Source: Mustelus asterias
Taxonomy: Eukaryota
Direction: 5' to 3'
DNA: 64,000 nucleotides
Assembly: GCF_964213995.1 (NCBI RefSeq)
Contig: NC_135815.1
Coordinates: 33,046,001-33,110,000, forward strand
Part shown: positions 1-64,000 of the stretch, piece after piece
Numbering within the stretch: the stretch's first letter is position 1
Layout: each line of letters begins with the position of its first letter
The notes under the pieces: model-generated
Seen by the model: only the letters and a program-made list of their open reading frames with translations
Told to the model about the DNA's origin: nothing
Databases searched by the model: none
Made by a program: the position numbers and the translations under genes

Positions 1-563
1 GCTGTGGGTGGGGCTTAACTCACCAAACAGCCTGTAGAGGGAGGTATTGTGCATGTGTAAACCTCATACTGTACATGCACATTATCAGTAACAGAGGTCT
101 GACAGAGAGAGAGCTGTCAGGCCCCTGCTACCACAGGCAGCCTCAACTAGTTCCCCCCACCCGCAATCGCGGGGGCCCGCTGCCCGGGATGGAACCCCCG
201 CAACCCCCTGCCACCCAGACCGATCGCAGCCCCCCATCCCTCCCCCACCGATCGCAGGCAGAGTGGCAGCAGGCCCCTCCGCCACCCCCATTGGCCCGCC
301 CTCACAGTCCCTAACCCCCATTGGCCCTGCCCCATTGGCCCCGCCAATAAATTTACATAAATTCAAATAAATTAATCAGCCTCTCGCCCATTTGCAGTGA
401 GAGGCTAACCACGCGGCGGAAATCCAGGTGTCATAAAATCGCGACAGGCACGAAAATAGGCGCCATTCTTGCTAGTCACTTCACGCCCGATTTTACAACA
501 TTTTCCTGCCTTTTACAACATTTTCCCACCGCAAAATGGGCATAAAGAGGTCATAAAATTCCG
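1..563. mobile_element. Right part of a GC-rich non-autonomous repeat, probably related to the TIR elements at 7.1-8.3 kb and 43.6-44.8 kb
   Basis: CpG-rich, C-run-rich low-complexity body ending in ...CATAAAATTCCG, resembling the AAATTC(C/T) termini of the other copies; ORFs here are low-complexity Pro/Gly. Confidence 0.4.
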
Positions 564-759
564 TTCATGAAGTTTGAAAGTGATGTAGTTTAAATAGAAA
601 CGTGGGTCTTTAATCTAAATAAAGGGAAACTACAAAGGGATAAGGGGCAAGTTGGCAGAGGCAGACCAAGAACTACATTAAAAGATATGATGGTAGACAG
701 GAATTCTACAGATTCTGGAATTGTGCCTACAGATTGGAAGGTAGTAAATGTAACCCTAC

Positions 760-1877
760 TGTAATGACGTGCACTTACATACTTTGTCAGGAACACAAAG
801 AATATTTATTTATTTTTCAAACAGTACAGAGGTTAGCAGTGCCTCTTTCCCAGCTGCCCTAGAGTAGCCCACCAGCTGCCCCATCATAGAAACCACAGAA
901 GCCCTACAGTGCAGGAGGCCATTCGGCCCATCGAGTCTGCACCGACCACAATCCCACCCAGGCCCTACCCCCACATATTTACCCGCTAAGCCCTCTAACC
1001 TACGCATCTCAGGATTCTAAGGGGCAATTTTTTTTTAACCTGGCCAATCAACCTAACCCGCACATCTTTGGACTGTGGGAGGAAACCGGAGCACCCAGAG
1101 GAAACCCACGCAGACACGAAGAGAATGTGCAAACTCCACACAGACAGTGACCCGAGCCAGGAATCGAACCCGGGACCCTGGAGCTGTGAAGCAGCAGTGC
1201 TAACCACTGCGCTACCGTGGCGCCCAATTCCTACATGTCTTCTTCATGTATTCCGCCCAAGATAGGACTCTACCCCCTGGGGTGATTACCCACTCTCAGT
1301 CCCAACAAATCCCTCAGGCCGGGTGATCCTCTTCTGCTGCATTGCCCTGAAACAGACAATCACCACATTCCTCCCCATTTAACAACTTAATGCAATCTTC
1401 AATCACCGAGTTACTTAGTTTTAAACACTAAATAAACATTATACTCATGAGTTGGCCAATTATAAATCAACTTTTTAAGGGGGTTTTCTGTTTCTTGTAG
1501 AAAAGTGGAATTTTGTAATCTGAAATACTTCCACCAGATCGACGTTAACAGGAACTGCAAATAATGGGTACTTCTTCTGACACAGCCAGTTCATTACTAC
1601 TTGCTTCTGACTGTACTGACCAATCCAGGCTCATTCTGCATCCATCCTTCAGGGTCTGGCAATATCTTAACATCTCATTGGGTCTTTTTGCCCAAAGACC
1701 AGGCATTCAGGTGAGTACTTCTTCAGACTTTTATTAAAACAGGATACTCACAGGCATTGGCCCACAGGCAGTGTCACCAATAATCAATCCCATCCTTGTC
1801 ACCAATGTAATGGTTTGTGCACACACAAATTTCATCAGAAACACAAAGGGTATTTATTAATAAGGAAAAACTGTACA
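760..1877 (-). mobile_element. Possible degraded LTR/Gypsy 3' remnant, interrupted by a SINE
   Basis: Two similar segments TGTAATG..GTGCAC..CAG(G/A)AACACAAAG..TATTTATT at ~760 and ~1806 (LTR end ...TTACA with AATAAA on minus); minus strand near 1460-1500 resembles a pol C-terminus (TRNRKP...). Confidence 0.35.
885..1225 (-). mobile_element. HE1-type tRNA-derived V-SINE, full length
   Basis: Reverse complement gives a tRNA head (GTGGTTAGCACTGCTGCTTCACAG..GGTTCGATTCC), V-domain (GTGTCTGCGTGGGTTTCCTC..GGTGCTCCGGTTTCCTCCCACAGTCCAAAGA) and CR1-like tail. Confidence 0.9.
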
Positions 1878-2190
1878 GGTCTAGAATCAAGGGACACAGT
1901 CTCAGAATAAGAGTTAGGCCATTTCAGATTGACATGAGGAGCAATTTCTTCAGAGGGTGATTAATCTTTGGAATTCTCTCGCCCAGATTAATCTTTTGAA
2001 TTCTCTACTCTAGAGACTCAGTCACTGAGTATATTCAAAGTAGAGGTCAATAGATTTCTAGATACCAATGATATCAAGGGATAGGAGGATAGGCAAGAAG
2101 ATAGCATTGAGTTGGAAGGTAAGCCATGATCAAAATGGCAGAGTGGCCTTGAGGGGCCAAATGGCCCATTCCTGGTCCTGCATTCCTACT
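1878..2190 (+). mobile_element. CR1 LINE 3' fragment
   Basis: TCTAGAATCAAGGGACACAGTCTCAGAATAAGA..GAGGAGCAATTTCTTCAGAGGGTG..TGGAATTCTCT, typical CR1 ORF2 end and 3'UTR. Confidence 0.75.
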
Positions 2191-2504
2191 TGTTGGTGTA
2201 GTATATTGCAAGATCTGAGCATTTTGTTTTATTGCCTCTGTTGGGGAGGTATACATAAGTTATTCAATGATGGCTACCTGCATATGCGTTAGTCTTAGTG
2301 CAATACACAACAGAAAGGTGGCAATGAGGCTGGGATAGAAATTTCTCAAATGAAATGTAAAAGAAAATCAGGACTGAAGAGCACTGTGACACATTTTGGA
2401 ACTCCTAAAGTTGAATTTGAGGAACTTTGAGCAATTTAAAAGATTGTTCCATACGCACAGCGTATTCAGGTACAATGAGTTAGCACATTATCCAATTGAA
2501 AAAA

Positions 2505-4400
2505 TGGCACTGAAGGCACATTTGGGGACAATGATGGAATTCAACCCTGACTAACAAAGAGGATTGGTATAATTACAAACTAAGGTTACACATTTAGCTG
2601 AAAGTGAACAAAATAAGAAATGAGAATAAATGTTTTCCTCATCATGATGGGGCCAGATGCTCCTGAGATGGTGTCAAACCAATGTTCTCCTCAAGACTCC
2701 AGTACTATGGACTATTCTGAAATTAGTGAGATTCTGCACTCATATTACGGCACAACTAAGGATGATATTATATTGCAGTCAGACTGGCATTCCATGAATG
2801 GAAGCAGTTGGCAAGTGAGACCTTTGTTGATTACATTCTCAAAATAAATAAACTCATCACTGTGAGTATAGTGTGAACCTAGAAATCAACCTCAGAGACA
2901 TGTTTGCAGGAGGCCTAAAAACAATAAAATCCAAGCAAAGTATTTGGAGCAAAGGCAACAAGCTAACACAAAAGGAGGCCTACGATGAGGCCACAGCATA
3001 GAAATGGCAGAAAGAGATGCAGATTGCATGGGAGTTCTTTTCCTGAACTGGTGGCGATTCAGTGAGATCCAGGCAATGGGAAGCTAAGTTCAAAGTCTCA
3101 GAGTCAGAAATTTAGATGTTGTTGCTATGCTAGCCACCAACCATTTAAATGTCCGCTTTCCAGTCAAACTGCTATGCCTGTGGGAAAGTTGATCATATCC
3201 AGGAGGCACCAGTAATACTCCAGGTTGCAATAAAGCACCAAGTTACTGCCATGCACCAAGTCGAGGATGTGGTATATCTAAAGCTCATACAGGAGTCTGG
3301 AAGTCCTTGAATGAACATATGATTGACATGGAAACAGAAATTGGTATAATCGAACAAGAAGATTAAGAATTGTACTCAGAGCAGGAAAAACAGTACGTAC
3401 AGCTCAGAGTAAGAGTTGAAGATATAATTCCAGTGCCCAGAGTAAAAACAAATGTCAGAGATCCACGTTTTCTGCATTGATAGAGCTGTAGCAGGTATCT
3501 GTTATCTTAGAGAGTACAAGATATCCTTAAGACAAATTCCCTTACACAAAACTGGCGTGAAACTGACTAGTTATTCCAATAATTGTATTCCAGTGTTGGA
3601 AGTAGTTAGTGTCAGAGTGGAATACAATGATCCATCCAATTACTCACTAATAGAAGGGAACAAAGTCCCCCTGATGGGAAGGAATTGGCTAAAGAAAATA
3701 GGGTTAAGGTGGTCTGAGTTATCACCAGCAGGGATCAGTAAGAGGAAGGCATTGAGGAACTGCTAAAAGAGCACAAAGTGACCTATGAGCAAGGAGGCGC
3801 AGAAGGTAAACATAGGCATCACAAGATGGGGAGGCACGGTGGCACAGTGGTTACCACTGCTGCCTTAAAGTGCCAGGGACTTGGGTTCAATTCCAGCTTT
3901 GGGTGACTGTGTGGAGTTTGCACATTCTCCCCGTGTCTGCATGGGTTTCCTCTGGGTGCTCCAGTTTCCTCCCACAGACCAAAGATGTGCAGGTTAGATG
4001 GATTGGCCATGTTAAATTGTCCCCAAGATGTGTAGTTTAGGAGAATTAGCCATGGTAAATGCGCGGGGTTACAGGGTGGGAGTGGGCCTGGGTAAGATAT
4101 TCTATCGGACAGTCGGATAGATTAGAAAGAACGAGGATAATTAAGAAGAGTGCTGAGTGGGCCATACCCATTGTGGTAGTTCAAATAATAGATGGGTCCA
4201 TTCAACTTTGTGCAGGCTATCAGAAAACGGTAAATAAAATGAGCGAGAATTATACATACTGCCTATCAGTGGCTATTTGTTTTCTAACTTAGGCAATGGA
4301 AAAGTTTTCAGTAAGGTGGATTTGTCAAATGCATATTGCGATTAGAATTAACAGACAAGAACAAGAACTACTTACCATTCATACACACAAATGTGTTACT
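2505..4400 (+). mobile_element. Degenerate Ty3/Gypsy gag-protease-RT relic
   Basis: Gag-like VFLIMMGPDAPEMVSNQCSP..MDYSEI; knuckle-like CYACGKVDHI (~3170-3200); protease-end PLMGRNWLKKIGLRW; RT start SAEWAIPIVVV..DGSIQLC and KVFSKVDLSNAY; many stops and frameshifts. Confidence 0.75.
3828..4118 (+). mobile_element. HE1-type V-SINE inserted in the Gypsy relic
   Basis: GGCACGGTGGCACAGTGGTTA..GGGTTCAATTCC head plus V-domain. Confidence 0.85.
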
Positions 4401-5065
4401 ATTAAATATGAAGTGGTAGAATGGCTCCCCTCTTTTTCCACTCCTTGATTACCCACAACAAGTGTTTTTTTTTGCTTACCAATACATTGAGTGTTTACAT
4501 GGTTAAGTGCTGTGACTAAATGACACAAGAAAACCTGTGAGAGTTTTTAAAAGAAAAAGGAATAGTGTTTATTGTACTTTAAAACTCAATCTAAATAAAA
4601 CATTCTCACACACACATACATTCAAGAGCACACAAACACAGGTAAATTACAACATATAAAGATGAGTTAAATGGTTTGAGAGTCAAAGAAGTGGATTGTA
4701 TACAGATCTTGTACATTGATGACTTGAATGGTTTGATGATTTTTCTGGATTCTGCACCAAGATGATTTGAAGATGTTGACAGAAGATTTATCTCTTCTTC
4801 TGGGGTCAGCAGCTGTTCGGTTCATTTTTGACAATGCTGCCCACAACACGTGGCTGGTTAAACAACAGGCAGGAAACAAGCTTGCAGGATGGCTGGAGAG
4901 AGGGCCCTAGCAAGATTTTCCTGTTCTCACATTCTAGACTGTCTCTCTTCTTCTTCTGATTGAGGCTGGAGAAAAGCAGTTCTTTAACACAAAGAGGGGC
5001 AGTTGGTTCATCACATGATCTCCCCTTGCAAACTTACCAGTTATCCAAACATGGTCATGGCAAGT

Positions 5066-6135
5066 TGAAGAGTGCAGGATGGCATGCTAGGTGTACCTCA
5101 GAGTGAGGTGTCAACCTGGTGAAGCTACAGGACTATTGCATGCCAAACAGCGTGAGCAGCAAGTGATAGACAGAGTTAAGTGATTCCACAACCAAAAGAT
5201 CAAATCTAATCTCTGCAGTCCTGCCACATCCAGTCATGAGACGATTAAACAACTCACTGCAGCAGGAGGCTCCACAAATGCCCCGATTCACATCAGTGCA
5301 AAAGATAAGGCTGAAGTATTTGCAACCATCTTCAGCCAGACGTGCCAACTGGATGGTCCATCTTTGCCTCCTCTGGAGGTCGCCAGCATCACAGATGTCT
5401 GTCTTCAGCCAATTTTATTCATTCTACATGATATCAAAAAACAGCTGAAGGCACTTAATACTGCAAAGGCAATGGGCCCTGACAATGTTCCAGCAATAGT
5501 ACTGAAGACTTGTGCTCCAGAACTTGCAGCACCTCTAGCCAAGCTGTTCTAGGACAGCTACACCACTGGCATCTATGTAGCAAAATGGGAAATTGCCCAA
5601 GTATGTCCTGTACACAAAAAGCAGGACCAATCCAACCCAGCCAATTATCGCCCCATCAGTATACTCTCGATCATCAGTAAAGTCATGGAGGGGTCATCAA
5701 TAGTGCTATCAAGCAGCACTTGGTTAGCAATAGCCTACTCATTGTTTAGGTTCCGCCAGGATCACTCAGCTCCTGACCTTATTACAGCCTTGGTTCATAC
5801 ATGGACAAAAGAGCTGAACTCCAGAGGCAAGGTGAGTGACTGCCCTTGACATCAAGGCAGCTTTTTTCCCCATTTGGATCAAGATTGTAACAAAGACTGG
5901 AGCTGAGTAGCCCTGATGAAATCCAAACTGAGCACTGGTGAGCAAGTTCCACTTGTAACATTGTCAAAGACCCCTTCTACCACTTCGCTGATGATTGAGA
6001 ATTGGTTGATGGGTGGTAATTGGCCAGATTGGATTTATCCTGCTTTTTATGGATGACATGTATCTGGCCAATTTTCCACATTTTTGAATAGATATCAGTG
6101 TTGTAGTTATACTGGGATAGCTTGAGCATAGGCCT
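5066..6135 (+). mobile_element. Degenerate non-LTR LINE RT fragment (CR1/Jockey group) with an inverted piece at ~5895-6135
   Basis: LKALNTAKAMGPDNVPAIVLKTCAPELAAPLAKLF, then WEIAQVCPVHKK and ANYRPISILSIISKVME; the 5.9-6.1 kb part is the reverse complement of the same region. Confidence 0.75.
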
Positions 6136-7120
6136 AAGGATACATTAAGTACACCCTCCATGTTATCAAACTACCTCCACCTCTCCTTTCAGTCCCTGAT
6201 TTGGTGATCCCAACAATTTCAATCTGAGCACACACCTTTCCCAGCACTAAAATTAGGGCCCTCCTTCAAGTATTTCTAGATCTGTAATTCCGTTTCTATA
6301 ACCCATGTTGTCCTGTACTCACTGCTCCCTACAGTACTCCAAAATACCCAACTTCACTACTCCTACAACTCAGCACCATGTTCTTTGCATTGCCAAACCC
6401 AGAACCATCCGACTGTTGCCACACCCTAACAAACTACTCCCACTGGACTCGGGCCACACAAATACCTTCTCACAGTTCACAACTTCCTGACATCCTCATT
6501 TTAATACCACAGTTCCCAAGCCCTAGAACTAGCAAAGCATATGACAGAACTTTTATTTCTCCCCACTCCTCCCACCCACTTACTCGCACTGAATATCCTT
6601 ACCGACTTGCAATCTGAACCATCTTCATATGTATTTTGGCTTTAAAAATAAAGAGATAAAACTCCTAAACATAACTGATTCCCAATCCTGGTCCTCCAAG
6701 TTCTTATTATACTTGAACTATACCTACAACAGACCACAAAATTAACAGAAAAAGGAGCTTGTATTTACATGGCACCTTTCATAGCCTTGGGACAGCACCT
6801 AAGAATCTCGAATCAGGAAATCATTTCCATTTTTAATATGATTTATAAAATCAAAGAAACTAAAAATAGACTGGGATTTTCTTTTAAATGTTAAATAAAA
6901 TTTCACCAGAAAAATTACTGCTTCCAACTACACCTGAAAACCTGGCCTTAATTGAAAGAGCTTAGGAGTAAGTGCACACTCAGGAATCTTGCTTAAAAGG
7001 TTCTGTAACCTGGGTTAGGGTCATAATTATAGATAAGCATTAGACAATTACAAAAAAGGAAATTCAGGGAGAATGTACTTAGTGCATAACGTATTGACTC
7101 TCAAAATTCTGCAATTCTTA

Positions 7121-8323
7121 ACAGCGATTCTCCCATTCTCCCATTTAATTTTTTGGCGGGTCGGGCTGGGAGATTCAAGCGTGAGCCAATTCACGGGATT
7201 CACGCATGCGTTCCCGACGCGCATGCATCTCCCAACAACAGATATCCGGCGTGGTTGAGGCCACACAGTAAACTGGCAGAAACAGCAGGTAAGTAATTTT
7301 AATCTTTTTTTAATGTGATTTGAATGTGATTATCAGGCCCGGGACTAAATTCTCCGGGCCCGATAGCATTTCCCACCCCACCAGTACAATTTCACTCTGG
7401 CGGGGTTTCAAGTAGCTCCCCACTTTTGGGGAACTTGTGGGAGACCCCGCTGGAGTGAATGGGTGGAGGGGGCATTCAGGGCACCCCAGGGGTTCGGATA
7501 GTGGGAGGTGGTGTCCCCTGGACATGGTCATCCTGGCAGTGCCAGTCTGTGCCACCTGGTACTGGTACTGCCCAAGGAGGCATCTTGGCACTGGCCACCG
7601 GGCATCATGCAGTGCCAAGGGGGCAGAGTCTATTGAGAGCAGGGCTTATCGGGCAGGGCCTAGTGGGCGATTGGTGGGGGTGGGAGGGTCCCACTGTCAC
7701 TCTGCCATTTTGATCGATTAGGGCTGGAGGGTGGCCAGCAATCAGGGTGGTCTGCTTCGTGGTAGGGCTCTACCGAGGCAGGGCAGGGGGGAGTGGTGGG
7801 TCTACTGGGATGGAGGTGGGTCTGCCAGTGTGGGGGGATCGTCACTGCTGGGGGGGGGGGTTGCTGATGATCGGGGTGCTCCTGGACGGGGTTGGGGCTG
7901 GCCCGGGAATGCTTGTGGGGGCCACGTTCAGGCCGTGGGGGGGGGGGGTTTGGGGCTGGCCCGGGAATGCTTGTGGGGGCCACAATCGGGCCGTGGGGGC
8001 AGGGGGGGGAAGCTGGCGGTGCTGCACTGCAGGTGTCCCGGGCTGGCCAGTGATCAGGCTGGCCAGCAAAATGCAGGCTGACAGTTCGGGGCCACTGCGC
8101 ATGGCAGAGTTCCAGAACTGTCAGACTCTGGTGTGAATGCCTACCATCCCCTCACCACCACCTCCCCCCCCTTGAGTTTTTAATGATATTTGCGATTGTG
8201 ACCTCTGCAGTGTACAGAGTGTGGGCGCTTTGAGTCTGAACTCCCACTGAAAAAATAATCTTGATTTACACCATTTTTTCCTGCGAATTCAGCACTTAGA
8301 ACTTTTTTGGGAGAATCACCCCC
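7121..8323. mobile_element. GC-rich non-autonomous TIR-like element with an internal ~59-bp tandem duplication
   Basis: Ends ..GCGATTCTCCC and GGGAGAATCACCCCC; shares internal motifs (CTGGCAGTGCCA..GGCACTGG) with 43571-44763; TTGGGGCTGGCCCGGGAATGCTTGTGGGGGCCAC occurs twice at ~7892 and ~7950. Confidence 0.55.
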
Positions 8324-9231
8324 AGTATGTTTGAATTGCATTCATAATGCAAATCTTTAGGTGCAAAAGTGCAGCAACCTTCAAGTCCAAGAATTCACAA
8401 AGTGTACAGTTTGTAGCCTTTTATGGTAGATTGCTCCTTTGCTGTCTCCGACTCATCATAATCAATATCACAGGAAAGTCACTGAAATACTTATTAAATA
8501 ATAGTACACATAACACGCACATCCTTTCCATCACCTATCAAACGACATACTTGCAAAGGAAAGTACTACATAAACAAAAGAACTAATTTGCAATGTACAA
8601 AGATCCTTAGCAATTGAATACACTTTAACTGACACAACAGCTATACATGTGACCCCTGACCAATTTTACCAATCTCGCTTTTTAAAAATGTGCATTATCT
8701 ATACAAACAGAATAGATGAACAGAACTAATGTGTATGTAATCATGTGTTCTTTTTATGTTACACACTATAAAATGCACTCTTGCGCACCATGTAAAAGTA
8801 TTTTTTCCCTTTTAATTGTAATTGAACAATTCCAATGAAAAACTACAAGAAAAGCTGTGGATATCACTTGTATTTCACTTGTAACTTTATCATCACAATT
8901 GGTTTGCAGCTTGTAAAAACAGTGGTACTAATAAAGCAGGATCAGTGGAAATCCAGTCAGCACCATATCACATTGCTCTTGCTTTCAACTTGCAGTAAAT
9001 GTTGTATTTTATAACATGATGAATTTAACCCCCACCTGCTCTGTAAAACTTCTGTCATACAAATTCAGAGACCACTGCATACACTGTTGGAGCAACATAA
9101 TGTATATACTATAATGTAACAGGTAAAGCCACAAATGGACAGGACTTAATACTTCAGCAGATGAATGTATTTCAGATTCATGCTTTTTTAAATGATTACT
9201 GAATATAACATTGCTCTTGGATTATTGTGTC

Positions 9232-9278
9232 TGTTTCAGAAGGAATGTTTGATTTTGTTTCAGAAGGAATGTTTGATT
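9232..9278. repeat. 24-bp tandem duplication
   Basis: TGTTTCAGAAGGAATGTTTGATT occurs twice in tandem. Confidence 0.85.
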
Positions 9279-9414
9279 ATGCATGTTTCAGTCACCTTTT
9301 CATATCATTAAGGGATTTTGCTGTTCACTTCGATATTTCCACATATTTAACTTTTATGTAAATAAAGCAAGGTATGGAGCCAGATCTATATTTTTTATAC
9401 ATCTACCACACCAA

Positions 9415-9980
9415 CAGCATGCATTTATATAGTGCCTTTACCATAGTAAAATTTCCCACACTGTTTCACAGAAACATTATCAAACAAACTTGATACCAAG
9501 ACACATAAGGTTTCAGGACAGATGAGAAAAAGGTTTTAAGGCATCTTAAAAGAGGTACATCAGGCAGCGAGGTTTAGGGAGTGAATTTCAGAACTTAGTG
9601 CCTCGGCAGCTATAGGCACAGCAGTCAATGATGGATTAATCTAAATTGGGTGTGTTAAAAGCCCAGAATCGCAGAAGGTTCAAGGTTTGCTGGAATGAGC
9701 ACAATGGGATATTGGGTGAACAGGAAGGACACGGTGCACAGCAAGTGATAGGCCTGCTAAGCAAACACTAGGATAACATAGTCTGGAGACCTGAAGCCCA
9801 AACAAGAATTTAAACAGCCTATGGGTCAAGGCAAGGCTGAGGAGACTGGCCATGTAATAGAGTCATAGAGGTTTACAACACGGATGAAGATATGTGATCT
9901 TGATGAGGGAGACAGTATGGAACTAGAAGTTCTGTTCAGGATCAGATTGGATGCCATGGTTGCCAATACTCTGGTTCAAT
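9415..9980 (-). mobile_element. Degraded L2-like LINE 3' fragment
   Basis: TGCATTTATATAGTGCCTTT tail followed by GGTTTAGGGAGTGAATTTCAGAACTTAG; reverse-complement similarity to the L2-like end at 24.7-25.1 kb. Confidence 0.5.
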
Positions 9981-10544
9981 GTCAATGTCATTTGTGCCTT
10001 TGATAAGGGTTGATTCATTGTGTCAGAAGCAGAAACTTGAGTGTCAATTTATACAACTTAGGAAATTTATAAAATTTGCTTCCCACTTGGTCAAATGTTA
10101 GTCCATGTCTCATTTATAAATGACAGTAATTTAATCATACAGTTTTGCATAATTTTTGAAAATGCTAGGTGCAAAATAATAAAATTCTACCCTAATTCAA
10201 CATTTGATAACTGATTTTGAAAAAAAACATACAACACTGGAATTGCACACAAATTTGAGCATTAATTCTAAAAATGGACCTATTCAACATAAAGATATAT
10301 TCTGTTCTCCAGTTCTGTTTGTCATTTGAGCTCTGAACATGGGCTGGAATTCATTCCAATCTAAGATCACAATTTTACTGGAATGATGACGATCTTCCTC
10401 TAACACAAGAATATATGTAAATTACAGAACGACTGTTGTTTCATGCTCCAGACTTTGCATAACCTCTGTATATCAAGCAAACTTTTAACAATTAAATATA
10501 TACCTCTGACACTTCTCTTCCCTTCCTTGACCACTCTGTCTCCA

Positions 10545-10756
10545 GAGGGTGGTGAACCTGTGGAACTCATTGCCACAGAGGGCTGTGGAGGCCAGGTCAT
10601 TGAGTGTCTTTAAGGCAGAGATAGATAGGTTCTTGATCAATAAGGTGATCAAGGGTTGTGGGGAGGAGAACAGGGATGAGAATCATATCAGCCATGAGTG
10701 AATGACAGAGCAGACTCACTGGGCCGAATGGCCTAATTCTGCACCTATATCTTATG
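10545..10756 (+). mobile_element. 5'-truncated CR1 3' end with 7-bp TSD
   Basis: GAGGGTGGTGAACCTGTGGAACTCATTGCC..GGGCCGAATGGCCTAATTCTGCACC flanked by GTCTCCA at 10538-10544 and 10757-10763. Confidence 0.85.
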
Positions 10757-11230
10757 GTCTCCATTTTTGGTGATAAACTGTCCACGAGTATCCATTACAA
10801 GCCCACCGACTCCCACAACTACCTTGACTACAGCTCTTCACACCTCTGATCCTGTAAGAACTCCATCCCATTCTCTCAATTCCTTCGTCTCTGTCACATC
10901 TGTTCTGATGATGCCACTTTCCAAAATAGTGCTGCCGATATGTCTTCCTTCTTCCTCAATCGTGCTTTTCCACCCACTATGGTTGACAGGTCAACCACGT
11001 CCAACCTATCTTCCGGGCACCTGCTCTTACCCGCTCCCTCCCTTCCAGAGCCAGGATAGGGTCCCCCTTGTCCTCACTTTTCATCCCACCAGTCTCCACG
11101 TACAAAGGATCATCCTCCGCTATTTCCGCCAACTCCAGCATGATGCCACTACTCAACACATCTCCCCCCCCCCCGTCAGCATTCTGCAGGGACCGTTCTC
11201 TCCGGGACACCGTGGTCCACTCCTCCATCA

Positions 11231-11533
11231 TAAAATCCCTACAGTGCAGGAGGCGGCCATTCGGCCCATCAAGTCTGCACCAACCACAATCCCACCCAGA
11301 CCCTATTCCTGTACCCCACATATTTACCCTGCTAATCCCCTGACACTAGGGCCAATTTAGCACAGCAAATCAACCTAACCCGCACATCTTTGGACCGTGG
11401 GAGGAAACCAGAGCACCCAGAGGAAACCCTCACAGACACAGGGAGAACGTGCAAACTCCACACAGTCACCCAAGCCCATAATTGAACCCGGGTCCCTGGC
11501 GCTGTGAAGCAGCAGTGCTAACCACCGTGCTGC
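11231..11533 (-). mobile_element. HE1-type V-SINE with 6-bp TSD
   Basis: Full SINE on minus strand flanked by CCATCA at 11225-11230 and 11534-11539. Confidence 0.9.
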
Positions 11534-12438
11534 CCATCACCCAACACCTCACCTCCTGCCACAGCGCCTTCCCATGCAATCATAGAAAGTGCAACACCTG
11601 CCCCTTTACCTCCTCCCTGCACCGCCCCAGATCCTAAACACCCCTTTCAGGTGAAGCAGCACTTCACATGCACCTCCTTCAATCTGGTCTATTGCATTTG
11701 CTGCTCCCAATGTGATATAATCTACATCGGAGACCAAATGCAGACTGAGTGACCACTTTGCTGAACACCTTTGGTACGTCCACAAGCAGGACCTAGGCCT
11801 TCCTGTCGCTTGCCACTTCAATACACCACCCTCTCTCCTATCCATATGTCCGTCCTTGGCCTTTTGCAATGTTCGAGCGAACCCCAACGCAAACTGGAGG
11901 AATAGCACCTCATCTTCCGATTGAGCACTTTACAGCCTTCTGGACTGAACATTGAGTTCAACAACTTCAGAGCATGAATTCTTTCCTCCACCTTCACCCC
12001 ATTTCCATTTATTTTATTTCATTTTGTTTCATCTCATTCATCCATTTTATCATCCTTCTTTCTCACTTCAATTTTTCCACTTCTCCATTTCGGCTCTCCT
12101 TCTTGCCCCCTTCCCCAGCCTCAGGGAAACTGCCATAATCCTCAGGCAGTCCCTGAACCATCTGTAACTGTTCTGCCATTCACACATTCTGATCACTTAA
12201 TGGACACTTTTAGCATCTTCTCAGACTTTTTATCCTTATTTACATTCCCTTTGTCCCATTCCATCACCCACACCATTCCACCCTCATAGTATAAACCTCT
12301 GCTAATTCTCTTTGCTCTGAGGAAGGGTCATCTAGACTTGAAGTGTTGGCTCTATTCTCTCCCCAGATGCTGTCAGACCTGTTGAGATTTTCCAGCATTT
12401 TGTTTTTGTTTCAGATTCCAGCATCTGCTTTTATCTAA

Positions 12439-12490
12439 ATATATATATATATATATATACACCTATTACTATATATCTATACATATATAC
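12439..12490. repeat. (AT)n microsatellite
   Basis: ATATATATAT... run with degenerate extension. Confidence 0.85.
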
Positions 12491-12929
12491 ACCATCAGGA
12501 AAATTTTTAGTATATACTCTGAAATACTGGCAGCTATGTTTTGACAGCAACTTCCTAAAAGTTTGTTCATCAAATGTAGGCCAATTAATTATTAGTTGGC
12601 CAATTTACTTTTGTTTGCGCTTTAATAAAATCCTTGCAATTCCCATAAAATCTTATTCTGAACAATATTAAAACTACAACTAAGGGATAAAGTACTTTAA
12701 GGGGCCTCACTGCATTCAGATTTCAAGCAGATTTAATGGTTGCAATACCCAACAAAGGCACACAAGTATTTACGTTGTTTTATTATATTAATAATGTGCA
12801 GAGTGTAAGATACCATGATAGATTTGTTGTTAGAAAAGTACATTATTTCAGACCGCATTATGATCTTGCAAATAAAACGAAATTCTAACTTATAAAATGT
12901 TTGTCAGAAAGAAATGTTCGGTAGCTACA

Positions 12930-15900
12930 AGCAGCTAAAATGGCGACGCCACAGCGAATTTAAACTGCGCAACCAGTGTTGGCACAACGCCAGCACGACC
13001 AACTCCCGGAGTGGAGCTATAGAACACACCATTTCCTACTCGAAAATTTAGCCATTTATTGCCTACGTGGTCGGTAGAAAGAAATATTAATTTTAAAGAA
13101 CTTTTTCGGTGAAAACAAGTAAATGGAGATGGGGAGAGAAAGAGACGCTTTGAGGCCTGTAAATTAAAGGGTCAGAAAACTGCAACAACCACGAAGGCCA
13201 ACGAAAAAAAAACGTTTTTAAAGAAAAAAACGAAGGCCGATCAACCAGTTTTGTTGATTTATTTTTTAAAAACTGGGTTGAAACCCAACTAAAAATGTCT
13301 TCAAAATCCCGCCCACAGATGCAGCAGTTAAAACATTTTCCACAAGTAAAAAAAATCGAACCGTGTTATTTTTCACCACCCCCCCCCCCCCCCCCCATCA
13401 ACTTTAGTAGTTGGGCGTCGAATAGAAGGAAAGAAAAGATTTCTCTCTTTGAAGGAAGAACAGCTCCAGCAAGATATTAGATGGAAGGAAAACAGCAAAA
13501 CTGGAAAAGGGACATCGACACCGAGCTGATAACCCAATGGTGGAATTCTGAAATGCGTCTTAAATCGAGGTTGTGTTTGTTTTTTAATGTGGAATCGCAG
13601 TCAAACCAGTAAAAGTTTTATTTTATTTTATAAATTTACTTAGTTGGACGGAAAGGAAATAACTAAGATCACGTTGTTTTGCGAAAACAGCAACCGTCTA
13701 TTCCTCTTTATTTTCTAAAGCAAGTTTTTAGGTAGAAAGAAAAACCTCAAAGAATCAAATGGAAATGAGTCAAAAAACGCTAGCAGGAGAGGAAGAGAGA
13801 GAAACTAAAAGTCTGAAAATAAAACCAAAGATCGACCTCCAATCCCGCCCATCGCCATGAACGGGAGGAGCGGAACAAACGGTTTCTTAAGTTTTTTTTT
13901 CTCTGGCGGCGTCGGGTTTAAGGTTTATTTTATTTTAAGCCGCTGAGGGGGAAGCATCTGCTTGGGATAACGCTGGTGATCGGCGGTTTTTAAACGGAGA
14001 AAAACCTGAAGCGCCGGGAGTGAGTGCTGAACTTGACTTCATCCATCTTTGGTCGGATTTTTCCCCCCACCACACCCGGCCTCTCTCTCTCTCCCTCCGT
14101 CGACGACGAAAACGGGGGGGGGGAAAGAGAGAGAAAGAAAAGGCGGGCAGGGAAAATCTACCGAGAGAATCTAGAACCGCCGCTTTTAAAAAAAATAATA
14201 ACCCCGTGAGGGTCCATTTGCCAAATGGCGCTGGCTCACAGCCGCCCGCGACTTCAGACAAAACCGCTTAGAAAGCAGGGGAAAAAAAGAGGGAGGGATC
14301 TGGGACGATTATTTCTCTCCCTCTCCCTGGGTCTATTTTTTTTTGTTGTGTGTAAGTGTGAGTGAGTGTGTGGGGTAAAAAACACTCGTGGTGATCACGG
14401 GGGCGGAAAGAAAAACTATATTTTCCAACAGTTTTCTCTCTCGGTACACCATCAATGACTCATTTAGTTTGCGGGGTGAGGCTGGAGATGAAAGAGGAGG
14501 AGGAGGAGGGCGGTGGAGTTTGGGTTGAGGAGGAGGGGGAGGGCAAGAGAGACAGAAAGAGAGAAGGGGGGAAAAGGGCAGAAGAGTATATTTTCTAAAG
14601 AAGTAGCCGCTGAATGAGTGTTTTTTCCTTTGGTGGTGATGGGTGATTATTTTTTTTCTCCCATCCGCTTTCTGCTGCTGTTGCTAAAGACGTGGGGGGG
14701 GAGGAGGAGGTGACTTTTTTTTTCGATTCCCCCAAAAATATATATTTTCCCTTGGACCCTATTTTTTTTCCCCTCTCTTCTTCCCCCACCAACCACAACC
14801 CCACCCCTCCCTCCCCGAAGGAGTTGTTTTTTTTCCTTGAAAATTTTATCACAAAATTATAATACACTGAAGGAACTCACCGTCATGAAGCGTGCCTTGT
14901 CAACGGGGTTTCCTCGCCATCAAATCAGGGGCGAGATGACCAAGAGACAAAAAAAAAATCCCAACTCCACACACACTGAAAAGTAAGAGCTGTTCAGGGC
15001 ATTTTCCTGTAAGGAAAAAGTACACTTTTTTTTACCATCTACAATAAACGAACACTTTTTTTAACAATCGCCGTCTTTATATTATTATTTTTTTAAACTT
15101 AAAAAAAACTCGCAACTTTCAATTTTATTTGAACCTGTTTGTTTCATGTGGGGGCTATTTTTTTTGCCTTGAAGGGGAAAATGTTTGAAACTATTTTTTA
15201 AAAATGTCAGGACGGTTCTCCCCCCCCCCCCCCCCCAAAGAGTTTTACCCCCTTTTTAAAAATGAAATTAGAGTGCTTTTGGTTGAGTAACACTTGCCAT
15301 TGTGGAAGGGTTTCTTTTTGTAAAGTAGGTTGCCCCCTCTCCCCCCGGGGAAAGGAACTAGAGAAATTGATTTTTAAATCGATTTTAATGTTTTATCATT
15401 GGGGGTTTAATGGCATAGTGGTGTTGTTTTGGTGGCCCACCCCAGGATCACATGACAACAAACGGTTTATAAAGACAAATATCTGACAGGGTTTGAAGAT
15501 TTAAGTCTCGGCTTTCCTCATATATGATGTAGATATGTTTTATTTTTTTATAAATAAAGAAAATGCTGTCTTCGGAACATTTGTGAGAAGGGTGAGGTGA
15601 AATGGTTTCTAGGGTTGATCCCCCCGCCCCCCCCCAGCCGCAGCGCCTGGGCCGGGGTCCTTGCCCTGAACAAACAGACGCGCGCACTGCGACCACCCCC
15701 CACAGCCCATTGGCGCCACAGGAGAGGCCCCGCCCACAGAATGCGCCAGTCTCATTGGTGGCTGTTCTGACCCCCCCCCGCTCAGCCGGGGGGGCGGGGG
15801 AGGGTGGGGAAGGAGCGGCTGACGTGACCCAGGCCACTGGAGTTTCACAGCTCGGGTGGACTTCTGTGTTATATTCTTGAATGAGACCGACCCTTTCGAA

Positions 15901-16020
15901 AATAGCCCTTTTTATATACATGTATGTGGAAAGGAAATCTGCAACACCGATCCTTCCCTGCTTGTATTAGAGTGATGCAAATTTAGTCTGAACTTCTTCA
16001 TGCGGAGTATCGGAATTGCT
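12930..16020 (-). promoter_or_regulatory. CpG island / promoter of a leftward-transcribed gene (possibly BICRAL by synteny)
   Basis: Transposon-free and CpG-rich in a CpG-poor background; at 15610-15830 GC boxes (CCCCGCCC x2), ATTGG (CCAAT on minus) x2 and CRE-like TGACGTGA; YY1-like AAATGGCG at ~12938 and ~14223. Gene identity is inferred only from the human UBR2-PRPH2-TBCC-BICRAL order. Confidence 0.6.
14881..15006 (-). other. Candidate 126-nt 5'UTR exon
   Basis: Minus strand has acceptor CTTTTTCCTTACAG|GAAAATG and donor ATGACG|GTGAGT; an alternative acceptor TCTTACTTTTCAG lies inside. Confidence 0.5.
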
Positions 16021-16747
16021 GAACTCTACTTTTGTACGACCTAGTACTAGAGGGAAGGTGTATAGAAATTAGTTTTCTGTCATTTATTTTGACATTAGAA
16101 CACTCCCGTTTAATTGTTGTTCAGAAATCAACTTTGCTATTGAAATATAGCAGTCCACGTCTTGATACGCGCTAATATTTGATACGATTCTTTACTTAAA
16201 AATTGTATTGAACTCCACTTTGAATAATTGCTTGGCATAGCCGACATAACGTGAACTGTACAATCATTTTAAGTAGGAGTAACTAATTCAGCGACGCTAT
16301 TTTAGTTTGTTTAATCATCTGGAAAACGCACCAACTTCTGCAACAGTCTGTAACTTTATTTCCTTTTTCTGTGTAAGGACCTATTATATTTTACAGGGGT
16401 TAGATGAATATAGTACTGTGTTGATTCTAAGAACTTTATGAGGCACTTATGTGACAAGCGAAATATCAAATTCCATTATAATTTTTTCCATGCAGTTGAA
16501 TTTAAGTTCAAAATATTGTTCTTTCAATTATACTCGAGTCCACCCCCTCAACTGTTATATTTGTATGCGAATGTTATATTGTCAAATAACCGCTTATTAT
16601 GAACGAAGTCTATTACAAGTATTCTTTGTTGTAAATGTCTGTTGATTGTAAACATAAATGTACTTTTTCCGATGTACGTAAAAAAATTAAATCCATAAAG
16701 GTATTGGATGTTCTGCTATTTCACAACTTGTTCACTTCAGAAAACAT

Positions 16748-17357
16748 GGAAGTCGTGTAGTGAAACAAAACTTGTTTTATTGAAAGAGCAATTCAGATAA
16801 CTATATTTTATGTTTAATGTTTAGAAAAGAGATATAGCAACGATCTTTTCACTAACCAAGGTATTGTAAACATCTGCCCAGTCATCCAATCTATCCTCGC
16901 CCGTACAGAAACTTTGAGAAGAATAACATACTTGTACGATTTTCGAAACACCAACATCCATAGAAAGTACAATGGCCTCAGTGTTTCGATTGCAGTGGTC
17001 TCATAAGAGTTTGATATTTAATCTAAGGATAACTTTGGTAAACTACAATAACTGTTGGAGGGAATGTGCACGCCATTATTAACAATACATGAAAAAGTGC
17101 CATTATTTCCTTTTGCTAGTTATCAAATACCTTTGGGTACATTTGTACTAAACTTAAATTTCAAGTAAAATTTGCACCACTTTAGTTGGGAAGTAATAAT
17201 TATAATTGTGAGGAGTTCGCGTATGGAACAAAACTTGTTTTATTGAAAGTAATTCAGATAACTTATGTTTAGTATTACATTTAGTGTTTAAAAAGAAATA
17301 TGGTAACAATCTTATAATTTTGACTAAGCAAGGTACAGTACACATCTGCCTGGTCAT
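16748..17357. repeat. Diverged ~140-bp direct repeat pair (16748-16885 and ~17212-17357)
   Basis: Both copies contain AACAAAACTTGTTTTATTGAAAG..AATTCAGATAAC..TTTA(G/A)AAAGA(G/A)ATAT..CAAGGTA..CATCTGCC..GTCAT. Confidence 0.75.
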
Positions 17358-17904
17358 GTTTAAAATTTATACCTTTTAACGATTAAGAAATTAAATATTT
17401 GTTACTATGGATATCTCTGTTTTGGTATATTTTATTTCAACCTTTTGTAAGTGGCTGGAAGTTGTCCTAGAATATATGCATCACTTGACATAAATGTTTC
17501 TTCAACTGGCTTCAGTGTTGCAGACTTTTCTTCAGTCTCACTTATTGAAGTACCTGGGCCATGAACTAGAAATTATAATAGGCTTTGTTGATGATTAAGA
17601 CCACAAACCCAACCCCTGTGATCTATAAATGATTTCCTGGCTGATCCAGGATCTCAACTTTCAACAATAACTCTTGTGTCCAAATTTTAACTCCGATTCT
17701 GAAAATGGTATGTCCAAGTCCTTTAATTATTAATTCAAAGACCTTGCATTCCAACTTATTCTTGCAATCATAAACTAAAATTGGACTACTATTTTCAGAG
17801 AATAACTATTTACTTTGGAATTTGGTCTGCTTTTGAACAGTCACCTAATGTTAGCTTCATTATTTCCCAGCACATATACAACTATCTACCAAACAATTTG
17901 GTAT

Positions 17905-18182
17905 TTCTTTCGATACCAATCAAATAAACGAACTCAAATTAACTTAGGGACAAAGTAAAAGGGGCGGCTCCCCAAAAGGAAGGGGGGAACAGCCCGAACC
18001 AAAAACAAAGTCGAAAGGAAACTTAAAACGTCAAACCAAAAGGTGATTATCGGGGTCGATAATACACCCCAGCCCCTGCGGCGCCCAGCGGTCGTGGAAG
18101 GCGTCAACCGCGCCTGTGGACACCGCATGCTCCCTCTCCAGAGACACCTGGCCGCGAATGTAGCCGCGGTAGAGGGGCAGAC
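17905..18182 (-). mobile_element. Tx1-like (L1 clade) 5'-truncated insertion with 12-bp TSD
   Basis: Minus frame LPLYRGYIRGQVSLEREHAVSTGAVDAFHDRWAPQGLGCIIDPDNHLLV*; TSD ACAATTTGGTAT at 17893-17904 and 18183-18194; CpG-rich. Confidence 0.8.
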
Positions 18183-18334
18183 ACAATTTGGTATGCATGC
18201 ATTTGTTAATACTGTGTGACTTATTTGAAAATATATAACGGAGAACATCTTTAGAGTAACTGTGACTCTCTCATTAGAATGGTGTAGCACAATGCGAATC
18301 CTACAACCAGCCAGGTCTTAAAGGTACAGACAAT

Positions 18335-20785
18335 AGAACATAGAACATTACAGCGCAGAACAGGCCCTTCGGCCCACGATGTTGCACCGACCAGTTAAAA
18401 AAAAAAACTGTGACCCTCCAACCTAAACCAATTTCTTTTCGTCCATGAACCTATCTACGGATCTCTTAAACGCCCCCAAACTAGGCGCATTTACAACTGA
18501 TGCTGGCAGGGCATTCCAATCCCTCACCACCCTCTGGGTAAAGAACCTACCCCTGACATCGGTTCTATAACTACCCCCCCCTCAATTTAAAGCCATGCCC
18601 CCTCGTGCTGGATTTCTCCATCAGAGGAAAAAGGCTATCACTATCCACCCTATCTAAACCTCTAATCATCTTATATGTTTCAATAAGATCCCCTCTTAGC
18701 CGCCGCCTTTCCAGCGAAAACAATCCCAAATCCCTCAGCCTCTCCTCATAGGATCTCCCCTCCATACCAGGCAACATCCTGGTAAACCTCCTCTGCACCC
18801 TCTCCAAAGCCTCCACATCCTTCCTGTAATGTGGGGACCAGAACTGCACACAGTACTCCAAGTGCGGCCGCACCAGAGTTGTGTACAGTTGCAACATAAC
18901 GCTACGACTCCTAAATTCAATCCCCCTACCAATAAACGCCAAGACACCATATGCCTTCTTAACAACCTTATCTACTTGATTCCCAACTTTCAGGGATCTA
19001 TGCACACATACACCTAGATCCCTCTGCTCCTCCACACTATTCAAAGTCCTCCCGTTAGCCCTATACTCAACACATCTGTTATTCCTACCAAAGTGAATTA
19101 CCTCACACTTCTCCGCATTAAACTCCATCCGCCACCTCTCGGCCCAACTTTGCAACCTGTCTAAGTCTTCCTGCAAACTACGACACCCTTCCTCACTGTC
19201 TACCACACCACCGACTTTGGTGTCATCAGCAAATTTGCTAATCCACCCAACTATACCCTCATCCAGATCATTAATAAATATTACAAACAGCAGTGGCCCC
19301 AAAACAGATCCCTGAGGTACACCACTTGTAACCGCACTCCATGATGAATATTTACTATCAACCACCACCCTCTGTTTCCTATCCGCTAGCCAATTCCTGA
19401 TCCAATTTCCTAGATCACCCCCAATCCCATACATCTGCATTTTCTGCAGAAGCCTACCATGGTGAACCTTATCAAACGCCTTACTAAAATCCATATATAC
19501 CACGTCCACTGCCTTGCCCCCATCCACCTCCTTGGTCACTTTCTCAAAAAACTCAATAAGGTTAGTAAGGCACGACCTACCTGCCACAAAACCATGCTGA
19601 CTATCACCTATCAATTCATTACTCTCCAAATAACTATAAATCCTATCCCTTATAATTTTTTCCAACATCTTGCCGACAACAGAAGTGAGACTCACCGGTC
19701 TATAATTCCCGGGGAAGTCTCTGTTCCCCTTCTTAAACAATGGGACAACATTCGCTAACCTCCAATCTTCTGGTACTATACCAGAGGCCAACGACGACCT
19801 GAAGATCAGAGCCAGAGGCTCTGCAATCACTTCTCTTGCCTCCCAGAGAATCCTTGGATAAATCCCATCCGGACCAGGGGATTTATCTATTTTCAGACCC
19901 TCCAGAATATCCTGCACATCCTCCTTATCAACTGTAATACTGTCTATTCTACTCCCCTGCAACCCAGTGTCCTCCTCAGCTATATTCATGTCCCCTTGCG
20001 TGAACACCGAAGAGAAATATTGGTTCAATGCTTCACCAATCTCCTCCGGTTCCACACATAACTTCCCTCTGCCATCTATAACTGGCCCTAAACTTGCCCT
20101 AACCAACCTTCTGTTCTTGACATACCTATAGAACGCCTTAGGATTCTCTTTAACCCTATCCGCCAAAGTCTTCTCATGTCCCCTTTTAGCCCTTCTAAGC
20201 TCGCTCTTCAACTCCCTCTTAGCCAATCTAAAGCTTTCTAGTGCACTACCCGAGTGCTCACGTCTCATCCGAACATAAGCCTCCTTTTTCTTTTTAACCA
20301 ACAAAGAAACTTTTTTGGTGCACCACGGTTCCCTAGCCCTACCAATTCCTCCTTGCCTGACAGGGACATACCTATCACAGACTCGCAGTAGCTGCTCCTT
20401 GAAAAAACTCCACGTGTCGGACGTTCCCAGTCCCTGTAATCTCCTAGTCCAACCTATGTTTCCTAATTCTCTCCTAATAGCCTCATAATTACCCTTCCCC
20501 CAGCTAAAACCACTGGCCCGAGGTTCATGCCTATCCCTTTCCATCACTAAGGTGAACGTAACCGAATTGTGGTCACTATCACCAAAATGCACACCAACTT
20601 CCAAGTCTAGCACCTGGTCTGGCTCATTTCCCAGCACCAGATCCAATATAGCCTCACCTCTAGTTGGCCTGTCTACATACTGAGTCAAAAAACCTTCCTG
20701 CACGCTTTGAACAAAAACTGACCCCTCTAACGAGCTAGAGCTATAACAATTCCAGTCAATATTAGTCAAGTTAAAATCCCCCATA
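18335..20785 (-). mobile_element. Young 5'-truncated CR1 LINE: ORF2 endonuclease end + reverse transcriptase
   Basis: 747-aa open frame with VMGDFN, ILDLVL, GDSDHN, KSPGPDG, NYRPVSLTS, YMDFSKAFD, GVPQGSVLGP, KFADDTK; (TTCTATG)n tail; ACAAT duplicated at 18330-18334 and 20786-20790. Confidence 0.97.
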
Positions 20786-20906
20786 ACAATGTGGGTGAAG
20801 GAAACATTAAACACAGGTTAGGATACAAATGATAGGATTCGCATTCTAATCAGTATTCTGCAACTTGATTTTGTCTGTTTGCACTGTTTGAGAGCACATT
20901 TCCACT

Positions 20907-20943
20907 CCATCTGACGAAGGAGCAGTGCTCTGAAAGCTTATGG
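20907..20943 (+). ncRNA. Minimal type-I hammerhead ribozyme motif in Penelope pseudo-LTR
   Basis: CCAT-CTGACGA-A-GGAGC-AGT-GCTCT-GAAA-GC-TT-ATGG: stem I CCAT/ATGG, intact core, stem II, palindromic AGCT in place of stem III. Confidence 0.7.
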
Positions 20944-22042
20944 TATTTGCTACCAAATAAACCTGTTGGACTTTAACCTGGTGTTGTGAGACTTCTTACC
21001 ATGTTCACCCCAGTCCAACACCGGCATCTCCACATCATTGAAAATCAAACCCAGTGACTAGCAGTTAGATTATCTTGAGAAAATGGATAATCACATAGCA
21101 CTTGGTCACTGTTTATCTTGGTGAGGGTTTTCAAGTATACAGTACTAACATGGGTTTCATTAGAAGCATGCAGTACTTCATCTTGATAACCTGATAATTA
21201 TTTGGAATACTTCATATCAAGTAGCCTTCTTCCAGATTATTTCATCCTTTTTCCTGAGTTCATTCTGATCTGTCAAGTTTTGCAATATGAAATGCAAGTC
21301 TTGTGATAACTATTTCTTTAGGTGTACATTCACAGATTTGTTCTTGATGTTCATGGAAGATTTCATAAACTAAGTAATGTTTAACTGCCTTCATGTGTCA
21401 AAAGGATAGTAACTATGATACTGTTCTCAGATTTTCTCCCCTTCAGGTATAAACCATCAGCATTTTACTTGCTAGATTCATAAATGATATCACAATAATA
21501 AACTGACTACACCCCTCTTTGCAGTGTAGAACAGCTACGACTCGAATCCCTCTTTTTGGCTCCAGTATGTGTGTGGCCTACAGTTAGTGGCTTTCTGCCC
21601 TACAGATCTTGGTAAAATCTACATAGACCAGTTCTGATAACTGATGCTGTCTTTCCTATCTCTTTTCGTAGATGTCAATGACTAATATGCGTATCCTACT
21701 AGTCTTTCTGCTACCCCTTTAAAAAAACATATATTAGACATCTAACAGCAGAATGACCATTTTGGTAGAAACATTGATAGTTATAACTACAGAAACACTG
21801 CCCTTACACAAAGTAGTTTCATTCCAAAGTACACCTTTAAAGGTAACAAATTCAAAATGAACTTTCACCTCAATTAGTAGTTTAAAAAAAAGACATCTCT
21901 TATTTCCACAAGATGCGTCCAAGATGACACTGACTTTATTGCAACATAATAGACATCTATGGATCTGAACCAAGCCTCAGAAGAAAGGTCATTTGAAAGA
22001 AAACATAAGTCTAGAAATCTAACAGCTGAAGAACAATTTGAA

Positions 22043-22348
22043 GGGCGGCACAGTGATTAGCACTACCTCACAGCGCTGGGGACTCAGGTTCAATTCCCGG
22101 CTTGGGTCACTGTGTGGAGTTTGCACCTTCTCCCGTGTCTGCGTGGGTTTCCTCCGGGTGCTCCGGTTTCCTCCCGCAGTCCAAAGATGTGCGGGTTAGG
22201 TGGATTGGCCACGCTAAATTGCCCCTTCATGTCAGAGGGATTAGCTAGGGTAAATGCATGGGGTTGATGGGATAGGGCCTGGGTGGGATTGTGGTCGGTG
22301 CAGACTCGATGGGCCAAAAGGCCTCCTTCTGCACTGTAGGATGCTATA
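22043..22348 (+). mobile_element. HE1-type V-SINE
   Basis: tRNA head, V-domain, tail GCCTCCTTCTGCACTGTAGG. Confidence 0.9.
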
Positions 22349-23009
22349 TATACAGAATTGTGCATTTATCTGTACCCACCCTCCTGGTCATCCAGATAAC
22401 ATCCCTGTATGCACTAATCATTGTAAAACAGGGTTTTGGAATTTATGAGGAGGTGATTTTAATTTTTTTTTTACAGTTGACTTAAAGTTGCTTAATTTGT
22501 GTTTTTTAAAAATTATATGCTTGAACCAAACTTCTACTCCAAATTCATTGATGTGCTTTCAAATGAATGGATAATAATTTTTTATGAAAAACAATTTCAA
22601 ATTATCAGGAGTAAACTACTGGTGCCATCCTTGCTGATGAGCCTTAAGGCACAACTTATGGAGTCCCTGTCTTATGTGGCTCTTCAGGCTTGGGTACCAG
22701 ATACTGAATGATATCAAAACCATGATATAATTACTTTAGAATCTTAACTTACTCTGAGTATACTACCTCTTTGATTATTCTATATATTTTCTCAGTTTAT
22801 CAAAATTTTTGATTCATAAAGCATATATGAAACAGATTTTGAATTAAAGAATTTTAGTGCCTGATCCTTCATTATTAATTTAACCTCTGACACACAGTCT
22901 GTATTATCAAGAAAAGCATACTTACATAATAGCTCTGTAATCATAGGGCAGGATAAGTCAGTGGACTCATCTTGTTTTCAGGTACTAAATTGCCATTCAA
23001 TATATGCTA

Positions 23010-24138
23010 TTCATCTATATGCAGATCCACAAGAGATGAGTGAGATCCTAAATGAATATTTCTCATCAGTATTTACTGTTGAGAAAGGCATGGATGTTGG
23101 GGAACTTGGGGAAATAAATAGTGATGTCTTGAGGAGTGTACATATTACAGAGAAAGAGGTGCTGGAAGTTTTAAAGTGTATCAAAGTAGATAAATCTCCG
23201 GGACCTGGTGAAGTGTATCCCAGGATGCTGTGGGAGGCGAGGGAGGAAATTGTGGCTCCCCTAACAGAGATATTTGAATCATCGAAAGCTACAGGTGAGG
23301 TGCCTAAAGATCGGAAGGTGGCAAATGTTGTGCCTTTGTTTAAGAAGGGCTGCAGGGAAAAGCCTGGGAACTATAGGCCGGTGAGCCTGACATCTGTAGT
23401 GGGTACGTTGTTAGAGGCTATTCTGAGAGACCGGATCTACAGGCATTGAGAGAGGCACGGACTGATTTGGGACAGTCAGCATAGCTTTGTGAGTGGAAAA
23501 TCATGTCTCACGAATTTGAGTTTTTTGAAGGGGTAACCAAGAAGGTAGATCAGGGCAGTGCAGTCGACATTGTCTACATGGACATGAACCCAAGATCCCG
23601 GTTGAAGTCATCCTCATGAGTGCGGAACTTGGCTATCATGTCACGCTACTTGTAACCCCCATCATACTGCCTGGGTTTGCAAAATCCTACAAACTGTCCT
23701 GGCTTGAGACAATTCACACCTCTTTAACCAGTGATTATCCCTCTCTCCATGCACACTGTTTGTACCTGTAAAGACTCGCATTCCAACCATTCTTCACATT
23801 CCAATCTGTAATTATCTTGCAATTGTGTCTTTGCCGATATATGCCATGTTTGTGAACTAACCTGCACTGATCTGATGAAGGAGCAGCCCTCCAAAAGCTC
23901 GTGATTCCAAATAAACCTGTTGAACTTTAACCTGGTGTTGTGAAACTTCTTACTGTTTTCACTAGAAAGATGGAGGCTGAGGGGAGATGTGATAGAGGTC
24001 TACAAAATTATGAGAGGCATAGTCAGGATGGATAGTCTGAGGCTTTTTCCAAGGGTGGAAGTGTCAATTACAAGGGGGCACAGGTTCAAGGAGGGCCGAA
24101 GGGCCTGTTCCTGTGCTGTACTTTTCTTTGTTCTTTGA
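23010..24138 (+). mobile_element. CR1 fragment, internally deleted and interrupted by a Penelope-like element
   Basis: EILNEYFSSVFT..KVDKSPGPG..NYRPVSLTSVVG up to VYMD (~23583); resumes at LFSLER (~23953) through the GGGCCGAAGGGCCTGTTCCTGTGCTGTA tail. Confidence 0.85.
23581..23956 (+). mobile_element. Penelope-like 3' end with inverted 5' piece and a mutated hammerhead
   Basis: Minus 23581-23638 encodes IAKFRTHEDDFNRDLGFM; plus strand continues MSRYL*; pseudo-LTR has CTGATGAAGGAGCAGCCCTCCAAAAGCTC (GAAA changed to AAAA) and the AATAAACCTGTTGAACTTTAACCTGGTGTTG tail. Confidence 0.8.
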
Positions 24139-24739
24139 ATGCTGGGCTCATTAAACTAATGAAATTGGGGGCACTGGAAGTAGAACCCCTTTGAGGAAAA
24201 GGTGTTGGGGAGCATTTGATTCAATCATTCTTAAGCCCACCAAGAAAGAAAACGTGGCACACACGGGAAGCAGACCGAAGAACATATCTCTATCTCCATT
24301 AAGATAAGTGTCTCAGTAAATATTATTGGCTGCAAGGGAACTTGGATCCATGACTTGACTGAATTGACAAAAGTTTTTAATACTAAGTAGTTTTGGAGAG
24401 CTGATTTTTTGATGCAGCTGTATTCTGTCACTTTGGCTTTCCATCCAGACCTGACTACCCAGAGTGTTGGGAAAATATGAGAATGTTGCTGGGATTTCAA
24501 TGAGGCTGGCACACCAGGGGAACAACAGCAAGAGAAAGCATAGCAGCACAAACCTGCAGATTCTCAAAGAAAATGGGTGATGGAAGTATCTCATATGTAT
24601 TTACCTCAGCCATCACTCCACTGTAGCTTACCTGGGTATTCTGTCGCTCAGATATCAGTTACATTTTCAAATGTCATTGTAGTCTCTGTAATGCACCACA
24701 CCTCTGTCCCAACACATCTAACTTCTTCTAACTCTGGCA

Positions 24740-25130
24740 TAAACCATTCACTCATCAACCCTGTGCTTGCTGACTTATCTTGGCTCCTGGTCATGCAATA
24801 CCTTGACTTTAAATGGCTGATCCTCCTTTTCAAGTCCCTCGATATCTCTGTAAACTTCACCAGCCCCACAACTCTCCAAAGTATTAGCATTTATCAAATT
24901 CTGGCTTCTTGCATGTCCCCAATTTTAATGACTCCATCATAGATGACAGTGTCTTTATTGTCTAGAGTTTAAGCTCTGGAATTCCTACCTCTCTTTCCTC
25001 CTTTAAGACACTACTTAAAACCTGCCTCTTTGAGTAAGCTTTTGGCCATCTGCCACAGATAATATTTTGTTTGTCTAATTTTGCTTTGTAAGCTGTTTGA
25101 AGCCCCTTGGGATGTTTTATTACATTAAAG
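24740..25130 (+). mobile_element. L2-like LINE 3' fragment
   Basis: HSLINPVLADLSWLLV..LDFKWLILLFKSL, then CTCTGGAATTCC..TTTAAGACACTACTTAAAACC. Confidence 0.7.
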
Positions 25131-25309
25131 TTAACACAAATTGATGTTGCTGTAGTGCCCACAACTCCTATGTCCAGCAAGCAGGAACTTGCCACCCATG
25201 TTATCCAGCTAGCTGAACACGATGGCTGCAGCACCATGTCTAAGCACCATCTTAGCCATGAATGTAAGTTGCAGATAATGGGATTTTCAACTTCAGCAAA
25301 GCAATCATA

Positions 25310-25444
25310 GGCTGAATTTTCCAGCCGTTCGTACTCCACCAATGCTGCCAGCGAGGATGGAGAATTTAGCGCTCAGCCAAATCTCCATTCACTGCAGCGG
25401 GACCAGAGAATCCCACTGGTGTGAATGGCTGGAAAATTCTGGCC
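25310..25444. mobile_element. 135-bp MITE with ~21-bp TIRs and probable 3-bp TSD (PIF/Harbinger-like)
   Basis: GGCTGAATTTTCCAGCCGTTC ... GAATGGCTGGAAAATTCTGGCC, flanked by ATA on both sides; internal ATGGAGAATTT/AAATCTCCAT hairpin. Confidence 0.75.
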
Positions 25445-25589
25445 ATAGCCTATGATCCTCCAACTAGTTATACTCTGTAAGAGGTGCTAGACCTGTTAAG
25501 TTGGAAGTATTTTATGAATTCTGGCAGGACCCCGCTGGCTTGCTGTGTCCCATTCTAGACACCATACCTCAGGAAGGCTGTCACGGTCT

Positions 25590-26092
25590 TAGAGACGGGA
25601 AGAGGAGATTTATTAAGATCACAAATAACAAGGATGAAAATTTTCAGTTATATAATATGAGTAGAAAGACTGGTGTTATCCTCCTTACAGCAGAGAAGCT
25701 GAAATAAAGGTTTGGTTGTGCTGTTCAAAACCATGAATGATTTTAAGATTAAATAGGAGAAACTGTTGGAAGTGACAGGAGGGTCAGTAACTAGAGAACA
25801 GTTAAATTGGCAAAGGAACCAATGGAGATATGAGAAAAACTTTTCTACAACAAATATTTATGATTTGGAATGCATTGTCTGAAGGATGATGCAAGCAGAT
25901 TCAATAATAACTTTCAAAAAGGGAAATAGATTGGCGGGAAAAATTGGAGTGCTATAGGGAAAGAGCAGTGATGGGGTTGGGGGAGGATGGGTGAGCAGAA
26001 GCAATACTAATTGGATCGCTCTGTCAAAGAGCTGATACAGCTGCAATGGGCCAAATGGTCTCCTTTTGTGCAATATCATTCTATGATTCTGT
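25590..26092 (+). mobile_element. Degraded CR1 3' fragment
   Basis: AGAGAAGCTGA..TGGAATGCATTGTCTGAA..ATGGGCCAAATGGTCTCCTTTTGTG..TTCTATGATTCT tail. Confidence 0.7.
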
Positions 26093-26744
26093 ATTAAAAT
26101 AATTGCTTTACTGTATTGTAAATAAAGCACTGAAATGAATACACCCATCACCTGTTATAAATGTGCTTGGTGCTATGACTGATGGGCACCACAGGGCAGG
26201 GAATGTATTTTGGACACTCATGATCTTATAATTTAATTTGTATTTGTTGCTCCAGTGGCCATGTCTATTATTTTTACATAGGATTGGAAACGTTACATGG
26301 CACAGAAACAGGCTACACTCGCTCCTCTTATCTTTTTCCATCGAAATCTACCATTGTAACCATCAATTCCCTACCCATCGCTGCTTGTCCAGTTTTCCCT
26401 TAAATGCAACTATGCTATTCACTTCAACCACTTCCTGTGATAGAAAGTTCCACATTCTTCTCTTTGGAATAAGAAGTTATTCTGAATTCCCTATCGCTAA
26501 TTGGTTATTGTACTAATGGTGCCCAAGAACACTTGTTACAATTATGTTCCCTTTTGGCACTGGGGCAACTTATCAATATCCCTACCGCTCAAATCAAGAG
26601 GTTTATAAAACAGTACTTTATTACAAATTCACTACCAACCCAGACTCCCACAGCAACATTAATTACACTTCATCACACTCCTCGAAGAACTCCATTCCAT
26701 TCTCCCAGTTTCTCTGTCATACCTGTTCAGATGATACAACCTTC

Positions 26745-28370
26745 CAAATTAGTACTTCCTATACATTTTCCTTTTTCCTCAACCATGGATCCCCTGCCAA
26801 AGTCATTGATAGGATCCTTCACCATGTCTAATCCATTTCATGCACTTCTGCTCTTATTGTCCTCTCCCAGAAACATGGTAGGGTTCTGATTGTTCTCTCC
26901 TTCCACCCCATCAAATTCTGTTGTCAAGGAATCATTGCCAACATTTCTACCACCCGCATTGCAAAGCCATCAGACACATCTTCCCCCCTCCCTTTTCAGC
27001 TTTCCAAAGGGACCATTTCCTCCACAACAATCTGGTTCACTCCTCAGTCACCCTCTCACTTTGCTACCTTTCCAGGCGATGCAACACCTGTCTTTTTGCC
27101 TCCCCCCTTCTCACCATCCACGGCCTCAAACACTCTGTCCAAATGAAACAGCAATTTACTTGTAGTACTTTCAATTTAGTACACTGTTTTGATTGTTCAT
27201 GTACATCGGGGAGACCAAATGCAGGCTGCATGACCGCTTTGCAGAATACCTCCGTTTAGTCTGCAAACATAACCCTGAGTTTCCCATCACTTGTCATTTC
27301 AATTTACCACCTTGCTTCTGATCTTCCTGTCCTTTCGTCTCATGCATCAACACAAGCTTGAGGAACAGCACCTCATCTTGTGACTCAGCACTCCACAGCC
27401 TTCTAGAGTTGTTAAGTTCAGCAATCTTAGATCATAACATCTGCCTCCATTTTGTTTCAAGTATTTTTTTCTCTTGTTTCCTACTTTATTCCTTCACTTT
27501 GCATTCAGACATCAGATTACGTAACCACTCACACCTCTTCTGGGTACACCTTTAATTATAGCTCTTGGGGCTGTAGGGATCAAGGGATGTGGGAGGAAGG
27601 AGGGGAAATCAGGATATTGAATTTGATGATCAGCCATGATCATAATGAATGGCAGAGCACGCTGGAAGGGCCGAATAGCCTACTCCTGCTTCTAGTTTCT
27701 AAGTTTCCCTTGGTGTTTTTCTTTACTTTCCCATTCCATTCCCTTTGGTACTATGACTTTTTAATCACTTGATCTCTCCTGTGACCCTATAACAGACCTT
27801 CCTATTGTTCTTCCTCAACCTTTTCACCAGCTTAACCCCTATCACATTTCTATTTGGGGCAAAACAGTGGTTAGCAGTGCTGTCTCACAGCGTCAGGGAC
27901 CCGGGTTCGATTCCCGGCTTGGGTCACTGTGTATGCAGAGTCTGCACGTTCTCCCCATATCTACATAGGTTCTCTCAGAGTGCTCTGGTTTCCTTCCACA
28001 GCCCGAAAGACGTGCTGGTTAGGTGCATTGGCTATGCTAAATTCTCCCAGTGTACCCGAACGGGCGCCGGAGTGTGGCAACCAGGGATTCGCACAGTAAC
28101 TTCACTGCAGTGTTAATGTAAGCCCTCTTGTGACACTAATAAATAAACCTTTCTTCCCTCAGTTCCGATGTCCTCAGTTCTCAACTCGTCATCCTGCAGC
28201 GTTGGCTCTATTCTCTCCCCACAGATGCTGTGAGACCTGCTGAGTTTTTCCAGCATTTTCTGTTTTGGTTACAGATTCCAGCATCCGCGGTATTTTGCCT
28301 TTAACCTAAAATATTGACTGTTTCTCTCTCTACAGACACAGCCTGCTGAGTGTTTCCACCATTTTCTATC
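26745..28370 (+). mobile_element. Second, older Neptune-type Penelope-like relic with tandem pseudo-LTR ends; interrupted by CR1 and SINE
   Basis: KHSVQMKQQFTCSTFNLVHC..TACATCGGGGAGACCAAATGCAGGCTG GIY-YIG remnant matching 11.6-11.8 kb; CAGATGCTGTGAGACCTGCTGAGTTTTTCCAGCATTTTC at ~28222, repeated at ~28330. Confidence 0.7.
27857..28149 (+). mobile_element. V-SINE variant with alternative tail
   Basis: HE1-like head and V-domain, but tail TGTACCCGAACGGGCGCCGGAGTGTGGC..CACAGTAACTTCACTGCAGTGTTAATGTAAGCC..TGTGACACTAATAAATAAAC. Confidence 0.85.
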
Positions 28371-28414
28371 TCCACCTCTCTCACACCCTTCATGGTTCCT
28401 CTGCAGTATACGAT

Positions 28415-28584
28415 GTCCCTATTGGTCAGATTCCAGCCTATCATCTGCAGAGCCACACCCCCTCGCCCTCTGAACCAAGATATCGCCCAATCAGGATGCA
28501 CGATATAAGGGGGCACCTACTCGAGCCCGGACCAATAGAGTGGCCGCTTGTTGAGTGTTCCGTTGGAAACGGTTCAAGATGGCG
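28415..28584 (+). promoter_or_regulatory. TBCC promoter: three CCAAT boxes and a YY1 motif over the start codon
   Basis: ATTGG at 28421, CCAAT at ~28487 and ~28532, CAAGATGGCG at 28575-28584. Confidence 0.65.
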
Positions 28585-29625
28585 CTGGTTGGGGAGAGCG
28601 AGAAGAGGGAGAATCTAACGGAAGAAATCCCCGAATATGACCGGCGGAAAGAGAAGATGGTGGAGATCCTGCAGCGCCGGGACCTGGAGAGGCAGCAGGG
28701 GGTGGAGAGGAGGAAAATGGCCAAAGATGTGACCAGCGTAAAGGAGGAAAAGGCCAACTTCTTCACCGCCGCCTTTTCCGAGGAGAAGGCGGAGATCGAG
28801 GCGCTGCTGGAGAGCTGCGGTGGCAGCGACAGGACCGCGGTGAACGCCCGCTTCGAGGAGATCTCGCTGAAGATGCAGCAGCTGCAGAAGTTCGTGAACG
28901 ACAGCATGATGTTCCTGTCGGCCTACGAGCTGCGCCAGGCCCAGGACGCCGTGCAGAGGCTGCAGGGGGCGGTGGTGGAGAAGAGGGAGGAGTGTCTGCC
29001 CAAGAAGAAATTCGCTTTCAAATCCCGCAAAAAGGAAGGCGCCGGCCCGAAAGAAGCCAAACCCGCCGATTCACCGTCGGACAAGACATCCAGCGATCCT
29101 ATCGTAATCGAGGAAAACCTCTGCGGCTTTTCGGACGTTGACTCTCAGGTGTTGGTCCGGCGGGCGGACGAGATCACCGGGAAAGACGTGCTGTTGACCA
29201 GGTTGTCCAACTGTGTGGTGAAGCTGCTGGGTTCACCCAACACACTCCATGTCAAGGATGTCACCAACTCCAAGGTGTTGTGCGGACCTGTCTCTACCTC
29301 CGTGTTCATCGATCAGTCCATCGGCTGTACTTTTGCCTTCGCTTGTCAGCAACTGCGAACTCATAATACTAAGGATGCAAATGTGTATTTGCATGTGACC
29401 AGCAGAGCCATCGTCGAAGATTGTACTGGAGTTTCCTTTGCTCCGTTTAACTGGAAGTACGAAGGCATTGAGAAGGATTTTGAGCTAGCAGGTTTAGACA
29501 AAACGAAAAACAATTGGAACATTATTGACGATTTCAATTGGCTCGCGTCTGATCATTCCCCTAACTGGAGTATTTTGGCTGAAGAATCTCGAATAACTGA
29601 CTGGGACGAAATCTTAGCGCCATAA
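28579..29625 (+). CDS. TBCC: Tubulin-specific chaperone C (tubulin folding cofactor C), intronless, 348 aa
   Basis: N-terminal helical domain (LQKFVNDSMMFLSAYELRQAQ, LPKKKFAFKSR) and C-CAP/cofactor C domain (CGPVSTSVFID, ACQQLRTH, LHVTSRAIVEDC, FAPFNW, DDFNWLA..SPNW); first ATG in AAGATGG context; AATAAA at 29701. Confidence 0.97.
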   Translation: MALVGESEKRENLTEEIPEYDRRKEKMVEILQRRDLERQQGVERRKMAKDVTSVKEEKANFFTAAFSEEKAEIEALLESCGGSDRTAVNARFEEISLKMQQLQKFVNDSMMFLSAYELRQAQDAVQRLQGAVVEKREECLPKKKFAFKSRKKEGAGPKEAKPADSPSDKTSSDPIVIEENLCGFSDVDSQVLVRRADEITGKDVLLTRLSNCVVKLLGSPNTLHVKDVTNSKVLCGPVSTSVFIDQSIGCTFAFACQQLRTHNTKDANVYLHVTSRAIVEDCTGVSFAPFNWKYEGIEKDFELAGLDKTKNNWNIIDDFNWLASDHSPNWSILAEESRITDWDEILAP

Positions 29626-30849
29626 ATGTATCACATATGCAATCGCAAGATGTCGTGACTTAATTGCAGCTGTTCCTATACTTGAATATGAGTAAAATAG
29701 AATAAACTTCATGGACTGAAAGAAAGTCAACTCATTTAATTTTTGGTTCTATTTATTTGTAGGACAATACTTGGAATGCGTTAAGATTCAATTGTACACG
29801 TTTGCATGTTCTATTGTGAAGTGTCTTGTATATGACAATTGTCAACATTTTCTTAAGTGTTTGAGTTTCTATTAACATGTTCTAATTGAAATTAAAGTCT
29901 TCTGTCATTTTAACTAGCTCGTTTTGATTTTACTATTGGGTCCATATTTACTTAAATCCCTTGCTGACTCAAATTTATAAGGGTTGAAATTTGTGCTTAT
30001 TTCCCATCTGCAAGACAAGTACAGAGGTCCAGTTGTAGGAAGCCAATCTGAATAACAGTGAAATTGGTCCAACACCGTGTTGATGTTCTATAGGTGTTTC
30101 TGCCAATATCCTAATAAGAGGCCAAAGATTGGCAGACTTGTGCCATGCAAGCTCTGACTGGTTTTGTATTTCCAGTTCTACAACAGTCTAACACATTGTA
30201 CTTGAAATGACCTCCACCAGTTCCTTTAAACAGTAAAATTGTTTTCATGTTGAACTGAGAGTAGGAGCATTGGTTGGGCCACTAGCAGCATTGCTCTGCT
30301 TTCTCCAGGCCCCACTTGAGAGCTTTGGTGGCATCACAGTGGCCTGAAATTGATCTCTTGTCAGACTTAATAAAATAAGGCTCAATATCACGCACTGAAG
30401 GTGACCAGTTCAGGTATGTGGCCCTGTGTTCACCGTGTCTGGTTCACTTTGTCTTACTAGTGTGAATGAATTTCTACTGCATTCTAGCTCCTACTTGACA
30501 GAAGCTCTCTAGCTACTTCAGTTTTGAGAGTTTTCACCTACTGCAGCAAAATTGTGATGGGGTAAGGTGACGAGGAAGGAGGGAAATATTAATTTCATCC
30601 CATGAGGCTCCTTTGCATTTGGTATTGTAAATACAATCATTCTAAACTATGAAAGCTAAATAGCTAACAGTTTTACATCAAATATAGTTTAAGCACCTTT
30701 GCCTTAATTATCTTCTTTTGAACCTATCTAAATTTCATCATTTTATTTCTGCTTTACTGACCTCTTCCATTTTGGAATACCTACCTGATTTAAGTCAGCT
30801 CTGCAATTTCTTTTAATCAGTCAAATGGTAAACAACTGCCTGACATCCT

Positions 30850-31688
30850 TTGACAGATGCACCATGGAAAGCATTCTTTCTGGTTGTATCACCGCTTGGT
30901 ATGGCTCCTGCTCTGCCCAACACTGCAAGAAACTACAAACGGTTGAGAATGAAGCCCAGTCCATCACGCAAACCAGCCTCCCATCCATTGACATTGACTA
31001 CACTGCTCTGGAAAAGCAGCCTTATATCAGACCCAGAGGGGATGTGGATGCCGTGTGGCCCATAACCAAAAGAAGAGTAAATTTATATCAAGGGCAAGGT
31101 TAAAATAGCACTGTTTTATGTTCAAGCAATTTACATATTAATATTAAGTATAGTTAAGAAAGCCCACCAATGTCTCTACTTTTTCAGAAGACAAAGGAAA
31201 TTTGGCATGTCCACTATGACTCTCACCAACTTTTACAGGTGCACCATAGAAAGCATTCTTTCTGGTTGTATCACAGCTTGGTATGGCTCCTCCTCTGCCC
31301 AACACCGCAAGATACTATAAACGGTTGAGAATGAAGCCCAGTCCATCGCATAAACCAGCCTCCCATCCATTGACATTGACTACACTGCTCCGGAAAAGCA
31401 GCCAGCATAATCAAGGACCCCACACACTTTCCACCTTCTTCCATCGGGAAAAAGATACAAAAGTCTGTGGTCGCGTACCAACCAATTCAAGGACGACATC
31501 TTCCCTGCTACCATCAGACTTTTGAATGGACCTACCTTGCACTAAATTGATCTTTCTCTGCACCTTAGCTATGACTGTAACACTAGATTCTGCACTCTCT
31601 CCTCTATGAATGGTATGCCTTGTTTGTATAGCATGCAAGAAACAATACTTCTCCCTGTATACTAATACATGTGACAATAATAAATCAA
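30850..31688 (+). mobile_element. Rex1/Babar-like LINE 3' end with a local duplication (30850-31021 vs ~31233-31403)
   Basis: RCTMESILSGCITAWYGSCSAQHCKKLQ; tail ATACATGTGACAATAATAAATCAA. Confidence 0.7.
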
Positions 31689-31949
31689 CTGACATATCGG
31701 AAAGTTTAAAATCTCTTAAAGCAGAAACTGTTTACCTTTACTGTCTCTCAAACTCATTCTACTTTGTTGTCTTGGTTTGGATCTGTTCTGAACTTATACA
31801 GTCTGCAATAGTGCAATGCTCAGATGATGTGGAATAGTCAATATGAATAAAAATGCTTCATACTTGATTTTCACACTTGCCTTTACTGGGTGCTATTTGC
31901 TGGATTGTTTAGACATCCTGAAAGGTGGGGCAAGGGGGTGAAGAAGAGT

Positions 31950-32673
31950 CAAAGAACAAACAGGCCCTTCGGCCCTCCAAGCCTGCACCGACCATGCTGC
32001 CCGACTTAACTAAAACCCCCTACTCTTCCAGGGACTGTATCCCTCTATTCCCATCCTATTCATGTATTTGTCAAGATGCTCCTTCAAAGTCACTATCGTA
32101 TCTGCTTCCATTATCTCCCTTGGCAGCAAGTTCCAGACACCCACCACCTTCTGTGTAAAAAACATGCCTCGTACATCTCCTTTAAACCTTGCCCCTCGCA
32201 CCTTAAATCTATGCCCCCTAGTAATTGACTCTTCCACCCTGGGAAAAAGCTGCTGACTATCCACTCTGTCCATGCCCCTCATAATCTTGTAGACTTCTAT
32301 CAGGTCACCCCTCAACCTCCATCGTTCTAGTGATAACCAAGTTTCTCCAACCTCTCCTCATAGCTAATGCCCTCCATACCAGGCAACATCCTGGTAAATC
32401 TTTTCTGTACCCTCTCCTAAGCCTTCACATCCTTCTGGTAGTGTGGTGACCAGAATTGAATACTATGTTCCAAGTGCGGCCTAACTAAGGTTCTATAAAG
32501 CTGCAACATGACTTGCCAATTTTTAAACTCAATGCCCCAGCCAATGAAGGCAAGCATGCCGTATGCCTTCTTGACTACCTTCTCCACCTGCATTGCCACT
32601 TAGTGATCTGTGTACCTGTACACCCAGATCCCTCTGCCTATCAATACTCTTAAGGGTTCTTCCATTTACTGTA
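31950..32673 (-). mobile_element. CR1 3' fragment
   Basis: QVEKVVKKAYGMLAFI..LYRTLVRPHLE and RGDLIEVYKIMRGMDRVD..GHRFKVRG. Confidence 0.9.
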
Positions 32674-32809
32674 TGGAAAGAGTTTCCCATTTGAACTTAA
32701 CACAAGTGAGGTCTGTCTGCAAAGATGTTGTGGGATGACTGAATTGAATCTTATTTGGGAAGAATAAAAACAAAAATGTGAAATCTATATGTGCAGGGTG
32801 AAACCAGTC

Positions 32810-33285
32810 ATAGAATTGTGTCTAAAGTTTTGGTCTGCTTATTTAAGGAGAGATGTACTTACGTTGGAGACAATTTGAAAGGAAGTTTTCTTGGCTGATT
32901 CCTGGGACGAGGGGCTTATACTCATTGAAGTTTAGAAGAATGAGAGATGATTTTGAAACATAAGATTTTGAGAGGGCCTGGAAGGGAGATGTTGAGAGGA
33001 TGTTTCACCTTATGGGGGAACCTACAACTAGGGCCACAATTTCAAAATAAGGGATCTCGCATTTAAAATGGAGATGAGGTACTCATTCCTTCAGGGGTTA
33101 CTAATCTTTGGAATTCTCTATCCCAGGACAGCGACAACTGGTTCATTGAATATATTCCAGGCTGAGTTGGATTTTAAAAGAGTTATGGAGGACAGACAGG
33201 AAAGAGTTACGGTCATGTTCAGATCAGCCATGGTCTTAATGGAGGAACAGGCTCTGTGAGCTGAATGGTTTACTTCTGTTCTTGT
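32810..33285 (+). mobile_element. Degraded CR1 3' fragment
   Basis: GTTTTGGTCTGCTTATTTAAGGA..TTTAGAAGAATGAGAGATGA..TGGAATTCTCTA. Confidence 0.7.
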
Positions 33286-34489
33286 GCATTGTTTGTGTTT
33301 AGAAATAACCAGTCATCATGACGGTCAAAATAAAATCTATTTTCATTAATTTACTTCATTTGACTTAAATTTGAGGGCACACACATTTATTTCCCATTCT
33401 GATTGCTTTTTAATAATTAATGAAGTAAAAAGTTGTGTATAAATCCACATAGCATCTTCACCAGATAACATTCAACAAGTTAATTTTACTAAAGGACAAT
33501 GGGAAATTTAGATTTATGAAATGTGACTTAATTTTCAGTCAGCTTTTGTAACATGGAGTTGGATTTTCCCGACCCTTTGGAGATGGGATTTTGAGGCAGG
33601 GAACTGGAAAAATAGTGGGGAGTTATGTCGGGCAGGTTCCCCAACGTGTTCTCACCTTCAGGGAAAATTCCTAGACACAGACCAGAAAAGAAATTGGCTC
33701 TCCACCCCACAGAGGCAGACAACAGATCAGAGTAATTAGGGCCTAATTAGGGGCATCGCCAGGTCTGGCCCACCAGTAAAGCAGTCCTCTGCCAAGTGTG
33801 AAGGCCACCAGCTCACTGGGGGCTGCAGGCGAGGCCGGGCCAGCAAAACCATGCTGAGGCTCCTTCGTGGAACCCTGTGGGCCTTCAGACTTGGGCACTT
33901 GCCACCGTCTTTTATAAGTATTTTACCCATCTTGTTCAGTACAAATTTTGTACAAATATGTGTGGGTTTTCAAAATATCTTAGTTACGTAGCTATCTGAC
34001 TTTTTAAAAAAATCAAAGTTCTGCAGATCTAGTTAAAACACTCAGTAGGGTAGGGAGCATCTGTGGAGAAAGAAGGCCGAGTTGACTTTTCTGTATCATA
34101 CTCTTTTGTCAGAATCATAACCCACTTAACCTTGCTCTTTCATGAGAGGAAACCAAAGAGAGACTGGACCATAAAAAGAAATTTGCAAATGTCAAAGAAT
34201 CCTATAACACATTGGTTGTTTACTGGTAGTGTAAAGAAACTACTGATACCTCACTAAAGTGAAGTAATAAAAATAGGATATTGAAGATGACAGCCAATCA
34301 ACAAGTGCTATTTTCAAGATTGTTCAGTACGTGTTGTCATAGAACAATGTTTGCATTTGCTCATTTTTCAGTCTAATCTCAAATATAAGCTTGTGGAGAT
34401 GTAATAAACATTCTACAATGGTCCCATATCAAGAGGGAATTTCAGAGAAAAGTCATCCCCAGTATATTTTTGCAAAGCAACTGGTTCAA

Positions 34490-34838
34490 GGCGGAACGGT
34501 GGCACAGTGGTTATTACTGCCACCTTACCACCAATGACCTGAGTCAATTCCAGCCTTGGGTGACCGCCTGTGTGGAGTTTGCATGTTCTCCCCATTTCTG
34601 CATGGGTTTCCTCTAGGTGCTCTGGTTTCCTCCCACAGTCCAAAGATCTGCAGGTTAGGTGGATTGGCCATGTTAACTTGTCCCTTTGTGTCCCAAGATG
34701 TGTAGGTTAGGAGGATTAGCGGGGTAAATACATGGGGTTATGAGGATAGGGCCTGGGTGGGATGATGTGGTGGAGAATTGGTGCAGACCCAATGGACTGA
34801 ATGGTCTCCTTCTGCACTGTAGGGATTCTATGATTCTA
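34490..34838 (+). mobile_element. HE1-type V-SINE
   Basis: Head, V-domain and TTCTATGATTCTA tail. Confidence 0.9.
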
Positions 34839-35384
34839 AGGTAGCTTTAGCGGGGGGTCTCTCTGCTACATTAATATCATTAGCAAGTGTGGGCAGCTTC
34901 ACTAAAGCAGATATTCTGTCCTGCAATTTTCTGCTTTAGTGCAGTGGTCCCTGAACAAATTGACAATACTGCATTCCCCTACTCACTGAAGCCTAATTAC
35001 TAATTGAAGGGTTCAAATTTCTAGGCATTCAGGCCAGGATGGATAAACTTGCTCTAGAGGGAGTACAACAAAATATTAATTAGATTAGTTCCTGGGTAGG
35101 GGGAATTGTCCGATGAGGAGAGATCTTGTAGACCAGGTCTATATCTCCTGGAGCTTGGAAGAGAGGGTATCTAACTGAAACAGAAAATTCTTAAGCAGTT
35201 TGTCAGAGTAGTTGCTGAGAAAATATTTCCCCTAGGTGGGCCAGATAGAGAACAGATTCACTGAATCAGAATAAGGAGTCAGCCAATTAAGCCTGAGATG
35301 AAAAGAAACTTCTTTACTTAAAGAATTATAAATCTTTAGAAATCACTATCTCCAATGAGTGTGATGCTTAATCATTGAGTATCA

Positions 35385-36130
35385 GTATCTGGCATTTTTG
35401 GGCATGATGTTACTTGCCACTTACCAGCCAAAGCCTAAATGTTGTCCAGCCTTTGCTTCTTGTGGGTACAAACTGCTTAAATATCCGAGGAGTCACAATT
35501 GTATTAAACATCATGCAATTATCAATGAACATCCCCAGCTCTGACCTTGCAATGGAGCCAAGGTCATTGATGAAGCAGCTGAAGATGATTGAGCCTAGGA
35601 TGCTACCTTGAGGAACTCCTCCAGCAATGTCTCAAGACTGAGAAGATTGGCCTTCAATAATCATAACCATCTTCCTTTGAGCTAGGTATGAATCCAACCA
35701 GTGGAGAGGTTTCCCCCTGAATCCCATTCACTTCAAATTTTCTAAGGCTCATTTAATACCGCACTTGGTCAAATTCTAACTTGATGTCAAGCACAGTCAC
35801 TCTCACTTCACAACTGGAATTCAGCTCATTTGTCCATCATTGAACCAGTTTTGTAATGAGATCTGGAGCTGAGTGGTCCTGGCAGATCCCAAATTGAACA
35901 TATGTGAACTGGCTATTGTTGTTTAAGTGCCACTTGATAGCAATGTCAATGACAACCAGTTTGATGATAGATGAGAGTAGACTGATGGGGCAGTAATAGG
36001 CAGTAAATGATTTGTCCATTCTTTTGTGGACAGGACATACCTGGGCAATTTTCCACATTGTCAGGTAGATGCCAATGTTATAGCACTACTGGGACAAATT
36101 GTTTGGGGACATGGCTATTTCTGGAGTACA
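35385..36130 (-). mobile_element. Degenerate LINE RT fragment of the same family as 5066-6135
   Basis: WKIAQVCPVHK..YCPISLLSSII..QFGICQDHSAPDLITKLVQ. Confidence 0.75.
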
Positions 36131-36304
36131 AGACTGGCCCGTAGACCTAGAAATTTGAACCCTCCAAGCCTACAGCAAATATGTGGCCATGCATCTAGCT
36201 TCCCTAATCTGATCATTTGGTTAAATCTAGTATATGGTACCCAGTAGGGTTCGAACTCTCGCTCTTGTTACAGCATCAGCTCTGGAGTTCAAGGCTGTGT
36301 TAGC

Positions 36305-36617
36305 TTAACACAGTGGTTAGCTTTGTTGCCTCACAGCACCAGGGACACAGGTTCAATTCCACCCTTGGGTAACTGTCTGTGTGGAGTTTGCAAGTTGTCT
36401 GTTTCCTCCCACAGTCCAAAGATGTGCAGGTTAGGTGCATTGGCCATGTTAAATTGCCCCTTAGCATCCATTTAGGTGGATTAACCATGGTAATTGTGCG
36501 GGGTTTACGGGGATAGGGAGGAGAGGGGGGCCTGAGTGGAATTCTCTTTCAGAGAGTTGGTGCAAACTTGATGGGCCGAATGGTCTTTTTCTGCACTTTA
36601 GGGATTCTATGGTTCTG
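36305..36617 (+). mobile_element. HE1-type V-SINE, internally deleted
   Basis: CAGTGGTTAGC..GGTTCAATTCC head, partial V-domain, CR1-like tail. Confidence 0.85.
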
Positions 36618-36639
36618 TGGTAATATTCTATTTGACTCT

Positions 36640-36840
36640 TTTGAGGACTTTCTTCTTAATCTGCCTCCTTACTCATGGAACTTGTTTTGCAAGATCTGAA
36701 TCTTACTTATTTTAAAATCATTGGCGCTGACATAAACTGCAACTTTTGCCAAATGTCTGTCTTTCTCCAAGAATTTCTGCACCAGTTCCATTGTGTTTCT
36801 TATGTTGGCACCAGGAAGACAACTCACCATTTGAGGTTCA
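36640..36840 (-). mobile_element. CR1 ORF1 (SGNH esterase-like) fragment
   Basis: MVSCLPGANIRNTMELVQKFL..VAVYVSANDF..ILQNKFHE resembles the CLPGA and VHVGTND motifs of CR1 ORF1. Confidence 0.6.
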
Positions 36841-37013
36841 CCAGCTTGGATATGATAGTAAAAGGCTGCCAGCTGAAATATGTGCATACCTTTGCTAGGT
36901 GAGGTAAAGTTATATCTGACCTTCACTTCCAGTGATATGGTTCGACAATGCACATATCACTGGAACTGGTGCAGAAATTTTTGGAGAAAGACAGACAATT
37001 GGCAAAAGTTGCA

Positions 37014-37227
37014 GTGATGGTGACAACTCATTCAAATGTCTGCTCCATTAACTTTCGATGGTACTATCTGTGCCTACCATGGTGGCCACAGGTAGCAGGG
37101 AATCAAGGTTCTATTTCAGAGAGGGAGTCTGAGAAACAGCTACCACATCCAAGGAAAGCAGCAGGTGCACAAATTACTGATTCGGGGAGATAATGATGTA
37201 AAATAACAATGCAGGACACTTTCGAGG
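37014..37227 (+). pseudogene. 18S rRNA pseudogene fragment (~210 nt from the 5' domain)
   Basis: AACTTTCGATGGTA..GTGCCTACCATGGTG..GGGAATCAAGGTTC..GAGAGGGAGTCTGAGAAACAGCTACCACATCCAAGGAAAGCAGCAGG..AAATTAC..AAATAACAAT..TTTCGAGG matches conserved eukaryotic SSU rRNA, with CpG decay. Confidence 0.92.
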
Positions 37228-37238
37228 AGAAAGAAAAT

Positions 37239-37601
37239 GGGCGGCACGGTGGTATAGTGGTTAGCACTGCTGCCTCCCAGCACTAGGGACCCAGGTTTAA
37301 TTCTGGCCTTGGGTGACTGTCTGTGTGGAGTTTGCATGTTCTCCCCAAGTCTGCGTGAGTTTCCTCTGGATGCTCCGGTTTCCTCCCGCAGTCCTAAGAT
37401 GTGAGAGTTAGGTGGATTGGCCGTGCTAAATTGCCCCTTAGTATCCCAAGATGTCTAGGTTAGATGGATGATCCATGGTAAATGTATGGGGTCATGGGGA
37501 TAGGCGGGGAAGATGGCCTAGGTAAGATACTGTCAGAGAGAAGGTGCAGACTCGCTGGGCCAAAAGGCCTTCTTCTGCACTGTAGGGATTCTATGATTCT
37601 A
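37239..37601 (+). mobile_element. HE1-type V-SINE
   Basis: GGGCGGCACGGTGGTATAGTGGTTAGCAC head, V-domain, TTCTATGATTCT tail. Confidence 0.9.
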
Positions 37602-38039
37602 AGGGACCTCCAGCCTCAGCTCTAATCTCAGCCTAAGGTCAGGGCAGATCAATAAAAGACTGACACCACCCATGCCCAGCACTCCCATGGAATCCAAGGT
37701 CCCACCATAGTGTTAAGTAGCCGTAATCTATGTTATTAAAATCTTAATAGGGATAGTAGGTGATGCTGGTTGCAGTCTTTTCAATATACTGTATTGAGGA
37801 ATAAAGAGAGATAAGATCATTATTAATACTGAGTGCTCCCCCACCGATTACTCCTGAGGACTAATATTTCACTGTGCCTTGGGAAGATTTACTAATATCA
37901 AGGCGTTATATAAATATTGTGCATCACTGTTTTGGAGAGGGGTGTGGAAATTGAAAATAAAATTCTAGAAGTACAAGGATTGAGAAATTAACATATCCTG
38001 AACATTTAACCCAACACCAACCCCCTCTAAACATAACAT

Positions 38040-38786
38040 TTCGTGCGGAACATAATCCGCAGCCCAGCTTTATAAGGAGGCGGACTGGTATATATCTATT
38101 TATGTTTGATCTCAATGTTCATTCCAGGGCATTGACCTATATTTAAGCTTACTTAGCTTATTAAGTTGGAGCTTTTTTGCTTCGCTTTCATTATATTGCA
38201 CAGGAGTAACCCTGAGGCACACGAGGATACTCACTCGATAACAAATAATCCATCAAGTTTTGAAACAATTTTTAGTGAGCACCGTGGCCCCGCTTTCAAA
38301 CGCAGGGAAAGTTCCAGGTGAAGGTGCAGCCACTGAGAACTTGAGGGCAAAGCAATTACACGGTAAAAACACGGATTAATTTCAATCGCTCATCTGGGGC
38401 AGAGCTTTCTCTCAATGATTAGTGATAAAACCTATTACTGCTTTCAAGGTGACGTCTCTTAGCCTCAGATTTTCTCTAGTGCATTCTGGAAGAGGCATCG
38501 CCCGCGCTTGGGGACAGGAGCTGAAAGGTTACGTTTAGACAGGGACCATTACCCCCACCCCCCCTTCCTCTCCCCTCCCTCCCCCTCCACTCTGGCTTTG
38601 GCACATAGTTGTGTGTCAATTTGTAGATCTGTTTTTTTTTATTTTGGGCAGGTCAGTATGGAGGGACACAAGGTTGAGTTAATCTCAGGCGGACTGTCTC
38701 CTGCCCTTTCTGCACCCATGCCCAAATCTTACTGAATCACCCACTCTTCCAATTCTAATCCAGTTGTGATAGAAAGAAAAAAAACC
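38040..38786 (+). promoter_or_regulatory. PRPH2 upstream region with clustered CRX/OTX (K50 homeodomain) sites
   Basis: TAATCC at 38053, 38246, 38756; GGATTA at 38373; TAATCT at 38680; GATTAG at 38417; repeat-free and CpG-enriched. Confidence 0.6.
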
Positions 38787-39367
38787 ATGGCCATTCTGAA
38801 AATAAAGTTCAACTTGCAGAAACGAGTCAAGTTGGCTCAGGGACTGTGGCTCCTAAACTGGTTCTGTGTCCTGGCTGGAATCGTTGTCTTTGGGATGGGG
38901 TTGTTCCTTAAGGTCGAGCTCAGGAAACGCAGCGAGGTGATGGATAACGAGGAGAGCCACTTGGTACCCAATTCCCTGATCCTGGTGGGAATACTGGCTT
39001 GTGCCATCAACTGCTTCGGAGGCAAGTTTAGCTACGATTCCCTCGACCCAGCTAAATACGCCCGCTGGAAATCCCTGCTCAAGTTCTACCTGGCCGCCTG
39101 CCTCTTCTTCACTTTCCTGACCTTCCTCACTGTGGTATTGTGTTTCCTGATGAGGATTTACCTGGAGGACACTCTGGCCAAGGGGCTGAAGAACGGGATG
39201 AAATATTACCGAGACACCGACACCCCGGGTCGGTGCTTTATGAAAAAAACCATGGACCATCTCCAGATCGAATTTCGCTGCTGCGGAAACAATGGATTCC
39301 GAGACTGGTTTGAGATCCAGTGGATCAGCAACAGATACCTGGACTTCAGCTCCAAGGAGGTGAAAGA
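38787..39367 (+). CDS. PRPH2: Peripherin-2 (RDS) coding exon 1, 581 nt
   Basis: [61 protein letters not shown]; Kozak ACCATGG; donor GA|GTAAGT; C150, C165, C166, R172 and L185 in register with human. Confidence 0.97.
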
Positions 39368-39551
39368 GTAAGTAAGAAAGGGGTTGTGGTGGGAGGGTGG
39401 ATCAGATGAAGTGTGCAAGGTAAGGCATGTCTTAACCTTAGCCTTAAGTCGTGTTTCTTTTGCCTTTTTATTGCTAAGGACCTTATAGAATGTCCCTGGT
39501 TTTGCTGTACAGGTTGAGTTTTAAGCCCTAAACACAGTTCCACCATCTCTT

Positions 39552-39810
39552 GTGGCACAGTGGCAAGCATTGCTGCCTCACAGCGCCCGGTGGCTTTGAT
39601 TCCCAGCTTGGGTGACTGTGTGGAGTTTACACTGTCTCCCTGTGTCTGCGTGGGTTTCCTTTGGGCGCTCCGGTTTCCTCCCACAGTCTGAAAGACATGC
39701 TGGCTAGGTGCATTGACCCGAACATGTGCCAGAATGTGGCAACTAGGTTAATTTCACAGTAACTTCACTGCAGTGTTAAAGTAAGCCTTACTAGTGACTA
39801 ATAAATAACC
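39552..39810 (+). mobile_element. V-SINE variant (alternative tail) in PRPH2 intron 1, abutting the 3' splice site
   Basis: GTGGCACAGTGG.. head, V-domain, tail TTTCACAGTAACTTCACTGCAGTGTTAAAGTAAGCCTTACTAGTGACTAATAAATAACC. Confidence 0.88.
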
Positions 39811-39828
39811 TTTCCCCCCCCCTCACAG

Positions 39829-40075
39829 CCGCGTTAGGAGCAATGTTGATGGAAAGTACCTGACGGACGGGGTCCCATTTAGTTGCTGCAATCCAGCCTC
39901 TCCACGACCCTGTATCCAGCAACAGATCACCAACAACTCAGCCCATTACAGCTACGAATTCCAGACTGAGGAGCTGAACCTGTGGACCCGGGGCTGCAAG
40001 CAAGCCCTCCTCAATTATTACACCAACATGATGCAGTCCATGGGAGGACTGGTGTTATTCGTTTGGATGTTAGAG
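39829..40075 (+). CDS. PRPH2: Peripherin-2 coding exon 2, 247 nt (not in the ORF track)
   Basis: Acceptor TTTCCCCCCCCCTCACAG; (D)[69 protein letters not shown]; donor GAG|GTAAGA; phases match both neighbouring exons. Confidence 0.97.
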
Positions 40076-40804
40076 GTAAGAGAGCCAATGATTAAAACAA
40101 GCTCCAAAACCTGACAAAGGATAAAATGTTCTTGCCAAATGCTTCCTGTAAATGTTTTTACTTAACTGCTAAGATGTGTCTATCAAGCAACAAATAGGGG
40201 ATAGTTATTACATATGTTTAATGATAAATGGCAAAATCCTTTTGCCATATAAACTTGTTGGACTTTAACCCTGTTGTTGTGAGACATCTTACTCTGCAAG
40301 CAGAGCTCACTGTGGGCAAAGCTATCATTTTCCATTCGGAGAATTCTTTCTGAAAGGTAGAAACATCAACATGAATGAAGGCAGCATTTTCTGTTTGTAT
40401 TTCAGATTTCCAGCATCTGCAGCATTTTGATTTTGTATTATTGATGTTTTGAATTCTGCCCTGCCACCCTCAAAATAACTAATGAACTCGACTCCTCCGA
40501 ATAATGTATGCATAAGGCCTTTTAGTCAGAAAATATTTCTGAGATTCAGCACAGATATTAAATGAACAAACAACTTAAGAGCAAAAGCAAGCTTTTAGTT
40601 CTGATGAGTTTATGGTGGCAGTCCACAAGTGAGCAGTCTAGAATTTACAAAGTTTGGCATGTTGATTTAAGTGTCTAGAGGGTTTCGATTGTTACCTCTA
40701 TATTACTTATTACATTCATTACATACAATCACAACTTAACCCGGATCAATATGGATTGGATTATGTTATACAAACTGCAATAATAGGTTCTGCATAATAG
40801 GAAT

Positions 40805-40926
40805 ACTATGGAAGCTGGAAATCTGAAATAAAAATAGGTAATGCTGGAAAACTCAGCAGGCCAAGTAACATCTGATGAGAGAGAAAGTTAATCCTTTCCT
40901 CTCTCAACAGATGCTGCCTGACCTGC
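40805..40926. mobile_element. Short inverted Penelope pseudo-LTR remnant
   Basis: GCTGGAAATCTGAAAT..ATGCTGGAAAACTCAGCAGG..CATCTG..GAGAGAG followed by CTCTCTCAACAGATGCTGCCTGACCTGC. Confidence 0.6.
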
Positions 40927-41611
40927 ATTACCTTTGCACCAACAAGTCCAGTTCACACTTTGAGGATGAATTGGTATTGTTTCTCTGTGGCTATGTCAAT
41001 GAATTGTTGATAGTTTTGGGGGGTTTTTTTGCATTAAAGTGAAATTGTGTCATAAATGGCACACATGTTTGATCTTAAACATCTGTTTTCTAAAGCACGG
41101 TTGATAGGTGGAGTTACCTGCGGAGTATATGTGGTATTTATACTCACCTGTCTCCACAACATGCTGATGTTGAGTTATTCACATTGAAGTAGACTGCTGG
41201 TGCAAAATCCTTTTGGAGCAGGCTGAAATCCAGATCTACCTAAAGTCCCTGAGCATCGGTATTCTAGTCAATAGTTTAAGAAACATGCTTTATTAATGTA
41301 ATCGGGTAAACTATTTGATTTTCTTGCATGTTGTGCTATGGGGAGTAACTTTATTTGGTAGTTACAAAAAAGTTATTTAAACATATTTTCTTGCATTTGA
41401 AAACAACAGATATGTGAGCTTTTTAAAATAAAAGTAATCTATACCAGGACAAGATGAGGTTATTCTACCTTCAGTCAGCATGAGTAAGTGCTGAGATGCA
41501 ATATTAAAACAAATCTTGACAAAAGTTTTCTTTGGACTATTGTTGCTGGTTTGGGATGGATCATGTCTTAATGTCTTGATAGATTTGAGCTTTTGTAATC
41601 TTTAAGTGGTG

Positions 41612-42050
41612 CCAGCCTTTGCTCAGTTGGTAGCACTCTTGCCTTTGAGTTAGAAAATCCTGGGCGCATGTTCCACCTTAGGGTCTGGAACATACAATCT
41701 AGCCTGATACTTCAGTTGCAGTACTAAGGAAGTGATGCACTGTCAAAAGTGTCATCTTTCAGATGCCACATTAAATCAAGGTGTAACTCCTCAGATAGAC
41801 ATTAAAGTTTCCATACCAATGGTACTATTCTAAGAACAGCAGGAAAGCTCTCGTGACTATTATCTGTTCCTCAACTGACACCACAGAAACAAGTATCTGG
41901 CCATTTTGTCTCAACTATTTATGGGTCTTGCTTTATGTAAGCTACTGCCATGTTTTCCAGTAGAACAACAAAGAGTTAATGAAGCTCTTCTCAATTGTAA
42001 AGTGTTTTTGGATGTCTTAAGTTGTAAAAGGTGCACTATAAATGTGAGCC
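41612..42050 (+). mobile_element. SacSINE1/DeuSINE-like SINE
   Basis: tRNA head GCTCAGTTGGTAGCACTCTTGCC; Deu-like GCAGTACTAAGGAAGTGATGCACTGTC..GTCATCTTTCAGATG; L2-like tail GCACTATAAATG. Confidence 0.7.
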
Positions 42051-42189
42051 TCGCTCTCATTATACCCTATGATTATACACCTTTGAAGGATTCAGGGTTG
42101 TATTCAGTACTTCTGGATAACCTGTATGAGACTCCATATACAAACTCAGATCCCAATATGTATGTGTGTTGGGTGGGGAGAGGGAAAAC

Positions 42190-42800
42190 ATAAAGAACAG
42201 GAGTAGACCATTTATTCTCCCTGTGTCTGTGTGGGTTTCCTCTGGGTGCTCTGGTTTAATCCCACAGACCAAAGATGTGCAGGTTAGGTGGATTGGCCAT
42301 GCTAAATTGCCCCTTAGTGTCAGGGGGACTAGCTAGAGTAAATGTATGGGGTTATGAGGGTAGGGCAGGGTGGGATTCTGTTTGGTGCAGACTTGATGGA
42401 CCGAATGGCCTCCTTCTGCACTGTAGGGATTCTATGATTCTACAACCCATCGAGCCATCCAATATGGCAATGGTTGATATTTGATTGTGGCCTTTAATCC
42501 ATTTTCCTGCCTGTCCCTCATAACCTTTTACTCTATTGTAGATCAAAACTCCGTCTAACTCAGTCTTGAATATATCAGCCTCCTCTCTGTTTACTGGGGA
42601 AGATTATCAACCCTCAGAGAAAAAATTCCTCTTCAATTAAACGGAAGACCCTTATTTTTAAAACTATGCCCCCTAGTTCCAGCCTCTCAGTATCTACCCT
42701 GTCAAGCCCCCAGATCAACTCTCATTTTTCTAGACACCAATGTATATAGGCCCAACCCCATGCAACCATTCCTCATTTGACATCCCCTTCATCCCAGGAG
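42190..42800 (-). mobile_element. CR1 3' fragment (minus) interrupted by a 5'-truncated HE1 SINE (+, ~42213-42441)
   Basis: ACATAAAGAACAGGAGTAGACCATT tail; SINE V-domain and TTCTATGATTCTA tail inside. Confidence 0.7.
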
Positions 42801-43211
42801 AAAGAGAGCATTCCTTGAAATCTACGCAGAGAAGTGGGGAGAATGGAGAGGGAAATCATTGGCAAAGATGTAGAAAGACTATGATAGGATAATCATACAT
42901 GAACTTTGAATGAGGCTCATTTGGTAGGCCATGTTGGCTTTTCTCACTTGAAGTGTGTGATTGTCAGATAATTTAAGCAAAGTAAACTGATGTCACAATT
43001 ACAAGTAGTTCCACATATTGTTGCATTGCCCTAAGATCCAGATCATCTCCTATCATAAAAAAGTAAATCCAGTATAGAGATAACTTTCCTACCTTCCCAC
43101 CCAGATAATATTATGCTATGATATCCACACACACTCAAAATCTCAAAAGCAAATACAAATAAAGCAAAGAGGTAAAGATTAAACCAGTTAAATATTGTGT
43201 TGTCCTGTAAC

Positions 43212-43496
43212 CATAGAATCCCTGCAGTATAGAATGAGGCCATTCAGGTCATCAAGCCTGCACTGACAACAATCCCACCCAGGCCCTATACCTGTAACCC
43301 CAAGTATTTACCCTGCTAATCCCCCTGACACTAAGGGTCAATTTAGCATGATCAATCAACCTAACGCACACGTCTCTGGACTGTGGGAAGAAACCGGAGC
43401 ACCCGGAGGAAACCCACACCGACAGTCACCCAAGGCTGGAATTGAATCCAGGTCCCTGGAGCTGTGAGGCAGCAGCGCTAACCACTGTGCCACCCC
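43212..43496 (-). mobile_element. HE1-type V-SINE
   Basis: CATAGAATCCCT..AAACCGGAGCACCCGGAGGAAACCCAC..GCTAACCACTGTGCCACC. Confidence 0.88.
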
Positions 43497-43570
43497 TTAA
43501 TGCTTAAATGTTACACAAAAGATACTTATCATGGCCATACAATCATGGTTACAATCTCATCTGAGTCAGA

Positions 43571-44763
43571 GAGGGTGATTTTCTGGCCTCGCCGCACCTG
43601 CGCAGATCGCACTAATCCAGGAAAATTGCGTGCAGGCCTAGAAATGGATTTCGTGCCTGACGTCAATTGGTTTGCAATTGTCCCGCAATTGTCTCAGTCT
43701 CTTGCTACTGGCGCAAACTGGATCTCACCCAGAAAAGGCGTGAAGCTGATTAGCATATTTAAAGTAGCATTTAATATGCTTAGCCCGTTCGACGCTGGAT
43801 TCTCTCAGTTCCCGGGATTTTCTGACCCTCAGGCACAACGTGAACCCATTGAGAATCACTGGAGACGAGGCGTGATGGCCACGCCGGTGACCTTGGAGGC
43901 CATTGAAGTCCCTGGGTGGTCGGTGATATGGCTGCGCAGTACCCATCTGGCAGTGCCAACCTGGCACACTGGCAGTGCCAGGTGGGCATTGCCATGGGGT
44001 ACTACCAGGGCCAGTGCCAAGGAAATAAGGCCTAAGTAGGCATGGGGCCTGAGTGGGGGGGGGGGGGGCATGTCTGGGGTTAAGGGGGACCCATTAGGAG
44101 GGCCCAATGCTCCAATGCCAGTGATCCTTGTTGGGGAGGGAGTGGGGAAACATGCTGCCAATGAGAGGGAGGTCCCAATGTCTGTGTGTGGGGGAGGGTG
44201 GGGGTCTTCTGGTGCACTGTGAGATCAAAATGGCACCCAATCACTTTGCAGCCGGGCTCACCAATGTGTTCAGGCCCCGTCATTCCCAGAACCGGCGCAC
44301 AACTCCGGTAGTGGCACGGTAGCACAGTGGTTAGCACTGCTGCTTCACAGCTCCAGGGACCTGGGTTCGATTCCCGGCTTGGGTCACTGTCTGTGTGGAG
44401 TTTGCACATTCTCCTCGTGTCTGCGTGGGTTTCCTCCGGGTGCTCCGGTTTCCTCCAACAGTCCAAAGATGTGCGGGTTAGGTTGATTGGCCATGCTAAA
44501 ATTGCCCCTTAGTGTCCTGGGATGCGTAGATTAGAGGGATTAGCAAGTGCGATATGGGGGTAGGGCCTGGGTGGGATTGTGGTCGGTGCAGACTCGATGG
44601 GCCGAATGGCCTCTTTCTGTACCGTAGGGTTTCTATGAACTCACCATTCTCCCAAAAAAACGACTAAGTGTGAGACAATTACGGTGTACAGACTGGTGCA
44701 GATCAGTCAGGTTTTCCCGCCCTTGTGACACTTAGTCATTTTTTGGGGGGGAAATTCCACCCA
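43571..44763. mobile_element. GC-rich non-autonomous TIR element with 3-bp TSD (AGA) and subterminal hairpin
   Basis: GAGGGTGATTTTC ... GAAATTCCACCCC between AGA repeats; hairpin CCCAAAAAAACGACTAAGTGT / ACACTTAGTCATTTTTTGGG at ~44651-44748. Confidence 0.7.
44312..44637 (+). mobile_element. Young HE1-type V-SINE
   Basis: CpG-retaining, near-identical to the reverse complement of 885-1225. Confidence 0.92.
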
Positions 44764-44968
44764 GAATGTTATGGGATCAAGTGCCACTTTACAGACATGA
44801 GCTTAAAATATAGGTTGACACTCCTAAGCAATACTGAGGAGTGCTGCATGATTAGAGTTGGCAACTTTCAGGTAAGTTATTAAACCTAGGTTGTGTCGAC
44901 CCATTCAAATGAATATTAAAGATGTGACGGTACTATTCAAAGATGTGCAGAGTAATTCTCCCTGATAT

Positions 44969-45209
44969 TAAAAACAGAAAATATTAAAAATACTTACCAG
45001 GTCTGGAAATATGTATAGAGAGAGAAATAGAGTTAAAGTCTCATGTGGATGACCATTCATCAGAAATCAGTCTGATAAAAGATCATTGACTTGAAATATG
45101 TACTCTGCTTCTCTCTCAACAGATGCTGCCAGACCTGCTGAGAATTTCCAGCATTTTCTGTCTTTGTATCAGATTTCCAGCATCTGTTTAGCTTTTGTGC
45201 TACTTTTCA
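44969..45209. mobile_element. Head-to-head Penelope pseudo-LTR palindrome with decayed hammerhead cores
   Basis: ..CAGGTCTGG..AGAGAGAG..GACCATTCATCAGAA | TCTGATAAAAGATCATTGACTTGAAA..CTCTCTC..CAGATGCTGCCAGACCTG; near-TSD CTGAT(A/G)T at 44962 and 45210. Confidence 0.7.
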
Positions 45210-45475
45210 CTGATGTCCTGGCTGATATCTAGCTTACAACCAGAGCCAGTAAAACCAAATTCCTGTCAGTATCTCAGACCTATTGGTAGGACCTCAGTGT
45301 GTGTGCAAGTTGACTAGCACATTTCTGCAAGTATTTAATTAGCTAGAAAGTGCTTTGGGTTGTCTGGAAGTTGAAAAGGGAGCTAAATAAATGCAAGTCT
45401 TTCATTCTGTGCTTCAAAATTGCTAATTAGATACAGTTTTGATTAAGCTTTTGGAACTAATTTTTATAAAAAACG

Positions 45476-45880
45476 TAAGAACACAAGAACTAGGAGCAGG
45501 AGTAGGCCATCTGGCCCCTCGAGCCTGCTCCGCCATTCAATAAAATCATGGCTGATCTTTTCGTGGACTCAGCTCCACTTACCATACCACTTACCGCTCA
45601 CCATAACCCTTAATTCCTTTACTGTTCAAAAATTTATCTGTCCTTGCCTTAAAAACATTCAATGAGGTAGCCTCAACTGCTTCACTGGGCAGGGAATTCC
45701 ATAGATTCACAACCCTTTATGTGAAGAAGTTCCTCCTCAACTCAGTCCTAAATCTGCTCTCCTTTATTTTCAGGCCATGCCCCGAGTTCTAGTTTCACCT
45801 GTCAATGGAAACAACTTCCCAGCTTCTATCTTATCTATTCCCTACATAATCTTATATGTTTCTATAAGATCCCCCTCATA
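45476..45880 (-). mobile_element. CR1 3' fragment
   Basis: AAGAACACAAGAACTAGGAGCAGGAGTAGGCCATCTGGCCC tail; CTTATATGTTTCTATAAGATCCCC. Confidence 0.85.
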
Positions 45881-46689
45881 TCTCTTATGACCTCCTAAAT
45901 AGGAACAATGGTAATGAGGGTAACATGATGCCTTCATGGAAGTTGGCGGGTGGGGAGATGTGGGGAGTGCGGGGGAAACAAGAAAAACTCTTCAACCAAA
46001 GTCAGTACCAACATTGTGTTTCTAAACATTCAAATCAGTTATAATGGGAAAATTTAATATGCCAATAAGTGTAGAAATATTTATAATATTAAACAGTTAT
46101 GGGGCAATTTATTGGAATACACTTATCCTTCAAGAGACCTGGCCATAAATCCTACACTTCAGTTGTACAAAGCTTCCTGAACTGAATGTTATTGTGTGAG
46201 ATAATGAGTTGCAGCAGTTTACCCACATGTTTACCCATTTCAGAGCTTGAACATTTATCCTTGGGAGCGATCATGGTGAGTCAGTGTTTGACTTTGAATT
46301 TGGAAAAAAATTTGGTGCAGTTACAGCTGTGTTGACATGCCATTATAACAGGAGGTTCAGATAATGGCAGAAACCAAGACAATGAGATGGTGTATTTATT
46401 ATCTTCTGGATTCAGGGAGATTGGCACCAAAGCAATCTAATTCTCAATACTCATTGAACTATACTGCTGCCTTGTTCTGGTTTCCTTCCTGGCCTTTTGG
46501 AGGTTGTTTCAGGGCAGAGCTGTCAAATCATATTGTGTCATAATTGCAAGCAGTGAACAAGTCGGGGAACTTCACATTTTCAATCTGTTAGTACAGTTGT
46601 TACATAGTAAAGGCATTGTTCCTAGAGCTTACATGTGCCAACAAAGAGCATTTTTAAGTTTCTTGCTGTGTGTGTCCAACCAGAACTAC

Positions 46690-48280
46690 TTCACAGAATT
46701 GGTACAGTGCAAAGGGAGGCCATTTGGCCCATAATGTCTGCACCTGCTCTCCGAATGAGCAACTTCCTAGTTCTATTGTCCAATCTTCTCCACGTAACCC
46801 TGCACATTCTCTCTTTTCAAATAACAGTCTAATTCCCTCTTGAGTGTTTCAATTGAACCTGCCACCACCATGCTCTCAGGCGGAGCATTCCAGACCCAAA
46901 CCATTCACTGTGAAAACATTTTCCCTCATATCACGATTGCTCCTTTTACTAATTACTTTGAATCTGTGCCCTCTCATCTCACTCATTTCACAAGTGGAAA
47001 CAGCTTCTCCCTATCTACTCTTTCCAGACCCCTCATGATTTTGAATACCTCGATCAAATCTCCTCTCAGCCTTCTTTTCTCCAAGGAAAACAGTCTCAAC
47101 TTCTCCAATCTATCTTCATAACTGAAGTTTCTCAGGAACCATTCTTGTGAATCTTTTCTGCACGATGTCTAATGCCTTCACATCCTTCCTGAAATGCAGC
47201 ACCCAGAACTGGACACAAGACTCCAGCTGAGGCTGAACAAATGGCTTATACAAGTTCAACATAACCTCCTTGCTCTTGTATTCTATGCCCCCATTAATAA
47301 AGCCCAGGATACTGTATACTTTATTAACCATTCTCTCCATCTATCCTGCCAGCTTTAATAATTTATGCACATATACATTCATGCCCTTCTGCTCCTGCAT
47401 CACCTTTGCTCACAAATCTGTCGTGTGGCACTGCACCAAATACCTTTAGCGAGTCTATGTACACCACATCAACAGCATTGCCCTCACCAGCCCTATTACC
47501 TCCTCAGAAAACTCCAGTGAGTTAGATAACCATGATTTTCCCTTAAGAAATCCATGCTGGCTTTCCTTAACTAACCTGCATTTGTCCATGTGACTATTAA
47601 CTTTGTATCAAATTATTGTTTCTCGAAGTTTCCCCATCATTAAACTGATTGGCCCATAGTTGCTGGGCGTATCCTGACAATCTTTTTGAACAAGTATGTA
47701 ACGTTTGCAATTCTCCAGTCCTCTGGCACTACCCCTGAGTCGAAGGAAGTCTGAAAGATTATGACCAATGCCGCCGCAATTTCCACACTCACTTGTGGTA
47801 GTATCCTTGGGTGCATCTCATCCGGCCCTGGTACCTTATTAACCTTAAGCACATTTAATCTATCCAATACCTCCACTTTTTCAATTTAAAGCTCTTCCAG
47901 TGGCGACACCGTGACACCATGGTTAGCACGACTGCCTCACTGTGCCAGGGACCTGGGTTTGATTCCCGACTTGGGTCACTGTCTGTGTGGAGTTTGCACA
48001 TTCTCCCCATGTCTGCGTGGGTCTCCTCCAGGTGCTTCAGTTTCCTCCCACATTCAAAGATGTGTGGGTTAGGTGTGTTGGCCACACTAAATTGCCCCTT
48101 AGTGTCAGGGGGACTAATTAGGGGTAAGTGCATGGGGTTATGGGGATAAGGTCTGGGTGGGAGTGTGGTCAGTGTAGACTCAATGGGCTGAATGGTCTCC
48201 TTCTGCACTGTAGGATTCTATGATTTTAGTGTTTGAAATACTTCCGCTTTTACCATGGCCTGGGTCACATCTTCTTCCAT
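46690..48280 (-). mobile_element. Degraded CR1 ORF2 fragment, interrupted by an HE1 SINE (+, ~47901-48227)
   Basis: LKVNKVPGPDEMHPRIL..VPEDWRIANVT and LESCVQFW..VQKRFTRMVP. Confidence 0.85.
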
Positions 48281-48722
48281 CTTCAAACATGGACTTGATT
48301 ATCCTGAACCAAGTGAGAAGACCAATCCAATCCCAGTGACATATTTATCCCTCAAGGCTGTCTGATCATTCACTAGGTGCCTAGATTATCAAGGGTCATC
48401 TGGCTCAGATATCAAAATTCGAGATTCCATTCATCCATCAACAGATATGTCTCATGTTGGAATTAACAGAATTTCAGAGCAGTATTTACCTAAGGAGGAA
48501 GTTTGTGAGTTGACTATTAGACAAATGGCAATGAGGTGACGATGTGAGTTACTCTTAAAAGCAACTCTTGTTTCCCATTTGCAGCAAATATAATTTGCAA
48601 AATACATTGGCAGAGCACTTTCTATTAATAAACCAAGTTGCTTACTTGAACAAAGACTTTCCTGTGTGTGTGAATACCACTGATCCGGGTAACTGGCTCA
48701 CTGTTTTCTACCTGTACTTTAG

Positions 48723-48962
48723 GTGGCTGTGATGGCTGGTATCCAATATTTGCATACATCCCTGGATAGCATTGCAAATCCTGAAGATCCTGAGTGCGAG
48801 AGTGAGGGTTGGTTATTGGAGAAAAGCGTGAAGGAAACATTTAAATCCCTGCTGGAAAGCATTAAAGAGCTGGGTAAGTTCAATCAGGTAGCTACAGATG
48901 AAGAGGGGAAAACTGAAGAGGGAAAAGTTGAAGAGGGCAAGACTGTCGCCACAGTCAGCTGA
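48723..48962 (+). CDS. PRPH2: Peripherin-2 coding exon 3, 240 nt to stop
   Basis: Acceptor TTTTCTACCTGTACTTTAG; VAVMAGIQYLHTSLDSIANPEDPECESEGWLLEKSVKETF..ELGKFNQV; total CDS 1068 nt = 355 aa. Confidence 0.95.
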   Translation: MAVMAGIQYLHTSLDSIANPEDPECESEGWLLEKSVKETFKSLLESIKELGKFNQVATDEEGKTEEGKVEEGKTVATVS

Positions 48963-49942
48963 GGAGACTGCAAAAACCACTGGGGGTGGTGGGTGGGTAG
49001 GGGGAGAAACAATTTGGGACTCAGAAGGAAATGAAAATGAAAGAAATGTACAATACAAAACCAGATAAATAATTCCCTTTATTGTATAATATACAACGCA
49101 TGTACCCAAAGAAGGATTTTATTCTCCTGTATTTTGTATTTGTACTCCATCATACGATGTAAGCCATCTACCACCAACCATATTCTGTAATTCACCTATT
49201 TACACCTGGATTGTCAATTTATATTATGTTAAATTGATTTTGACAATTTGTGCACTATTCAATCAGCAGGAATCTCTTCCATGCTTTGTACTATATAAAG
49301 TGGTAAATATAACCAACGTGTCTGACTCTGGAAATATGGATTGTGTGACAACGGTACTTATGTAAAACACTCCTGCCATCTTTAATGTAGCTTAAATGCT
49401 ATGTGAAGTTATATAGTATATACGCTGTTACGACATAGGGTTCAATATTAAAAGCATCTTCCAAGAAAAAGGACATTTTTCATTAAGTGAAGATTTCCAT
49501 TCATATTTTACGTACTTCAAAACTTCACCTAGGAATCCAAAACAAGATCAAATAAATGTGACAAATCAACTTACAGATAGAACTAGAATGTTCTCTCTTA
49601 CAAGCAGGGCTGTGATTAAAGGCAAATAACATGGATGGGAAATCAAGGATGAAGGTTGGTTCAGATTTTAGAAAACACACATGACTTACAAACTTAGTCA
49701 ATATGGTATTCCCCAATACTTCCTAAATCAGCTTCATAAACATGAGGAAATCCCTGTCTGACCTGTAAAGTCCCCCAACATTTGTTTGCAGCGATTCAGT
49801 TGGGTAGGAGATGCAGTTAAAAATTAACAAACACTAAGTGTACAAACGGAGTTATTTTTCAAGATTTTGTACAGCAATTACTTATCATATCCAATTGAAA
49901 CTAAGCCGTGGCATGGTTTGTTCATTAAATGTGATTTTAAAA

Positions 49943-49948
49943 AATAAA
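49943..49948 (+). terminator. Candidate PRPH2 polyadenylation signal
   Basis: AATAAA ~1 kb after the stop at the end of an AU-rich repeat-free tract, followed by GT-rich sequence. Confidence 0.5.
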
Positions 49949-50339
49949 TAGCTTTGCTGTCGCTGCCGAAATGTTAGTTGTACTTAGGATAGACGCTCAG
50001 TGTAATTGAATCGCTTACAGGATACTAACTGATACATTGCTGCATAGCCTTTCAATTCAGGCAGTCTGAAATCCTTTTGAAGATGCAGTGCAATATGGAA
50101 CAGCTTCAAAAGAAGTCTCATAAACCAATATCCTTCTTGATTACTTGAAGCATTTCTCTGTGTTAGCAGTTTGAGATGCAACTGTCCACTGCAGCTTGAA
50201 GGATAAAAGTGCTTAACACCAGTTTATAGGATTAACTTCTGTAATTCTTTTCAAAGGAAAGACAACTAATTCATCCTGACATCTAAATGCACACAGGAAT
50301 GTAATAAATACGAGAGGACATTGTCCCGTATGGTGCCAT

Positions 50340-50626
50340 GGGCAGCATGGTGGCACAATGGTTAGCACTGCTGTCTCACAGCACCAGTGACCTGGGTCAG
50401 TGTCTGTGTGGAGTCTGCTCGTTCTCCCCGTGTCTGCGTGGGTTTCCTGCAGGTGCTCCAGCTTCCTCCCACAGTCCAAAAGACGTGCTGGTTAGGTGAA
50501 TTGGCTATGCTAAATTCTCCCTTATTGTACCCAAACAGGTGCCGGAGTGTGGCGACTAAGGGATTTTCACAGTAACTTCATTGCAGTGTTGGTGTAAGCC
50601 TGCTTGTGACACTAGTAAATAAACTT
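50340..50626 (+). mobile_element. V-SINE variant with alternative tail
   Basis: Same tail as 27857-28149 and 39552-39810 (..TGTGACACTAGTAAATAAAC). Confidence 0.85.
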
Positions 50627-50684
50627 AAAACATAAATGTACAATGCTCAACATAGTCTGTAGAAAGTTGACATGAATTGTGATG

Positions 50685-51040
50685 GAGGCATCACTGGTAA
50701 ATTAGCATTTATTGTTTATCCCTTATTTCCCTGGAGATGATGATGGTGGCTTGCTGGGCCATTTCAGAGAGCAGCTGAGATTCAACCACAATGCTGTGTA
50801 TCGAGAGTCTCATATAAGCCAGTAGATTCTCTTCTTTAAAATACATTAGAGTACCGGAAGTGTTTTTAGTGACAATTGGTAATTACATGGTCACCATTAC
50901 TGGTACTACCCTTTGGTTCCAGAGTTATGTAAGCAATTGAATTTAAATTTCCCAGCTTCTGTGGTGGGATTTGAACCCATGACTCCAGATCATTAGTACC
51001 TGGATTACCAGCCCAGGAACATAACCACTTGGCTACTGTT
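50685..51040 (-). mobile_element. Second tRNA-like SINE family
   Basis: Reverse-complement similarity to 59135-59460 (GGTAATCCAG.. head, AATAAATGCT.. tail). Confidence 0.55.
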
Positions 51041-51334
51041 CCTAAACTAGCAACAATTGCTTGCACCAGCAGAATATCCTGTAAAGAAATGAAATATCTC
51101 AGGACACTTCACGAGGAAACAGATGAAATAGAATCAGGACAGTGAAAAGGATACATTCAGAGAAAGCTTTCAGAGGCAAAGAGCAAAACAGTGAAGTAAA
51201 GCAAAAGCATTTAGTGAGCGAGTTCTCATTCGGCACCTGCATGGAAGCTCCAGATGAATTGTAGGCGGTTGGGAAGAGGAGGATGATAGACAGCAAGTCA
51301 GAGTCAAGTCTCTCAACCTTCCCATTGAGAATTT

Positions 51335-51585
51335 TATTTACTCATTCATGGGTTGTGGGCATCACTGCCTAGGCCAGCATTTATTGCCCTTAAGGTGGCA
51401 GTGAGTTCCCTCCTTGTATTTCTGCAACCCATGTGGTGTCGGTACAACTAGTGCTGTTAGGGAGGGAGTTCCAGGATTTTGAGCCAGCGACAGTCCAAAT
51501 CAGGTTGGTGTGTGGCTTGGAGATGGTCTTCCTATGCATCTGCTGCCCTTGTCCTGCTCTAGGGGGTAGTGGTCATGGGTGCTCA
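51335..51585 (-). mobile_element. LINE 3' end sharing its tail with the SINE at 59135-59460
   Basis: Minus strand ends AATAAATGCTGGCCTAGGCAGTGATGCCCACAACCCATGAATGA. Confidence 0.55.
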
Positions 51586-53509
51586 TCCACCACGGAGTAT
51601 TTTTCCCTGCAGAAACCCTTATCCATTCTTTTGTTGCTTTATAGCTTAACTTTCTTCACCGGTGTTCAAAGCTCATTAATACACAAATTCAAACTTGAGA
51701 GTATTATTAGAATTTTGGGCTGTGTGACAATCTCTGCTTCCCTCTCCAAATTCCATCAGTTTTTGTTTCCTAAAGCACTGAATTGAAAATCCTAGTATGG
51801 ATTTATCAATGCCTTTGTGGTCTTGCCCCACGTTACTTCTACAAAGTCTTCCAGCCTGTGCTTTAAAGACATTGGATTTCAAATTCAGTGCATCAGGAAA
51901 CCACTGGAAATCATCTCAACAGCAATGATTGTCAAGCAGACTTAGTATTGGGTTCCTCAGCAGTTTGGATGCTGCTGAGGAAAGTTGAGCCGTGAGGTAA
52001 CAGAAATATTGATAACAGATTCAGCAGGAGGAAATACTCAATCTCAGTGATGGACAGACTTATCCTCAATTGAAAGATTGGGAGAGCCCAGGACATGAAT
52101 GTATTGATTACAATTGATGCAACTCCTCAATAAATCTAGCAATAGACAGAGTGGCCATTGTGAACATTCCTCCTCACTTCTTCAGATACTTCTAACAAGG
52201 AATGCATTCTTCTGACAAGGCTCCAGTGCAAAGCTTGATTTTGTTAGTTATAAACATTTATCTTAATTTCCTGGATGTGAGTGAAAGGTTTTAGTATTGC
52301 TTTTATGCTTTGCTCAGTTTCTGTTTCATGATGTTGAATCCTCAAATGAATATTGACAACAGTGAAGTGTTGTATTTTATTAAAATGTTAATTTGGAGGC
52401 AGTGACATATTTTGAAAGGATTGACAAGCTCAGTGTTAAAACACAATCCTTCTCAGAAAATAATAAACATACACAAATTGTAATACCTCTTGAATGGAAA
52501 ATACTTCTCTAACAGTTACTGCTGCACATGACTACAAATTCATATTTTGTTAAAGACTTGCACTCAAGGTCCATAAGCAGTGGTTGGCTCTAATGAGTTA
52601 GATGAACTTAAGGCTTTCAGGAGAGACTTGTTCCTGGCCCTTCGACTCTCAAACCTTTTCTCTGAACTTAAATGGCAATTCTCATAATGTTTGTGTTCGA
52701 CAAGTGCTTTCCCATGACATAACACAAGAGGGGTCTGTATGTGCAAGGGTATGTATGCATAATTGAATAAGGGAGTATGCATGGAAGGCAAGGTGGCTGC
52801 AAATTTGTATTTGAACACTGGCACCGAGAGTGAAGATAAAGACAGACAAACTAATGTAGCAAGGGATTGTGTTGTGAAAACAATTAAGATGTTGAACACA
52901 TTTTTTTTTAATGCAGTGATTGCTAGTGCATGAACAAACTTGAGCTACATACCAACAATCAAATAAACTTTAGAATAAACAGGTATAAGAAGTTAAATGC
53001 CAAGAGGCCCTACTATGGATATTAATCACGCATCTGGCTTCACTAGCACAGTTGATGACATTTTATGGACTTTCCCAGTTTGGCTCAGAGTGAAGATCAA
53101 CTCCCACAGGTGAGTTCTGACTGCGAACTGAGGGAAAGTTTTCATTCTAAAATGGAGGCAGAACTGTAAGAAAACAATACGAGAAATTCAGAAAATGTAT
53201 CGAGGAAAAGAGAACAGATCAGTTGATTCTTGATTTTCCAAATGTAATTCATTTTAAAACTGGGAGAATGGAAAATAATCCATATAATTTGCAAGCTGTA
53301 AATACTCAGTATTGAAAATTCCTTGTCCTTCTCACTGGCTAGAATAATCTGCACTATCAATTTTTCTAACTAGCCCTTTGTCAACATAAAATAGGTGATT
53401 TTGGGGTGTTTTGTGTTTTTCTTAAAAAGTAGAGCTGTTTTTAACATTTATTCTGGCCCAATTTCATAAAATATTGTGAGCAGTGAATATCTTTAAACAC
53501 CAGAAAGCG

Positions 53510-53707
53510 GGCACAGTAAGAAGTCCAACAGGTTTATTTGGTAGCATGAGCTTTTGGAACACTGCTCCTTCATCAGGTGAGTCTCACCTGATGAAGGAGC
53601 AGCGCTCTGAAAGCTTGTGCTACCAAATAAACCTGTTGGACTTTAACCTGGTGTTGTAAGACTTCTTACTGTGGACACCCCAGTCCAACGCTGGCATCTC
53701 CACACCA
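53510..53707. mobile_element. ~200-bp non-coding Penelope pseudo-LTR palindrome carrying a hammerhead core on each strand
   Basis: AAGTCCAACAGGTTTATTTGGTAGCA..TGCTCCTTCATCAGGTGAG-T-CTCACCTGATGAAGGAGCA..TGCTACCAAATAAACCTGTTGGACTT, centred on 53582. Confidence 0.85.
53585..53619 (+). ncRNA. Minimal type-I hammerhead ribozyme motif
   Basis: CAC-CTGATGA-A-GGAGC-AGC-GCTCT-GAAA-GC-TT-GTG: stem I CAC/GTG, intact core, palindromic AGCT. Confidence 0.7.
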
Positions 53708-55384
53708 GAGAGAGGGGAGGTGGTGGTGTTTGGAGCGGAGGGGGGCAGGGGGAGAGGGGGGCAGGGGGAGGGGGGGGGCGGGCACAACACCCAGGAACGT
53801 TACAAAACCAATCAGTGATCTGTTTGTATGTTTTTACTTCCATCTGGGATCCTGGTAATATCTTGTCAATGATTTATGTAGCCAGGCTTATTCACGGCAA
53901 TATAAAAGCAACAAACTCCAACAGGTTTCCTTTCAGGGAAGGGCGATTAACTCATACTGCAATGCTTTCAGTGGGAGAATAAAATATCAGTGTCATCTAC
54001 CTTTGCAACTTCTGGCCAACAAATTGAGTAAAGGCACAATCGTAACAGTTACTGAAATTACACTTTTTCATGTATACCAAAGCCCGAGATGGAATTGTGC
54101 AGTTTTTGCGAGATTACAATGGGATCTCTCCACAGTTGGTCCTTTCTTCAACGACCAATACTTTCAATCAGTAACTGGTTAATAGATTACTGATATACAT
54201 TCAGTATCCTTCATGTACTTGCTTAACTCAGCAAAAAAAAGTAGCTTTTCTTCCCACTTCTCTGTATCTCTGTTGTGAAAACTGGCCAGAGACTGATGTA
54301 TAGAAGTACTGTGCTAACAAAAAGGGCTGTGGTTATTTCATCTCACAAGGAGAACACCTATGAAAACAAAAGGGTTGAATGGGGAAGTTTTGCAAGTTCT
54401 CAAGCTCTTCCCTCCTTTACGTTGCTTTTTTAATAAAAATGTTACTTCAATTTTCCCTCTTTTTAAGAGAACTCATACCAAGGAACTCCATAGGAGGAAT
54501 AGCCCTGCTATACTCAGTTTGAATGGCTTTTCTTGAGTGAGAGAGAACCTGATTCTGAGTAGGTGATTTCTATCATTGACACTATCACAGCTAAACTTTA
54601 CCCTATCCTCATCAGCATCCACATATACTTTCAGTAGAGGTTCCCAGAGAAAGACCATATGAGAACAGCATGATTAGTTTTTGATTTGTAGCTCGAGAAG
54701 GATAGCCGCAGAATTCTTGTACTGTTGCAGTCGAGAAGCTAAACTCAGGGCAGCCCAGAAATCAAAACGAAAGTTATTTTAACATGAAAGACTCGACCCA
54801 TACCATATATTTTACACATTGGAATGACTGTTTATGATTACATTTGACCAGATAAATCAAACTACATTTGTACTAAATACCAAAATGGATACATTTGTAG
54901 TGCCTCTTGTTGTCGAGTGTGCAAGTCTATGTATCCAATTGAGAAAACTATTTGGAAAGGACAAAGTTAATACCTCCAAATGCTCAGAACATGGATTCTA
55001 TAATGCAATCAATAAATACTAGCGAAAGTTAATCCACAGGATGGAGTAAGTGATGATTTTTTAACAAGTGATACAATCTCTCTAGTTACAAGATGCTCTT
55101 ATCGAAAAAAAACACTGATGCATATTACAAACTAATTTGAAGCAATCTCCAAGTTACTAAAAATATGCAGCTAAGTTATTTTATTAATGCCACAGAATTT
55201 TCGTTTACTTTCTGTACCTTACTTGTAATGTCTTCAAATGTTACTTCAAGGTGGAGTAAATAGGATTAAAGGCTAATAAGATAATCATCTTAATTTCAAG
55301 ATATCATTAAAAACTGCAGCTGCAAGCTATCCAGGAATTACAGAAATACAGTAAGCTTACAATTGACAGATCTGGGCCACTGAA

Positions 55385-55790
55385 GGACAAGGGACTTCAG
55401 TTATGTGGAGCAACTAGAGGTAATGAGGTTGTTCTCCTCAGAGCAGGGAAGGTTAAAGGAAGATCTAATTGGAGGCACTCAAGATTGAGGGATTTTCCGA
55501 TGAGTAAATAAGGGGAAACTGTTTCTACTGGTAGGATGGCAACCAGAAAATACTGATTTAGAAGTAGCAATGAGGAGAATGTTTTTTAATGCAATGAGTT
55601 AATGATCTGGAATGCACTTATAAAAGAGAAAGCAGATTCAACAGCAACTTTCAAAACGTAATTGGAAATGTACTTTAAAAGGAAAAAGTTACAGCGCAAT
55701 GGGTAAAAAATACAGGGGCTATACTAATTGAATATCACATTCAAAGACCTGACATAGGCTGGTTGCACAAATAGTCTCTTTCTGTCCTGT
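55385..55790 (+). mobile_element. Degraded CR1 3' fragment
   Basis: TTCAGTTATGTGGAG..GTTCTCCTCAGAGCAGGGAAGGTTAAAGGAAGATCTAAT..TCTGGAATGCACT. Confidence 0.65.
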
Positions 55791-57567
55791 GAATAAAGCT
55801 TAGAATAAGATTTTTTTTGCACAGGTCGCAGATGAGAAATGTCTCCGCACCATAACAGTCCTTCAAAAGGAAGTTCTCGCTTTCTCTAAAATCAATCAGA
55901 AAATGGTTTCTGATTAAATAGCTACTAAAGGATGAGGGTCTTCAGTTATGTGGAGCAACAAAAAAGTGCTACAGTAAGTTTGGGGAGCTGCTTTTAAGGA
56001 TAAGTGTAAAGTTCTCTCAATGACCTTGGAGATAAATGCACACCCTATTCAAAAAACTAAATTTGGTGCCTTTGCACATGTGTGTGTTCCCTTTGGCTTC
56101 AGTGACCCTAGAAAGGAGCCAGTGTTGCAGCTCTTCACAGTTATCCAGCATGACTATCAGCTGAGGGCACGATCAGTCTCAGGTTTTATGCCTCCCAAAA
56201 CCAACACTGCCCAAATCAATGGAAATGTGCCTCTATACTGGTCACCACCTCAGATAAAAGCAAGGGAATATGAATTGGATGTAGGGGTGTGGGAATTTTG
56301 AAAAATAGCTACAGGTTTTGTTTCAATGAACTGTAGATTATACATTTTTGTTGATACAGTAATACGTGAAACTATTAGAAGTTGAATGAACTCCCCATTC
56401 TTAAGAAAAATACTGAATGGTACCACAATTTAGAGATCACAATCAGAAAATATATTTGAAGCAATAGCTCCTCAAGAGCATACATAGAAAATGTTTTCAA
56501 TGATTTGCTATTTTGCAGGCATTTTCAGGCTTTCCTTCATTTGAATGAATCCAACAGTTTAGCTTAAGGAACAATAGATTTTGCAAGAAAATGACTTGGG
56601 GGATTCAGCTTACGGTTAATGGGTCAATCATTCAAAATGTGCCAAATAATTTCCTGAAAGTAATTTTTAGCTTTGACTGCATCCATTTCCCTCAACGTTG
56701 AGCTTCAGAAACATCCAATCATGTTTCTAGTGTTTCCTTGCCATTAAACAAACGTGCTTAAATTCCTTTCCCCCTCATGGAATCATAAAATCTATTAATT
56801 ATAATTCACTCCCTCACCTCCATTTGATGTCCTTAACTGCAGTAAAACTTCTACTTCCCTCCACTCTGATTGTGCACTATATTGTTGCTCCCTCAAGTCC
56901 AACACATGCACGCTAGAGTATATGCAATGCACAACTGATTTAGCCATCCATCATCAGATCTAGCAGATCACATCAGGTCTCACTATGTCAAAACTGTCCA
57001 TTTCTCCAGCACCTTGGAATGCAAAAATAACTCAACTTCTCCACTGCAAATATTTCCTCTCCTCAGCTTATTCTACTCTCCTTTCCAACAAATGTGAAGA
57101 GCTTATGGATTCCTGAATCACCAAGATTAAAACAATCAATTCAATAGCTGCTGCAGCTTCTCCTCCCTCCCCCACCCCCCGCCCCAGCCCCAAAGCAAAA
57201 GCTCCCCAGATGTTATCCTCTTGCTTCACTATTTCTCTGTCTCAGTCTGTCTAAACTCATCGCGTTCCTGAGACTCCGGTACCTGCTACATTGGTACCAT
57301 TCCCACTTCCTTTTTTGACCTCTGCTAGCTGACATTGTAAATGACTCCTAATCCTTGGGTACTATTCTCACCCCTTAAAGTAGCATCAATACCTACCCCC
57401 TCAAAAACTATACCTTTGATCCTTTTCCTCTCCAAAATACTTTAACACAATTGTTTCTCAAATCTGTAGCCATCCTTTCCACAAGCTGTCCGGTTGGGTT
57501 TGTCTCCATCCCACAGCACTGGAATAATTCTAACTGAAGTAGTTTAGTAATACAGAACCAGAACTTG

Positions 57568-58619
57568 AGTATTGCTGAAAAAAGAAACATGTCAAAGGTT
57601 TTGGTCTTGCACTCATCAGGAAGCTTCACAAGAACCCCAGTATAAGGGGAAAACAGCAATTTATACTGTATAAGAGAATGTTAATTGTTTGGCAGATGGG
57701 TTGATTGGGAGAGGCATTGCCATGGAGAATGCACCAGTTGATGGTGACTGATAGACAACTGCCAAGCATTGTTTGAAATTTAAATATGGCAACTTGACCC
57801 TGATTGGTCAAGGTGCTGACCTGGAGAATAAATCAGCAAATGGCCGTCACTTATTTTGTTTAGCTGCAACAAGGGTAACGTGTACACATATTTGTTCTGC
57901 CTGCAGAGAACAGGGCACTATATATGTAGCTTCCAGTACACGCAAATGTACCACACTGAGCCTGACTGACAACGCGAAATTGGTTGTCAGCACAATTCTT
58001 AACACAATTCAACAAAATATTTCCAACCATAGAATCACATTTAATGTTGGACACTGTTTTGCAAGCATGGGCTGGTTGGGTGCAATCTGTACCTTGCCTG
58101 TTGTGGCAGCAGCTGGGACATGCTGATCGATTGGGACATACAGTCTACATACCTAGCGTCACACTGGCACTCGAATTAATATACCACAATACTCATCTGT
58201 GTGAGGGGTAATATGTCTTTTTGGCTTGACGGCAGCATCCTGTTAGTGGTGAATACCAATCGTGTTGCTACTGCACAGTAGCAGCGCAAAACAGCTAGTT
58301 ACACCTGGTTGTTAAATTGAGAAACTTTGCCCTTCCAGGATAATCCGAGGTAGACTGGGCACTTTCCAGGCCAAAAGTGATGGCTTTAGGCCCGTTCATG
58401 ATTGTGAGATATACAGCACTAAATGATTTGTTCAGGGTAGCCATTCCCTGCAGAATGTTTTGGCAATGCCTCTATCTATCAGACTCCACATGCCAATCAC
58501 TCAGCATTCTTTTCTCATACAGTATAAATTGTTGTTTTCCCTTGTACTGGTATTCTTACAATGTGTCCTAATGAGATTAAGACCAAAAGCTTTGACATGT
58601 TTCTTATTTCAGCAATACT
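57568..58619 (-). mobile_element. Penelope-like element (Poseidon type) GIY-YIG remnant between inverted pseudo-LTRs, inserted in an old L2-like LINE
   Basis: Terminal IRs AGTATTGCTGAAA..AGAAACATGTCAAA..TTGGTCTT..CTCAT and its reverse complement; minus frame FTTNRMLPSSQKDILPLTQMSIVVY*FECQCDARYV..KCDSMVG..DNQFRVVSQA. Confidence 0.8.
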
Positions 58620-59134
58620 AGTCGAACTAAAGCTACAAACAGAATTTGCACGTCTTGGCTTCCCTCCATGCTTTGACAACATCCTCCTTCAATGCTTCTG
58701 TTGTGTACCTCAATGGGGCTATCTTTCATTGGTTTCACAATTACATCATGTTTAGTTGTAGCAGTTAATTTCCAGTAATGGCTTCGCTTTCTATCTCTCA
58801 AGCCTCCATGGATCTATCTTTGGCATTTCTCACCTACATGCCATCCCTCATTAACATCCAAAAAGATGGGGTTAACTTTCACATGTATACACACACACAA
58901 AGCTTTAACTCTCCACCACCTTTGTCAACTCAACTGTCTCAGTGTTGTCACTCGGCTTGTTCAGACTTGGACAAGCTACAATTTCCTCCAGTAATATATT
59001 GGGAAGACCAAAGATTTTGTCCTCAGCCATAGTCAAATATTGAACCAGATATTCAGAATCTTAGCATACTATTCAACCTAGAGTTGAGGTTCCAACCCCA
59101 TATGCTCATCATAATGACCTTTTTTATCCAGGAA

Positions 59135-59460
59135 AGGCAGTGGCATAGCGGTATTGTCGTTGGACTGGTAATCCAGAGACCCAGGGTAATGCTTTGGTCC
59201 CCACAGCAGATGGTGAAATTTGAATTCAATAAAAATCTGGAATTAAAAGTCTAATGATGACCATGAAACCATTGTCAAATGTTGTAAAATCCGATCTGAT
59301 TCACTGATATTTTTTAGGGAAGTAAATCTGCCATCCTTACCTGGTCTGGCCTACATGCGACTCCAGACCAACAGTAATGTGGTTGACTCTTAAAGTCCCG
59401 TCAGGAATGGATAATAAATGCTGGCCCAGCCAGCAATGCCCACTTCCAATGAACAAATAA
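59135..59460 (+). mobile_element. Second tRNA-like SINE family
   Basis: GGCAGTGGCATAGCGGTATTGTC..GGACTGGTAATCCAGAGACC head; ATCCTTACCTGGTCTGGCCTACATG; tail AATAAATGCTGGCCCAGCCAGCAATGCCCAC. Confidence 0.65.
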
Positions 59461-60759
59461 AAAACATCACTTGGTGTCATCCATGCTTTTGCCACCTCCA
59501 GAGAAATCCAGTGGTGCTTGGCATTGTGGCCATCTGGCAGCATCACTGCGGCCTGGATAATTTTGTCAGAAAATGCATTAATAACAGGAAAGAAATACAT
59601 TTGACTATGGGAAGAAACACAACTTCTCTGACTGAAAATTGACATTATTTCCAAGACTTTCCTTGCACAGTGACAAACTCCAAACGCTCCAAAATTCAAA
59701 CAATCACTCTTGTTACCGAAGGCACTGAAGTTCGCCATGCATTCTGTTTTGGATGACATGCTTCTGTTAAAATATGTCGGCCTTGCAGAAGATGCAGTCC
59801 AGATTCATCAGCATACCAGCATTAAAGGATTAAAATATCACATCATGTGTAAATTAGGCTTGCATTCCCTCGAGGTTGGAAAGTCTGGGGTAAGCTCATC
59901 AAGGATTTAAAATTATCAAAGGATTCAATGTGGTAGATAGAGAAATTATTTCTTTTGGCAAGGAATTCTGGAACAAGGAAAGAATCTTAAAATTAGAGCG
60001 AGGCCGTTTAAGAATAAAATCCCAAAGTTCTGTTGCACATAAAGTCAAGTGGGAATTTGGGTCAGAATTGTCAGGTAAAGATATCAAATGACATGGAACA
60101 AAGGCAGATAAATGGAGCCATGATACAGATCAGCCATAAAGTAATGAAATATCTGGACAGAGTTTGAGTTAAATTAACTGCTTCCGCTCCAAAAACTGCG
60201 AGTACAAAGTCATGAGCACACAACGACAGGGGATCCAATTTTTACCACGCCATTTGCAAACTGTGGACAAGTGCTGTGTTGATCAGATGTCATGTAATTA
60301 GATGTCACGTGACGAACTCTCCAAGAGTAGGTCAAACAAGAGCTGGCAAACCTGCCATGTAATGGAAAGGAAATCAGGATAACCTACCAACAGGTTTTCT
60401 AAATGTCCCTGTGGCAAACAAACCAGTCTCTCCTCAGCTACTCCCCTGAAAAAAATGCTAAGCTATGACCTGCATGTTTAAGCCCTCAGAAATGGGCAAT
60501 AAATGCTATCTTACCACAAAAGCAATATCTGGTTTGAATTGCTATGGCCAACCAATTAGACATGGGACTTCACAATCAGGATTAATTCTTGCACAATTTC
60601 CACTTGTTTGTTTTTCACTGACCAGCCTAAATAATGCAGCGAAATTTAATTTCAGCAGAATAATCTAAAAGAAAGCCTATATAGATTAAAAATATCTCCA
60701 GAAAGATCAAAAATCTTATGTGACAAATACTCATTTGGCATGACATACATTATGAAGGA

Positions 60760-61940
60760 TGAACAAAAAACGTTCAACACCAAAAGCATTTATTTTTAAT
60801 CTTGAGCGGTTTTTTTACATATAGTACATAGTACCAATTATACATGAATTCAACATATATTAACAGCCCATTTATTACAAGTATTCTCCCAAATACCGAA
60901 AGTATTCCTGTTTTATAAACATTTCTACAATGAACGCAAATACATGCTAAATGGTTTCATGAGAGGAGATTGCACGATACAAGAGAATGTGGTTAATTTA
61001 AGGTATCAACAGGACAAGTAAAAGGAAAAGAAGTGGGTGTGCTCTCCATTTCAGCAATATGTACATTAGTTCAAAACTAAAGATTATGAGTTTATTCGGC
61101 CTTGTCAGGCTTTTCATTTATATCCATAAACTGGGTCAGCCAACAGTGGGAAAACAGAACAGCCTCACTTTCACAACAAACTGTAGTTAACTGAAAAGAA
61201 AATGATCTGGAAGACCCAGCGTAATCTAATGTTATATTCAAGTTGCAGCACCTGTGAATTTTCATGTTTATTCAAGCATTAAAAAAATTCTTCGACACTT
61301 ATGTAAAATAGAAAATAAATCCCCCAAAACGGACCTTCCATTTTAAATGGGTGCAGTACTGTACATGGGGTTGTATCTACTACTTGTACCAATACACAAA
61401 TCTAGTTTATTTACTTCATATACCAGTAACATGAGCTCTGTTCAACATCAAATTCTTTTGTAGCCTGCTAATCTTTACATGGAAATAATATTAAATTGTG
61501 TTTGCTAATCTCAACAAAACATGGTCAAAGCAACACTGGGGTACAAGCAGAGTGAAAAATCTTTTCCAACAAGAGAATATATTGTAAGTATTATTAATTG
61601 TAACACAATAAGGTTCAGGTGTTGATGGAACAGTAATGTTGCTAGAGAATGAAATGGCATAAATATTCTCAAGCTTAACCTAACTTAGTTGAAAAAAAAC
61701 GAATGGTGTGTTAGATTTATATGGTACATCTCCAACATGAGTTTAACATGTTAACAGACAGTTTCATTCCAAGCATTGTAAAATATTCCAATTTAGTCAA
61801 TTAATGCATAAAATATTTGACTGATAAGCAATGCGCGTTTCAAGTTATTACCCATATTGGAGGACAAACAAAAATGGCTACGCTCTAAAATCACCGTAGA
61901 AGCCAAAATGTTGCAGTGCTACTTGCAATAAAGCAAATTA
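60760..61940 (-). other. Candidate 3'UTR end of a minus-strand gene (possibly UBR2 by synteny)
   Basis: AATAAA on minus (TTTATT 60789-60794) followed on minus by GT/T-rich TGTTGAACGTTTTTTGTT; repeat-free AU-rich tract with many TGTA motifs; no coding exon seen. Confidence 0.4.
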
Positions 61941-62504
61941 CTGGAGGATCAGGAGTTGACTCTCATTCTCACCAACAGAGACCATTAAAAAAGTGAACTA
62001 GAGATGTCCTCATGCTCATTTCCAACCATGAGGACTTGAGGCTCAAGACAATGCAGCAAAAGAGTGGTTTTGAGTTATAGGTAAAGACTTTGCTTTTCAA
62101 GACCAGAAGAAGTTAACTGAGAGGGAATATTGAATAATTGGTATTGAAAAGATAACTCTAGAATACTACTTCAAAATAAAGCATGACAATTGGACTTCGG
62201 GCATATGCTCAGACTGATAAGAAGCAAATTTGTTGTCAGGAAGTCCGTAAGGAGCAAATACCAAAATTGAATGGATTACTGGTTAGAGGATGCAAAAATA
62301 TTGAATTCATTTGAGAAACATTTGGACGCTGTGATGTAAGAACAGTAGGATCTTTCTGGAGGCTGAATGGCTTTCTTCATCTGTATCTATCATCTGAGAT
62401 GAACATAATCAGGATGAAAGGGAACTGGAACTAGTATTGTAACTTGAAATTAAGTGACAATAGAAATAAATAAACATTCCCTCATCAGACATGTTGGAAA
62501 GTTA

Positions 62505-62727
62505 ATAAAGGCAGAAAATTTTGGAAAAACTCAGCAGGTCTGGGAGCATCGGTGGAGAGAGAAAACAGTTAATGTTTCATGTCCTTGTAACGCTTCTTCA
62601 GAGCGCAGAAAGAGTCGTCTGGACTCGAAACGATAACTCCACAAATGCTGTCAAATCTGCTGAGTCTTTTCAGCATTTTGTTATTAGTTCAGATTTCCAG
62701 CATCCATAGTAATTTGCTTTGATTATT
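62505..62727. mobile_element. Head-to-head Penelope pseudo-LTR palindrome with 11-bp TSD
   Basis: ..CTCAGCAGGTCTGGGAGCATC..AGTTAATGTTTC..CTTCTTCAGAG | ..AGAGTCGTCTGGACTCGAAACGATAACT..ATGCTG..CTGCTGAG; TTGGAAAGTTA at 62494-62504 and 62728-62738. Confidence 0.85.
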
Positions 62728-63032
62728 TTGGAAAGTTATCTTCCTTAAGGATTAGCTTTTCTAAGTTTTGGCAAATCTATCACTGAAGTTAGTTAAAATT
62801 CAGTAAAATATATATTTTTTTTATTCACTAGATCCAACTGTTAAATTATGCTCAGTGTTACATGTCCAGAATTGTCTTTTTACCTTATTTAATTCTGGAC
62901 AGTTATAAACAGAATTGTTAAAAATCATTCACAATATGTTTTGTGCTGAAAAATGCCATCATGCCATGTAGATCAACAGTTCCCTTTTAAATAAATCAGT
63001 ATTAACACTTGCTCAGTAGGACAGAACTTCAA

Positions 63033-63996
63033 TATTGCCAAAAAAAGACATGCTGCCAAAGCCCTGCACTCATCAGAACAGACAAGAATGCCAAAGTTCA
63101 AAGGGCACAACAAATTATACTATGAGAAAAGGTACTATTTGTTTGGCAAGTTGTCTCTGATTAGTTAAGGCATCACCATAGAGAATGCACCAGGGAACTC
63201 TGTGTCCCATGCATTTGTTTAATTTAAGATAGGTGTAATGTCCAGACATATTATTTTTGCCTCCAGAGCAGAGGTCTCTCTGCACTTGAATATATATAGC
63301 TTAGAGCAGGAGCCATATATCAAACTCAACAGATAATTTTAAATTGGTAGTCAATGTAATTCTGCGCATACTCGGGATTGTTCAGCAAGTGCTGTCCAAT
63401 TGTGTAATCACATCTAACGTTAGACATGATGTTCTGAGTTTTGCAATCATGGGCTAGCACTTTCTACCTCCCACCCAAATCTCAGTGCCGATCTAATGCC
63501 AAGTATGGAAGCCATTAATCCCAACAGCTGGCGAATCATATCAAAAAGCATGTCTCTTTGACTGTTCAGAACATGCAGAGTACTGACCATACTCAACCAG
63601 CCCATTCTTGCAAAATGCAGAACATGTGATTACATGACCTAATGGCACTTGTTGAACAAGCCTGGGTGTGCTCAGAATTACGTTAAAAAACAATTTAATA
63701 TGAACAGTTGGGATCACAATGTGACTCATTTATGCTTAGTAGAAGCTACATATATTCATATGCATGTGTAGGCATTTTACTTTTTTTTGAATTAAAATTA
63801 AGCGCATGGGACAATAATTTCCTGGTGCACTCTCCAAGGCAATGCCTCTATCAATCAGCATCAACTTACCAACCAAACAGCACCCTTTTTTCATGTAGTA
63901 TAAATTGTTACTCCCTTTGAAATTAGGCATTGTTGCAACTAACCTGATGAGTACAAGATGAAAACCTTCAACAGCATGTCTCTTTTCTCAGCAATA
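63033..63996 (-). mobile_element. Second Poseidon-type Penelope-like remnant between inverted pseudo-LTRs
   Basis: TATTGC..AAAAGACATGCTG..CACTCATCAG at left and CTGATGAGTACAAGATGAAAACCTTCAACAGCATGTCTCTTTT..GCAATA at right; minus frame VRCDYTIGQHLLNNPEYAQNYIDYQFKII. Confidence 0.8.
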
Positions 63997-64000
63997 CAAT

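Follow-up and report, generated by a model that had tools for sequence, protein, structure and literature searches.

Background

Minimal hammerhead ribozymes are known from the Penelope-like elements (PLEs) of metazoans (Cervera and De la Pena 2014, PMC4209133). According to the accessible part of that account, they are located in the pseudo-LTR (pLTR) and combine a CUGANGA/GAAA core with a palindromic helix III of 1–2 bp, a short helix I, a G10.1-C11.1 pair and an extra base after position 9; they occur as thousands of solo copies, and opposite-strand pairs 100–700 bp apart were already noted. Elements of the endonuclease-bearing (EN+) group, i.e. Neptune and Penelope/Poseidon, encode a reverse transcriptase (RT) with a C-terminal GIY-YIG endonuclease, and the available portions of the literature describe 5' truncation, target-site duplications (TSDs), TATA and initiator-like motifs in the pLTR, and adjacent inverted 5'-truncated copies with a tail of 30–40 bp at one end (PMC8557442, PMC3846280, PMC8969392). 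A CX2-5CxxC linker motif is said there to be common to Neptune and Nematis (PMC8557442). For the Poseidon element of Anolis carolinensis, both target strands are cut and extended in vitro, two internal RT start sites define the tail by bracketing it, and the hammerhead requires protein and is dispensable for insertion in vitro (Frangieh et al. 2024, PMC11167929). Non-LTR retrozymes, finally, are non-coding, hammerhead-bearing derivatives of pLTRs, arranged as direct tandems with a hammerhead in each unit, and have been found in one chondrichthyan (bioRxiv 10.64898/2026.07.22.740005).

We analysed a window of 64,000 nt of the shark Mustelus asterias (NC_135815.1:33,046,001-33,110,000, forward strand, GCF_964213995.1), in which an initial annotation had recognized three PLE lineages whose minimal hammerheads differ in their stems and palindromes. 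This distinction is supported here, the hammerhead of each lineage being a minimal type I motif that lies in the pLTR and has its own helix III palindrome. The families, designated A, B and C, share the listed hammerhead properties (the extra base being found in A and B) and the listed features of EN+ PLEs (the linker motif again in A and B), and resemble the retrozymes in being largely non-coding, hammerhead-bearing and pLTR-derived. In the accessible text of PMC4209133 no shark families appear, and a literature search that covered subscription journals and Repbase/Dfam poorly, and is therefore weak, returned nothing on shark PLE hammerheads or on two-ended priming of PLEs.

Three families of Penelope-like elements

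A genome-wide search for the three hammerhead cores, as proposed in the initial annotation, returned 40,566 exact matches for family A (20,220 on the plus and 20,346 on the minus strand), 1,344 for family B (670 and 674) and 16 for family C (10 and 6), while the reversed-pattern controls gave 0 matches for each family. The number for family A exceeds the 4,000–9,000 given for coelacanth and Xenopus in the part of PMC4209133 available, where the methods differ. The three motif families are real pLTR ends of three PLE families.

A CX4CX2C linker is present between RT and endonuclease in families A and B, whose proteins are 35% identical, and is lacking in family C, which has kept a CCHH-type pattern. 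Judged by these motifs only, A and B are probably of the Neptune type and C of the Penelope/Poseidon type. In family A, full ORFs of 892 codons remain, a single frame encoding RT and C-terminal GIY-YIG, with Pfam matches to RVT_1 and GIY-YIG above cut-off; the closest proteins are from shark and next from turtle, all RT/GIY-YIG proteins without clade names. Full pLTR-ORF-pLTR copies of A have open frames of 865–927 codons, some of them in ORF-bearing head-to-head pairs, and pLTRs formed by partial tandems are seen at two loci (L230, L231). The retrieved copies of B and C are all decayed, and an intact ORF was found in none; their domains were read from decayed copies and consensuses, for C from the C-terminal part of the RT onward. 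Remnants of a Penelope-type ORF could be located in the window for all three families, as previously noted. In a 1.1 Mb sample of the genome picked by position, only 15 of 185 3' ends reach the ORF, so most copies contain no coding sequence.

Copies in the window

A 5'-truncated plus-strand copy of family B, putatively Neptune-type, lies at 10504..12428. It consists of RT-thumb, CX4CX2C linker and GIY-YIG remnants (about 10757-12100) and a pLTR with a decayed hammerhead at 12317, and its long 3' end adjoins a (TA)n tract. Two interruptions break up this copy, one at about 10546-10750 and the other, a SINE-like repeat, at about 11227-11530. Two plus-strand stumps belong to family A. The first (20786..21038) has a core-intact hammerhead at 20911, a tail, and a short inverted piece (20786-20820) without a second hammerhead; the second (23581..23956) has its hammerhead at 23872 and an inverted 58-bp piece corresponding to the last 22 residues of the endonuclease (23580-23645, minus strand). 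Smaller fragments are a 3' end of family B beginning within the hammerhead (28200..28302, plus), which was absent from the initial annotation, an extreme 3' end of family A without hammerhead (40245..40297, plus), and two 3'-end fragments of family B without hammerheads (40382-40434, plus; 40802-40885, minus).

The other copies are head-to-head units. In the family B unit at 44970..45189 both hammerheads (45063-, 45073+) are broken, and a target duplication was looked for at this unit and not found. The family A unit at 53512..53704 folds as one hairpin; its left arm is short with a broken hammerhead (53576-), its right arm is tailed with an intact core (53588+), and it is flanked by a duplication of about 13–15 bp (53497-53511 / 53702-53716). 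Rfam gives a below-threshold match of MIR8562 to this unit. A family C unit, putatively Penelope/Poseidon-type, at 57559..58619 has a minus arm of 900 bp and a plus arm of 160 bp joined at 58461, two broken hammerheads (57619-, 58568+) and a GIY-YIG remnant in the minus arm (about 57.8-58.46 kb). The family B unit at 62504..62721 has a short and a tailed arm and a duplication of about 11–15 bp (62491-62505 / 62725-62739); the core letters are kept at 62601- with decayed stems, and 62604+ is broken. The last family C unit (63016..64000) reaches the window edge and has endonuclease remnants in both arms, with a GIY-YIG remnant at about 63.15-63.76 kb; GAAA is lost at 63076-, and 63944+ retains the core letters with decayed stems. 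All these hammerhead positions agree with the initial annotation.

Hammerhead motifs

The reconstructions of the B and C motifs in the initial annotation match consensuses built from 30 genomic copies each, and the palindromes AGCT, ACGT and AAGCTT were borne out. The family A motif was found at its four sites, although at 23872 and 53576 the GAAA reads AAAA. Both CUGANGA and GAAA are kept in only four of the 13 window copies (20911, 53588, 62601 and 63944), and the stems as well only at 20911 and 53588. The family consensuses contain CUGANGA, GAAA and the UH core, and 141 of 143 copies of A have A, U or C at position H17.

Stem I covaries in family A (59 CAT/ATG and 50 CAC/GTG combinations vs 11 mixed; Fisher p 2e-21), and the fifth pair of helix I in family C is pairing in 38 of 44 copies, both covariations reflecting a few subfamily events. 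Helix II of family A shows one-sided changes only, in an alignment where 27 of 31 rows were fixed at this helix by the search pattern. Helix II of family C has only 2 bp and C lacks the extra base, whereas the helices of minimal hammerheads are described as 6–8 bp in the accessible part of PMC4209133. Monomers were also cofolded, with an energy model that does not cover dimeric hammerheads, and no clean fold of this kind resulted.

It might be argued that the motifs are chance look-alikes, or the palindromes MITEs of DNA transposons, as the cores are broken in most window copies and an Rfam search of the window, run at E up to 5, did not recover any hammerhead family; for minimal motifs, however, such a search carries no information. 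Against this reading speak the exact cores, which number tens of thousands with none in the controls, the covariation of stem I, and the asymmetric ends and variable length of the copies, and the direct linkage to RT/GIY-YIG ORFs refutes it; we regard its probability as negligible.

Outer ends and 5' ends

The 3' ends cluster at two sites per family which, counted from the first base of the core, are located at about +86 and +125 in A, +95 and +129 in B, and +50 and +73 in C, and loose ends at both sites of A could be found in public contigs. One short and one long (tailed) end occur in 121 of 133 units, the tail comprising about 36–39 bp in A, about 33 in B and about 20–25 in C. Target duplications are 12–14 bp in A and B, compared with 8–10 bp in rotifer PLEs as far as PMC8557442, PMC3846280 and PMC8969392 are accessible. 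Duplications of at least 8 bp were found in 40 of 73 units, all A or B, vs 1.7% of 300 shuffled flank pairs, and in none of seven older C units.

The copies form a continuous series of 5' truncations, from under 50 bp to full length, and very short stumps dominate, unlike canonical EN+ insertions in the available descriptions (PMC8557442, PMC3846280, PMC8969392). In A and B, 5' ends are concentrated at the front edge of the hammerhead, a pile-up not found in the accessible parts of these same accounts. Starts within 9 nt of this edge make up 4/41, 4/25, 9/17, 7/15 and 1/18 in the individual A subfamilies and 7/13 among 13 unassigned copies; the subfamily without pile-up (1/18) has a TATA-like box. 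The pile-up is absent in family C, where 4 of 36 starts lie within 9 nt and none of 36 at 10–19 nt, where the TATA box would place the start. A stall at the hammerhead structure as sole cause is disfavoured, because A subfamilies with near-identical hammerheads differ in pile-up. A transcription start at this edge fits B and two A subfamilies, but is at odds with C and with one subfamily of A. Copies that begin at the predicted cut number one of 72 in A and none of 50 in B, and in a sample of this size a share of a few percent could be missed. Eight A copies were initially placed at the cut, but seven of them represent a further A subfamily absent from the references, which leaves the one.

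Inverted units and their junctions

The initial annotation described the insertions as mostly head-to-head, and this holds for five of the eight hammerhead-bearing insertions of the window. In the 1.1 Mb sample, however, units with two hammerheads make up 19 of about 140 insertions (A 15/66, B 3/65, C 1/9), and at least 45 are accompanied by an adjacent inverted arm of any kind, the true number being higher where arms have decayed or were cut off at a tile edge. Direct tandems of hammerhead units were not found in the window, and a direct neighbour within 3.5 kb was found for 4 of 42 hammerheads of A, 0 of 25 of B and 0 of 8 of C. Short copies had also been described as ribozyme-bounded; the hammerheads instead lie in the middle of the palindromes, with the outer ends 50–130 nt downstream of them.

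The two arms of a unit resemble each other more closely than they resemble arms of other units (34 pairs; 0 of 20,000 permutations), which holds within the stem I classes too, and the stem I type agrees between arms in 47 of 50 units (hand count). Gene conversion inside the hairpin could also produce this likeness, as could fold-back synthesis. In the latter explanation a single priming event is followed by self-priming of the folded-back cDNA, or by self-priming on an antisense template, a model published for rotifer PLEs (PMC3846280, available in part). It would account for the haplotype common to both arms, and for the family A junctions, which lie mostly at natural microhomology palindromes, many of them near-perfect and centred on self-complementary words. 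Fold-back alone, however, leaves unexplained the two different fixed outer ends in 121 of the 133 units, two such sites serving another PLE as starting points of reverse transcription in vitro (PMC11167929), as well as units in which the tailed arm consists of the tail only or is the shorter one (e.g. L267, L100, L135, L294). We consider it rather unlikely.

A further question is whether the palindromes are one-off products or, in line with the non-autonomous mini-elements suggested by the initial annotation, copies of a replicating element of retrozyme or MITE type, whose units would be transcribed, cleaved by their hammerheads and re-inserted whole. Short A palindromes with exact stems number 2,652 genome-wide, coding sequence is missing from most copies, and non-autonomous PLE derivatives are described in the accessible parts of bioRxiv 10.64898/2026.07.22.740005 and PMC8557442. 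Moreover, there are two sibling pairs on one chromosome, with 1.8 kb and 630 kb between the partners, in which the junction is shared although the flanks differ and the tail is found on opposite arms. Yet about 42 junction classes were counted by hand among the first 50 short A palindromes, the largest with three members; the two shared junctions have only 2 and 3 exact matches genome-wide; four of 3,946 within-family pairs match in their junction, one of them a segmental duplication, with a filter that is not fully sensitive, because it missed the 1.8-kb pair; and the only matching pair in a contiguous survey of 200 kb is a segmental duplication. The initial annotation had held that uniformly unique junctions would indicate one-off truncation/inversion products, and this is largely what was found, except for the two sibling pairs, which leave room for rare re-copying.

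The structure of the units points in the same direction. A head-to-head unit folds as one hairpin that hides the hammerhead (-121.6 kcal/mol, z -14.4), each strand having one sense hammerhead paired with its own antisense in a single transcript, so that a dimer in cis is not expected; retrozymes have been described as direct tandems, whereas the window units are solo or inverted. Together with the truncation series and the full-length, ORF-bearing A masters, the mostly unique junctions and the hidden hammerhead argue against a mini-element, which we consider very improbable. The palindromes look like one-off truncation/inversion products of autonomous elements.

Proposed mechanism of insertion

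We propose, with a probability of roughly 0.8, that the repeats are truncated, often inverted copies of three endonuclease-bearing PLEs, and that the protein of an autonomous element most likely assembled each palindrome during insertion. The two fixed 3' ends per family, the duplications of A and B, the short and tailed arms, the same-subfamily origin of both arms, the variable junctions, and the families with their ORFs are what is observed. The GIY-YIG endonuclease would make a staggered cut in the target, and both target ends would prime reverse transcription on one RNA, or on RNAs from one locus, one end at the short internal start site and the other at the long one. Synthesis of both cDNAs would continue in the 5' direction and break off, in many cases at the hammerhead's front edge, a position that may correspond to the 5' end of the transcript, and the two cDNA ends would be joined by microhomology or end joining. 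The Poseidon start sites lie 111–118 nt inside the ORF (PMC11167929), whereas the long end of family A is located just before the ATG. The hammerhead is predicted to cut the precursor RNA as a dimer or with the protein of the element; in the stumps it would be a passenger, mostly decayed.

A more far-reaching reading, put forward tentatively and at somewhat less than even odds, is that the stumps record two-ended priming, cDNA run-off at the pLTR promoter start, head-to-head joining and occasional local re-copying, and that the family C hammerhead with its 2-bp helix II works. The run-off product would then be "strong-stop"-like, and re-copied hairpins would switch the tail to the other arm.

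Conclusions

Minimal hammerheads, inverted pLTRs and tails are already published features of PLEs, and as the discovery of a ribozyme system the present findings matter little. Less ordinary are the front-edge pile-up in A and B, the 2-bp helix II of C and the two junction-sharing sibling pairs. In annotation, such repeats belong with the PLE ends and should be classed neither as MITEs nor as microRNA hairpins. The regular ends may hint at how PLEs insert. The shark genome offers a very large natural sample for PLE integration and for the role of the hammerhead: family A combines intact-looking ORFs with more than 40,000 exact cores, which allows counts of start sites and junctions, and of where the arms come from, to be followed by tests in vitro.

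Hammerhead motifs of the three families

All 13 hammerhead positions cited in the initial annotation could be found in the window, but the core letters CUGANGA plus GAAA are kept at four of them, and two of the four family A copies have AAAA instead of GAAA. The proposed B and C cores agree with consensuses of 30 genomic loci for each family (30 loci per fragment query, the window's own copy counted in each). With these corrections, the observation is real. Exact cores number 40,566 for A, 1,344 for B and 16 for C in the 3.68-Gb genome, with no genome-wide matches to the reversed-pattern control of any of them; by these counts A appears to be a young family, B an older one and C an old one. 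Position-picked DNA has an intact core in 19/30 A, 2/13 B and 2/5 C copies. Rfam holds no model matching these hammerheads.

The family A hammerhead has a helix I of 3-4 bp, an extra A, a helix II of 5 bp and the palindrome AGCU. Family B has a helix I of 4 bp, an extra A, a helix II of 5 bp and ACGU, and family C a helix I of 4-5 bp, a helix II of 2 bp without the extra base, and AAGCUU. The core-adjacent pair of family A is U-A or C-G depending on the subfamily; 59 and 50 copies, respectively, are concordant, and of the rest of the 143 copies 11 are mixed and 23 belong to other types. In an alignment of 31 family A rows 95.8% of cells are paired, and none of 500 shuffles reached the covariation score, which few events underlie and for which helix II was preset by the search pattern in 27 rows. 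A further A subfamily (loci L141, L148, L211, L257 and L331), frequently found as direct partial tandems, carries a different hammerhead, with a G-U pair in helix II and a 5-nt loop.

Parent elements and neighbouring features

A genome search with 150 residues of the family A reverse transcriptase (RT) gave 12,855 candidates, 150 of which were scored; ten of these were fetched, eight of them for open frames of 865-927 codons. Locus L231 has the layout pLTR-ORF-pLTR (pLTR, pseudo-LTR), with an ORF of 892 residues and a tail (the stretch between the short and long 3' end sites) that terminates immediately 5' of the ATG. Pfam domains RVT_1 and GIY-YIG were identified in the parent ORF, and the best protein relatives of the family A ORF are from sharks (best hits 84-92% identity), followed by unnamed and turtle proteins (43-46%), which points to a shark as the likely host. 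A CX4CX2C linker, given in PMC8557442 as a mark of Neptune/Nematis, is present in A and B but not in C; by this motif, A and B would resemble these clades and C would not. ORF remnants in the window map onto the A, B and C parents, bearing out the proposed link of each family to a Penelope-type ORF. Another remnant (26627-27403, plus strand), 65% alike to family B, is likely a fourth Penelope-like lineage.

The window also contains an intronless TBCC ORF (28555-29625, plus strand) and a tetraspanin exon (38736-39371, plus strand), which we take to be peripherin-like and likely peripherin-2; the Penelope-like copies at 44-64 kb may lie inside or near introns of this gene. A LINE with a 748-codon open frame (APE endonuclease and RT; 18571-20817, minus strand), presumably CR1-like, adjoins a 5'-truncated family A stump at 20.8 kb. 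A decayed 18S rRNA fragment (36783-37161, plus strand; Rfam 70.3 bits) is overlapped by a 58-bp inverted repeat (36736-37015), and a GC-rich hairpin (43919-44027) lies within an inverted SINE-like repeat region (42.2-44.6 kb).

Palindromes as probable products of insertion

The description of the insertions as mostly head-to-head holds within the window, where palindromes with two hammerheads make up five of the eight insertions that carry the motif and two others have short inverted pieces, but not in a wider sample of 110 position-picked 10-kb stretches. There, 185 3' ends represent about 140 insertions, at least 45 with an adjacent inverted arm and at least 19 with both hammerheads; at least 15 of the 3' ends reach the ORF. 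Each family has two 3' end sites, short and long, and loose ends at both family A sites occur in public contigs. Across the head-to-head units from all loci, a short end is paired with a long end in 121 of 133, by cut-offs of our own choosing. Of 73 units, 40 are flanked by target duplications, mostly of 13-14 letters when scored with up to one mismatch, versus 1.7% of shuffled pairs; none were found in the seven C units scored. This indicates that every palindrome of A and B is a product of insertion.

Opposite-strand joints between the short and long family A 3' end sites (L231:5799-5835), possibly tail-to-tail junctions or tail-only inversions, occur in roughly 50 contigs from a single public run.

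The further proposal that the palindromes are replicating, ribozyme-bounded mini-elements is not supported. Short A palindromes with exact stems number 2,652 genome-wide; the junctions of the first 50 listed, mostly centred on self-complementary pLTR words, fell by hand into about 42 classes, the largest with three members. Among 3,946 within-family pairs four junction matches were found: a segmental duplication, a simple microhomology junction, L319/L320 and L316/L317, the last being the same places as L308/L312. The filter missed one pair, spotted by eye: family A palindromes L008:1354-1593 and L009:1385-1626, 1.8 kb apart on one chromosome with a common junction. L308 and L312 (centres near 1520), also family A, likewise share a junction and a chromosome, 630 kb apart. 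Within each pair the flanks differ and the tail is on opposite arms, and the two junctions have three and two exact genome-wide matches, respectively. Such sharing could reflect either gene conversion at the centre of the hairpin or re-copying that is local and rare. In L008, one strand of the left arm carries two A-to-G changes. The family A unit at 53512..53704 folds as a single hairpin (-121.6 kcal/mol, z -14.4), which is predicted to mask the one sense hammerhead of the unit.

Origin of the two arms and of the 5' ends

Arms are closer within units than between them (mean distance 3.3 versus 5.7; none of 20,000 permutations as extreme, 34 pairs), and their stem I type agrees in 47 of 50 units. 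In some units the second arm consists of tail alone. The common subfamily of the arms, the short/long asymmetry and the tail-only second arms fit two-ended priming on one RNA, whereby both target ends would prime on the same molecule and yield two arms of one subfamily. For a lizard element, extension of both strands with two internal start sites is described in PMC11167929. Two rivals remain: the second arm may be made by fold-back self-priming (PMC3846280), or the arms may have been made alike by conversion after insertion.

The 5' ends cluster 0-9 nt upstream of the core: among copies at risk, this holds for 16 of 38 in A and for 18 of 21 in B, and by anchored extension in 22/71 A, 34/46 B and 4/36 C copies; no enrichment at the predicted cleavage site was seen in the sampled copies. 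TATA-like boxes at -34 in B, -38 and -44 in two A subfamilies and -46 in C would place starts near -4, -8, -14 and -16. Such starts agree with the pile-up in B and in the two A subfamilies that show it most, but not with the ends seen in C or in one of the A subfamilies that have a TATA-like box (1/18). The young TATA-less A subfamily has the second-lowest pile-up (4/41 versus 21/75 in the others, p 0.03, 13 unassigned copies excluded). In the family C pLTR (57640-57740, minus strand; 58461-58540, plus strand), the hammerhead is preceded by two CCAAT boxes and a TATA box.

Relation to described Penelope-like elements

Earlier work (PMC4209133, PMC11167929, bioRxiv 10.64898/2026.07.22.740005, PMC8557442, PMC3846280, PMC8969392) describes pLTRs with minimal hammerheads, some of them paired on opposite strands, as well as truncated copies in inverted orientation, tails at one end only and derivatives that are non-autonomous, and A, B and C belong to this already described type. 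Our literature search, which covered parts of the sources, found no paper on these shark families, although the chondrichthyan tables of bioRxiv 10.64898/2026.07.22.740005 may bear on their novelty, and none on a front-edge 5' pile-up or two-ended priming in Penelope-like elements. The value of the three families lies in their hints on the insertion mechanism and in the very short helix II of family C.

Follow-up and report, generated by a model that had tools for sequence, protein, structure and literature searches.

The palindrome at 53510-53707 is best read as two head-to-head, 5'-truncated pLTR (3'-end) stubs of a high-copy, Neptune-type Penelope-like retrotransposon (PLE), likely deposited by one old insertion and likely decaying without a host function, a reading to which we assign a probability of roughly 0.8. 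An insertion of PLE origin accounts for all features of the palindrome, both AATAAA hexamers included. The retrotransposon nature of the repeated unit was missed in the preliminary description of this locus. Hereinafter, the window refers to the whole stretch of DNA that was analysed (64 kb). In addition, 4 of 21 sequencing runs were compared with the region 52000-55500: X1 (organism A), X3 (organism B), X13 (organism E), and X20 (organism G, guessed to be RNA). The features of the palindrome are as follows.

53497..53504 (+): likely left copy of the target-site duplication (TSD), 8 bp; 15 bp with 2 mismatches if extended to 53511
53509..53582 (-): left arm, a tail-less 5'-truncated pLTR stub including the centre base; outer end at 53512, possibly 53509, beyond a 21-nt deletion (between 53521 and 53520) with a pair of GACTT words as microhomology
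53533..53538 (-): left-arm AATAAA, element-borne
53545..53579 (-): left-arm decayed minimal hammerhead; two CpG-site lesions, A in place of G12 (53555) and a mismatched stem I
53583..53673 (+): right arm, a 5'-truncated pLTR stub reaching the family's common tail-less 3' end (53670-53673)
53585..53619 (+): type I minimal hammerhead lacking helix III; 3-bp stem I, CUGAUGA+A, 5-bp stem II with G-U as its closing pair, GAAAGCUU; cleavage predicted at 53616/53617
53626..53631 (+): right-arm AATAAA, element-borne; shared with copies 20908 and 23872, replaced by TATAAA in copy 40245
53674..53704 (+): tail of about 31 nt, right arm only; stem-loop with 53670-53673; paralogs continue with TCATG
53702..53709 (+): likely right copy of the TSD; first 3 nt overlap the end of the tail

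The inverted repeat consisted of two 61-nt arms (53521-53581 and 53583-53643) complementary at 55 of 61 positions, with CTGATGA boxes facing outwards (53588-53594 on the plus strand, 53576-53570 on the minus strand) and one AATAAA per arm (53626-53631 on plus, 53538-53533 on minus), in agreement with the arms of about 60 bp that had been described. The GAAA box was intact on the plus strand (53609-53612) and read AAAA on the minus strand; the change sits at a CpG site, as expected from the CpG decay proposed earlier. Folding of 53505-53710 as RNA yielded -123.5 kcal/mol (z -13.2), and none of 200 shuffled sequences was equally stable. On a plus-strand transcript, the hairpin comprised 61 bp, with 55 Watson-Crick pairs, 4 G-U pairs, and 2 mismatches. 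The right arm extended to 53704. A single base (53582) lies between the arms, as noted before, where it was taken for a 1-nt spacer; it is A on the minus strand, and an A also precedes CTCACC in the loose-end consensuses of paralogs in all four runs, so the base is probably the element's own and the arms appear to be fused directly.

The palindrome was bordered by an 8-bp direct repeat, ACACCAGA (53497-53504 and 53702-53709), which had been pointed out as a possible TSD and plausibly is one; an 8-mer was shared by 0.33% of random pairs of 20-nt flanks drawn from the window. The first 3 nt of the right copy double as the last 3 nt of the element tail, and, allowing 2 mismatches, the repeat may alternatively span 15 nt. 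None of the four runs showed an empty site, all of them carrying the left arm, so the TSD and its length stay putative. A G-rich tract (53710-53786), at which contigs of other runs break, adjoins the insertion on the right and terminates in a 9-nt word that is also present at 53507-53515; the true duplication may therefore exceed 8 bp, or the tract may have expanded.

The hammerhead-type character of the motifs was borne out for the right arm, which satisfied the minimal hammerhead (min-HHR) descriptor given in Fig. S7 of PMC4209133; the left arm failed it. Two matches to this descriptor were found in the window (53588 and 20911), both within this PLE family, and none in 40 first-order Markov controls. 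The plus-strand core had been called intact, which holds for its boxes; the closing pair G10.1-C11.1 is now G-U, through decay, and U occupies position 17. On the left arm the residue lost, G12, is the one described in PMC6155905 as the general base of the hammerhead. At Rfam gathering scores no hammerhead was detected in the window, and the only match was a fragment of SSU rRNA, a degenerate piece of 18S at 36783-37161 with a good match only in its last ~130 nt. A miRNA precursor was also considered and rejected, since all 20 Rfam matches listed on the hairpin were below threshold (best 44.6 bits vs. a gathering score of 230).

Three sister copies with 85-89% identity were found elsewhere in the window (20908-21037, 23872-23956, and 40245-40296), and a 23-nt family motif had four matches in the window against 0.00 expected. 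Their features are given below.

20908..21037 (+): sister copy, tailed; its hammerhead satisfies the min-HHR descriptor
23577..23956 (both strands): sister copy linking the family to its ORF; last GIY-YIG codons inverted on minus (23580-23639), MSRYL-stop on plus (23638-23655), then 3' leader, hammerhead, and tail-less end
40245..40296 (+): short tail-less sister copy in PRPH2 intron 2; its start lies some 6 nt downstream of where the cut is predicted

The copy at 40245-40296 lies on the sense strand about 170 bp into the intron, and its AATAAA has become TATAAA. Between 23577 and 23655, the second copy shows an L1-style 5' inversion, in which the inverted ORF segment is the one just upstream of the start of the plus-strand piece, with an overlap of a few bases; this type of inversion junction differs from the mirror-image palindrome at 53510-53707. 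An open LINE frame of 748 aa (18571-20817, minus strand), containing an endonuclease fragment and a reverse transcriptase (RT), ends about 90 bp from copy 20908.

Contigs matching 52000-55500 numbered 49,310 in X1, 35,609 in X3, 93,921 in X13, and 2,985 in X20; in X1, the best-matching DNA run, nearly all of them fell on the element. Summed depth in X1 was 5.8-8.2 million on the element vs. 23-47 in most flank bins, and in the three genome-sized runs (X1, X3, X13) it reached millions on the element vs. 2-47 in most flank bins, sums that do not represent true copy number. Given this depth and four loci within 64 kb, the family is very abundant. An exact scan with the 23-nt motif returned no loci in viral, metagenome, or prokaryotic genome contigs and no literature match. 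No published description of the shark family was found by title or abstract, with Repbase and Dfam outside the search; presumably the family is already catalogued there. The architecture of the locus is already in print.

The assignment to PLEs rests on the sister copy that retains coding sequence. Copy 23872 runs upstream to the end of an ORF, MSRYL-stop (23638-23655), beside the inverted piece 23580-23639. A HMMER search with the ORF-end peptide returned a single protein, P0122 (E 2.1e-9); a word-index protein search with the same peptide returned no match. With P0122 as the query, 29 longer relatives were retrieved, many of them from sharks and two with an RT domain. The C-termini of P0123 (Mustelus) and P0130 (Heptranchias) were identical at 17 of 20 residues to the inverted piece 23580-23639, and read-through C-termini of Scyliorhinus P0129 (E 3.9e-7) and P0124 (E 0.001) matched the plus-strand continuation 23623-23728. 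P0130 carries an RVT_1 domain, and both P0130 and P0138 contain DKG, a CX4CxxC linker, and a C-terminal GLN; their C-terminal nuclease reads VYLIRC/Y[IV]G (VYLIRC/YIG in P0130). A full-length element of the exact subfamily was not recovered; the link to the ORF consists of one sister copy and a 20-residue match.

Measured against endonuclease-bearing (EN+) PLEs, a pLTR following an ORF with RT plus a GIY-YIG nuclease at its C-terminus was found through the sister copy 23577-23956 and its protein relatives (P0123, P0129, P0130, P0138), not within the palindrome itself. The palindrome in turn shows a hammerhead in the pLTR, a tail at one end, which is optional in this group, and an adjacent, inverted, head-to-head copy that is 5'-truncated. 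According to PMC8557442, Neptune and Nematis share a layout with a CX2-5CxxC linker, a C-terminal GIY-YIG, and a DKG motif; the linker preceding a C-terminal GIY-YIG, together with DKG, was present in P0130 and P0138. By eye, the shark proteins were closest to Neptune1_Nv in Fig. S2, which tentatively points to Neptune. PLE-type sequences occur across vertebrates, according to PMC4350176 and a retrozyme preprint (bioRxiv 10.64898/2026.07.22.740005). Older remnants of PLE ORFs (post-RT, GIY-YIG) were also detected by tblastn at 10736-11828 and 26950-27331 (best E 4.8e-11). A second, unrelated repeat family occupies 57559-58619 and 63022-63997, including the inverted pairs 57568-57722/58461-58619 and 63065-63413/63624-63955; it was matched neither by Neptune proteins nor by Pfam, and we take its translations to resemble a Poseidon-type GIY-YIG end.

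Paralog 3' ends in X1 fell at 53670 (355 records), 53672 (445), 53673 (478), and at or just past 53704 (327), that is, in two classes 31-34 nt apart. Paralogs ending at 53704 were followed by TCATG, which likely holds the ORF start codon, and part of the 53673 group continued into tail sequence. Both classes are represented among the five arms in the window, of which two are tailed and three tail-less. The tail forms a stem-loop (53670-53704; -13.7 kcal/mol, z -3.0), and the diverged copy 20995-21040 does not fold.

Centre-spanning contigs from other loci, with 7-16 differences, were listed in all four runs. A unique junction would have spoken against the function proposed in the preliminary description, and the centre is not unique; its recurrence points to the replication mechanism of the element, not to host function. 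A centre shorter by 2 nt was found in 38 (X1), 26 (X3), 32 (X13), and 0 (X20) contigs. Among the 15 of 306 joints listed, nine link 53544-53546 to 53618-53631, which places their centres just downstream of the predicted cut. Such joints are a lead only, as their listing may be favoured by a subfamily insertion at that spot (seen in copy 20908). These variable centres are better fitted by junctions formed during insertion than by one palindromic master. Loose 5' ends also piled up at 53583, but they were not taken to mark a defined RNA start, as the reference has no family sequence farther upstream.

Many loci with a nearly identical centre would also be produced by a palindromic, non-autonomous element (MITE-like or retrozyme-like) spreading as a single unit, and retrozymes are described as derivatives of PLE pLTRs (bioRxiv 10.64898/2026.07.22.740005). 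We consider such a unit improbable. Besides the shifted, asymmetric, and 2-nt-shorter centres, the arms are unequal with a tail on one side only, and all three sister copies in the window are single arms. Further, a tandem head-to-tail array of complete hammerhead units, the defining trait of non-LTR retrozymes, was absent; the palindrome holds two inverted units, one of them broken.

Insertion of two truncated stubs may instead have proceeded by twin priming, to which we give about an even chance. The element protein would introduce one nick into each target strand, about 8 bp apart, and reverse transcription would be primed from both nicks within the RNA leader, the tail site giving rise to the right arm and the tail-less site to the left arm. 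Both cDNAs would run off the 5' end of the RNA just upstream of the hammerhead and would then be joined end to end, resulting in a spacer-less palindrome flanked by a TSD. In vitro, the PAc protein of Anolis cuts and extends both target strands, and it is predicted to be a dimer (PMC11167929).

Within the same PLE origin, one cDNA or antisense template could alternatively have folded back, primed itself, and copied itself as far as the base of the tail stem-loop. For head-to-head junctions, self-priming on an antisense template is the route preferred by Arkhipova et al. (2013; PMC3846280). The left arm does stop at the foot of the tail stem-loop, and the joints listed include asymmetric junctions with one arm starting at 53623-53648. 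However, no more than one base is left unpaired at the centre, and a loop of 0-1 nt is below the minimum for a fold-back hairpin. Tail-less ends are common in single, non-inverted copies (two of the three sister copies in the window), so that fold-back is unnecessary to explain them, and the priming of both strands by PAc in vitro (PMC11167929) also speaks against it. We regard fold-back as a credible but rather unlikely route, and the small remainder goes to routes other than these two.

Shark genomes may hold thousands of mini-palindromes whose centres preserve, as fossils, where the copied RNAs had their 5' ends, with a main class just upstream of the hammerhead (uncut leader) and a minor class a few bases downstream of the predicted cut. 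We offer this tentatively and think it more doubtful than probable. The start of copy 40245 likewise lies just downstream of the predicted cut. If true, this would argue from genomic data for germ-line cleavage by vertebrate minimal hammerheads and for simultaneous priming on both strands by PLEs, both of which are open questions in PLE biology.

The preliminary description had interpreted the palindrome as a potential ribozyme/antisense switch or bidirectional terminator between the 3' ends of two probably convergent genes. The descriptor match of the right arm (two window matches vs. none in 40 controls) and the presence of AATAAA on both strands are compatible with that proposal, and hairpin and ribozyme folds are, as stated there, mutually exclusive. 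Yet the hairpin was favoured over the hammerhead (HHR) fold by 49.1 kcal/mol, and the probability of the HHR fold was ~1e-35 in full context and only ~0.01 for the isolated 44-nt motif; these predictions leave out tertiary contacts and proteins, and the margin is large. As the arms are head-to-head, the antisense arm is transcribed first on either strand, and in folds of plus-strand prefixes the stem closed while the right arm was emerging. A switch needs two reachable states, and with the ribozyme fold out of reach the proposal fails.

Other features expected of an active hammerhead were also lacking. The left copy has no conserved core with G12, and neither helix III nor a same-strand partner was found, each strand carrying one sense motif. 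A monomeric min-HHR of this helix-III-less type is reported in PMC4209133 not to cleave, and the Anolis HHR is described in PMC11167929 as requiring the element's protein. Accompanying the folding results, these observations leave the switch or terminator with hardly any probability; in any read-through transcript, the ribozyme is predicted to be locked away within the 61-bp hairpin.

Of the supposed pair of convergent genes, only the upstream one was found.

48723..48962 (+): last coding exon of PRPH2, the upstream neighbour; stop about 4.55 kb before the element

Exon 1 of PRPH2 (peripherin-2) was 92%, 90%, and 89% identical to the Heterodontus, Stegostoma, and Hypanus proteins, respectively, which identifies the host as a cartilaginous fish and likely a shark. 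TBCC, a single-frame gene (28555-29625, plus strand), was located upstream of PRPH2. Presumably, UBR2 would be the convergent neighbour from vertebrate synteny; C-terminal motifs gave no convincing match beyond 44000-49000. No convergent gene or exon was found in the 10.3 kb downstream, and none of 85 minus-strand segments of at least 33 aa (53700-64000) had a Pfam match, a weak test that misses short exons and also missed PLE ORF remnants. Pfam searches of 39 ORFs gave four matches, all below the cutoff.

An insertion into a long PRPH2 3' UTR might have been co-opted, supplying a poly(A) signal (53626) or an ADAR/dsRNA hairpin of use to the host. PRPH2 is encoded on the plus strand and ends 4.55 kb upstream of the element, the right-arm AATAAA is followed by GU-rich sequence, and the left arm is retained in all four runs. 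In addition, an X20 contig spans 52000-53634 across the centre at ~94% identity; it is unstranded and not joined to the PRPH2 coding sequence. The stretch 52000-53634 is unique and non-coding, lies in a deep X20 contig, and is possibly a long PRPH2 3' UTR. A step in X20 depth (1136 upstream; 58.7 and 35.8 downstream) was rejected as a 3' end, as contig depth cannot place one.

Several observations weigh against co-option, which we judge unlikely. The X20 contig may end where it does because the palindrome and the G-rich tract disturb assembly; DNA contigs break there too. Between the PRPH2 stop and the element, the plus strand has about 10-12 other AATAAA/ATTAAA hexamers, two of them as a pair (52962 and 52974), and the poly(A) signal of the right arm is buried in the hairpin stem. 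The differences between the arms, moreover, are CpG decay without compensation. As for the dsRNA source suggested earlier, a passive hairpin within a long transcript or UTR is possible, given the X20 contig that bridges the centre; if the 3' UTR of PRPH2, a photoreceptor gene, does include this copy, a 61-bp dsRNA hairpin would be located there.

Decay of the two stubs was evident from the arms themselves. All six differences were transitions, five of them within three CpG sites (P 6e-6), and no compensatory changes were found; the differences are thus mostly CpG-type decay. At non-CpG positions, one difference in 55 was observed vs. 2.5-3.5 expected from the between-species divergence of the flanks, which leans to conservation or gene conversion without being significant (P 0.13-0.29). 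Contigs carrying the unique left flank entered the left arm in organism B (to 53539), organism E (to 53542), and organism G (to 53634), with 1.9-6.4% divergence. The left arm is therefore at the same site in three other organisms, and the insertion predates their splits.

The insertion architecture has counterparts among EN+ PLEs. An inverted adjacent pLTR, a head-to-head palindromic junction, a 31-bp tail on one side, and a TSD of 8-10 bp are described in PMC3846280, and the same architecture is given by Craig et al. (2021; PMC8557442). The shark palindrome shares with the insertions in these accounts the inverted truncated pLTR, the 30-40-nt tail at one end, the 8-10-bp TSD, and the microhomology deletions. 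It differs in that no ORF lies between the repeats, the insert is only ~200 bp, and the junction is located 5-6 nt upstream of the hammerhead core.

With the min-HHRs described in PMC4209133, the shark motif shares CUGANGA+N, a 5-bp stem II, GAAA-GC-UH, a 3-bp stem I, and the lack of helix III, and the turtle entry in Fig. S3 of that paper has similar flanks with AAUAAA just downstream, as in the shark. No sharks were found among the legible names of that figure. Opposite-strand min-HHR pairs are reported there at distances of 100-700 bp, whereas the shark cores are 11 nt apart, one without G12 and the other with G10.1-U11.1.

A further close counterpart is PAc, which belongs to Poseidon and comes from Anolis carolinensis (Frangieh et al., 2024; PMC11167929). 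In both systems the pLTR bears a hammerhead and the 3' ends fall into two classes at a stem-loop, about 30 nt from each other; the PAc tail is described as the 30-40 nt between two RT start sites at that stem-loop. They differ in clade, the shark proteins carrying a CX2-5CxxC linker that Poseidon is described as lacking, and in the position of the ends: in PAc, stem II contains the start of the ORF and reverse transcription begins 111-118 nt inside it, whereas the shark tail would end just before the likely ATG. Non-LTR retrozymes (bioRxiv 10.64898/2026.07.22.740005) resemble the palindrome in being non-coding, PLE-derived, and equipped with a type I hammerhead, but their head-to-tail tandems permit cleavage as dimers, whereas the palindrome is head-to-head with one sense motif per strand.

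The locus itself is thus ordinary, one of very many decayed Penelope-like insertions. The formation of inverted repeats by PLEs is presented as unsettled in PMC3846280 and PMC8557442, and RNA reads ending at the hammerhead cut are reported as not found for Anolis in the account of PMC11167929. Short, TSD-flanked palindromes in the shark genome are of interest in this respect, as counts of their junctions could address both the inverted repeats of PLEs and cleavage by their hammerheads.
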